A stretch of 64,000 bases of DNA from Eimeria praecox (Eukaryota), in the NCBI GenBank assembly GCA_963920595.1, contig OY986946.1, forward strand, positions 124,001 to 188,000, in the 5' to 3' direction. Below the pieces are notes generated by a model. That model saw only the letters and a program-made list of their open reading frames with translations. It searched no databases and was not told where the DNA came from. The stretch's first letter is position 1. Every line of letters starts with the position of its first letter. This document shows, one piece after another, positions 1 through 64,000 of this stretch. Both the position numbers and the translations under genes were made by a program.

Positions 1-3000
1 GCAGCAACTTGACCAATCGCGTCAAGAAGATGAAATTTCGTTGTACCCATTAGACAGGCTGAAAACTGTTCGAGCACAGAACGCTTTGTTTCTTCGCAGC
101 CCTGGGAGCTAACCATGTGCTTACTCTCTGGCAAGACCAGCACGTGATCGCAATTTCAGAGAAGGCCACTCTGCACTAAACCCGTCAGCGCACTTAGGAG
201 AAATACCCAATTGCATGATGCGCACGCATGCAGAAGCCCTAACTCTTAGCCATACATTGCGTATACATCTATGGGCTGGAGGAGCTGCTTTCAACGAGGC
301 CAACCGAGCCAAGCCAAAGCTTAATACCAAATTCAAAACGATGCGGCTGGCTGCACCCGAAGGGTCCTTCTCAAGTTGTTCGCTTCTGCTCAGAAAGCCA
401 ACCCAGCACGTTTCGGAAGTATCCAGCGCATGCAAAGTGAAGGCCTGCATATTCCGTGCCTCTGACTAGCATCTGGAGTGCTGCGAACAGTGTCGTACGA
501 GGTGTCAAGCTCGAACGAAAATGAGCGACATGCTTGTAGGCGGCACGCATTGAGGACGCACCAAAGTTCAGTTATTCTAGCCATACAGCAAGCATCAACC
601 GTCGCTAGAGGTTTGGCTTCCTTTTTTATTACCCGGTGCTGTGGAATGCGTTACAGATTCCGCGTTATTTTTTGCAAGCGCCATGAACGTTTACACATGC
701 CATGCTGCCCGCGGCGTCGGAAGCGGTCCGCGCTTTGCTACTCTACCCTTCCACCGAACAACGCCAACAAATATGGCCTAGCCAATCGCCGACATCATTT
801 GCTATATCTGCCCTGTCTGACAAAAGCATATCGCGTATCAAAAGACCCTGCTACAGTAGGGGCTAAAGAGGCTCAGTGATGATGCAAAACGAATTCCTAC
901 TTCTCATAAGGCAAATCTATTACTCTGCCCACAGATGCATACGCATCAATTCTTGTCATCAGTCGCAACTGTAACAGTATCAAGGGAAGTGACAAATGTA
1001 TAAACTTGCTACTGCGTGCACACTTCCTGCAAGAACAGAGAGCAATAGGAACAGCGGAAGAGGCTTTGCAACACCGTGAGAATACTTACTTGCAAACAAG
1101 CTACGCAGACCGCGATGCACACTCATGGGAGCTCGCTAACTTTCCGCCCAATAGTGCACATACTCCTACATGCAAACAAAGCTGATTTCAACCAGCACAA
1201 GCAAACGACGCCCACGCTCACCACCAACCACAAAAATGCTCATTGCATTTGACTTACCTTGTGTTCTCATCGAGCTGCTTCCTGCTGACAGACCACCGGT
1301 GATACGGAAGTTTAGCTGTTAGGAAGGTATAGCACTCACGTGGATTAAGGGGCTTCATAGCAATCGCCCCCCATTAGTGAATGGCGCTACCAGCTGGTGG
1401 CTGGGAGACTGCGGCCTTGAGGGAATACCAGCAACACATTTGGAGGCCCCGCCTACTTCAAACGCAAAACAGGTTAAATACTCTTGATAAACCAGAATGA
1501 CAAGCCTTCACTACGAGTTCCACCTTATGTGCTACTTAATAGCTTTACGTGGGCTGCCGTTTTGACATCCTCTTGTGCAAGCGCCCGTCCGGATCTACGC
1601 AAGCACAGTGTTCGAGTGTTGGCCGGCCCATAAGGGCCATACGGGCCCTTCCCTGTTCCCACTCTCCGCGGCAGAGCTGCTGTTACACATCCCCGGAGTA
1701 CACACCAATAATACTGAACCGGTGTAGCACAAGTCATCGAGTTAGCACGGTTTCCTCCTTCCACGTGTTGTGCTGCACATCTACTGTCCCATCGATTCAC
1801 TCACATCGCTTGTACTGAAAGACCCTGCCCCGCAAGCGCAGGTCACGTATCGAAACTCCTCGCTCCAGTAAAACCCCAAAGAAACCATGGCTGAAACAAC
1901 GCGAATTCGCGCTTCTTCTAGCACTGCATCTCCCCAAATATGCGCGCATGCAGATACACCGATGCTTGTCATCAAGTAAGCTGAAACCTATCCACACCCA
2001 AGACCGCGCCGAGCTGACACTTTTGTTTCTAGCTGCGTACTTTCTGGGAGCACCAGTGCTCGCTTGTACTGTTACCAAAGGCCTTGCCGCACCTAGCCCC
2101 TGCAGGCGCGCACACAGACTACAGAACCATACGATGCTCACACGTGCAGGCCCGATAGCTCTTTGCCAAACTATGCGAATATACCAATCTGCGAACGTAG
2201 GTATATTTGGTCAGCACAGCGAGACTAAGCGAAAGCTTGACGCGAATTGCCAGACGATGCAGCTGGGTGCCCGGGGCGTGTTTTTCGGTGTTTGCCGCAT
2301 CCTTCTGCAAGAACAACGGTGCGTGTAGACGTTGCAGACATTCTGGAGACATTAAGCGCGTGCAGGCCCAGCGTCCGCTTCCCGTTTTCCTCTGTTGCAC
2401 TGCTATCAGTTGCTTGCTGTGAAATTCCAAGCTCGAACGAAAAGGAGTACCACAGTCATAGGGCCAACCTGCCACACACAAAAAGCAAGCTAAGTATTCT
2501 TGCCAATGAAGAAACATCCACCTGCGTTGCTTGTTCCCCGTTCGTCTGTGTTATCCAGTGGCTGCCCAACGAGTTCCGGGTTCTGCTATTTGTTACGCAG
2601 GCGCCAAGCGGACGTACATAACTTGTGTCCTTGGCGCCTTCGGGGGCTGCTCGGCATTCGCTATTCTTGTCGTTCCAGAACAACAGCCATCACACATAAC
2701 CCAGCTGACCCTCAATGCTACGGAGCCTTTAGCGCACGCCCCAAGCCCCCGCGTAGTTACAGCACTCTCCAACCACATATGGCTTTCACATATACCGCCT
2801 CGTCAATTAGCTGATGTCATCTACCAAGCCATACTCCGTCTGGGAAATGCAGATCGCTTTTCCCAACCCAGCATCCCTGTAATAGCCAACGTAAAACAAG
2901 GTTATAGCCACAGGAGCGCCCTACAGCTCCTCTACGTGCAGCTCCAGAAATCTACAAGCGCCTATAGGCGCACCCGTGCCTCGCCTAAGAAGGCGTCAAT

Positions 3001-3001
3001 G
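1..3001. repeat. Representative 3001-bp unit composed of three diverged ~1-kb monomers (A, B, C)
   Basis: Homologous blocks recur three times per unit. Core motif: gcttactctctgg (119), gcacacttcctgc (1018), gcgtactttctgg (2035). Second block: gctgctttcaacgag...aagcttaatacc (~283), gctgatttcaaccag...acgctcaccacc (~1181), ggtatatttggtcag...aagcttgacgcg (~2200). Third block: agttcagttattctagcc (~566), aggttaaatactcttgat (~1471), aagctaagtattcttgcc (~2487). Confidence 0.85.
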
Positions 3002-4823
3002 GCAGCAACTTGACCAATCGCGTCAAGAAGATGAAATTTCGTTGTACCCATTAGACAGGCTGAAAACTGTTCGAGCACAGAACGCTTTGTTTCTTCGCAG
3101 CCCTGGGAGCTAACCATGTGCTTACTCTCTGGCAAGACCAGCACGTGATCGCAATTTCAGAGAAGGCCACTCTGCACTAAACCCGTCAGCGCACTTAGGC
3201 CAACGATCCACAGACGCGCCGCGAAGCACGAACGGGCCCGCGCAGCTCTGACCGACGATGAACACACTGGCACTATACACTCAGTCCTCATAGCCAGTCC
3301 TTTCCCCGAAGTTACGGATCCATTTTACCGACTTCCTTTATCTACGTTCTTCTATCGACCAGGGGCTGCTAACCCTGGAGACATGAACCGGTTAATGGTA
3401 CGGCCAGGGGTGTAAATAACACCTTTCCCCCCTCTTTTCAAGGTCCGTCAGAAGCGCACCAGATTCCCTGCAAGCCAGGAAGCTTTATCAACCAGTCACC
3501 CCTATCTCCAGATAACCTGGTTCCAGGGTAAGCTACTAAAGAGGTTGGTAAAAAGCAAAAACAACGCTTCGCGGGGCTCCCGCCTGCGTCGAGGATTTCA
3601 TTCACGTTACTGTGCAGTATCCGCGTCCTGGCTCAGGACTATTATCCTGATTCCCTTTCGCGAAATACGAGGGCAATAAAGCCCCGCAATTCCCGCAGTC
3701 AAGCGTTCGCTTAGGACAGGCTAAGCCATGTCCAATTGCTGCTCACTTGGAGCCCTTCTTCACTTCAGTCTTCAAAGTTCTCATTTGCATATTTGCTACT
3801 GCCACCAAGATCTGCACTAGAGACCGTTCCATACAGGCTCACGCCCAATGCTTCGCTACCATCCCCACGTCTTCCTACTCATTATCGCAAAAGGTCCAGT
3901 GCTAAAAATTTGCAATAATGGCCTGGTATCGGCAGCTGCCTGTAGCGCCATCCATTTTCAGGGCTGGTTCATTCGGCAGGTAAGTTGTTACACCCTTCTG
4001 CACTTACATTTCGACCCCCATGACCACCGTCCTGCTGTAAAAAATGAACCATCACCTTGTATGGTGTCTGATGAGCGAAACTTTACGCGCCTTAATAAAG
4101 CGTTAGAAGAATCCCTCATCCCCAGTTCTGCTTGCCGAAAATCGCCCACTTTGAGTTCATATTAACTCCAGCAGTTCAAGGAAGTAACCACTGGATCTTA
4201 CCCATTTAACCTTTGAGAATAGGTCGAGGGCAACGCTGACCGGAGGCCTCTAATCATTCGCTTTACCTGATGAAACTAACTGAACTCCAGTCCAGCTATC
4301 CTGAGAGGCACCTCGGAAGAAACCAGATGTCAGACGGTTCGATTAGTCTTTTGCCCCTATATCCAACTTTAACGAACGATTTGCAAGTCAGTATCGCTAC
4401 GACCTTCTTTCATATATACCGCGTCGTCAATTAGCTGATGTCATCTATCGAGCGATACTCCGTCTGGGAAATGCATATCGCTTTTCCCAACCCAGCATCC
4501 CTGTAATAGCCAACGTAAAACAAGGTTATAGCCACAGGAGGGCCCTACAGCTCCTCTACGTGCAGCTCCAGAAATCTACAAGCGCCTATACGCGCACCCA
4601 TGCCTCGCCTAAGAAGGCGTCAATGGCAGCAACTTGACCAATCGCGTCAAGAAGATGAAATTTCGTTGTACCCATTAGACAGGCTGAAAACTGTTCGAGC
4701 ACAGAACGCTTTGTTTCTTCGCAGCCCTGGGAGCTAACCATGTGCTTACTCTCTGGCAAGACCAGCACGTGATCGCAATTTCAGAGAAGGCCACTCTGCA
4801 CTAAACCCGTCAGCGCACTTAGG
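2783..4823. repeat. 417-bp direct repeats (2783-3199 and 4407-4823) bracketing the rDNA fragment; the same arrangement surrounds all five rDNA copies
   Basis: ctttca(c/t)atataccgc...gcacttagg is present on both sides at offset 1624, and 1207 + 417 = 1624. Confidence 0.93.
3200..4406 (-). pseudogene. Degenerate internal fragment (1207 bp) of eukaryotic 28S/LSU rRNA, copy 1
   Basis: The + strand carries reverse complements of LSU core motifs: cccgaagttacggatccatttt, ctactgccaccaagatctgcac (LR7 primer region), gcgccatccattttcagggct...gttgttacac, tatcctgagag (LR5 region), ggttcgattagtctt. It is truncated at both ends, has substitutions at normally invariant positions, and has no 18S, 5.8S or ITS nearby. 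Confidence 0.95.
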
Positions 4824-7800
4824 AGAAATACCCAATTGCATGATGCGCACGCATGCAGAAGCCCTAACTCTTAGCCATACATTGCGTATACATCTATGGG
4901 CTGGAGGAGCTGCTTTCAACGAGGCCAACCGAGCCAAGCCAAAGCTTAATACCAAATTCAAAACGATGCGGCTGGCTGCACCCGAAGGGTCCTTCTCAAG
5001 TTGTTCGCTTCTGCTCAGAAAGCCAACCCAGCACGTTTCGGAAGTATCCAGCGCATGCAAAGTGAAGGCCTGCATATTCCGTGCCTCTGACTAGCATCTG
5101 GAGTGCTGCGAACAGTGTCGTACGAGGTGTCAAGCTCGAACGAAAATGAGCGACATGCTTGTAGGCGGCACGCATTGAGGACGCACCAAAGTTCAGTTAT
5201 TCTAGCCATACAGCAAGCATCAACCGTCGCTAGAGGTTTGGCTTCCTTTTTTATTACCCGGTGCTGTGGAATGCGTTACAGATTCCGCGTTATTTTTTGC
5301 AAGCGCCATGAACGTTTACACATGCCATGCTGCCCGCGGCGTCGGAAGCGGTCCGCGCTTTGCTACTCTACCCTTCCACCGAACAACGCCAACAAATATG
5401 GCCTAGCCAATCGCCGACATCATTTGCTATATCTGCCCTGTCTGACAAAAGCATATCGCGTATCAAAAGACCCTGCTACAGTAGGGGCTAAAGAGGCTCA
5501 GTGATAATGCAAAACGAATTCCTACTTCTCATAAGGCAAATCTATTACTCTGCCCACAGACGCATACGCATCAATTCTTGTCATCAGTCGCAACTGTAAC
5601 AGTATCAAGGGAAGTGACAAATGTATAAACTTGCTACTGCGTGCACACTTCCTGCAAGAACAGAGAGCAATAGGAACAGCGGAAGAGGCTTTGCAACACC
5701 GTGAGAATACTTACTTGCAAACAAGCTACGCAGACCGCGATGAACACTCATGGGAGCTCGCTAACTTTCCGCCCAATAGTGCACATACTCCTACATGCAA
5801 ACAAAGCTGATTTCAACCAGCACAAGCAAACGACGCCCACGCTCACCACCAACCACAAAAATGCTCATTGCATTTGACTTACCTTGTGTTCTCATCGAGC
5901 TGCTTCCTGCTGACAGACCACCGGTGATACGGAAGTTTAGCTGTTAGGAAGGTATAGCACTCACGTGGATTAAGGGGCTTCATAGCAATCGCCCCCCATT
6001 AGTGAATGGCGCTACCAGCTGGTGGCTGGGAGACTGCGGCCTTGAGGGAATACCAGCAACACATTTGGAGGCGCCGCCTACTTCAAACGCAAAACAGGTT
6101 AAATACTCTTGATAAACCAGAATGACAAGCCTTCACTACGAGTTCCACCTTATGTGCTACTTAATAGCTTTACGTGGGCTGCCGTTTTGACATCCTCTTG
6201 TGCAAGCGCCCGTCCGGATCTACGCAAGCACAGTGTTCGAGTGTTGGCCGCCCCATAAGGGCCATACGGGCCCTTCCCTGTTCCCACTCTCCGCGGCAGA
6301 GCTGCTGTTACACATCCCCGGAGTACACACCAATAATACTGAACCGGTGTAGCACAAGTCATCGAGTTAGCACGGTTTCCTCCTTCCACGTGTTGTGCTG
6401 CACATCTACTGTCCCATCGATTCACTCACATCGCTTGTACTGAAAGACCCTGCCCCGCAAGCGCAGGTCACGTATCGAAACTCCTCGCTCCAGTAAAACC
6501 CCAAAGAAACCATGGCTGAAACAACGCGAATTCGCGCTTCTTCTAGCACTGCATCTCCCCAAATATGCGCGCATGCAGATACACCGATGCTTGTCATCAA
6601 GTAAGCTGAAACCTATCCACACCCAAGACCGCGCCGAGCTGACACTTTTGTTTATAGCTGCGTACTTTCTGGGAGCACCAGTGCTCGCTTGTACTGTTAC
6701 CAAAGGCCTTGCCGCACCTAGCCCCTGCAGGCGCGCACACAGACTACAGAACCATACGATGCTCACACGTGCAGGCCCGATAGCTCTTTGCCAAACTATG
6801 CGAATATACCAATCTGCGAACGTAGGTATATTTGGTCAGCACAGCGAGACTAAGCGAAAGCTTGACGCGAATTGCCAGACGATGCAGCTGGGTGCCCGGG
6901 GCGTGTTTTTCGGTGTTTGCCGCATCCTTCTGCAAGAACAACGGTGCGTGTAGACGTTGCAGACATTCTGGAGACATTAAGCGCGTGCAGGCCCAGCGTC
7001 CGCTTCCCGTTTTCCTCTGTTGCACTGCTATCAGTTGCTTGCTGTGAAATTCCAAGCTCGAACGAAAAGGAGTACCACAGTCATAGGGCCAACCTGCCAC
7101 ACACAAAAAGCAAGCTAAGTATTCTTGCCAATGAAGAAACATCCACCTGCGTTGCTTGTTCCCCGTTCGTCTGTGTTATCCAGTGGCTGCCCAACGAGTT
7201 CCGGGTTCTGCTATTTGTTACGCAGGCGCCAAGCGGACGTACATAACTTGTGTCCTTGGCGCCTTCGGGGGCTGCTCGGCATTCGCTATTCTTGTCGTTC
7301 CAGAACAACAGCCATCACACATAACCCAGCTGACCCTCAATGCTACGGAGCCTTTAGCGCACGCCCCAAGCCCCCGCGTAGTTACAGCACTCTCCAACCA
7401 CATATGGCTTTCACATATACCGCCTCGTCAATTAGCTGATGTCATCTACCAAGCCATACTCCGTCTGGGAAATGCAGATCGCTTTTCCCAACCCAGCATC
7501 CCTGTAATAGCCAACGTAAAACAAGGTTATAGCCACAGGAGCGCCCTACAGCTCCTCTACGTGCAGCTCCAGAAATCTACAAGCGCCTATAGGCGCACCC
7601 GTGCCTCGCCTAAGAAGGCGTCAATGGCAGCAACTTGACCAATCGCGTCAAGAAGATGAAATTTCGTTGTACTCATTAGACAGGCTGAAAACTGTTCGAG
7701 CACAGAACGCTTTGTTTCTTCGCAGCCCTGGGAGCTAACCATGTGCTTACTCTCTGGCAAGACCAGCACGTGATCGCAATTTCAGAGAAGGCCACTCTGC

Positions 7801-7824
7801 GCTAAACCCGTCAGCGCACTTAGG

Positions 7825-9031
7825 CCAACGATCCACAGACGCGCCGCGAAGCACGAACGGGCCCGCGCAGCTCTGACCGACGATGAACACACTGGCGCTA
7901 TACACTCAGTCCTCATAGCCAGTCCTTTCCCCGAAGTTACGGATCCATTTTACCGACTTCCTTTATCTACGTTCTTCTATCGACCAGGGGCTGCTAACCC
8001 TGGAGACATGAACCGGTTAATGGTACGGCCAGGGGTGTAAATAACACCTTTCCCCCCTCTTTTCAAGGTCCGTCAGAAGCGCACCAGATTCCCTGCAAGC
8101 CAGGAAGCTTTATCAACCAGTCAACCCTATCTCCAGATAACCTGGTTCCAGGGTAAGCTACTAAAGAGGTTGGTAAAAAGCAAAGACAACGCTTCGCGGG
8201 GCTCCCGCCTGCGTCGAGGATTTCATTCACGTTACTGTGCAGTATCCGCGTCCTGGCTCAGGACTATTATCCTGATTCCCTTTCGCGAAATACGAGGGCA
8301 ATAAAGCCCCGCAATTCCCGCAGTCAAGCGTTCGCTTAGGACAGGCTAAGCCATGTCCAATTGCTGCTCACTTGGAGCCCTTCTTCACTTCAGTCTTCAA
8401 AGTTCTCATTTGCATATTTGCTACTGCCACCAAGATCTGCACTAGAGACCGTTCCATACAGGCTCACGCCCAATGCTTCGCTACCATCCCCACGTCTTCC
8501 TACTCATTATCGCAAAAGGTCCAGTGCTAAAAATTTGCAATAATGGCCTGGTATCGGCAGCTGCCTGTAGCGCCATCCATTTTCAGGGCTGGTTCATTCG
8601 GCAGGTAAGTTGTTACACCCTTCTGCACTTACATTTCGACCCCCATGACCACCGTCCTGCTGTAAAAAATGAACCATCACCTTGTATGGTGTCTGATGAG
8701 CGAAACTTTACGCGCCTTAATAAAGCGTTAGAAGAATCCCTCATCCCCAGTTCTGCTTGCCGAAAATCGCCCACTTTGAGTTCATATTAACTCCAGCAGT
8801 TCAAGGAAGTAACCACTGGATCTTACCCATTTAACCTTTGAGAATAGGTCGAGGGCAACGCTGACCGGAGGCCTCTAATCATTCGCTTTACCTGATGAAA
8901 CTAACTGAACTCCAGTCCAGCTATCCTGAGAGGCACCTCGGAAGAAACCAGATGCCAGACGGTTCGATTAGTCTTTTGCCCCTATATCCAACTTTAACGA
9001 ACGATTTGCAAGTCAGTATCGCTACGACCTT
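7825..9031 (-). pseudogene. 28S/LSU rRNA fragment, copy 2
   Basis: Near-identical to 3200-4406 (offset 4625), with the same junctions. Confidence 0.95.
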
Positions 9032-12000
9032 CTTTCATATATACCGCGTCGTCAATTAGCTGATGTCATCTATCGAGCGATACTCCGTCTGGGAAATGCA
9101 TATCGCTTTTCCCAACCCAGCATCCCTGTAATAGCCAACGTCAAACAAGGTTATAGCCACAGGAGCGCCCTACAGCTCATCTACGTGCAGCTCCAGAAAT
9201 CTACAAGCGCCTATACGCGCACCCATGCCTCGCCTAAGAAGGCGTCAATGGCAGCAACTTGACCAATCGCGTCAAGAAGATGAAATTTCGTTGTACCCAT
9301 TAGACAGGCTGAAAACTGTTCGAGCACAGAACGCTTTGTTTCTTCGCAGCCCTGGGAGCTAACCATGTGCTTACTCTCTGGCAAGACCAGCACGTGATCG
9401 CAATTTCAGAGAAGGCCACTCTGCACTAAACCCGTCAGCGCACTTAGGAGAAATACCCAATTGCATGATGCGCACGCATGCAGAAGCCCTAACTCTTAGC
9501 CATACATTGCGTATACATCTATGGGCTGGAGGAGCTGCTTTCAACGAGGCCAACCGAGCCAAGCCAAAGCTTAATACCAAATTCAAAACGATGCGGCTGG
9601 CTGCACCCGAAGGGTCCTTCTCAAGTTGTTCGCTTCTGCTCAGAAAGCCAACCCAGCACGTTTCGGAAGTATCCAGCGCATGCAAAGTGAAGGCCTGCAT
9701 ATTCCGTGCCTCTGACTAGCATCTGGAGTGCTGCGAACAGTGTCGTACGAGGTGTCAAGCTCGAACGAAAATGAGCGACATGCTTGTAGGCGGCACGCAT
9801 TGAGGACGCACCAAAGTTCAGTTATTCTAGCCATACAGCAAGCATCAACCGTCGCTAGAGGTTTGGCTTCCTTTTGTATTACCCGGTGCTGTGGAATGCG
9901 TTACAGATTCCGCGTTATTTTTTGCAAGCGCCATGAACGTTTACACATGCCATGCTGCCCGCGGCGTCGGAAGCGGTCCGCGCTTTGCTACTCTACCCTT
10001 CCACCGAACAACGCCAACAAATATGGCCTAGCCAATCGCCGACATCATTTGCTATATCTGCCCTGTCTGACAAAAGCATATCGCGTATCAAAAGACCCTG
10101 CTACAGTAGGGGCTAAAGAGGCTCAGTGATAATGCAAAACGAATTCCTACTTCTCATAAGGCAAATCTATTACTCTGCCCACAGATGCATACGCATCAAT
10201 TCTTGTCATCAGTCGGAACTGTAACAGTATCAAGGGAAGTGACAAATGTATAAACTTGCTACTGCGTGCACACTTCCTGCAAGAACAGAGAGCAATAGGA
10301 ACAGCGGAAGAGGCTTTGCAACACCGTGAGAATACTTACTTGCAAACAAGCTACGCAGACCGCGATGCACACTCATGGGAGCTCGCTAACTTTCCGCCCA
10401 ATAGTGCACATACTCCTACATGCAAACAAAGCTGATTTCAACCAGCACAAGCAAACGACGCCCACGCTCACCACCAACCACAAAAATGCTCATTGCATTT
10501 GACTTACCTTGTGTTCTCATCGAGCTGCTTCCTGCTGACAGACCACCGGTGATACGGAAGTTTAGCTGTTAGGAAGGTATAGCACTCACGTGGATTAAGG
10601 GGCTTCATAGCAATCGCCCCCCATTAGTGAATGGCGCTACCATCTGGTGGCTGGGAGACTGCGGCCTTGAGGGAATACCAGCAACACATTTGGAGGCGCC
10701 GCCTACTTCAAACGCAAAACAGGTTAAATACTCTTGATAAACCAGAATGACAAGCCTTCACTACGAGTTCCACCTTATGTGCTACTTAATAGCTTTACGT
10801 GGGCTGCCGTTTTGACATCCTCTTGTGCAAGCGCCCGTCCGGATCTACGCAAGCACAGTGTTCGAGTGTTGGCCGGCCCATAAGGGCCATACGGGCCCTT
10901 CCCTGTTCCCACTCTCCGCGGCAGAGCTGCTGTTACACATCCCCGGAGTACACACCAATAATACTGAACCGGTGTAGCACAAGTCATCGAGTTAGCACGG
11001 TTTCCTCCTTCCACGTGTTGTGCTGCACATCTACTGTCCCATCGATTCACTCACATCGCTTGTAATGAAAGACCCTGCCCCGCAAGCGCAGGTCACGTAT
11101 CGAACCTCCTCGCTCCAGTAAAACCCCAAAGAAACCATGGCTGAAACAACGCGAATTCGCGCTTCTTCTAGCACTGCATCTCCCCGAATATGCGCGCATG
11201 CAGATACACCGATGCTTGTCATCAAGTAAGCTGAAACCTATCCACACCCAAGACCGCGCCGAGCAGACATTCTTGGTTCCAGCTGCGTACTTCCTGAGAG
11301 CACCAGTGCTCGCTTGTACTGTTACCAAAGGCCTTGCCGCATCTAGCCCCTGCAGGCGCGCACACAGACTACAGAACCATACGATGCTCACACGTGCAGG
11401 CCCGATAGCTCTTTGCCAAACTATGCGAATATACCAATCTGCGAACGTAGGTATATTTGGTCAGCACAGCGAGACTAAGCGAAAGCTTGACGCGAATTGC
11501 CAGACGATGCAGCTGGGTGCCCGGGGCGTGTTTTTCGGTGTTTGCCGCATCCTTCTGCAAGAACAACGGTGCGTGTAGACGTTGCAGACATTCTGGAGAC
11601 ATTAAGCGCGTGCAGGCCCAGCGTCCGCTTCCCTTTTTCCTCTGTTGCACTGCTATCAGTTGCTTGCTGTGAAATTCCAAGCTCGAACGAAAAGGAGTAC
11701 CACAGTCATAGGGCCAACCTGCCACACACAAAAAGCAAGCTAAGTATTCTTGCCAATGAAGAAACATCCACCTGCGTTGCTTGTTCCCCGTTCGTCTGTG
11801 TTATCCAGTGGCTGCCCAACGAGTTCCGGGTTCTGCTATTTGTTACGCAGGCGCCAAGCGGACGTACATAACTTGTGTCCTTGGCGCCTTCGGGGGCTGC
11901 TCGGCATTCGCTATTCTTGTCGTTCCAGAACAACAGCCATCACACATAACCCAGCTGACCCTCAATGCTACGGAGCCTTTAGCGCACGCTCCAAGCCCCC

Positions 12001-15000
12001 ACGTAGTTACAGCACTCTCCAACCACATATGGCTTTCACATATACCGCCTCGTCAATTAGCTGATGTCATCTATCGAGCGATACTCCGTCTGGGAAATGC
12101 AGATCGCTTTTCCCAACCCAGCATCCCTGTAATAGCCAACGTCAAACAAGGTTATAGCCACAGGAGCGCCCTACAGCTCATCTACGTGCAGCTCCAGAAA
12201 TCTACAAGCGCCTATACGCGCACCCATGCCTCGCCTAAGAAGGCGTCAATGGCAGCAACTTGACCAATCGCGTCAAGAAGATGAAATTTCGTTGTACCCA
12301 TTAGACAGGCTGAAAACTGTTCGAGCACAGAACGCTTTGTTTCTTCGCAGCCCTGGGAGCTAACCATGTGCTTACTCTCTGGCAAGACCAGCACGTGATC
12401 GCAATTTCAGAGAAGGCCACTCTGCACTAAACCCGTCAGCGCACTTAGGAGAAATACCCAATTGCATGATGCGCACGCATGCAGAAGCCCTAACTCTTAG
12501 CCATACATTGCGTATACATCTATGGGCTGGAGGAGCTGCTTTCAACGAGGCCAACCGAGCCAAGCCAAAGCTTAATACCAAATTCAAAACGATGCGGCTG
12601 GCTGCACCCGAAGGGTCCTTCTCAAGTTGTTCGCTTCTGCTCAGAAAGCCAACCCAGCACGTTTCGGAAGTATCCAGCGCATGCAAAGTGAAGGCCTGCA
12701 TATTCCGTGCCTCTGACTAGCATCTGGAGTGCTGCGAACAGTGTCGTACGAGGTGTCAAGCTCGAACGAAAATGAGCGACATGCTTGTAGGCGGCACGCA
12801 TTGAGGACGCACCAAAGTTCAGTTATTCTAGCCATACAGCAAGCATCAACCGTCGCTAGAGGTTTGGCTTCCTTTTGTATTACCCGGTGCTGTGGAATGC
12901 GTTACAGATTCCGCGTTATTTTTTGCAAGCGCCATGAACGTTTACACATGCCATGCTGCCCGCGGCGTCGGAAGCGGTCCGCGCTTTGCTACTCTACCCT
13001 TCCACCGAACAACGCCAACAAATATGGCCTAGCCAATCGCCGACATCATTTGCTATATCTGCCCTGTCTGACAAAAGCATATCGCGTATCAAAAGACCCT
13101 GCTACAGTAGGGGCTAAAGAGGCTCAGTGATAATGCAAAACGAATTCCTACTTCTCATAAGGCAAATCTATTACTCTGCCCACAGATGCATACGCATCAA
13201 TTCTTGTCATCAGTCGGAACTGTAACAGTATCAAGGGAAGTGACAAATGTATAAACTTGCTACTGCGTGCACACTTCCTGCAAGAACAGAGAGCAATAGG
13301 AACAGCGGAAGAGGCTTTGCAACACCGTGAGAATACTTACTTGCAAACAAGCTACGCAGACCGCGATGCACACTCATGGGAGCTCGCTAACTTTCCGCCC
13401 AATAGTGCACATACTCCTACATGCAAACAAAGCTGATTTCAACCAGCACAAGCAAACGACGCCCACGCTCACCACCAACCACAAAAATGCTCATTGCATT
13501 TGACTTACCTTGTGTTCTCATCGAGCTGCTTCCTGCTGACAGACCACCGGTGATACGGAAGTTTAGCTGTTAGGAAGGTATAGCACTCACGTGGATTAAG
13601 GGGCTTCATAGCAATCGCCCCCCATTAGTGAATGGCGCTACCATCTGGTGGCTGGGAGACTGCGGCCTTGAGGGAATACCAGCAACACATTTGGAGGCGC
13701 CGCCTACTTCAAACGCAAAACAGGTTAAATACTCTTGATAAACCAGAATGACAAGCCTTCACTACGAGTTCCACCTTATGTGCTACTTAATAGCTTTACG
13801 TGGGCTGCCGTTTTGACATCCTCTTGTGCAAGCGCCCGTCCGGATCTACGCAAGCACAGTGTTCGAGTGTTGGCCGGCCCATAAGGGCCATACGGGCCCT
13901 TCCCTGTTCCCACTCTCCGCGGCAGAGCTGCTGTTACACATCCCCGGAGTACACACCAATAATACTGAACCGGTGTAGCACAAGTCATCGAGTTAGCACG
14001 GTTTCCTCCTTCCACGTGTTGTGCTGCACATCTACTGTCCCATCGATTCACTCACATCGCTTGTAATGAAAGACCCTGCCCCGCAAGCGCAGGTCACGTA
14101 TCGAACCTCCTCGCTCCAGTAAAACCCCAAAGAAACCATGGCTGAAACAACGCGAATTCGCGCTTCTTCTAGCACTGCATCTCCCCGAATATGCGCGCAT
14201 GCAGATACACCGATGCTTGTCATCAAGTAAGCTGAAACCTATCCACACCCAAGACCGCGCCGAGCAGACATTCTTGGTTCCAGCTGCGTACTTCCTGAGA
14301 GCACCAGTGCTCGCTTGTACTGTTACCAAAGGCCTTGCCGCATCTAGCCCCTGCAGGCGCGCACACAGACTACAGAACCATACGATGCTCACACGTGCAG
14401 GCCCGATAGCTCTTTGCCAAACTATGCGAATATACCAATCTGCGAACGTAGGTATATTTGGTCAGCACAGCGAGACTAAGCGAAAGCTTGACGCGAATTG
14501 CCAGACGATGCAGCTGGGTGCCCGGGGCGTGTTTTTCGGTGTTTGCCGCATCCTTCTGCAAGAACAACGGTGCGTGTAGACGTTGCAGACATTCTGGAGA
14601 CATTAAGCGCGTGCAGGCCCAGCGTCCGCTTCCCTTTTTCCTCTGTTGCACTGCTATCAGTTGCTTGCTGTGAAATTCCAAGCTCGAACGAAAAGGAGTA
14701 CCACAGTCATAGGGCCAACCTGCCACACACAAAAAGCAAGCTAAGTATTCTTGCCAATGAAGAAACATCCACCTGCGTTGCTTGTTCCCCGTTCGTCTGT
14801 GTTATCCAGTGGCTGCCCAACGAGTTCCGGGTTCTGCTATTTGTTACGCAGGCGCCAAGCGGACGTACATAACTTGTGTCCTTGGCGCCTTCGGGGGCTG
14901 CTCGGCATTCGCTATTCTTGTCGTTCCAGAACAACAGCCATCACACATAACCCAGCTGACCCTCAATGCTACGGAGCCTTTAGCGCACGCTCCAAGCCCC

Positions 15001-18000
15001 CACGTAGTTACAGCACTCTCCAACCACATATGGCTTTCACATATACCGCCTCGTCAATTAGCTGATGTCATCTATCGAGCGATACTCCGTCTGGGAAATG
15101 CAGATCGCTTTTCCCAACCCAGCATCCCTGTAATAGCCAACGTAAAACAAGGTTATAGCCACAGGAGGGCCCTACAGCTCCTCTACGTGCAGCTCCAGAA
15201 ATCTACAAGCGCCTATAGGCGCACCCATGCCTCGTCTAAGAAGGCGTCAATGGCAGCAACTTGACCAATCGCGTCAAGAAGATGAAATTTCGTTGTACCC
15301 ATTAGACAGGCTGAAAACTGTTCGAGCACAGAACGCTTTGTTTCTTCGCAGCCCTGGGAGCTAACCATGTGCTTACTCTCTGGCAAGACCAGCACGTGAT
15401 CGCAATTTCAGAGAAGGCCACTCTGCACTAAACCCGTCAGCGCACTTAGGAGAAATACCCAATTGCATGATGCGCACGCATGCAGAAGCCCTAACTCTTA
15501 GCCATACATTGCGTATACATCTATGGGCTGGAGAAGCAGCTTTCAACGAGGCCAACCGAGCCAAGCCAAAGCTTAATACCAAATTCAAAACGATGCGGCT
15601 GGCTGCACCCGAAGGGTCCTTCTCAAGTTGTTCGCTTCTGCTCAGAAAGCCAACCCAGCACGTTTCGGAGGTATCCAGCGCATGCAAAGTGAAGGCCTGC
15701 ATATTGCGTGCCTCTGACTAGCATCTGGAGTGCTGCGAACAGTGTCGTACGAGGTGTCAAGCTCGAACGAAAATGAGCGACATGCTTGTAGGCGGCACGC
15801 ATTGAGGACGCACCAAAGTTCAGTTATTCTAGCCATACGGCAAGCATCAACCGTCGCTAGAGGTTTGGCTTCCTTTTGTATTACCCGGTGCTGTGGAATG
15901 CGTTACAGATTCCGCGTTATTTTTTGCAAGCGCCATGAACGTTTACACATGCCATGCTGCCCGCGGCGTCGGAAGCGGTCCGCGCTTTGCTACTCTACCC
16001 TTCCACCGAACAACGCCAACAAATATGGCCTAGCCAATCGCCGACATCATTTGCTATATCTGCCCTGTCTGACAAAAGCATATCGCGTATCAAAAGACCC
16101 TGCTACAGTAGGGGCTAAAGAGGCTCAGTGATAATGCAAAACGAATTCCTACTTCTCATAAGGCAAATCTATTACTCTGCCCACAGACGCATACGCATCA
16201 ATTCTTGTCATCAGTCGCAACTGTAACAGTATCAAGGGAAGTGACAAATGTATAAACTTGCTACTGCGTGCACACTTCCTGCAAGAACAGAGAGCAATAG
16301 GAACAGCGGAAGAGGCTTTGCAACACCGTGAGAATACTTACTTGCAAACAAGCTACGCAGACCGCGATGAACACTCATGGGAGCTCGCTAACTTTCCGCC
16401 CAATAGTGCACATACTCCTACATGCAAACAAAGCTGATTTCAACCAGCACAAGCAAACGACGCCCACGCTCACCACCAACCACAAAAATGCTCATTGCAT
16501 TTGACTTACCTTGTGTTCTCATCGAGCTGCTTCCTGCTGACAGACCACCGGTGATACGGAAGTTTAGCTGTTAGGAAGGTATAGCACTCACGTGGATTAA
16601 GGGGCTTCATAGCAATCGCCCCCCATTAGTGAATGGCGCTACCAGCTGGTGGCTGGGAGACTGCGGCCTTGAGGGAATACCAGCAACACATTTGGAGGCG
16701 CCGCCTACTTCAAACGCAAAACAGGTTAAATACTCTTGATAAACCAGAATGACAAGCCTTCACTACGAGTTCCACCTTATGTGCTACTTAATAGCTTTAC
16801 GTGGGCTGCCGTTTTGACATCCTCTTGTGCAAGCGCCCGTCCGGATCTACGCAAGCACAGTGTTCGAGTGTTGGCCGCCCCATAAGGGCCATACGGGCCC
16901 TTCCCTGTTCCCACTCTCCGCGGCAGAGCTGCTGTTACACATCCCCGGAGTACACACCAATAATACTGAACCGGTGTAGCACAAATCATCGAGTTAGCAC
17001 GGTTTCCTCCTTCCACGTGTTGTGCTGCACATCTATTGTCCCATCAATTCACTCACATCGCTTGTACTGAAAGACCCTGCCCCGCAAGCGCAGGTCACGT
17101 ATCGAAACTCCTCGCTCCAGTAAAACCCCAAAGAAACCATGGCTGAAACAACGCGAATTCGCGCTTCTTCTAGCACTGCATCTCCCCAAATATGCGCGCA
17201 TGCAGATACACCGATGCTTGTCATCAAGTAAGCTGAAACCTATCCACACCCAAGACCGCGCCGAGCTGACACTTTTGTTTCTAGCTGCGTACTTCCTGAG
17301 AGCACCAGTGCTCGCTTGTACTGTTACCAAAGGCCTTGCCGCACCTAGCCCCTCCAGGCGCGCACACAGACTACAGAACCATACGATGCTCACACGTGCA
17401 GGCCCGATAGCTCTTTGCCAAACTATGCGAATATACCAATCTGCGAACGTAGGTATATTTGGTCAGCACAGCGAGACTAAGCGAAAGCTTGACGCGAATT
17501 GCCAGACGATGCAGCTGGGTGCCCGGGGCGTGTTTTTCGGTGTTTGCCGCATCCTTCTGCAAGAACAACGGTGCGTGTAGACGTTGCAGACATTCTGGAG
17601 ACATTAAGCGCGTGCAGGCCCAGCGTCCGCTTCCCGTTTTCCTCTGTTGCACTGCTATCAGTTGCTTGCTGTGAAATTCCAAGCTCGAACGAAAAGGAGT
17701 ACCACAGTCATAGGGCCAACCTGCCACACACAAAAAGCAAGCTAAGTATTCTTGCCAATGAAGAAACATCCACCTGCGTTGCTTGTTCCCCGTTCGTCTG
17801 TGTTATCCAGTGGCTGCCCAACGAGTTCCGGGTTCTGCTATTTGTTACGCAGGCGCCAAGCGGACGTACATAACTTGTGTCCTTGGCGCCTTCGGGGGCT
17901 GCTCGGCATTCGCTATTCTTGTCGTTCCAGAACAACAGCCATCACACATAACCCAGCTGACCCTCAATGCTACGGAGCCTTTAGCGCACGCTCCAAGCCC

Positions 18001-21000
18001 CCGCATAGTTACAGCACTCTCCAACCACATATGGCTTTCACATATACCGCCTCGTCAATTAGCTGATGTCATCTACCAAGCGATACTCCGTCTGGGAAAT
18101 GCAGATCGCTTTTCCCAACCCAGCATCCCTGTAATAGCCAACGTCAAACAAGGTTATAGCCACAGGAGGGCCCTACAGCTCCTCTACGTGCAGCTCCAGA
18201 AATCTACAAGCGCCTATACGCGCACCCATGCCTCGCCTAAGAAGGCGTCAATGGCAGCAACTTGACCAATCGCGTCAAGAAGATGAAATTTCGTTGTACC
18301 CATTAGACAGGCTGAAAACTGTTCGAGCACAGAACGCTTCGTTTCTTCGCAGCCCTGGGAGCTAACCATGTGCTTACTCTCTGGCAAGACCAGCACGTGA
18401 TCGCAATTTCAGAGAAGGCCACTCTGCACTAAACCCGTCAGCGCACTTAGGAGAAATACCCAATTGCATGATGCGCACGCATGCAGAAGCCCTAACTCTT
18501 AGCCATACATTGCGTATACATCTATGGGCTGGAGGAGCTGCTTTCAACGAGGCCAACCGAGCCAAGCCAAAGCTTAATACCAAATTCAAAACGATGCGGC
18601 TGGCTGCACCCGAAGGGTCCTTCTCAAGTTGTTCGCTTCTGCTCAGAAAGCCAACCCAGCACGTTTCGGAAGTATCCAGCGCATGCAAAGTGAAGGCCTG
18701 CATATTCCGTGCCTCTGACTAGCATCTGGAGTGCTGCGAACAGTGTCGTACGAGGTGTCAAGCTCGAACGAAAATGAGCGACATGCTTGTAGGCGGCACG
18801 CATTGAGGACGCACCAAAGTTCAGTTATTCTAGCCATACGGCAAGCATCAACCGTCGCTAGAGGTTTGGCTTCCTTTTTTATTACCCGGTGCTGTGGAAT
18901 GCGTTACAGATTCCGCGTTATTTTTTGCAAGCGCCATGAACGTTTACACATGCCATGCTGCCCGCGGCGTCGGAAGCGGTCCGCGCTTTGCTACTCTACC
19001 CTTCCACCGAACAACGCCAACAAATATGGCCTAGCCAATCGCCGACATCATTTGCTATATCTGCCCTGTCTGACAAAAGCATATCGCGTATCAAAAGACC
19101 CTGCTACAGTAGGGGCTAAAGAGGCTCAGTGATAATGCAAAACGAATTCCTACTTCTCATAAGGCAAATCTATTACTCTGCCCACAGACGCATACGCATC
19201 AATTCTTGTCATCAGTCGGAACTGTAACAGTATCAAGGGAAGTGACAAATGTATAAACTTGCTACTGCGTGCACACTTCCTGCAAGAACAGAGAGCAATA
19301 GGAACAGCGGAAGAGGCTTTGCAACACCGTGAGAATACTTACTTGCAAACAAGCTACGCAGACCGCGATGAACACTCATGGGAGCTCGCTAACTTTCCGC
19401 CCAATAGTGCACATACTCCTACATGCAAACAAAGCTGATTTCAACCAGCACAAGCAAACGACGCCCACGTTCACCACCAACCACAAAAATGCTCATTGCA
19501 TTTGACTTACCTTGTGTTCTCATCGAGTTGCTTCCTGCTGACAGACCACCGGTGATACGGAAGTTTAGCTGTTAGGAAGGTATAGCACTCACGTGGATTA
19601 AGGGGCTTCATAGCAATCGCCCCCCATTAGTGAATGGCGCTACCAGCTGGTGGCTGGGAGACTGCGGCCTTGAGGGAATACCAGCAACACATTTGGAGGC
19701 GCCGCCTACTTCAAACGCAAAACAGGTTAACTACTCTTGATAAACCAGAATGACAAGCCTTCACTACGAGTTCCACCTTATGTGCTACTTAATAGCTTTA
19801 CGTGGGCTGCCGTTTTGACATCCTCTTGTGCAAGCGCCCGTCCGGATCTACGCAAGCACAGTGTTCGAGTGTTGGCCGCCCCATAAGGGCCATACGGGCC
19901 CTTCCCTGTTCCCACTGTCCGCGGCAGAGCTGCTGTTACACATCCCCGGAGTACACACCAATAATACTGAACCGGTGTAGCACAAGTCATCGAGTTAGCA
20001 CGGTTTCCTCCTTCCACGTGTTGTGCTGCACATCTACTGTCCCATCGATTCACTCACATCGCTTGTATTGAAAGACCCTGCCCCGCAAGCGCAGGTCACG
20101 TATCGAAACTCCTCGCTCCAGTAAAACCCCAAAGAAACCATGGCTGAAACAACGCGAATTCGCGCTTCTTCTAGCACTGCATCTCCCCAAATATGCGCGC
20201 ATGCAGATACACCGATGCTTGTCATCAAGTAAGCTGAAACCTAACCACACCCAAGACCGCGCCGAGCAGACATTCTTGTTTCTAGCTGCGTACTTTCTGA
20301 GAGCACCAGTGCTCGCTTGTACTGTTACCAAAGGCCTTGCCGCATCTAGCCCCTGCAGGCGCGCACACAGACTACAGAACCATACGATGCTCACACGTGC
20401 AGGCCCGATAGCTCTTTGCCAAACTATGCGAATATACCAATCTGCGAACGTAGGTATATTTGGTCAGCACAGCGAGACTAAGCGAAAGCTTGACGCGAAT
20501 TGCCAGACGATGCAGCTGGGTGCCCGGGGCGTGTTTTTCGGTGTTTGCCGCATCCTTCTGCAAGAACAACGGTGCGTGTAGACGTTGCAGACATTCTGGA
20601 GACATTAAGCGCGTGCAGGCCCAGCGTCCGCTTCCCTTTTTCCTCTGTTGCACTGCTATCAGTTGCTTGCTGTGAAATTCCAAGCTCGAACGAAAAGGAG
20701 TACCACAGTCATAGGGCCAACCTGCCACACATAAAAAGCAAGCTAAGTATTCTTGCCAATGAAGAAGCATCCACCTGCATTGCTTGTTCCCCGTTCGTCT
20801 GTGTTATCCAGTGGCTGCCCAACGAGTTCCGGGTTCTGCTATTTGTTACGCAGGCGCCAAGCGGACGTACATAACTTGTGTCCTTGGCGCCTTCGGGGGC
20901 TGCTCGTCATTCGCTATTCTTGTCGTTCCAGAACAACAGCCATCACACATAGCCCAGCTGACCCTCAATGCTACGGAGCCTTTAGCGCAAGCTCCAAGCC

Positions 21001-21460
21001 CCCGCATAGTTACAGCACTCTCCAACCACATATGGCTTTCACATATACCGCCTCGTCAATTAGCTGATGTCATCTACCAAGCGATACTCCGTCTGGGAAA
21101 TGCAGATCGCTTTTCCCAAACCAGCATCCCTGTAATACCCAACGTCAAACAAGGTTATAGCCACAGGAGGGCCCTACAGCTCCTCTACGTGCAGCTCCAG
21201 AAATCTACAAGCGCCTATACGCGCACCCGTGCCTCGCTTAAGAAGGCGTCAATGGCAGCAACTTGACCAATCGCGTCAAGAAGATGAAATTTCGTTGTAC
21301 CCATTAGACAGGCTGAAAACTGTTCGAGCACAGAACGCTTTGTTTCTTCGCAGCCCTGGGAGCTAACCATGTGCTTACTCTCTGGCAAGACCAGCACGTG
21401 ATCGCAATTTCAGAGAAGGCCACTCTGCACTAAACCCGTCAGGGCACTTGGGCACTTAGG

Positions 21461-22667
21461 CCAACGATCCACAGACGCGCCGCGAAGCACGAACGGGCCC
21501 GCGCAGCTCTGACCGACGATGAACACACTGGCGCTATACACTCAGTCCTCATAGCCAGTCCTTTCCCCGAAGTTACGGATCCATTTTACCGACTTCCTTT
21601 ATCTACGTTCTTCTATCGACCAGGGGCTGCTAACCCTGGAGACATGAACCGGTTAATGGTACGGCCAGGGGTGTAAATAACACCTTTCCCCCCTCTTTTC
21701 AAGGTCCGTCAGAAGCGCACCAGATTCCTGGCAAGCCAGGAAGCTTTATCAACCAGTCAACCCTATCTCCAGATAACCTGGTTGCAGGGTAAGCTACTAA
21801 AGAGGTTGGTAAAAAGCAAAGACAACGCTTCGCGGGTCCCCCGCCTGCGTCGAGGATTTCATTCACGTTACTGTGCAGTATCCGCGTCCTGGCTCAGGAA
21901 TATTATCCTGATTCCCTTTCGCGAAATACGAGGGCAATAAAGCCCCGCAATTCCCGCAGTCAAGCGTTCGCTTAGGACAGGCTAAGCCATGTCCAATTGC
22001 TGCTCACTTGGAGCCCTTCTTCACTTCAGTCTTCAAAGTTCTCATTTGAATATTTGCTACTGCCACCAAGATCTGCACTAGAGACCGCTCCATACAGGCT
22101 CACGCCCAATGCTTCGCTACCATCCCCACGTCTTCCTACTCATTATCGCAAAAGGTCCAGTGCTAAAAATTTGCAATAATGGCCTGGTATCGGCAGCTGC
22201 CTGTAGCGCCATCCATTTTCAGGGCTGGTTCATTCGGCAGGTAAGTTGTTACACCCTTCTGCACTTACATTTCGACCCCCATGACCACCGTCCTGCTGTA
22301 AAAAATGAACCATCACCTTGTATGGTGTCTGATGAGCGAAACTTTACGCGCCTTAATAAAGCGTTAGAAGAATCCCTCATCCCCAGTTCTGCTTGCCGAA
22401 AATCGCCCACTTTGAGCTCATATTAACTCCAGCAGTTCAAGGAAGTAACCACTGGATCTTACCCATTTAACCTTTGAGAATAGGTCGAGGGCAACGCTGA
22501 CCGGAGGCCTTTAATCATTCGCTTTACCTGATGAAACTAACTGAACTCCAGTCCAGCTATCCTGAGAGGCACCTCGGAAGAAACCAGATGCCAGACGGTT
22601 CGATTAGTCTTTTGCCCCTATATCCAACTTTAACGAACGATTTGCAAGTCAGTATCGCTACGACCTT
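21461..22667 (-). pseudogene. 28S/LSU rRNA fragment, copy 3, with an 8-bp duplication at the left junction
   Basis: Near-identical to copy 1. The junction reads agggcacttgggcacttagg|ccaacg. Confidence 0.95.
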
Positions 22668-25600
22668 CTTTCATATATACCGCGTCGTCAATTAGCTGAT
22701 GTCATCTATCGAGCGATACTCCGTCTGGGAAATGCAGATCGCTTTTCCCAACCCAGCATGCCTGTAATAGCCAACGTAAAACAAGGTTATAGCCACAGGA
22801 GGGCCCTACAGCTCCTCTACGTGCAGCTCCAGAAATCTACAAGCGCCTATACGCGCACCCATGCCTCGCCTAAGAAGGCGTCAATGGCAGCAACTTGACC
22901 AATCGCGTCAAGAAGATGAAATTTCGTTGTACCCATTAGGCAGGCTGAAAACTGTTCGAGCACAGAACGCTTTGTTTCTTCGCAGCCCTGGGAGCTAACC
23001 ATGTGCTTACTCTCTGGCAAGACCAGCACGTGATCGCAATTTCAGAGAAGGCCACTCTGCACTAAACCCGTCAGCGCACTTAGGAGAAATACCCAATTGC
23101 ATGATGCGCACGCATGCAGAAGCCCTAACTCTTAGCCATACATTGCGTATACATCTATGGGCTGGAGAAGCAGCTTTCAACGAGGCCAACCGAGCCAAGC
23201 CAAAGCTTAATACCAAATTCAAAACGATGCGGCTGGCTGCACCCGAAGGGTCCATCTCAAGTTGTCTGCTTCTGCTCAGAAAGCCAACCCAGCATGTTTC
23301 GGAGGTATCCAGCGCATGCAAAGTGAAGGCCTGCATATTGCGTGCCTCTGACTAGCATCTGGAGTGCTGCGAACAGTGTCGTACGAGGTGTCAAGCTCGA
23401 ACGAAAATGAGCGACATGCTTGTAGGCGGCACGCATTGAGGACGCACCAAAGTTCAGTTATTCTAGCCATACGGCAAGCATCAACCGTCGCTAGAGGTTT
23501 GGCTTCCTTTTGTATTACCCGGTGCTGTGGAATGCGTTACAGATTCCGCGTTATTTTTTGCAAGCGCCATGAAGGTTTACAGCCCGCGGCGTCGGAAGCG
23601 GTCCGCGCTTTGCTACTCTACCCTTCCACCGAACAACGCCAACAAATATGGCCTAGCCAATCGCCGACATCATTTGCTATATCTGCCCTGTCTGACAAAA
23701 GCATATCGCGTATCAAAAGACCCTGCTACAGTAGGGGCTAAAGAGGCTCAGTGATAATGCAAAACGAATTCCTACTTCTCATAAGGCAAATCTATTACTC
23801 TGCCCACAGACGCATACGCATCAATTCTTGTCATCAGTCGGAACTGTAACAGTATCAAGGGAAGTGACAAATGTATAAACTTGCTACTGCGTGCACACTT
23901 CCTGCAAGAACAGAGAGCAATAGGAACAGCGGAAGAGGCTTTGCAACACCGTGAGAATACTTACTTGCAAACAAGCTACGCAGACCGCGATGAACACTCA
24001 TGGGAGCTCGCTAACTTTCCGCCCAATAGTGCACATACTCCTACATGCAAACAAAGCTGATTTCAACCAGCACAAGCAAACGACGCCCACGCTCACCACC
24101 AACCACAAAAATGCTCATTGCATTTGACTTACCTTGTGTCTTCATCGAGTTGCTTCCTGCTGACAGACCACCGGTGATACGGAAGTTTAGCTGTTAGGAA
24201 GGTATAGCACTCACGTGGATTAAGGGGCTTCATAGCAATCGCCCCCCATTAGTGAATGGCGCTACCAGCTGGTGGCTGGGAGACTGCGGCCTTGAGGGAA
24301 TACCAGCAACACATTTGGAGGCCCCGCCTACTTCAAACGCAAAACAGGTTAAATACTCTTGATAAACCAGAATGACAAGCCTTCACTACGAGTTCCACCT
24401 TATGTGCTACTTAATAGCTTTACGTGGGCTGCCGTTTTGACATCCTCTTGTGCAAGCGCCCGTCCGGATCTACGCAAGCACAGTGTTCGAGTGTTGGCCG
24501 GCCCATAAGGGCCATACGGGCCCTTCCCTGTTCCCACTCTCCGCGGCAGAGCTGCTGTTACACATCCCCGGAGTACACACCAATAATACTGAACCGGTGT
24601 AGCACAAGTCATCGAGTTAGCACGGTTTCCTCCTTCCACGTTTTGTGCTGCACATCTACTGTCCCATCGATTCACTCACATCGCTTGTATTGAAAGACCC
24701 TGCCCCGCAAGCGCAGGCCACGTATCGAAACTCCTCGCCCCAGTAAACCCCCAAAGAAACCATGGCTGAAACAACGCGAATTCGCGCTTCTTCTAGCACT
24801 GCATCTCCCCAAATATGCGCGCATGCAGATACACCGATGCTTGTCATCAAGTAAGCTGAAACCTATCCACACCCAAGACCGAGCCGAGCAGACATTCTTG
24901 TTTCCAGCTGCGTACTTCCTGAGAGCACCAGTGCTCGCTTGTACTGTTACCAAAGGCCTTGCCGCACCTAGCCCCTCCAGGCGCGCACACAGACTACAGA
25001 ACCATACGATGCTCACACGTGCAGGCCCGATAGCTCTTTGCCAAACTATGCGAATATACCAATCTGCGAACGTAGGTATATTTGGTCAGCACAGCGAGAC
25101 TAAGCGAAAGCTTGACGCGAATTGCCAGACGATGCAGCTGGGTGCCCGGGGCGTGTTTTTCGGTGTTTGCCGCATCCTTCTGCAAGAACAACGGTGCGTG
25201 TAGACGTTGCAGACATTCTGGAGACATTAAGCGCGTGCAGGCCCAGCGTCCGCTTCCCGTTTTCCTCTGTTGCACTGCTATCAGTTGCTTGCTGTGAAAT
25301 TCCAAGCTCGAACGAAAAGGAGTACCACAGTCATAGGGCCAACCTGCCACACATAAAAAGCAAGCTAAGTATTCTTGCCAATGAAGAAACATCCACCTGC
25401 GTTGCTTGTTCCCCGTTCGTCTGTGTTATCCAGTGGCTGCCCAACGAGTTCCGGGTTCTGCTATTTGTTACGCAGGCGCCAAGCGGACGTACATAACTTG
25501 TGTCCTTGGCGCCTTCGGGGGCTGCTCGGCATTCGCTATTCTTGTCGTTCCAGAACAACAGCCATCACACATAACCCAGCTGACCCTCAATGCTACGGAG

Positions 25601-26074
25601 CCTTTAGCGCACGCTCCAAGCCCCCGCATAGTTACAGCACTCTCCAACCACATATGGCTTTCACATATACCGCCTCGTCAATTAGCTGATGTCATCTACC
25701 AAGCGATACTCCGTCTGGGAAATGCAGATCGCTTTTCCCAACCCAGCATCCCTGTAATACCCAACGTCAAACAAGGTTATAGCCACAGGAGGGCCCTACA
25801 GCTCCTCTACGTGCAGCTCCAGAAATCTACAAGCGCCTATACGCGCACCCGTGCCTCGCCTAAGAAGGCGTCAATGGCAGCAACTTGACCAATCGCGTCA
25901 AGAAGATGAAATTTCGTTGTACCCATTAGACAGGCTCAAAACTGTTCGAGCACAGAACGCTTTGTTTCTTCGCAGCCCTGGGAGCTAACCATGTGCTTAC
26001 TCTCTGGCAAGACCAGCACGTGATCGCAATTTCAGAGAAGGCCACTCTGCACTAAACCCGTCAGCGCACTTAGG

Positions 26075-27281
26075 CCAACGATCCACAGACGCGCCGCGAA
26101 GCACGAACGGGCCCGCGCAGCTCTGACCGACGATGAACACACTGGCACTATACACTCAGTCCTCATAGCCAGTCCTTTCCCCGAAGTTACGGATCCATTT
26201 TACCGACTTCCTTTATCTACGTTCTTCTATCGACCAGGGGCTGCTAACCCTGGAGACATGAACCGGTTAATGGTACGGCCAGGGGTGTAAATAACACCTT
26301 TCCCCCCTCTTTTCAAGGTCCGTCAGAAGCGCACCAGATTCCCTGCAAGCCAGGAAGCTTTATCAACCAGTAACCCCTTTCTCCAGATAACCTGGTTGCA
26401 GGGTAAGCTACTAAAGAGGTTGGTAAAAAGCAAAGACAACGCTTCGCGGGTCTCCCGCCTGCGTCGAGGATTTCATTCACGTTACCGTGCAGTATCCGCG
26501 TCCTGGCTCAGGAATATTATCCTGATTCCCTTTCGCGAAATACGAGGGCAATAAAGCCCCGCAATTCCCGCAGTCAAGCGTTCGCTTAGGACAGGCTAAG
26601 CCATGTCCAATTGCTGCTCACTTGGAGCCCTTCTTCACTTCAGTCTTCAAAGTTCTCATTTGAATATTTGCTACTGCCACCAAGATCTGCACTAGAGACC
26701 GCTCCATACAGGCTCACGCCCAATGCTTCGCTACCATCCCCACGTCTTCCCACTCATTATCGCAAAAGGTCCAGTGCTAAAAATTTGCAATAATGGCCTG
26801 GTATCGGTAGCTGCCTGTAGCGCCATCCATTTTCAGGGCTGGTTCATTCGGCAGGTAAGTTGTTACACCCTTCTGCACTTACATTTCGACCCCCATGACC
26901 ACCGTCCTGCTGTAAAAAATGAACCATCACCTTGTATGGTGTCTGATGAGCGAAACTTTACGCGCCTTAATAAAGCGTTAGAAGAAACCCTCATCCCCAG
27001 TTCTGCTTGCCGAAAATCGCCCACTTTGAGCTCATATTAACTCCAGCAGTTCAAGGAAGTAACCACTGGATCTTACCCATTTAACCCTTGAGAATAGGTC
27101 GAGGGCAACGCTGACCGGAGGCCTCTAATCATTCGCTTTACCTGATGAAACTAACTGAACTCCAGTCCAGCTATCCTGAGAGGCACCTCGGAAGAAACCA
27201 GATGCCAGACGGTTCGATTAGTCTTTTGCCCCTATATCCAACTTTAACGAACGATTTGCAAGTCAGTATCGCTACGACCTT
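26075..27281 (-). pseudogene. 28S/LSU rRNA fragment, copy 4
   Basis: Near-identical to copy 1, with the same junctions. Confidence 0.95.
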
Positions 27282-30200
27282 CTTTCATATATACCGCGTC
27301 GTCAATTAGCTGATGTCATCTATCGAGCGATACTCCGTCTGGGAAATGCAGATCGCTTTTCCCAACCCAGCATCCCTGTAATAGCCAACGTAAAACAAGG
27401 TTATAGCCACAGGAGGGCCCTACAGCTCCTCTACGTGCAGCTCCAGAAATCTACAAGCGCCTATACGCGCACCCATGCCTCGCCTAAGAAGGCGTCAATG
27501 GCAGCAACTTGACCAATCGCGTCAAGAAGATGAAATTTCGTTGTACCCATTAGACAGGCTGAAAACTGTTCGAGCACAGAACGCTTCGTTTCTTCGCAGC
27601 CCTGGGAGCTAACCATGTGCTTACTCTCTGGCAAGACCAGCACGTGATCGCAATTTCAGAGAAGGCCACTCTGCACTAAACCCGTCAGCGCACTTAGGAG
27701 AAATACCCAATTTTATGATGCGCACGCATGCAGAAGCCCTAACTCTTAGCCATACATTGCGTATACATCTATGGGCTGGAGGAGCTGCTTTCAACGAGGC
27801 CAACCGAGCCAAGCCAAAGCTTAATACCAAATTCAAAACGATGCGGCTGGCTGCACCCGAAGGGTCCTTCTCAAGTTGTTCGCTTCTGCTCAGAAAGCCA
27901 ACCCAGCATGTTTCGGAGGTATCCAGCGCATGCAAAGTGAAGGCCTGCATATTGCGTGCCTCTGACTAGCATCTGGAGTGCTGCGAACAGTGTCGTACGA
28001 GGTGTCAAGCTCGAACGAAAATGAGCGACATGCTTGTAGGCGGCACGCATTGAGGACGCACCAAAGTTCAGTTATTCTAGCCATACGGCAAGCATCAACC
28101 GTCGCTAGAGGTTTGGCTTCCTTTTGTATTACCCGGTGCTGTGGAATGCGTTACAGATTCCGCGTTATTTTTTGCAAGCGCCATGAAGGTTTACAGCCCG
28201 CGGCGTCGGAAGCGGTCCGCGCTTTGCTACTCTACCCTTCCACCGAACAACGCCAACAAATATGGCCTAGCCAATCGCCGACATCATTTGCTATATCTGC
28301 CCTGTCTGACAAAAGCATATCGCGTATCAAAAGACCCTGCTACAGTAGGGGCTAAAGAGGCTCAGTGATAATGCAAAACGAATTCCTACTTCTCATAAGG
28401 CAAATCTATTACTCTGCCCACAGACGCATACGCATCAATTCTTGTCATCAGTCGGAACTGTAACAGTATCAAGGGAAGTGACAAATGTATAAACTTGCTA
28501 CTGCGTGCACACTTCCTGCAAGAACAGAGAGCAATAGGAACAGCGGAAGAGGCTTTGCAACACCGTGAGAATACTTACTTGCAAACAAGCTACGCAGACC
28601 GCGATGAACACTCATGGGAGCTCGCTAACTTTCCGCCCAATAGTGCACATACTCCTACATGCAAACAAAGCTGATTTCAACCAGCACAAGCAAACGACGC
28701 CCACGCTCACCACCAACCACAAAAATGCTCATTGCATTTGACTTACCTTGTGTTCTCATCGAGTTGCTTCCTGCTGACAGACCACCGGTGATACGGAAGT
28801 TTAGCTGTTAGGAAGGTATAGCACTCACGTGGATTAAGGGGCTTCATAGCAATCGCCCCCCATTAGTGAATGGCGCTACCAGCTGGTGGCTGGGAGACTG
28901 CGGCCTTGAGGGAATACCAGCAACACATTTGGAGGCCCCGCCTACTTCAAACGCAAAACAGGTTAACTACTCTTGATAAACCAGAATGACAAGCCTTCAC
29001 TACGAGTTCCACCTTATGTGCTACTTAATAGCTTTACGTGGGCTGCCGTTTTGACATCCTCTTGTGCAAGCGCCCGTCCGGATCTACGCAAGCACAGTGT
29101 TCGAGTGTTGGCCGCCCCATAAGGGCCATACGGGCCCTTCCCTGTTCCCACTCTCCGCGGCAGAGCTGCTGTTACACATCCCCGGAGTACACACCAATAA
29201 TACTGAACCGGTGTAGCACAAGTCATCGAGTTAGCACGGTTTCCTCCTTCCACGTGTTGTGCTGCACATCTACTGTCCCATCGATTCACTCACATCGCTT
29301 GTATTGAAAGACCCTGCCCCGCAAGCGCAGGCCACGTATCGAAACTCCTCGCCCCAGTAAACCCCCAAAGAAACCATGGCTGAAACAACGCGAATTCGCG
29401 CTTCTTCTAGCACTGCATCTCCCCAAATATGCGCGCATGCAGATACACCGATGCTTGTCATCAAGTAAGCTGAAACCTATCCACACCCAAGACCGAGCCG
29501 AGCAGACATTCTTGTTTCCAGCTGCGTACTTCCTGAGAGCACCAGTGCTCGCTTGTACTGTTACCAAAGGCCTTGCCGCACCTAGCCCCTCCAGGCGCGC
29601 ACACAGACTACAGAACCATACGATGCTCACACGTGCAGGCCCGATAGCTCTTTGCCAAACTATGCGAATATACCAATCTGCGAACGTAGGTATATTTGGT
29701 CAGCACAGCGAGACTAAGCGAAAGCTTGACGCGAATTGCCAGACGATGCAGCTGGGTGCCCGGGGCGTGTTTTTCGGTGTTTGCCGCATCCTTCTGCAAG
29801 AACAACGGTGCGTGTAGACGTTGCAGACATTCTGGAGACATTAAGCGCGTGCAGGCCCAGCGTCCGCTTCCCGTTTTCCTCTGTTGCACTGCTATCAGTT
29901 GCTTGCTGTGAAATTCCAAGCTCGAACGAAAAGGAGTACCACAGTCATAGGGCCAACCTGCCACACATAAAAAGCAAGCTAAGTATTCTTGCCAATGAAG
30001 AAACATCCACCTGCGTTGCTTGTTCCCCGTTCGTCTGTGTTATCCAGTGGCTGCCCAACGAGTTCCGGGTTCTGCTATTTGTTACGCAGGCGCCAAGCGG
30101 ACGTACATAACTTGTGTCCTTGGCGCCTTCGGGGGCTGCTCGGCATTCGCTATTCTTGTCGTTCCAGAACAACAGCCATCACACATAACCCAGCTGACCC

Positions 30201-30696
30201 TCAATGCTACGGAGCCTTTAGCGCACGCCCCAAGCCCCCGCGTAGTTACAGCACTCTCCAACCACATATGGCTTTCACATATACCGCCTCGTCAATTAGC
30301 TGATGTCATCTACCAAGCGATACTCCCTCTGGGAAATGCAGATCGCTTTTCCCAACCCAGCATCCCTGTAATAGCCAACGTCAAACAAGGTTATAGCCAC
30401 AGGAGGGCCCTACAGCTCCTCTACGTGCAGCTCCAGAAATCTACAAGCGCCTATACGCGCACCCGTGCCTCGCCTAAGAAGGCGTCAATGGCAGCAACTT
30501 GACCAATCGCGTCAAGAAGATGAAATTTCGTTGTACTCATTAGACAGGCTGAAAACTGTTCGAGCACAGAACGCTTTGTTTCTTCGCAGCCCTGGGAGCT
30601 AACCATGTGCTTACTCTCTGGCAAGACCAGCACGTGATCGCAATTTCAGAGAAGGCCACTCTGCACTAAACCCGTCAGGGCACTTAGGCACTTAGG

Positions 30697-31903
30697 CCAA
30701 CGATCCACAGACGCGCCGCGAAGCACGAACGGGCCCGCGCAGCTCTGACCGACGATGAACACACTGGCGCTATACACTCAGTCCTCATAGCCAGTCCTTT
30801 CCCCGAAGTTACGGATCCATTTTACCGACTTCCTTTATCTACGTTCTTCTATCGACCAGGGGCTGCTAACCCTGGAGACATGAACCGGTTAATGGTACGG
30901 CCAGGGGTGTAAATAACACCTTTCCCCCCTCTTTTCAAGGTCCGTCAGAAGCGCACCAGATTCCTGGCAAGCCAGGAAGCTTTATCAACCAGTCAACCCT
31001 ATCTCCAGATAACCTGGTTGCAGGGTAAGCTACTAAAGAGGTTGGTAAAAAGCAAAGACAACGCTTCGCGGGTCCCCCGCCTGCGTCGAGGATTTCATTC
31101 ACGTTACTGTGCAGTATCCGCGTCCTGGCTCAGGACTATTATCCTGATTCCCTTTCGCGAAATACGAGGGCAATAAAGCCCCGCAATTCCCGCAGTCAAG
31201 CGTTCGCTTAGGACAGGCTAAGCCATGTCCAATTGCTGCTCACTTGGAGCCCTTCTTCACTTCAGTCTTCAAAGTTCTCATTTGAATATTTGCTACTGCC
31301 ACCAAGATCTGCACTAGAGACCGCTTCGTACAGGCTCACGCCCAATGCTTCGCTACCATCCCCACGTCTTCCCACTCATTATCGCAAAAGGTCCAGTGCT
31401 AAAAATTTGCAATAATGGCCTGGTATCGGTAGCTGCCTGTAGCGCCATCCATTTTCAGGGCTGGTTCATTCGGCAGGTAAGTTGTTACACCCTTCTGCAC
31501 TTACATTTCGACCCCCATGACCACCGTCCTGCTGTAAAAAATGAACCATCACCTTGTATGGTGTCTGATGAGCGAAACTTTACGCGCCTTAATAAAGCGT
31601 TAGAAGAAACCCTCATCCCCAGTTCTGCTTGCCGAAAATCGCCCACTTTGAGCTCATATTAACTCCAGCAGTTCAAGGAAGTAACCACTGGATCTTACCC
31701 ATTTAACCTTTGAGAATAGGTCGAGGGCAACGCTGACCGGAGGCCTTTAATCATTCGCTTTACCTGATGAAACTAACTGAACTCCAGTCCAGCTATCCTG
31801 AGAGGCACCTCGGAAGAAACCAGATGCCAGACGGTTCGATTAGTCTTTTGCCCCTATATCCAACTTTAACGAACGATTTGCAAGTCAGTATCGCTACGAC
31901 CTT
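30697..31903 (-). pseudogene. 28S/LSU rRNA fragment, copy 5, with an 8-bp duplication at the left junction
   Basis: Near-identical to copy 1. The junction reads agggcacttaggcacttagg|ccaacg. Confidence 0.95.
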
Positions 31904-34900
31904 CTTTCATATATACCGCGTCGTCAATTAGCTGATGTCATCTATCGAGCGATACTCCGTCTGGGAAATGCAGATCGCTTTTCCCAACTCAGCATCCCTG
32001 TAATAGCCAACGTCAAACAAGGTTATAGCCACAGGAGGGCCCTACAGCTCCTCTACGTGCAGCTCCAGAAATCTACAAGCGCCTATACGCGCACCCATGC
32101 CTCGCCTAAGAAGGCGTCAATGGCAGCAACTTGACCAATCGCGTCAAGAAGATGAAATTTCGTTGTACCCATTAGACAGGCTGAAAACTGTTCGAGCACA
32201 GAACGCTTTGTTTCTTCGCAGCCCTGGGAGCTAACCATGTGCTTACTCTCTGGCAAGACCAGCACGTGATCGCAATTTCAGAGAAGGCCACTCTGCACTA
32301 AACCCGTCAGCGCACTTAGGAGAAATACCCAATTTTATGATGCGCACGCATGCAGAAGCCCTAACTCTTAGCCATACATTGCGTATACATCTATGGGCTG
32401 GAGGAGCTGCTTTCAACGAGGCCAACCGAGCCAAGCCAAAGCTTAATACCAAATTCAAAACGATGCGGCTGGCTGCACCCGAAGGGTCCTTCTCAAGTTG
32501 TTCGCTTCTGCTCAGAAAGCCAACCCAGCACGTTTCGGAGGTATCCAGCGCATGCAAAGTGAAGGCCTGCATATTGCGTGCCTCTGACTAGCATCTGGAG
32601 TGCTGCGAACAGTGTCGTACGAGGTGTCAAGCTCGAACGAAAATGAGCGACATGCTTGTAGGCGGCACGCATTGAGGACGCACCAAAGTTCAGTTATTCT
32701 AGCCATACGGCAAGCATCAACCGTCGCTAGAGGTTTGGCTTCCTTTTGTATTACCCGGTGCTGTGGAATGCGTTACAGATTCCGCGTTATTTTTTGCAAG
32801 CGCCATGAACGTTTACACATGCCATGCTGCCCGCGGCGTCGGAAGCGGTCCGCTCTTTGCTACTCTACCCTTCCACCGAACAACGCCAACAAATATGGCC
32901 TAGCCAATCGCCGACATCATTTGCTATATCTGCCCTGTCTGACAAAAGCATATCGCGTATCAAAAGACCCTGCTACAGTAGGGGCTAAAGAGGCTCGGTG
33001 CTAATGCAAAACGAATTCCTACTTCTCATAAGGCAAATCTATTACTCTGCCCACAGACGCATACGCATCAATTCTTGTCATCAGTCGGAACTGTAACAGT
33101 ATCAAGGGAAGTGACAAATGTATAAACTTGCTACTGCGTGCACACTTCCTGCAAGAACAGAGAGCAATAGGAACAGCGGAAGAGGCTTTGCAACACCGTG
33201 AGAATACTTACTTGCAAACAAGCTACGCAGACCGCGATGAACACTCATGGGAGCTCGCTAACTTTCCGCCCAATAGTGCACATACTCCTACATGCAAACA
33301 AAGCTGATTTCAACCAGCACAAGCAAACGACGCCCACGTTCACCACCAACCACAAAAATGCTCATTGCATTTGACTTACCTTGTGTCTTCATCGAGTTGC
33401 TTCCTGCTGACAGACCACCGGTGATACGGAAGTTTAGCTGTTAGGAAGGTATAGCACTCACGTGGATTAAGGGGCTTCATAGCAATCGCCCCCCATTAGT
33501 GAATGGCGCTACCAGCTGGTGGCTGGGAGACTGCGGCCTTGAGGGAATACCAGCAACACATTTGGAGGCCCCGCCTACTTCAAACGCAAAACAGGTTAAA
33601 TACTCTTGATAAACCAGAATGACAAGCCTTCACTACGAGTTCCACCTTATGTGCTACTTAATAGCTTTACGTGGGCTGCCGTTTTGATATCCTCTTGTGC
33701 AAGCGCCCGTCCGGATCTACGCAAGCACAGTGTTCGAGTGTTGGCCGCCCCATAAGGGCCATACGGGCCCTTCCCTGTTCCCACTCTCCGCGGCAGAGCT
33801 GCTGTTACACATCCCCGGAGTACACACCAATAATACTGAACCGGTGTAGCACAAGTCATCGAGTTAGCACGGTTTCCTCCTTCCACGTGTTGTGCTGCAC
33901 ATCTACTGTCCCATCGATTCACTCACATCGCTTGTATTGAAAGACCCTGCCCCGCAAGCGCAGGTCACGTATCGAAACTCCTCGCTCCAGTAAACCCCCA
34001 AAGAAACCATGGCTGAAACAACGCGAATTCGCGCTTCTTCTAGCACTGCATCTCCCCAAATATGCGCGCATGCAGATACACCGATGCTTGTCATCAAGTA
34101 AGCTGAAACCTAACCACACCCAAGACCGCGCCGAGCAGACATTCTTGTTTCCAGCTGCGTACTTCCTGAGAGCACCAGTGCTCGCTTGTACTGTTACCAA
34201 AGGCCTTGCCGCACCTAGCCCCTGCAGGCGCGCACACAGACTACAGAACCATACGATGCTCACACGTGCAGGCCCGATAGCTCTTTGCCAAACTATGCGA
34301 ATATACCAATCTGCGAACGTAGGTATATTTGGTCAGCACAGCGAGACTAAGCGAAAGCTTGACGCGAATTGCCAGACGATGCAGCTGGGTGCCCGGGGCG
34401 TGTTTTTCGGTGTTTGCCGCATCCTTCTGCAAGAACAACGGTGCGTGTAGACGTTGCAGACATTCTGGAGACACTAAGCGCGTGCAGGCCCAGCGTCCGC
34501 TTCCCGTTTTCCTCTGTTGCACTGCTATCAGTTGCTTGCTGTGAAATTCCAAGCTCGAACGAAAAGGAGTACCCCAGTCATAGGGCCAACCTGCCGCACA
34601 CAAAAAGCAAGCTAAGTATTCTTGCCAATGAAGAAACATCCACCTGCGTTGCTTGTTCCCCTTTCGTCTGTGTTATCCAGTGGCTGCCCAACGAGTTCCG
34701 GGTTCTGCTATTTGTTACGCAGGCGCCAAGCGGACGTACATAACTTGTGTCCTTGGCGCCTTCGGGGGCTGCTCGGCATTCGCTATTCTTGTCGTTCCAG
34801 AACAACAGCCATCACACATAATCCAGCTGACCCTCAATGCTACGGAGCCTTTAGCGCACGCTCCAAGCCCCCGCGTAGTTACAGCACTCTCCAACCACAT

Positions 34901-37900
34901 ATGGCTTTCACATATACCGCCTCGTCAATTAGCTGATGTCATCTATCGAGCGATACTCCCTCTGGGAAATGCAGATCGCTTTTCCCAACCCAGCATCCCT
35001 GTAATAGCCAACGTCAAACAAGGTTATAGCCACAGGAGGGCCCTACAGCTCCTCTACGTGCAGCTCCAGAAATCTACAAGCGTCTATACGCGCACCCATG
35101 CCTCGCCTAAGAAGGCGTCAATGGCAGCAACTTGACCAATCGCGTCAAGAAGATGAAATTTCGTTGTACCCATTAGGCAGGCTGAAAACTGTTCGAGCAC
35201 AGAACGCTTTGTTTCTTCGCAGCCCTGGGAGCTAACCATGTGCTTACTCTCTGGCAAGACCAGCACGTGATCGCAATTTCAGAGAAGGCCACTCTGCACT
35301 AAACCCGTCAGCGCACTTAGGAGAAATACCCAATTGCATGATGCGCACGCATGCAGAAGCCCTAACGCTTAGCCATACATTGCGTATACATCTATGGGCT
35401 GGAGGAGCTGCTTTCAACGAGGCCAACCGAGCCAAGCCAAAGCTTAATACCAAATTCAAAACGATGCGGCTGGCTGCACCCGAAGGGTCCTTCTCAAGTT
35501 GTTCGCTTCTGCTCAGAAAGCCAACCCAGCACGTTTCGGAGGTATCCAGCGCATGCAAAGTGAAGGCCTGCATATTGCGTGCCTCTGACTAGCATCTGGA
35601 GTGCTGCGAACAGTGTCGTACGAGGTGTCAAGCTCGAACGAAAATGAGCGACATGCTTGTAGGCGGCACGCATTGAGGACGCACCAAAGTTCAGTTATTC
35701 TAGCCATACGGCAAGCATCAACCGTCGCTAGAGGTTTGGCTTCCTTTTGTATTACCCGGTGCTGTGGAATGCGTTACAGATTCCGCGTTATTTTTTGCAA
35801 GCGCCATGAACGTTTACACATGCCATGCTGCCCGCGGCGTCGGAAGCGGTCCGCTCTTTGCTACTCTACCCTTCCACCGAACAACGCCAACAAATATGGC
35901 CTAGCCAATCGCCGACATCATTTGCTATATCTGCCCTGTCTGACAAAAGCATATCGCGTATCAAAAGACCCTGCTACAGTAGGGGCTAAAGAGGCTCGGT
36001 GCTAATGCAAAACGAATTCCTACTTCTCATAAGGCAAATCTATTACTCTGCCCACAGACGCATACGCATCAATTCTTGTCATCAGTCGGAACTGTAACAG
36101 TATCAAGGGAAGTGACAAATGTATAAACTTGCTACTGCGTGCACACTTCCTGCAAGAACAGAGAGCAATAGGAACAGCGGAAGAGGCTTTGCAACACCGT
36201 GAGAATACTTACTTGCAAACAAGCTACGCAGACCGCGATGAACACTCATGGGAGCTCGCTAACTTTCCGCCCAATAGTGCACATACTCCTACATGCAAAC
36301 AAAGCTGATTTCAACCAGCACAAGCAAACGACGCCCACGTTCACCACCAACCACAAAAATGCTCATTGCATTTGACTTACCTTGTGTCTTCATCGAGTTG
36401 CTTCCTGCTGACAGACCACCGGTGATACGGAAGTTTAGCTGTTAGGAAGGTATAGCTCTCACGTGGATTAAGGGGCTTCATAGCAATCGCCCCCCATTAG
36501 TGAATGGCGCTACCAGCTGGTGGCTGGGAGACTGCGGCCTTGAGGGAATACCAGCAACACATTTGGAGGCCCCGCCTACTTCAAACGCAAAACAGGTTAA
36601 ATACTCTTGATAAACCAGAATGACAAGCCTTCACTACGAGTTCCACCTTATGTGCTACTTAATAGCTTTACGTGGGCTGCCGTTTTGACATCCTCTTGTG
36701 CAAGCGCCCGTCCGGATCTACGCAAGCACAATGTTCGAGTGTTGGCCGCCCCATAAGGGCCATACGGGCCCTTCCCTGTTCCCACTCTCCGCGGCAGAGC
36801 TGCTGTTACACATCCCCGGAGTACACACCAATAATACTGAACCGGTGTAGCACAAGTCATCGAGTTAGCACGGTTTCCTCCTTCCACGTGTTGTGCTGCA
36901 CATCTACTGTCCCATCGATTCACTCACATCGCTTGTATTGAAAGACCCTGCCCCGCAAGCGCAGGTCACGTATCGAAACTCCTCGCTCCAGTAAAACCCC
37001 CAAAGAAACCATGGCTGAAACAACGCGAATTCGCGCTTCTTCTAGCACTGCATCTCCCCAAATATGCGCGCATGCAGATACACCGATGCTTGTCATCAAG
37101 TAAGCTGAAACCTAACCACACCCAAGACCGCGCCGAGCAGACATTCTTGTTTCCAGCTGCGTACTTCCTGAGAGCACCAGTGCTCGCTTGTACTGTTACC
37201 AAAGGCCTTGCCGCACCTAGCCCCTGCAGGCGCGCACACAGACTACAGAACCATACGATGCTCACACGTGCAGGCCCGATAGCTCTTTGCCAAACTATGC
37301 GAATATACCAATCTGCGAACGTAGGTATATTTGGTCAGCACAGCGAAACTAAGCGAAAGCTTGACGCGAATTGCCAGACGATGCAGTTGGGTGCCGGGGA
37401 CGTGGAGCGCTTGCATCGCCTGTAAGTCCACCCCCATCAACCTTTAGAAACGCATTAAGGTTTTTTCGTACATCCTAAAACATGGCATTGCCCATAACGG
37501 CTTCTAAATCATGATTTTGCTTTGAGGTATCCAGACGTTTTGCAAATTGGTCAAGCAGCATTAGGGTATTTTCGTGGCTCTGGCAGCTAACTATATGCGT
37601 ACTCTCTGAGCAGAGCAAGCCGCGACCGCAACTTCTGAGAAGGATTCGCCACGGCGCAAGACGTGCAGATGTTCAAGCCACTAGGAATCCATCAACCAAA
37701 TGCAAACCGCGGGCCCGGTTCTGGTCTGTCTGTGCTGACTGTGGTGGACGTTTGTGGAAACCTTTCCGGGCGATGCCTAGCTTGAACTAAAGTGGGAACC
37801 GCATGCATAATTTACACATCCTAGCACAAAACAGCTTAATGTGCCCAAAAGGATCCAGCACCATCATCCTGCAGTATTCATTCGGCGTTTTTGTGGTGCT

Positions 37901-40900
37901 CAACAGAAATACTGTAAGTTAAGTGCTCGTCTTCATTGCACGTGCGGGCCATACAACTAGTGGAGCGCTGTCGAACAGAAGCGGCTCCCATTTCGCTTTC
38001 CCCGTTCTCCTAGAAATACGTAATACTACTAATCACGGGCATGCGTGCCAGTATTACCAAAAATCTCAGCACAAATACTGCCCAGTTTTGGGAACAAATA
38101 ACGGCGTAATCGACTTTCCTTCTGTCTACGTAGGGCGCTGCTCATGCACTCCCTCACCGATTTTCTTCTATTTGTAATACCGTATTCCGCTGCAAATTCA
38201 TATGGCGTATCGGAACACCCCTATCCAGCAGAAGCCAAAAGAACGTATGGTTAAAGCAAAAGAAGGTCCTGCCTCTGAGCAGACTGCAGCTCAACAAAGC
38301 CGCTGAGGCATTTACGCCTGCCACATTTAGCAGGAAGCTTAACGAAATTCATAACCCTGCGTAGCAGATTGCTCAGCCCATTATGTGCATACTCTCTGGA
38401 CAAGTGGACAAGAGCCAGCACACCATCGTAATGGCAGAAAAGGCTTCACCGAGCCGCTACCGCCGCGAGCAAGGCATTTTTCGATGATTGCACGATGCTT
38501 ATACGATAGAGGTTTCGTATCTTTTTGCCAAAGACTTGCTCTACTCCGACTGGTAGGCGAGGATGATTGCGACCCCTGGGAGGGAGGTAAGCTAGGTTCA
38601 GACTAAGTTCCATCGCTTTGTCATTGCAAGGCGATGAAGTTGGCTGCATCGCCTTCAAGAAAAATTGGAAATGCTCAACAAGAAGATATATCTCTTAGGT
38701 CACCTACGGTGTGCTTTATCGCTCTGCATGACGCCTCGCGACGAGATGGTTATTTCGAAAGACACTCAGCACTCAATCACAAACTGCGGCTTCTTCGGCC
38801 GCAAAACAGCTTTCCTTAAATCGCCAAGCCAATGTCTGCACTACGGGCTTCGTCAGTAATCACCAATCCTACTAAGGGCTACCGGCATTCTTTTTTCTCC
38901 CCTTGCATTACAGCTTCACGAGTTTGTAAGCATGCATGTCCACATGCGTGCCTGCCACCTGTCAGCCTAAAACGTAGCAGGGCCCACGGCGGGGCTGAGC
39001 AGATAATTTTGCTTCTGAAGGCACACTTGCTGCACGAAGCGACGCCCGTTCGCAATGAAAAAAGTTTTCGCCACTCCGCCGACGCAGGCACGTGCACACA
39101 AACAGCACACTCCCCCGTCGCTCGCACATGCACTTCCCCTACGTTTTACCCAAAGATTTCGCAAGCCAACAAAGCCCGAGCCATATTCCAAATGCTGCTG
39201 GATACGTATGGCTGCATGGGATGTTCGTACCAAATTGCGTTCTGCTGGAATGCCAGTCATAAACAGACCCAGTACCTGCTTCCCGCCTGTCGCTGCCTAC
39301 TACGACTGCGCACTGCCAACGCTTTGCCGTCAGACACTGAGCTAAAGCCCAGAGGTCCTAAACTCCAAACACAAAACAGTTGACCTAGAGCCGTTAAACC
39401 AAAATTACCGACCTGTAGGACACAATGAACTAGCGGGTGAGCTTTCGTTTGAGCCGGCGCCATGCGTATTTACACAACTCACGCTTGTTGCGTGAATCGT
39501 AAAGAAAGATCACCGCGCAGTCGATTGCTTCTTGCTAGCCCTTAGCAGCCAACATATATGCTACTCGCGAACATCGTGTTTAAGCCTGTACTGCCAAGCG
39601 CCACACCGGGAACTCCTATTGCGCATCGATGCACCGCGCTGAACGCAAAAAGAGCACGGTTGACGCGAAATGCGCCTCTATATCTCCTCACGCGTTAACG
39701 CTACGAAACACCATGGATTTATAGAGACAATTAGGCCTGCAATTGTACGATATGAAACGGTGCAACCATACACGCTGCAACGAAATAGTACCCGCACCGA
39801 CCACCGATAACGTGAGTCTGCCTTAGGTGCTTCATGTATGCCCCGAGCAATTCCAGCACCTAAGCGCTTTGTTTCATCGCACTGCTGACAAATAATTTTG
39901 TGCATACTTCCTGGGCAGGAAATCCGTCTACAGCAGCGTGGGTAACCTCTCTCCAAATCAGGAACACCATCCTGCACTACGAACCCCCTTTTTCTCTGTA
40001 TTATTCAATACAGTCCGCCACGGGCTCCTCTTTAGTTTGTACTGGCGCCATGCGAATTTACACAGCTGGTGTTGGCTGCGCTTTCGGCTGCGTCCCGCAC
40101 TTTGCTATTTTCGGCCTTCGCGAACCATGGAGCATCACGTAAATCCGCGCTGGCTGTCAAGAATGCTAAACCCTTGGATCTAATCATTGTGCAACCGTTT
40201 TCTCCTCGTTTTAGCCCATTGCTCTGCACATAACTGTTCCTTTAACGCACAGGAGACCGCGATCCCAGAATCTTGTTCGCCAAAGCCAGTCGAGTGCCCC
40301 AACGCAATCTCCCGCAAAGGTAAAGAGTAGGCAAGCACCACTTCCTTCCACACTGTTGCTCCAAATGCCTGCACATATTCATATCTGCAGCAATGCCTGC
40401 CACCAGAGAGGCTTGAACGCACCAGTATTGCATAATTGCGTCTAGACGTCTACTGCAAACCTGGTTCAAATGCCCCTACCTGCTCAGCGCTTTGCCCAGA
40501 CGCAAATCTGGCACCCAAATATTTGCACACTTTCTGGACATATCAGTGAGCGATTCTGACGCCGGAAAAAAAACAAATCATGCACTCCAACTACGGAGAC
40601 CAGGGTCACGTTGACCTCGGGTACTGGCAGTTCTACGGACCCCCTGAGATATTTAGACCTATTCAAAGCTGCACCTTGCCCGCCACTAGAATAGCTTAAC
40701 GAATTGTGGCAAGCCAGAACCACTCGCGTGCACTACTCGTTCTGTTAGTTTCGTTATTCTGTGTTATCAAAACGCTACACAACGCCCTGCCGGTGCCGCG
40801 TTCAAGTCTTCATATAGTTTCTGACTTCTCCTGAGACTCATTGTGCTGCATATACACTGCCTCTAAAACTCATCGGCACCTTTTGTAAGAGCAGACGCTG

Positions 40901-43900
40901 CTTCACAAATGCGTGCCGCGCACCGAGACATATTGCTTCAGTAGTAACCGAAGAAGTGCACGGTTAGAGCAAAACGAGCCATCCCATGCCTTCTTTTGAC
41001 TTCAACATCATATTTCTCTAAGCATGCACATGCATACCTATGTCTGTAAACAGCCACGCTCAGAGGTCGCAGTACCAAAACGGCGCCGAGCTGGTGACTT
41101 CGCGCTTAGGGCCATACGTCCTGGGCAAAGCATGGCTCTGTTGTGAAGTAACAAAGAGCTTCGTCACACAGCGCAGCTACAGAGGCCCAGGGAAACTCCA
41201 TAGTTCCACGATGCTCGCACGTGCAGGGCCCACAGGCCTGATATAAAGACTGTGGATATTCCGCCCGGCAAGTGTTGCTGCATTAAACCATGGCAAGCCA
41301 ACCAAGCCCAAGCTCAACTGCAAATGCGACTGGATGGTTCAGGCTGCGTGAAGCATCCTTCTTGCTGCAAGAGCGAGCATAATCGAAAATATTCAGGATA
41401 TTCCGAAACCGCAGGTGGGTGCAGACCGAGTCCCTGCTTCACGCGTGTTTGTGCCTACTATGTTCGTGCGCTTATTCATAAGGCCCGCCTACTCCAAACA
41501 CAAACCAGTTGAACCAGTGTCGCCACCCCCCCCTGCATTGAGGATTTGCTTTCGTTTATACTGCCCAATAAGTGTAAAATGAATTACGGGCTGAAACTCC
41601 TTTTGCGCAGCGGCCAGGTGGATTTACACAGCTCGTGTTCGTTCCGTCCTGCATCCGCGACTCGGCCTTCGCTATTCGTGCCTTCCGCAGAACAGCTGAC
41701 ACCTTGCATTACCGGTATTATTGTCATTATCGCTAAATCTCAAAGTCAAATCACCGCGCAGTTGGCTACCACTTGCTACCACGTAATGGCCTGCAGTTGT
41801 ACTGCCTAACGAATACCTTGGCAACGTCTGTACTGTCAAGTGCTGTGTCAAGAAGGGATCCTGCGTATCTGCGTATCATCTGCGTATCGAAGCATCCCAG
41901 ATCACTAGCAAGCAAAGACAATCACGCTTGAAGAGAACGTCGTTTCCATATCTACCCGCACGTTTTTGCCTCAAGGCTACAGGCGACTACAGACACAACA
42001 AGGCATGCAATCGTACGAGCTGAAACGTAGAAGTAAGCAGATCAATGCCCAGAAGATAGGATTAGCTGTACAATATTCAGACGTGCTAGGATATGTTTCG
42101 GGTGCTAGACGCTTCACATATGAGCGCACATGCAGGATAATCATGTGCTTACTTTCTGGACGAACACCTAGCGATCGCAGCGGCAGGAACGGTTTCGCCG
42201 CACAGCACCTGCAGATGCGCACAATCAGACTAAAACGATGCTTAGGCAGACAGTGAGCCTAGCGGTGAGCCAAACTGTGCGTTTAAGGCCCTTCACAAAC
42301 GGCACAGACAGCAACGGGAGCAAGCGTGATGCTGGCCCCAAATCAATGCCGATGGTTGCATGGAGCGTTGTCGAATCGCGTTTTGCTGAAAACGCCACGG
42401 GAATTGAGTATGTTTTGGGTCTTCATCTTCAGGAGGCATAACTTGCGCGCAGATTGAGGGCCTGCTGTCCTTTGTGCTTTATTAAAGCGCTAACAACGAT
42501 GTGACGTACAGTGGCATGATCGAACGAAATGTAGTGATGCATTCGAACGCAGCCCCTACTCGGAACGCCAAGCAGCGTACCTAATCTCGCCAAAATAGAG
42601 GCACAACCCCGCTCTACGCTCTTCACTTCCTTCTGTTGTGTTCAATAGCTGCACGATAATGCCTTGGCATGCAATGGGTACTTCGAATGAATATCACCAA
42701 CACATTCACAAATAACACGTGCGCGGAACACAAAAGCGCTTGCCTGATCTCACAATTGCAGAAGCATCCGCGTGCTCGAAGGGGTTCGGCACCTTATGTA
42801 TGAACCAACAGCTGCACAGGGAGCTGCGCGTTGAACGCCCTTTTTGCGAGCGCAACGTGGGTGGACACACTGCCACATTAGTTAGCGCTGTCAGCCGCTG
42901 GCAGCCCTTCGCTATTATAGCCTCCTGAAGGACACCTATGGCCAAGCATAACGGACCTGGCAGTGAAACATTGCTAATCATTAGAACCAAACGACTCCAT
43001 TGTAGCTGCTTGTCGCTGCTACGCGTTGCGATGCACATAGCTGCGTCACCAGTTCACTGAAAGCATTTGTGGTGTCGGACTCTCTCGAAGCTTGCGTCGG
43101 ACGCAACACTCCACCTAAAACAAGTGCGGCTACAGCAAAAGCAAAGTCCATAACAGCTAACTCTGCAGCCCAATAAATCTGCAGACGCGGGGGCATGCAT
43201 CCATGAATGTTCTCATACGAACTGAAATGCGCCAGTACTCGTAGCTGCCCCCAGTTGATAAGAACCGCATCGTTTGCTTTAGCCATGCTACAAACTGGTT
43301 CAAGTGGTAAATCGTTTGCGCCGCAGAGGATCGGGGACCTAATTATGTGCAGACTTGCTAAAACCCGTTCTTGGCTATTTCTATCCTCGTGAAAGCACTT
43401 GGCTTTACACAGAAGCAGCTTGGCCGTCGATACGAGTAAACATTTGATAGGAGCCACGCGCAGTCACTGAATCCCGCTGCCCCGCATTTGGCCATTATAT
43501 TATATTATAGCCTCATTGATTCATTGACATTGTCTGTAATGCTAAACTCATATGTAACCGAACCTGTACCAGCGCTGTGCAGATGAATTATCTGCTAAGC
43601 ACATACTTCCTGAGCAGTGCAACACTCGCCGGTAACGTTTAAGGAGGATTCGCGCACACGCCCACTCGTATCCAGGTGCGCAGGAACTGCAGACACACAC
43701 GATGCTTACAGATCCAGTCTTCCTACACCCCCACCAAATGAAGTCTATGCTCCGTATGCTCCGTTGCGAAAAACAGAAAAATGAATTCCGCCAAAGCAAG
43801 AAAAAGAAGGCAAAGCGTAATAACGAACAAAATCGTGCAGGTGGTTGCATTTGGCATCCCTGTCGGTTCGCTGCTTAGTGGAAGGACGACCGGGGGAAGA

Positions 43901-45078
43901 ATGTTCAAGTCATTTCGGAGGCGTCAGGTGAGCGAAGGCCGGGGGTCTGAGGTCCCCTATCCTGCCTGTACGCTGCTGCGAGTTCTTCTGTGTTACCAGA
44001 TAGCTACATGATGAGGCGCGATTTACATGCGCTGCTGAAGCGCCATGCAAATGGGCACACCAGGCTTTGGACGCGCTGCCGGCTGCGTTTAGCCCTTCGC
44101 CATTTCCTGCCTCCATAAAACGCCTTGCATCATACACAACAGCGCCAGTCTTCAGCACTCTCGAGCCTTTAGCGCAAGTTACAGTGTAGGTGCGTTTCCC
44201 TCCTACCACGTATGGAGCTGCAAATGCGCACCCTCACCAATTATTTGTTGTCGTTTGTAATCTCAGACACCCTCTTCCACAGGCAAATCCTTTGCCAGAA
44301 CATGCCTCCACAGGAGAAACTGAAGACGAGCGCTGGCACAACAAAAGGCGCTCCCGTATATCCTGACATAAAAGTGCCGCAAGCATGCCCTCGTGTATAG
44401 AAACATTAATGAGAGCTGGTGTACATGCTGAAGCGCAGCAATACCCATAACCGGGTCCAAAAGATAAAAGCCGTTTCTGGATGCTCATATTTGCTACAAA
44501 TGATTCTAGATGTAATTGAATCGTTACACTTCCGAGGGTTATTATTTTCGCACTTCCTTCTGAAAAGAGTTTACGATTATCACTCCTGAAAAGGTCCCGT
44601 GATAACTCGCTTGCGCAAATAGACATCCAAGCCACTATGATCATGCGCGGAGCTCCCCTAGTTCTCCGCCGCATATTGGGTCAGCGCGGATTCCCAAACA
44701 TAGACTATTGAAGGAGGGCGGCGCAACGGAGTGCAAGCCTTGATGAAAGTGCAAAACGATGCAGCACGCTGGATGTCGCGTCTTTTTCAAGCCTCGCCCG
44801 GTTGTTCAAGATGAGCACTATGTATTCTGCAGATGAACTAAGATGGGATGAAGCATAGTTCTGTCAGATATTGGTGAATGGGTGCTGCGAGCACCCTGCC
44901 GCGACATGGATCGCACGAATGAATGCTAGCGGCATATCCAAATATTGTACGGGTCTGTGGCTCCATACGAGACAGCTCGTTTAATCTCGCCAAACTAGGA
45001 AGAACAGCCCGAAGGATCGGTTTTCTTGTTTTCGCCAGTCCATAATGGCGACACCGTAAGCCGCGAGTGTCGCGTCAT

Positions 45079-45576
45079 TGATTTCAACCAGCGCGAGCAA
45101 ACGACGCCCAAGCTCACCACCAACCACAAAAATGCTCATTGCATTTGACGTACCTTGTGTCCTCATCGAGCCGCTTCCTTTTGACTGACCACCGGTGATC
45201 GGGAGGTTTAGCTGTTAGGAAGGTATAGCACTCACGTGGATTAGGGGGCTTCATAGCAATCGCTCGCGATTAGTGAATGGCGCTACCAACTGTCGGCTGG
45301 GAGACTGCGACCTTGAGGGAATATCAGCAACACATTCGTAGGCCCCGCCTACTTCAAACGCAAAACAGGTTAACTACTCTTGATAAACCAGAACGACAAG
45401 CCTTCACTACGAGTTCCACCTTATGTGCTACTTAATAGCTTTACGTGGGCTGCCGTTTTGACATCCTCTTGTGCAAGCGCCCGTCCGGATCTACGCAAGC
45501 ACAGTGTTCGAGTGTTGGCCGCCCCATAAGGGCCATACGGGCCCTTCCCTGTTCCCACTCTCCACGGCAGAGCTGC
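45079..45576 (+). repeat. 498-bp dispersed copy of part of monomer B (1183-1680 of each full unit)
   Basis: Colinear match from tgatttcaaccagc to gcagagctgc at offset 43896, roughly 90-95% identical by eye. ORF 45445 begins identically to ORF 1549. Confidence 0.93.
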
Positions 45577-46988
45577 CCTTATACATTAACCGGAGTGCGC
45601 AGCAATAAAACTGACAGATTGCATTGGCCAAGCCGCGGGCCGCAGCTAGTTCGTCGCCCCAGCCCTCGGTCAAAAGGCTATCATCATAAGCAACGGGGAT
45701 AATCGGCAATGCTATTAAGCATTTGGCACAAACCACCCCTCATTCGGTTCTTCCTTTTACCACGCACTGCGCTGCAGATGACTGCTGCATCAATACGCTG
45801 ATGCCTTTCTTAATGGCAGGCAGTGCCTCGCAGACTCATGCCGCATCATTGATATACTCCACCCCCGTGATCTACCCAAGCAGAGCGCGACGTAGCACTG
45901 TAGACACCTAGATTGCCCTTCTATGGATATAACTATTCTGGACGGAGGCACATACATATTGGCGCGTGCATATACAAACACATATTCATCATTCCACTGC
46001 AAACAGTAATTCTGCAAAGACACATATGCACTTCACGCCGGTCACCAGATAACCTCAAATGTTGCCGCAACCACAATCGGATCAACCGGATGTCCTTGCT
46101 AATATATGCATACTTCCTGGGCAAGCCCAAGCGCAATCGTAACTCCAAAAGAGGATCCGCCACGCTACCTTCGTGCAAGCGTCCACACCAACTACAAACT
46201 TGCACGATGCGCACACACGAGGCCAACCTAATTCCCCGCCGACTTTTGCGTATTGCCTTGTCTGTGGAAGACGTTTAACAACTTCAGGCGAACCAACCGC
46301 ACCCTCAACACCAAATGCAATGAGATACATCCGGAAGCATGGGGCGTCTGACTTCTTGGCCCTCTTCCTTTTGAAATGCTAAATTTTTATTTGGAGAATT
46401 AGTATTGCCCGCGCCATCGGATGCGGCGCGCCCTTCCCGGTGGTCATTGTTCCCAAAGAAACTGCCAACGCATAGAACCAGCGTAATCTCCAGTTATACT
46501 AAACCCTTGACACAGATCACTAAGTTGTCGGTGCTCCTCCTACCACGTATTGTGCTGCAGATATAATGCCTTACCAATCTACTGGAATCCTCTACAGACT
46601 GTGTTGCAAAATGCATATCGCGTCTCCAACCAGCGCGTCCCAGCAGAGCTAAAGACAAGCAGGGATAAAACAAAATGAACACGAACCTCTTTCCTCACAT
46701 CAGCCCTACAGATCTGCGCGAATCTCCATAGCAATCCAAGACTGTCAACAGATAGACTAAAATGTTACACAGCCCATCGCCGCGCCGTTGAACAAGCATG
46801 GCTTCTAAGCGCATACTTCCTGCGCAATTTAACAAGCCATTGTGAAGCAGGGCAACTCCTTTCCACCCCGATACTGTTGAAGCGCACCAATCAGCTGCAT
46901 GCCCGCACGAGGCTTAGACATCTATCCCCACCCCAGCCGCCCCCCCCTGCCGCCCCCGTGCCGCCAAAGACTGCTGGTAACCATAACG

Positions 46989-49900
46989 GGCAACGGAGGC
47001 CACTTTTGCCGGAGCTAACAAGCCAGCCTTTAGCTTCTGAAGAACGGCAAAACAAAGCGACCGGGTGCATGGGATGCCTGCCCATATAGACGCGGCTCTT
47101 GTTGAAGGACCAACCGGGGCCGAGAGTGTTCAGGGGCTCTTAAAAGAATCATGTGATTGCAAGCAGAGAGCGTGCCCTAAGTATAACATTATCGTTCATC
47201 TTAAGGCGCCCCCAACACTTAAACCCTCTGCCATGAGAGACCAGTCTTCAACGAGAGTGAGTAGCGCATATATGGACTTCACCTGCCGCGAATGCAAGGC
47301 ACTTTAGATAATAATATACCGCCAAACCAGAAATGCACGCCTACCATTCAGGGTGCACCTTCATTTGTGGTACTTACTAGCTAGGTAGTCAGGCAGGTGT
47401 TTTCCCCTGCTTTATGCAGGCGCCAAGCAGAGTTCGCGACGGTATCATGACCGCGACGTTCTCCACAGGCCCCCATTTGTTATTCCCATCCTTTATAGGA
47501 CGACAATCGTCGACAATCGTCCTGCCAAAATTGAGCGGGGCTCCATAATACAAATCCATCTGCACAAAGCACTGCTATATTGCCTCACCAATCCACTGAA
47601 ATCATTTGTCAGGTCAGAGAGGCTCGGAAGCGCACGTCTGGTATCGAAACAACTCGCCCCACTGCAAACAAAGTCCCAGAATGGCTAGGTCCATCGACGC
47701 TGGCACAATTTCTCAGGCGCCAGCTGGAGAAGTAAGCAAGCATGCACACACGCACCCGTGCGTGCCACCAGAAAGCCTGAAATGCAGCACTGACAAAAGC
47801 AGATCTCAGAAGTTGAATTACATCCTGCTGCTTCATTTCATACGTGCTACAAACGGTCCTGGCTGCTAGCTACTCCGCAACTCCGCACGACTGGCAGCCC
47901 AGTATGAGCATACTCTCTGGGCGGAACAGGTTGCAAGCGGAGCGCCAACACCACAGTGCTCACACGCGGATTTCTCAGCTCTTCACCGTGTACTGCCTGC
48001 ATTTACTACAGTAAGGAGGATGACTGACGGAAGAAGGAGCGAGGAAAAAACGCAAGTCTATCACTGCAAAAAAAAGATGCAGCTTGTTCCTTGAAGCGTC
48101 CCGTGGGTTGCCGCCTTGTGCGAAAAGACCAGAGATAACTGGCAAATTGTTCAAGTTGTTCGGGAGTCATCATTTGAATGCAGGCAGATGGTGCTTCGCG
48201 TTCGGCTCTGCCTCCTACATTGGGAAGATGCAAAGGCATACTTTCTGGGCAAGCGAGCGCGCGGCCTAAAGTGCATAGGATTTTGCACAATCTGCCTGGA
48301 GATGTGCGCACACATTACTTAGCCCCACTGCCTTCATACCTGCATTGTGGCTAGCTCGTGCTCAAATACTGCGTATGCGCCTACCGCCAGATGCTGCTTG
48401 ATCAAAACCAAGCTTTCTACAAATTGCAAAACGATGACGCGGGCTCCAGGGGGAGTCCTTAGTGAATTGCTTTCTGGTGAAAAACCAACGAAAATAAGGA
48501 ATATTCAAGACACGTGAAGCCCCCAGGCGCTTTGGGTCCTCCTTGCAGCTTGCCTCTGCCTACTAAGCTCAGGCGTTACGAATACAACGTCGTGAGATGC
48601 AGTGCACGAACAGAAATGAGTGGCACCTTTGCAAAGTGCACTTACTCCGAGGACAAAACAGCTTGAGATAATCTGGCCAAACTAGATTAGCTGGCTGCGC
48701 TGCTAGTTTGCCGCTTTTTGTCTTGCTAGTAAACAATGCTACGGGTTTGCGTTTCGGCAACGGAGGCCACTTTTGCCGGAGGTAACAAGCCAGCCTTTAG
48801 CTTCTGAAGAACGGCAAAACAAAGCGACCGGGTGCATGGGATGCCTGCCCATATAGACGCGGTTCTTGTTGAAGGACCAACCGGGGCCGAGAGTGTTCGG
48901 GGGCTCTTAAAAGAATCATGTGATTGCAAGCAGAGAGCGTGCCCTAAGTATAACATTATCGTTCATCTTAAGGCGCCCCCAACACTTAAACCCTCTGCCA
49001 TGAGAGACCAGTCTTCAACGAGAGTGAGTAGCACATATATGGACTTCACCTGCCGCGAATGCAAGGCACTTTAGATAATAATATACCGCCAAACCAGAAA
49101 TGCACGCCTACCATTCAGGGTGCACCTTCATTTGTGCTACTTACTAGCTAGGTAGTCAGGCAGGTGTTTTCCCCTGCTTTATGCAGGCGCCAAGCAGAGT
49201 TCGCGACGGTATCATGACCGCGACGTTCTCCACAGGCCCCCATTTGTTATTCCCATCCTTTATAGGACGACAATCGTCGACAATCGTCCTGCCAAAATTG
49301 AGCGGGGCTCCATAATACAAATCCATCTGCACAAAGCACTGCTATATTGCCTCACCAATCCACTGAAATCATTTGTCAGGTCAGAGAGGCTCGGAAGCGC
49401 ACGTCTGGTATCGAAACAACTCGCCCCACTGCAAACAAAGTCCCAGAATGGCTAGGTCCATCGACGCTGGCACAATTTCTCAGGCGCCAGCTGGAGAAGT
49501 AAGCAAGCATGCACACACGCACCCGTGCGTGCCACCAGAAAGCCTGAAATGCAGCACTGACAAAAGCAGATCTCAGAAGTTGAATTACATCCTGCTGCTT
49601 CATTTCATACGTGCTACAAACGGTCCTGGCTGCTAGCTACTCCGCAACTCCGCACGACTGGCAGCCCAGTATGAGCATACTCTCTGGGCGGAACAGGTTG
49701 CAAGCGGAGCGCCAACACCACAGTGCTCACACGCGGATTTCTCAGCTCTTCACCGTGTACTGCCTGCATTTACTACAGTAAGGAGGATGACTGACGGAAG
49801 AAGGAGCGAGGAAAAAACGCAAGTCTAACACTGCAAAAAAAAGATGCAGCTTGTTCCTTGAAGCGTCCCATGGGTAGCCGCCTTGTGCGAAAAGACCAGA

Positions 49901-50521
49901 GATAACTGGCAAATTGTTCAAGTTGTTCGGGAGTCATCATTTGAATGCAGGCAGATGGTGCTTCGCGTTCGGCTCTGCCTCCTACATTGGGAAGATGCAA
50001 AGGCATACTTTCTGGGCAAGCGAGCGCGCGGCCTAAAGTGCATAGGATTTTGCACAATCTGCCTGGAGATGTGCGCACACATTACTTAGCCCCACTGCCT
50101 TCATACCTGCATTGTGGCTAGCTCGTGCTCAAATACTGCGTATGCGCCTACCGCCAGATGCTGCTTGATCAAAACCAAGCTTTCTACAAATTGCAAAACG
50201 ATGACGCGGGCTCCAGGGGGAGTCCTTAGTGAATTGCTTTCTGGTGAAAAACCAACGAAAATAAGGAATATTCAAGACACGTGAAGCCCCCAGGCGCTCT
50301 GGGTCCTCCTTGCAGCTTGCCTCTGCCTACTAAGCTCAGGCGTTACGAATACAACGTCGTGAGATGCAGTGCACGAACAGAAATGAGTGGCACCTTTGCA
50401 AAGTGCACTTACTCCGAGGACAAAACAGCTTGAGATAATCTGGCCAAACTAGATTAGCTGGCTGCGCTGCTAGTTTGCCGCTTTTTGTCTTGCTAGTAAA
50501 CAATGCTACGGGTTTGCGTTT
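46989..50521. repeat. Recent tandem duplication with 1767-bp period (46989-48754 and 48756-50521), containing two monomer cores
   Basis: Near-identical sequence. ORF pairs 47065/48832, 47606/49373 and 48006/49773 are all offset by 1767. Confidence 0.95.
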
Positions 50522-53500
50522 TCAACCACCCTGTGGATTTGTGCAACTCCCGACAGCTGCGGCCTCGTTTTAGCTAAAGCCGTTCCTCCAATAATACATG
50601 CCAGCATACGTAGCAGGGTTCACTGCGAACGCTACGAAGCGTTTGGTGCCAAGCATTGCGCTGCCTCGGCTTTGTGCCATCACGCATTGCGCTGCAGACA
50701 AGCTCCCCCTAGCAATTTACTGGGAGGCTTCTAAATGCCGGACAATGTTCCGCAAATGCAGATCTCAACGCGGAACTCCCGTGCCCCTGTAGTTACCAGC
50801 TCGGTAAGCCTTCACCCTTCCATATGCGAGTTCATGTCTACCCTGCTAGACAATGAAACGAAAACGTAACAATGGGTGAGCCAAATATATGAATTTTAGT
50901 TGGGTTGCTATAAGCTTGCTGCAACCTGTTTTAGCTGTCTAAAGCTTCGCTTACCCGCACCTGTAGCAGCTGCCTATGCGCATACTCCCTGGCACAGGCA
51001 GCCGCCGATCGCCAAGCCAGGGACGGCTTCGGCATACTGCACCCGTAGAAAAGAGCACAGACTGCACGACCCACGACGTTCAGACATGAAGACCCCATAT
51101 GCCTTATGCCTTAGCGAAGCACAGCGAACACGCCTATTGGCGAACGCAGCTGATTTCGATTGCCACAAGAGAAACAAGCGCGAGCTTAATACCAACTTAA
51201 AGACGTTGCAGCCTGGTGCAGCGGGAATTTTTATCCAATCGTGTCTTGTTGGAAGACCTTAGACAACTGGAAATCGTCGCGGTAGTCCGAGAAAATCGTG
51301 TGCGCACAGACCAACGATCGGTTGCTTGTCTATCCCTGTTCGGTTGGAATGCTACAAACATTTTGCCAGGGCATGCAACAAAGACGAGTGGTGCATCCAT
51401 GAATTGCAAATACTCCGACCATAAAACAGCTCACCTAGCCTGGCAAAACCAGAAACGCTTGTCTGCGCTGCGAGCTTCGCTTTCTTCTGCCCTACCTAAT
51501 ACCCAAACCGCGAGTTGCGCACTCCGTGTTCTGCGCAGGCACCATGCGGATCTACACATTTCGCGTTGGTGAAACTTCCGGTTGCGGCTGCGTCGAGCAA
51601 GTGAATGTGTTTCTTTACACTGGCGGCAAAACCTTCTTACTTTTCGGATCTCTGACGGAAAACTACGTGCGTACTTTCTGGACAAAAATTTATTTGATCG
51701 AACGCTAAGGAAGGCGTCGTCAAACCGCCGCCGTAGGCGCGGGCATAAAAACAGTGTAGCCCCACCATGAGCGCACATGCAGCACCACTAGCGCTTCGCC
51801 AAATACTTCGTATACACCTACTGGTGAACAAGTTTTTTTCAGCCAGGGCGAATGAAACAAGCACAAGCTCAACGTCAACTGCTAAACCGTGCAGTTGGTT
51901 TCATTGGGTATCCTTGCCGAATTGTTTCTTGTGGGAGACCAACGATAATCGAAGGTGTTAAAGAACCTTTCGAGGCATCAGGCGCCTTCAATGAGGAGGC
52001 TTGCTCCCTGTGTACGTCTGCCTATTGCATTTGAGTGCAATCAGTGTTTCGAGGGGAGCTCATGAAGCTGATACAGGCATTCATATGTTGCCCGCTCTGA
52101 ACACAAAGCAGCTTAAATAGTCTCGCCAAGCCAGAAGCGCGCCCTAGCACTACTAGGTCCTCCTTCGTCAGGGTTGCCCAACAAGTACAGAATGAGGCCC
52201 AGGCTCAGCGTCCGTTTCCCGAGGCGCCCCGGGGATTTGCATAACTGTGCTGGTCTGGTCCCGTCCTCCGCACAACACTTGACATATAATATATCCGGCC
52301 TGGCCAGGAATAATAACGCACCTTTGACACAAATTACGATTTATGCGATGCTTTTGGCTACCACCCACTGCGCCGTACATATTCTGCGCCATCGATTCAT
52401 TGGCATCTTTTGTAATTTGAGGCTCCTTGTAGCAAATGTATATTGCCAGGGCGAAACTTTTTGCACGAGTAGACTAAAATCAAGATCGCATCTAAAGGAA
52501 ACTGAATTCTCAATTCTTTGTATTGTGCTCCTCGGCAAGTCTGGATGAGGCCTACCATCAGGCAGCCTGAAACGCATAGCGGCACCCACCAGATGAAGCC
52601 ATTTGTGGTGCTTTCGAGTTTCTAAATACTGCGCGACAGAAAACGTCGAATCGCCGTGGCTTTGGTACTTATTTATCTGCGTACGCTCTGCACAAACAAG
52701 GCCTCATCGCAAGGCCAGAGCAGTCTTCGGCATACCGCGCCCGTCGAAGCAGAGAAGCAACCTACACAACCTCAGACTGCTCGCAAGCGCAAGGCCACTA
52801 GTTGTCTAGGAAGTGCTGCACAAGGGTCTACTTGGACACAAATACAATTTCAGCCCCGCTAGGAAAATCAGGCGCAAGCCTGTCAACATATGCAGGCCAA
52901 TGCAGCTTGCTACGTAAAGCGTGCTTGCTGAATCACTTCATACTCGGAACCCAACGATAATCAAAAGTATCCATGATGTTGAGAAGACGTGCGTGTAGTC
53001 GAAGAGCCGGTTTTCCATTCGCCTTTGCCCACCATGTTGCATCAGTTTCAACACTATGCCATGATATCCCGTGCTCGAACGAAGCTCAGTGGCCCGTTAG
53101 AGCGCTGCAGCTGCATCGACCATACGCCAGCCTTGCTAGGATCGCCAAAGCAGACGCCCCCGCTGAACTACTGGTTCTGACAGCTTCCCGGTCATCCAGT
53201 AGCCATACCATGAGATAGGGGGTCGTTCGCCTTCTGTAAAAAGCAATGCCAGTGTACACAGGGCATGCTAATCGCGCAGCCTGCCACGTCTCGCCCTTCA
53301 GTTTCACTTTCCGCAAAGCACTGGCGGTCGAAATAACTCGGCCTTTAACACGAACCACCACGTAGTCACTGCTTACTGCAACCGCTTATGGCGCTGCATA
53401 TAAATTGCCTCACCACTTCACTGATATTGTTTGGACTACGTCGCGCTGCGGCATGCTGCGTATGCACATACCCCGCTCTAGAAAGAGCCAAAGAGAAGCA

Positions 53501-56500
53501 CAATATGCAAAAGAGCCCCCATATCTTACACTCGAACACCACAACACCAGGCACATGCACGTGCGTATCCGTGGCTGTTCTCATACACGCTGATATGCAA
53601 GAGAATCCAGAGCAAAAGCGACAGAATAAATACTCGCCCCCATTGTACCAGAAGGGCTACCAATTAGCCTAGCAGCTAAGCACTCCGCATCTCCGCAGAC
53701 CTGGCATCGAATTATCTGCATACGCTCTGGCCAGAACAGTGCGCAACCGGGACGCCGAAGAAAGCCTAGCAAAGCAGAGCCCATATATGCGCGCATACCA
53801 ACGTCATAAGACCAAGGTGCTCACAGGAGCGGGTCTCCCATCTCTCCACCGAGTACAGCGTATATTTTTCACTGCAAACGGCAAGGCTCTAAGAAGGGCA
53901 AGCGAGCGAAGCGCAAGCCGAGTACTACCAGCAAAAAGATGCAGCGGGCTTCAAAAAGAGTGTCCAACCAGAAGCACACACCGGCATAACAGATTTCGTC
54001 CTCTGCTGTGTTACCCCATAGCTGCGGAATGAGCAATGTATTTCCCGTTTTTTCTGATCAGCGGATTCACATTAGACGTGTTCGTAGGGTTGCCGGCAGC
54101 GGCTCTAACGACCTGTCCCTTACCTTCGCACTGCAACTGCATACGCCTGCATGCATGCACATTCACACCCATGTCTGATGCCATACAGTCTGAAGGGTAT
54201 TAGTTTCCTGCCCATGCGCCGCGAAGCTGGTTCCCATCCCCCATCAATACTAACTACGCAAGCCAGCACGCTCTTTTACGCCAAAGCGTGGCTTCGCCAC
54301 GCGTTGCCCCTGGGCGCAAGGACGTCAACCGCACTACCCCACGATGCTCACATATGCAGGCCGCATACCTCTTTGCGAATGCTGTGCACACCCATTTAGG
54401 CTGAGAGAGCTGATTTCAACAAAACCACACAAACCAAGTCATATATAGGGGTATCAAAACTCTGTGCTACAGTAGATGCCAGAAAATCACGCTATCAAAG
54501 CAAATAAAGGCACCCCGCCTCCTATGATACTGCAACGCCGCCAATCTGAGTTCTTGCGCACACAACTTCATGCCTGCATTCGTACAAGCTGGAATGTAAC
54601 AGTGCCTGTAACGGCGATAACGTGAAGCTGCCTCTGATTCTGTTGGCATGCACCTGCCTGCCCTAATTGCCAAGATAATCGCATCTCTTCTTCTGGGGGA
54701 TCTAATTATCTGCATACTTGCTGAGCAAAACAGTGAATGATTATAACGCCAGAGAAGGTTTTGCCATCCCGTCACCGTAGAGCTGCGCACGGAAACTTCG
54801 TGACCTCACGATGCTGGTCAAAGCTCAAGCTCTCCGACAAGTGCGGCGTATATGCCTTATTGCCAACGGAACTGGTTCTCAAGAAGACAAGCGAACCAAC
54901 CCCGAGCCTAATACGAAATGCCAAAGGGGCAGCTAGATGCAGGGGCCACTCCTGCTGAATAACTGTTTGTTTGAAAGCCAACGAAGTTTGAAAGTGCTGA
55001 TTGCGGGGAACACATGGGCTTGCAGATCGAATGGCTCATTCCCGTTTGCCTCTAGCCAGGATGTCGGAGTATTAACCACACTTCGCCGTGAGATATAGAG
55101 CACGGATGAAGCTGAACAACTCGCTGACGCCTTCTGCTTCCTACGAAAGCAAAACAACTTAGCTAATCTCAGCACACAAGTATCTGCCAGCTGTAGAACG
55201 AGATCTGCTAGGCTTTGTGCTAACAAGCAACTACATAATGCCTGCGAGATCCCCATGATTTTGTGCAGCTACCATGCGGAGTAACACACTTTGTGTGCTG
55301 CCGGGACTATCGGACGCGGTTCGCTGATCGGTATCCCGCATTTCCGCAGGAAATCTCATACCGTCGATAACCAGGGTAACCTTTAATCCTGGTCAAACCT
55401 CCAAACAACTCCCCACCTAGTCTGGGCCTCCTCCGTCCACGTATTGCGCTGCAAATATACAGGCCCCGCAATTCGCTGACATTGTCTGCCATGCCAGGCA
55501 CTTTCTCGCAAGCCTTATCGCATCCCTGGGACAGCATGCCCCAATAAAAAAAGCACCGGCAGGCCTAAAGAGAGTTTTAACTTCTCCTCAAGCTGCAACG
55601 CAATGAATCTATACGCATTCAGAGAGAGACCCTTCCACCTGCCGCGACACAACCGTAAACGGCAACGTGCACACAGCCGCGCCAACAAGATGGCACTTCA
55701 TATCCGCAAGGTTGGCAGCTAATCATGTGCATACTTCCTGGACAAAACACCAAGATAAATGTAACCGCCTCCAGAGGGCTCCCATAAACGCGCAAATGCA
55801 AACCCCCTACCTCTCCATGGACAAACGTCCTCGAAACCAGGGCATGTAAGCAAATCTCATGCATAGCCAATACTGGGATGAGGCAGCTGGATCCATGGGT
55901 CTTCGTCTTCGAATCTCTTCGCACTGAAAGTCCAACAGCTATCGAGCACGTTCAAGATAATGCACATGCATTGCGGGGAAGTAAGCAAGGGATACTGCAT
56001 CACGGTCTGCCCGGATATTGGTGGGAATGCAATACTAATACTATATAGGGATATGACCAGCTCGAAAGAGCATGCATGCTCCAAACACAAAGCAACCCAT
56101 CTACTCTCGCCAAACCAGTAAACCCCGGGTGCACTAGGAGTAACGCTCGCCCCTGTGCTATACAACGGCTACACAATAATTTTGTGGTTCATTATTATTT
56201 TATCGTACATATCATGAGGCGTTACGCATTTCGTATTGACAGGCCTCTAGCCCGCAGCCCGCAGCTTTCTTTTCCTGTTCCTCTGCAGAAAACCTGCCAC
56301 CATACATAACCGGGAAATGGCCACCCCTTAAAAAAAATCCAGACAAAGCAGTGCTTAGGGAATGCCTTCTCCTATCACTTGCTACAATACACGTATACTG
56401 GCTAACTAATTCACCACCAACGTCCATAATATCCTGTGCAGTTTGGAATACGCACATTGCTCACACAGTCCAGGAAAGCAACGCTGTAGCAAAAGCAGCT

Positions 56501-58224
56501 TCCAGATCTTCCGTCGCTGAAACTCATTTTGAGCGTAAGCGCAGACACATCCACTGCTTCAACCAAGCAGCCGCACGCGCAATGACACCCGCACATACCG
56601 GCGATAGTTGATCACGCGCCTTAGTGCATACCTCCTGCTCAAAGCAGCATGCAGTCATAAAGTTAAAAAATGTGCCACCCCACCGCACCCACAGATGTGC
56701 GCACACATACTGAATATCTCCACGGGGTTCAGCTACGCATGCCTCCCAGCTGTCTTCCAAATAATGCGTATATGCCTGTCAACAGACGGAGCGCATATCC
56801 ATAGGGGCAGGCGATCAAAACGCCAAATTAAAACCAACTGCAAAATGATGCAGCTGGGTGGACGGGACCTCCTGGCTGAATCGTTTCGTGCCGAAATACC
56901 AAACCCAACTGAGCAAGTTCCAGAATAAGGTAATGCAGCACGACTACGAAGAAAGGAGCGCCGTTTCGTGCTCTCCAGGACTGCTGGTGGGAGAGTGCTT
57001 CGAACGCCCTGTCGTAGCTCGCCCACCTCCAGCAAGTGTCAGCAACACATTCATAGGGTGCACCTACTCGCAACAGAAAGCAGCGTAAGGAATCATGACA
57101 CAACAAATCCACCTGCGCGCACGTCCAGTTTCTCTGGCTTTTCTGCTAATTAAGGGGCGTGCAATAAGCTGCTTGCCGCCTTCTCGTTTGTGCATGCGCC
57201 ATGCAGATCCACGCAAGCTATACTGGGTGCGCTTCGGGCAGCGACCGGCTGGTCACTGTTGCTGTCCTCTAGAGAACAGCAGACACCAAATTATAGCCAA
57301 GCTCGTTGCCAATTCTACTGAGTCTGTAAAACCCATCACCAAGTAGTCGTTGCCTCCTCCTGCCGCGCATGGTGTTCCAATGCGCAGCAGGTGTACTATT
57401 AGAATTCGCCGGGAATATTCCTATCGCGTATCGAAATACCGTGCATTTGCAGAAACCAAAGACGAGCCCTACTGAAGGAAAAACGGCTCCAATACGTGCG
57501 GCGAAACTCCCCAAATCTGCGCAGACGCTGATACGCATGCATGGCTGCTCCCATACCCGCTGAAACATAGAAGTGCCCAGATTGGCGCCAAAACATTGAC
57601 ATTCGACATTTGTGCTTCAGACGTTCTACAAGCTATTCTTGCTGCTAAATGCTTCGCGTCGCCGCAACCGTCGCTGCCAAGTAGATGCCCACTCTCTGGA
57701 CAAAGTAGTACGCAACGCCAGCGATGCACTCGCCATACTGCGCGCGTAGGAAGCCGCAGATCAACAGCATAGTCCCATAATGCTCATGATGAGCATACGT
57801 GCATACCCCCTTACTCGACGCCGAATACTTTCAACCAGGACAAGCAGAGCAGCACAAACTCAATACTAATTGCACAGTGAAGGGGCTCGGCACGTGCGGC
57901 TGTCTTGTCGAGCCATTTCTTGCTAGAATAACAGCAGAAATGTAAAATGTTCAAGGCGTTCAAGGCGTTCGCGACGCGTGCGTTGCATGCATAACCGAGC
58001 CTGCCTTTGCTTGCCTCCGCTGACTATGGAATCCTGTTACGCCCTTAAACAGGTTCTGGTTTGCGTAGCCAGCAAACGGCAATCACCCTCCCCCAGTTCA
58101 CGCCCCGTTCTCTTTTGCGCTATCTACTAGGTTCGCAGATAGCTACTAGTTCCCCGTTTCGTGAACACGCCCCTTGCAGTTTTGCACAAGTCGAGCAGAC
58201 CGCGCTATCAGCCGCAGTTCGGCC

Positions 58225-61200
58225 TTCGCTAATAACCCTCTTCCGCAGACCTTCCATGCTGTTAAGCGCTCAGCACAAGCCGTACCGCAGTCGTTGCTTC
58301 CTCCTACCACGTACAGCACTCCAAATACAGTCCCACAACTGCACTGGCATCGTGCCTGCCGTCCGGCTCTGTCTCACATAAGCATATACCGTATCGGAAT
58401 GCTTCGCTACGAGAAAAGCCCGACAAAAGCAAGGAAAGAGCAACGGAAGCCGGCTTCGCCTCGCGTTGCAACCCAACAGACGTAAATGCATGCACGTACG
58501 CATCTGTGCTTGGTCTCATGATTGCCAAAATGTAACAGTACCCGTAACGGCGAGACGCAGATTGCGAGGCTTCCACCTGCATACCGTCTTGCAAAAACAG
58601 CGTACGAGTCCAACACCAGAGAGGGCTTCGCTCCACAGCGTTAACTGACGAGCGCACACAATTTGCGCAACCCGACAATGCTCGCACATACTCCTCCCCT
58701 GACTATCCTCCAAATACAGTGTGCGCGCATTTCGGTAGACGGCGCCAATTTCAATCAGGCCAGCAGAACAACGCCCAAGCTCGTTACCAACAGCAGAAAC
58801 AATGCGGCTTGCTGCATGGGGCATTTTTGTTGAGCCCCGTCTTACTGGACAGCTGAAGGAGTCAAAATGGTTCAGTAACCTACATATCGCACTTGAGTTG
58901 GTGCGTGGTGCAACCTGTTCGCCCCATATGCTGATGGAAATACGCTACGAACACCCATTCCCGACACGGTTAACTCGAATGAGCTTCAGCGGCACCACCC
59001 TAGACTCCACCTGCTTGGGAAACGAAACAGCCTAATCAATCTCGCCAAGCCAGGAATGCCTGGCGTCGTTACGGGCTTCGCCATCTTCTGTGTGCCCCAC
59101 TACCTACACAACGAGCCAAGCATTCCGCGTTCTTTTGCGCAAGTGCCACGCGAATCCGCATTACTTTCGTTATATTCACGCTGTTGGCAGCGGCTCGCCC
59201 TTCGCCATTCCTGCTATCCGCAGAACGGCTGTCATCATATATAACCAAAGTGGCCGTCAGTAGTACTACGCCTTTCCTACCAATCATTGCATAGTCGCTG
59301 CACCCCCTACCACGTATGGCAGTGCGCGTACAATGCCACGCCAAACCACTGACGTCGTTTGCAATGCCAGCATTTGTCTCACAAACGCGCACCTGCCATC
59401 CAAGCATCAATAAAAGCCAGAGATGAGCAAGTTTAGAGGAAAACAAGTTGGGATTTCCCACACTGCAACTCTCTCAATCTGCACGCACGCACATACATCC
59501 CCATGCCTCCTGCCATACAAGCTGAAGCGTAACAGCAACCATGTTCGCGTTCACAAAAGAAATATTCCTGTCGACTGCTTCAGACCAGCACAGCATTGTC
59601 CTAGCTGGTATGTTCTTCGCCTCTGCTCAGCTTCACAGCCTTGTTGTGGACACACTTTCTGGGGGAAATAGCGCACAATCGGAACGCCAGAGAAGGCTTT
59701 GCCGCAGCGCGCTCGTGGCAAGCCAGATACAATGTTCACAAACCCTCAGTGCTCGCTTGTGCATGTTCCCTAGTTCATGACCCAATAATGCACAAACCCA
59801 TATCGTCAGGCTGGCCTAAGCAACTTCAAAGCTAAGTGCTAGTAGCAAAACCAAGCGGACCGCAGCATGGGGCATTCGTGCCAGATCGCTCCTTATTAGA
59901 GGACCAACGCCGAGAGATTATATTGAAGACGCTCGTAGAAAAGTAATGGCATACAGGGATATGAACAGGTGCTTGCAGCTTGCCTCTGCGTACTGTGTTA
60001 GTGCGTCAACAACACATTGTAGAGGAATACGAAGCCTGGAGGCGGACGAATAATGAATCCATAAATTGCGCTCACTGTGAACACGGAACAGCCTAACTAG
60101 TCTGGCAAAATCACAAACAAACGCCTGCACTATGGCGTCTGCCTGCTGGTGTGTTGATCAATAACTACACATTGCGATAGGGTGTCTAAGGTTCCCGCCG
60201 CCTCAAGCCTAATGTGAATTTAGACCATTCGGACTGGCCGAAGCTATTCCCGTTGTCTGCACGGCAACTGTTGTAGTACACGAACGGGATAAGCGCGAAT
60301 GCTACTAATTAATATTACTTAGTCTTTAGAAAAATCCTCGGGTAGCTACTGCTTCCCCCACCATATATTGGGCTGCCAATAGAATGACTCACCGATTCTC
60401 TCGCACTGCGCATAATGCCAGGCTCTGTCTCGCAAACGCAAGCCACATATCCAGACATCCTTGTATAGTAAGTACAGCAGAAGATCATACGCCTAGCAAA
60501 GCAAACGCATGCTCCTGCTGACAGCGCTTCTCTACAAATATGCTCACGTGCAGTTACACGCCCACGTCAACCAACAGAAGGCGATAAACGTACGAGGATC
60601 CATACCAAGTGCCAAGCATATCGCTTTGCTTCTAAGTGCATACTTCCTGTGCAAAGCCGCACGGGATAGCAACGCCAGCGAAGGTTTGCCGTAGAACTCC
60701 TGTGGACGAGCTTATCTGAACAGACCAACCCCACGATGCATGCGCATGGTGGGCCCCCAACACTACGCCAAAACAAGATTTATACTCTTATCAGCACACA
60801 ACAATGATTTCAGGTAGGGCAGTCAAACACAGGCAAAACTAAAACAACTGCAACCGCTTGCAAATGGCTGCGCGGGACCCTTCTACTCCAGTCGCTTTGT
60901 GTTGAAAGGCCAGCGGCAATTGACGGCGCTTAGTAAGAGGAAGATATATGACGCGATCTAGGAAAGCGTGCACCGTATTTTTTTCGGATGCTGGGGGCTA
61001 AGTTCGGCCTGTCGCGATATGGGTGGCAGGACAGGACGTTAAGAGCATACTCTCAAATTCTGTATAGCCTGAGCACAAAATAGCCAAAATAGTCTCGCCA
61101 AGCTAGGCACTCCCCAATAGATCGTACGAGCACATATTTGGTTGTCTTGCATATGGCCACAAAATACTCTAAGGGCGCGGCGATCAGTCGTCCAGGCTCC

Positions 61201-64000
61201 AAGCGGGATTTACGCAAGTCGTGCCGATCCTTCAGTCAGGCACGACCCGCCCTGGGCTGTCCCCGCACTCGCCAGAGCAGAAGGTAACGGCTATGTGTTT
61301 GCATGGATCACTCCGTAGTGAATGATTGCTAACTTGTGGCTCCACGCATTTCTACTATCTCACCAGTTGGCAGGCTTCCATTGTACTATTGAACCCTGCG
61401 CACGTATACTGCCTGATCAATTCACTGGCATTGGGCGGGCCGCTGGTCGTTGCCTTGCTAACGCATGCAGCATATGGAACGCCTCCATAGAAGCCAAATC
61501 TGTGCACTCTTAAAGCAAAAGTGGCTTGTACCTCCCCTCAAACTGCAACGCCACGAGCTACGCGCATAGACAGACACATCCACCGCTGCTCCCATACAAT
61601 CTGAAACACAGCGGTATCCATCGCAATCTGAAAAATAGCAGTATGCATCGAAAGGATGAATTTCTTCTGATGGTTGTAGACTAACCTGAAACTGATGTGG
61701 TTGCTAGGGGTTCCGCATCTGTGCAACTCTGGCGGCTATTTTCCTGCACACTGCCTGGCAAAAATGGTGCTTTTTCCTAGCGCGAGGAAATAATTCAAAA
61801 CCACCCACCCGTAGACACGCGCAGGCAAACAACACACCCAAACCGCGTTCACACCTGCTGATTCTCTGGGGTTGCAGTAAATAGTGCGATTGCCTCTGTA
61901 TACAGACGAAGCTATTTTAGACCACGCCATACTAAGCCAACCCCATGCCTGATTCCAATCTCAATGCAATAGCAGCATAGCGGTGCAAACACTGGCATGG
62001 GGCGTCCTTCGGCAATCACTGCCAATGCGCGGAAAAAGCTAACTAGCGTGCGCTATTTTACCCTTCTTGTTAAAGCATATCGAATGGTGCTGCGAAGCAA
62101 CTAGCCGTCTCTCAACAGCCGAAGGACAGATAGTTTGAGAGAATGCCAATAACGTATTTACTGTTTACAACTACCCCGAGGACAAAAGGGTGAACTCTAA
62201 CAGAACGACCAGAAACACCAGTCTGGACTACGATTTCTGCTTCCCCTTGTACTGCCATTTAGGCGCACAGTGTGCAACGTGTTCGTCGCTCCTGTGCACA
62301 GGCCCCATGCCTGCTTACCCGATTCGGGCACACCCTGCAATCGGTCGTAGTTGGACCATCGCTAATAACCTTCTTCCGGAGACCTTACAGCGCTCCAAAT
62401 ACAGTCCTACACAAATGCACTGACATCGTGCCTGTCGTCCGGCTCTGCCTCACATAAGCATATCCCGTATCGGAGTGCTTCGCTACGAGAAAAGCCCGAC
62501 AAAAGCAAGGAAAGAGCAACGGAAGCCGGCTTCGCCTCGCGTTGCAACCCAACAGACGTAAATGCATGCACGTACGCATCTGTGCTTGGTCTCATGATTG
62601 CCAAAATGAACCAGATTGCTTGGGTTCCACTTCCATACTCTCTGGAAAAGACAGTGTACGAGTCCAACACCAGAGAGGGCTTCGCTCCACAGCGTTAACT
62701 GACGAGCGCACACAATTTGCGCAACCCGACAATGCTCGCACATACTCCTCCCCTGACTATCCTCCAAATACAGTGTGCGCGCATTTCGGTAGACGGCGCC
62801 AATTTCAATCAGGCCAGCAGAACAACGCCCAAGCTCGTTACCAACAGCAGAAACAATGCGGCTTGCTGCATGGGGCATTTTTGTTGAGCCCCGTCTTACT
62901 GGACAGCTGAAGGAGTCAAAATGGTTCAGTAACCTACATATCGCACTTGAGTTGGTGCGTGGTGCAACCTGTTCGCCCCATATGCTGATGGAAATACGCT
63001 ACGAACACCCATTCCCGACACGGTTAACTCGAATGAGCTTCAGCGGCACCACCCTAGACTCCACCTGCTTGGGAAACGAAACAGCCTAATCAATCTCGCC
63101 AAGCCAGGAATGCCTGGCGTCGTTACGGGCTTCGCCATCTTCTGTGTGCCCCACTACCTACACAACGAGCCAAGCGTTCCGCGTTCTTTTGCACAAGTGC
63201 CACGCGAATCCGCATTACTTTCGTTATATTCACGCTGTTGGCAGCGGCTCGCCCTTCGCCATTCCTGCTATCCGCAGAACGGCTGTCATCATATATAACC
63301 AAAGTGGCCGTCAGTAGTACTACGCCTTTCCTACCAATCATTGCATAGTCGCTGCACCCCCTACCACGTATGGCAGTGCGCGTACAATGCCACGCCAAAC
63401 CACTGACGTCGTTTGCAATGCCAGCATTTGTCTCACAAACGCGCACCTGCCATCCAAGCATCAATAAAAGCCAGAGATGAGCAAGTTTAGAGGAAAACAA
63501 GTTGGGATTTCCCACACTGCAACTCTCTCAATCTGCACGCACGCACATACATCCCCATGCCTCCTGCCATACAAGCTGAAGCGTAACAGCAACCATGTTC
63601 GCGTTCACAAAAGAAATATTCCTGTCGACTGCTTCAGACCAGCACAGCATTGTCCTAGCTGGTATGTTCTTCGCCTCTGCTCAGCTTCACAGCCTTGTTG
63701 TGGACACACGTTCTGGGGAAAATAGCGCACAATCGGAACGCCAGAGAAGGCTTTGCCGCAGCGCGCTCGTGGCAAGCCAGATACAATGTTCACAAACCCT
63801 CAGTGCTCGCTTGTGCATATTCCCTAGTTCATGACCCAATAATGCACAAACCCATATCGTCAGGCTGGCCTAAGCAACTCCAAAGCTAAGTGCTAGTAGC
63901 AAAACCAAGCGGACCGCAGCATGGGGCATTCGTGCCAGATCGCTCCTTACTAGAGGACCAACGCCGAGAGATTATATTGAAGACGCTCGTAGAAAAGTAA
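58225..64000. repeat. Recent duplication with ~4054-bp period (about 58225-59946 repeated at about 62359-64000, running off the window)
   Basis: ORF pairs 58802/62856, 59056/63110, 59423/63477 and 59641/63695 are offset by 4054. The upstream part is offset by 4076 (58466/62542) because of indels. Confidence 0.92.

What the first reader, a model, noticed from the sequence alone, without database searches (positions are those of the whole stretch)
125..63712. Candidate gene built from dozens of 3-nt micro-exons, one per ~1-kb repeat
SEEN: the monomers are so diverged that they are hard to align, yet each keeps + strand AC-NNN-CT, i.e. minus-strand AG|NNN|GT. Leftmost + coordinate of each triplet, with its minus-strand reading, right to left: 63710 AAC, 62639 AGA, 61752 GCA, 60644 GAA, 59656 AAA, 58585 ACG, 57693 AGA, 56632 GAG, 55735 GAA, 54718 CAA, 54251 TTA, 53724 AGC, 52685 AGC, 51675 AAA, 50986 GGA, 50009 AAA, 49681 AGA, 48242 AAA, 47914 AGA, 46817 GAA, 46114 GAA, 44554 GAA, 43607 GAA, 43355 CAA, 42153 AAA, 41118 GAC, 40531 AAA, 39908 GAA, 39027 CAA, 38393 AGA, 37603 AGA. 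Another 35 lie in the young array (e.g. 2041 AAA, 1024 GAA, 125 AGA). Donor-side sequences are GTATG, GTAAG, GTACG, GTGTG, GTGCG, GTGGG and GTCTG, so +5 G is kept; the only exception is 54251 (GTATT). Acceptors are mostly CAG, with TAG twice and AAG twice. Two very decayed copies (44554, 54251) were located by flanking homology rather than by the motif and still keep AG and GT, which argues against pure ascertainment bias. KNOWN: GT, +3 purine, +5 G and YAG are the constrained positions of U2-type spliceosomal introns, and micro-exon genes with short symmetric exons exist in Schistosoma. INFERENCE: the repeat is a tandemly amplified intron plus single-codon exon module. I know of no described gene with so long a run of uniform 3-nt exons.
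Basis: partly seen in the sequence, partly recalled or inferred. Interest (0 to 1): 0.92.

Follow-up and report, generated by a model that had tools for sequence, protein, structure and literature searches.

The report
Sixty-six three-base exons in tandem
A 64-kb stretch of a eukaryotic genome is a head-to-tail repeat of about 1 kb in which only the splice-signal letters around a three-base gap stayed constant in all 66 copies, so it is likely a gene segment written one amino acid per exon, although its splicing is still untested.

Summary
Confirmed on DNA. The window is one tandem array of a ~1.08-kb monomer on the minus strand, with AG-NNN-GT at all 66 monomer junctions (+5 G in 65). The old monomers are about 48% alike and radiate star-like, yet AG, GT and +5 G are the only fully invariant columns (0 of 961 interior columns). 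Keeping AG and GT by chance in 31 lineages is about 1e-24. Flanks alone find the junction exactly in 25 of 31 leave-one-out tests, so this is not cherry-picking. The triplets avoid T (1 of 31 lineages, about 7 expected) and lean to Glu/Arg/Lys/Gln codons: a modest coding signal. Best reading: working spliceosomal introns around 3-nt exons that encode a charged low-complexity tract, grown by intron-plus-exon duplication. Splicing, reading phase, gene ends and organism (probably a coccidian parasite) are not shown. Closest in print: flatworm micro-exon genes and the SmPoMuc 1-kb exon repeat; my searches found no run of 3-nt exons. This scan noted similar one-codon arrays, with short introns, in other genomes.

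The parts
1..64000 (-). Tandem array of a ~1.08-kb monomer (predicted intron plus 3-nt exon); runs off both window edges
   Evidence: Profile tiling, 89% coverage, minus strand only
37603..63712 (-). Old part: 31 predicted 3-nt exons, leftmost + coordinates 63710, 62639, 61752, 60644, 59656, 58585, 57693, 56632, 55735, 54718, 54251, 53724, 52685, 51675, 50986, 50009, 49681, 48242, 47914, 46817, 46114, 44554, 43607, 43355, 42153, 41118, 40531, 39908, 39027, 38393, 37603
   Evidence: predicted introns 249-1557 nt
125..37404 (-). Young part: higher-order repeat of three monomers (A, B, C), copies 97-99% alike, 35 predicted exons: A x10 (GAA 7, AAA 3), B x10 (GAA), C x15 (AGA); order ABCABC[r]CABC[r]CABC[r]CABCABCABCABC[r]CABC[r]CABC
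30854..31960 (-). Decayed 28S rRNA fragment inside a C-to-C intron; five such long introns ([r]) in the young array
   Evidence: Rfam RF02543, E 1e-175, on this copy; count of long introns; near-identity of the copies
54251..54253 (-). Aberrant exon TTA: the only one with T, the only one without +5 G, TAG acceptor; possibly no longer used
43355..43357 (-). Exon CAA whose upstream acceptor region is replaced by a deletion; weakest acceptor score, TAG
46989..50521 (-). Recent 1,767-base tandem duplication carrying two exons (50009/49681 and 48242/47914), 9 differences, none in exons or splice sites
58312..64000 (-). Recent duplicate or converted pair (62386-64000 vs 58312-59946); the exons differ between the copies

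Best explanation
The window is a tandem array of 66 homologous ~1-kb units joined at AG-NNN-GT, and it likely is the middle of one protein-coding gene in which each unit is a working spliceosomal intron followed by a three-base exon that would add one residue to a charged, low-complexity (Glu/Lys/Arg/Gln) tract. Shown: homology of the units, invariance of the splice-signal letters, two ages of expansion. Inferred: (1) an intron plus a 3-nt exon was amplified long ago; any copy number keeps the frame; (2) intron interiors drift, delete and even take up a 1.2-kb rDNA fragment, while selection keeps AG, GT and +5 G; (3) a 3-nt exon is too small to be defined across, so each intron would be recognised by its own ends and removed in turn (established splicing knowledge, recalled); (4) most exons would be included, giving 66 residues from 63.6 kb; exons without T can form no stop codon in any phase or skipping pattern; (5) unequal crossing-over and short conversion patches change tract length and single residues. 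Phase 0 (Glu 25, Arg 21, Lys 9, Gln 3 of 66) is my preferred frame, at about even odds against the other two together.
For: Invariance: 0 of 961 interior columns invariant at full occupancy, mean majority 0.64, pairwise identity 0.48; AG, GT, +5 G at 22 of 22; chance of keeping AG+GT 0.17 per copy, 1e-23.6 over 31; end branches about 0.46 changes per site, star-like tree. Not ascertainment: flank-only leave-one-out exact in 25 of 31, off by one base in 3; masked profile finds all 66 and no strong extra junction. Orientation and order (pyrimidine run, YAG, three bases, GTRYG) match U2-type sites. The gap is exactly 3 in all 66, though the introns range 249-1629 nt. Exon content: T in 1 of 31 lineages against 6.4-7.2 expected from the intron substitution spectrum; Glu/Lys/Arg/Gln codons 24 of 31 against 16-19; 29 of 30 T-free, p about 0.003. 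First two bases covary (GG 1, AG 8, GA 11, AA 5; Fisher p 0.011), which fits phase 0, and triplet type does not follow the flank tree. The one T-bearing exon is also the one without +5 G. No RNA family other than the rRNA fragment in 29.5-64 kb, no conserved block inside the introns, longest stop-to-stop frame 194 aa.
Against: The coding signals are modest and uncorrected for multiple tests: phase-0 codon enrichment over column shuffles is only p 0.046; missing stops (0 seen, 1.3-2.1 expected) are not significant. T avoidance and the rare third-base G could be splicing constraints (purine-rich exon, avoiding a second NAG or GT) instead of coding ones. The 31 lineages include sister pairs (62639/58585, 43607/43355), and the ancestral triplet is unknown. 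No conserved branch-point adenosine stands out. AG depletion before the acceptor is within the range of interior windows, and deletion ends do not cluster at splice sites (7 of 78 against 5.6). No single-alpha-helix charge pattern in any phase. A few donors and acceptors are weak (44554, 43355, 54251). The young array is too homogeneous to show current selection.
Confidence: 0.6

Rival explanations
1. A variable cassette in the manner of flatworm micro-exon genes: the exons are real but are skipped in many combinations, or only one or a few are chosen per transcript, giving protein variants that differ by single residues.
For: All exons are symmetric, and 65 of 66 lack T, so any skipping pattern keeps an open frame. 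Triplets differ between recent duplicates (63710 vs 59656; 62639 vs 58585; GAA/AAA in type A). This is the described mechanism of MEGs (PMC4350168, passages).
Against: The triplet repertoire is narrow (GAA, AGA, AAA are 54 of 66), poor for diversification. Exon columns are not more variable overall than intron columns. If the host is a coccidian, exon skipping is under 3% of alternative events in Toxoplasma and Plasmodium (PMC8561664, passages).
Confidence: 0.2
2. The sites are spliced but the triplets do not code: they are ratchet-like stepping stones for removing a very long intron in steps, or spacers of a non-coding transcript whose purpose is the long transcription time or the introns themselves.
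For: Only 0.3% of the stretch would be exon. Purine-rich, T-free triplets could be a splicing need. Coding tests are modest.
Against: Recursive sites as described are zero-length AG-GT (recalled); here the gap is always exactly one codon long, never 0, 1, 2 or 4. Covariation of the first two bases fits codons. No Rfam small RNA and no conserved intron block.
Confidence: 0.12
3. A once-functional micro-exon array that is now dead, or a satellite whose constant letters serve a DNA-level role (protein or recombinase site) and only resemble splice sites.
For: The young half behaves like a satellite, with higher-order repeats and rDNA insertions. Exon 54251 looks decayed.
Against: All 31 long terminal branches kept AG and GT, so the constraint lasted through nearly all of the array's history. 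The constant letters are exactly the splice-site ones, in the right order and on one strand, with a free 3-base gap; the motif is not palindromic.
Confidence: 0.08

Closest known systems
Micro-exon genes (MEGs) of Schistosoma, Echinococcus and Hymenolepis (bioRxiv 10.1101/2023.06.21.545858, first third of text read; PMC4350168 and bioRxiv 10.1101/2020.04.08.031872, passages)
   Same: Runs of very short exons divisible by three between long introns; invisible to ordinary gene finders.
   Different: MEGs have 10-20 exons, mostly 15 nt (6-81 nt in the text, 3-81 in the abstract), encode secreted proteins and are reported from flatworms. Here at least 66 exons are all exactly 3 nt and the introns are copies of one monomer.
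SmPoMuc polymorphic mucin genes of Schistosoma mansoni (PMC2576457, passages)
   Same: A ~1-kb genomic unit of one small exon plus flanking intron, repeated in tandem and shaped by gene conversion, builds a low-complexity protein tract.
   Different: Exon of 27 nt (9 residues), at most about 20 units, introns over 93% alike. Here the exon is 3 nt, 66 or more units, and the old introns are about 48% alike.
Isolated 1-15 nt microexons (plants, PMC8831610, passages; 3-nt exons in the dinoflagellate Amphidinium, PMC12584245, passages)
   Same: Exons of 3 nt can be spliced; they occur in all three phases and are mostly missed by annotation.
   Different: The passages seen describe single or at most two adjacent microexons in ordinary genes, not tandem arrays.

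Membership tests
U2-type spliceosomal introns | GT...AG ends with +5 G | tested here: met
   66 of 66 AG and GT, 65 of 66 +5 G; the only invariant columns
U2-type spliceosomal introns | Pyrimidine tract and branch point before the acceptor | tested here: inconclusive
   71% pyrimidine at -13..-4, but AG depletion not beyond interior windows; no conserved branch A seen
U2-type spliceosomal introns | Removal from RNA | not testable with these tools
   Only DNA runs could be laid
Micro-exon genes (operational definition, bioRxiv 10.1101/2020.04.08.031872) | At least 7 exons, at least half under 70 nt and divisible by three, run of at least 4 | tested here: inconclusive
   Met by the DNA model (66 in a row; definition), but the exons are predicted, not shown
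Schistosoma MEGs | 10-20 exons, mostly 15 nt | tested here: not met
   66 or more, all 3 nt
Schistosoma MEGs | Signal peptide; secreted or membrane-anchored product | not testable with these tools
   Gene ends lie outside the window; no whole genome held
Schistosoma MEGs | Variants made by exon skipping | not testable with these tools
   Needs RNA reads
Schistosoma MEGs | Restricted to flatworms | tested here: inconclusive
   Organism is coded; 50.8% GC and TGCATGCA-type words point to a coccidian, an inference only
SmPoMuc-type exon repeat | ~1-kb tandem unit of one exon plus flanking intron | tested here: met
   Median predicted intron 1,014 nt; paper passages
SmPoMuc-type exon repeat | 27-nt exon encoding a 9-residue mucin repeat | tested here: not met
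   3-nt exons, charged residues in every phase

The most novel reading that the evidence does not exclude
A parasite gene whose coding sequence runs for 66 or more consecutive exons of a single codon each, spread over more than 64 kb, all spliced in order: the spliceosome writes a protein tract one amino acid per intron, and tract length and single residues evolve by duplicating or converting whole intron-plus-codon units. With the short-intron arrays noted elsewhere in this scan it would define an undescribed class of gene architecture.
Probability: 0.55. Interest if true: 0.88.

Novelty: new variant of a known kind. Interest (0 to 1): 0.74.

Why it matters
It would be an extreme of gene fragmentation: 198 coding bases in 63.6 kb. 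It makes testable how a spliceosome handles dozens of back-to-back 3-nt exons where exon definition cannot work, and whether order of intron removal is fixed. It suggests that some 'satellites' in protist genomes are hidden coding sequence that no aligner or gene finder reports. Because the introns here are saturated with change, this array gives unusually clean evolutionary evidence that such sites are under selection. If the host is a coccidian parasite, the gene is an unannotated, length-variable charged protein.

Tried and rejected
No whole genome is held, so the gene ends, the phase and orthologues could not be read. Sequencing-run search (one search, kind 'any', 52,001-61,900): 3 runs from 2 studies, no RNA holder listed; this says nothing about expression. 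No read depth was obtained for 1-44,000, so the copy number of the young array is not checked directly. The predicted spliced string and peptide were not searched in any database, so no protein homologue was sought. A 22-letter degenerate junction motif gave 3 single matches in metagenome contigs and 2 in viral contigs; none shows monomer homology: chance. Tandem Repeats Finder misses the array (period limit 500). Other exon sizes: acceptor-donor pairs 0-60 nt apart give 35 at 3 nt and at most 3 at any other length in 30,600-64,000 (matrices trained on the exons, so only the absence of a second class counts); unique cryptic exons cannot be excluded. Intron-hosted small RNAs: no Rfam match at E up to 1 other than 28S. 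Deletion-breakpoint clustering and AG-exclusion tests gave no independent support (global alignment at this divergence is rough). Single-alpha-helix charge periodicity: not found. Hypervariable exon: not supported overall. Literature: ten full-text searches listed no paper on runs of 3-nt exons or on microexons in Eimeria or Toxoplasma; the library lacks most subscription papers, and DeMarco 2010 was seen only as cited by others. Supplementary tables of MEG exon lengths were not seen and could hold shorter runs of 3-nt exons. bioRxiv 10.1101/2024.04.21.590414 (passages) only confirmed that human exons under 30 nt are mostly skipped without special help.
Full report
OBSERVATION. A position matrix trained on 32 of them, with AG, triplet, GT and +5 masked, returned 66 sites above score 5, every one AG-NNN-GT: 31 in the old part and 35 in the young part. 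Acceptors are CAG 62, TAG 2, AAG 2; donors GTATG 18, GTAAG 16, GTGTG 15, GTACG 13 and four singletons. +5 G holds in 65 of 66. CAG-N(k)-GTRYG counts 57 at k=3 on the minus strand, 1-15 at the other spacings, and 0 at k=3 on the plus strand. Short-read contigs of two studies cover 44,001-64,000 almost fully, with a 7,938-base contig identical in two runs.

ANATOMY. The sequence between triplets is one monomer family over its whole length: pairs align collinearly at about 56-65% in local matches, and a 1,081-position profile tiles the window head to tail, 89% covered, all 85 hits on the minus strand. Predicted introns are 249-1,629 nt, median 1,014; short ones have internal deletions, long ones internal duplications or an insert. 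Positions 1-37,404 are a young higher-order array of three monomers, 97-99% alike. Five C-to-C introns are long; the one scanned holds a decayed 28S rRNA fragment, and the copies are near-identical. There is no long reading frame in 29,000-64,000 (95 stop-to-stop frames of 90 aa or more, longest 194). Contigs with family-like pieces whose loose ends are absent from the window indicate more monomers outside it.

IS IT SELECTION? In an alignment of 22 chosen near-full-length, non-redundant units (of 65 introns), mean majority per column is 0.64 and mean pairwise identity 0.48; of 961 interior columns none is invariant at full occupancy (one is invariant with 2 rows gapped), while AG, GT and +5 G are 22 of 22. 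The flank tree of 31 junctions (recent duplicates left out) is star-like, 2 of 28 inner branches well supported, median end branch 0.46. At the background rate a copy keeps AG and GT with probability 0.17; 31 copies, 1e-23.6. Ascertainment was tested twice. A junction profile with the motif masked finds all 66 sites; 14 further hits are partial, E 0.087-9, 8 of them on the wrong strand, though the weakest true sites (43355, 39908) score in that same range. Leave-one-out location from flanks alone is exact in 25 of 31, one base off in 3, wrong in 3. Two further tests gave no support: AG depletion before the acceptor (2 against 21 in -13..-4) lies within the spread of interior windows, and deletion ends do not cluster at the sites (7 of 78 against 5.6). 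No branch-point adenosine stands out.

IS IT CODING? The 66 triplets are GAA 24, AGA 21, AAA 9, CAA 3, AGC 2 and seven singletons. T occurs in one triplet of 31 lineages, against 6.4-7.2 expected if GAA, AAA or AGA had drifted like the introns; Glu/Lys/Arg/Gln codons are 24 of 31 against 16-19; a 30-lineage version gave p about 0.003 for T-free exons. That one triplet (54251, TTA) is also the only one without +5 G, as if both constraints lapsed together. The first two bases covary (GG 1, AG 8, GA 11, AA 5; p 0.011), expected if they are the first two bases of a codon; enrichment over column shuffles is p 0.046. Read in phase 0 the tract is Glu 25, Arg 21, Lys 9, Gln 3, no stop; shifted by one base it is Lys 32, Glu 21 with one stop that vanishes if 54251 is skipped; shifted by two it is Lys 27, Arg 26, no stop. 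Net charges are +4, +13 and +52, with no helix-type charge periodicity. Against phase 0, the third base is rarely G although that would be silent (2 of 30 against 5.4); avoiding a competing NAG acceptor could explain this. These signals are modest, uncorrected, and partly explicable by splicing needs.

ORGANISM. Names are coded. GC is 50.8%; E. tenella has 51.6% (PMC11912684, passages). GCATGCA is the commonest 7-mer of the old part (28; about 3 expected by my arithmetic), TGCATGCA occurs 5 times and AAACCCT 6 times there. PMC3505466 (passages) calls TGCATGCA peculiar to a subset of apicomplexans. One run's contigs total 67.5 million letters. A coccidian is my inference (about 60%); the monomers are homologous, so these counts are not independent. 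Median introns of Eimeria and Neospora are 183-433 nt (PMC4287421, passages), shorter than here.

MECHANISM. Best reading (0.6): the middle of a protein-coding gene in which each unit is an intron plus a one-residue exon, mostly included, each intron recognised by its own ends. A symmetric 3-nt exon lets the unit be duplicated or deleted freely, and T-free exons cannot make a stop. Recent events are visible: a 1,767-base duplication, the young array, and a pair of 99%-alike introns whose junctions differ by 11 substitutions in 36 bases plus a 21-base indel, the mark of a short conversion patch or a spared junction. Rivals: MEG-like skipping cassette (0.2; exon skipping is under 3% of alternative events in Toxoplasma and Plasmodium, PMC8561664, passages); non-coding or ratchet splicing (0.12; no Rfam small RNA; no conserved intron block, best interior 12-column window 0.775 against 0.856 at the junction); dead or DNA-level motif (0.08). 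Taken together, about 0.9 that these are or were splice sites under selection.

COMPARISON. It would meet the operational MEG definition but differs from Schistosoma MEGs in exon number, size and tandem homology. SmPoMuc has the same 1-kb exon-plus-intron repeat with a 27-nt exon and up to about 20 units. Single 3-nt exons are known. Ten searches listed no description of a long run of 3-nt exons; the library is incomplete. Earlier notes of this scan describe similar arrays of 17-32 one-codon exons with 67-184-base units in other genomes; they are unchecked AI notes, not support, and one reports RNA backing for only two exons. No note or look-alike exists for this genome.

VERDICT. Real, well supported as splice sites by evolutionary conservation, unproven at the RNA and protein level. 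New variant of a known kind; interest 0.74, 0.88 if the full one-codon-per-exon chain is shown.

Noticed in passing
window 30854-31960 (-) and the four other long C-to-C introns of the young array: A ~1.2-kb decayed 28S rRNA fragment sits inside a predicted intron and was amplified with it; the acceptor side keeps only about 70 bases of the monomer.
   Followed up: partly
window 62609-62655 vs 58533-58601: Two otherwise 99%-alike duplicates differ by 11 substitutions in 36 bases and a 21-base indel exactly around the exon; a smaller cluster of differences follows type A exons in the young array. Suggests junction-sized conversion patches.
   Followed up: partly
window 45079-45614: A 536-base piece, 93% alike to the young type A intron, lies inside an old intron. 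Contig depth there is about 13-14 times that of its neighbours, a weak hint of a few more young units outside the window; the tool warns depth is no copy number.
   Followed up: partly
window 43355-43364: After a deletion the acceptor region is replaced, yet a TAG still stands directly before the triplet; possibly a newly recruited acceptor.
   Followed up: no
window 1-64000: Steady strand asymmetry (GC skew about -0.13, AT skew about +0.07 on the + strand), inherited from the monomer or from long minus-strand transcription.
   Followed up: no
window 44001-64000: Runs of two studies ten years apart carry nearly identical sequence here, as expected of a clonal or laboratory line.
   Followed up: no
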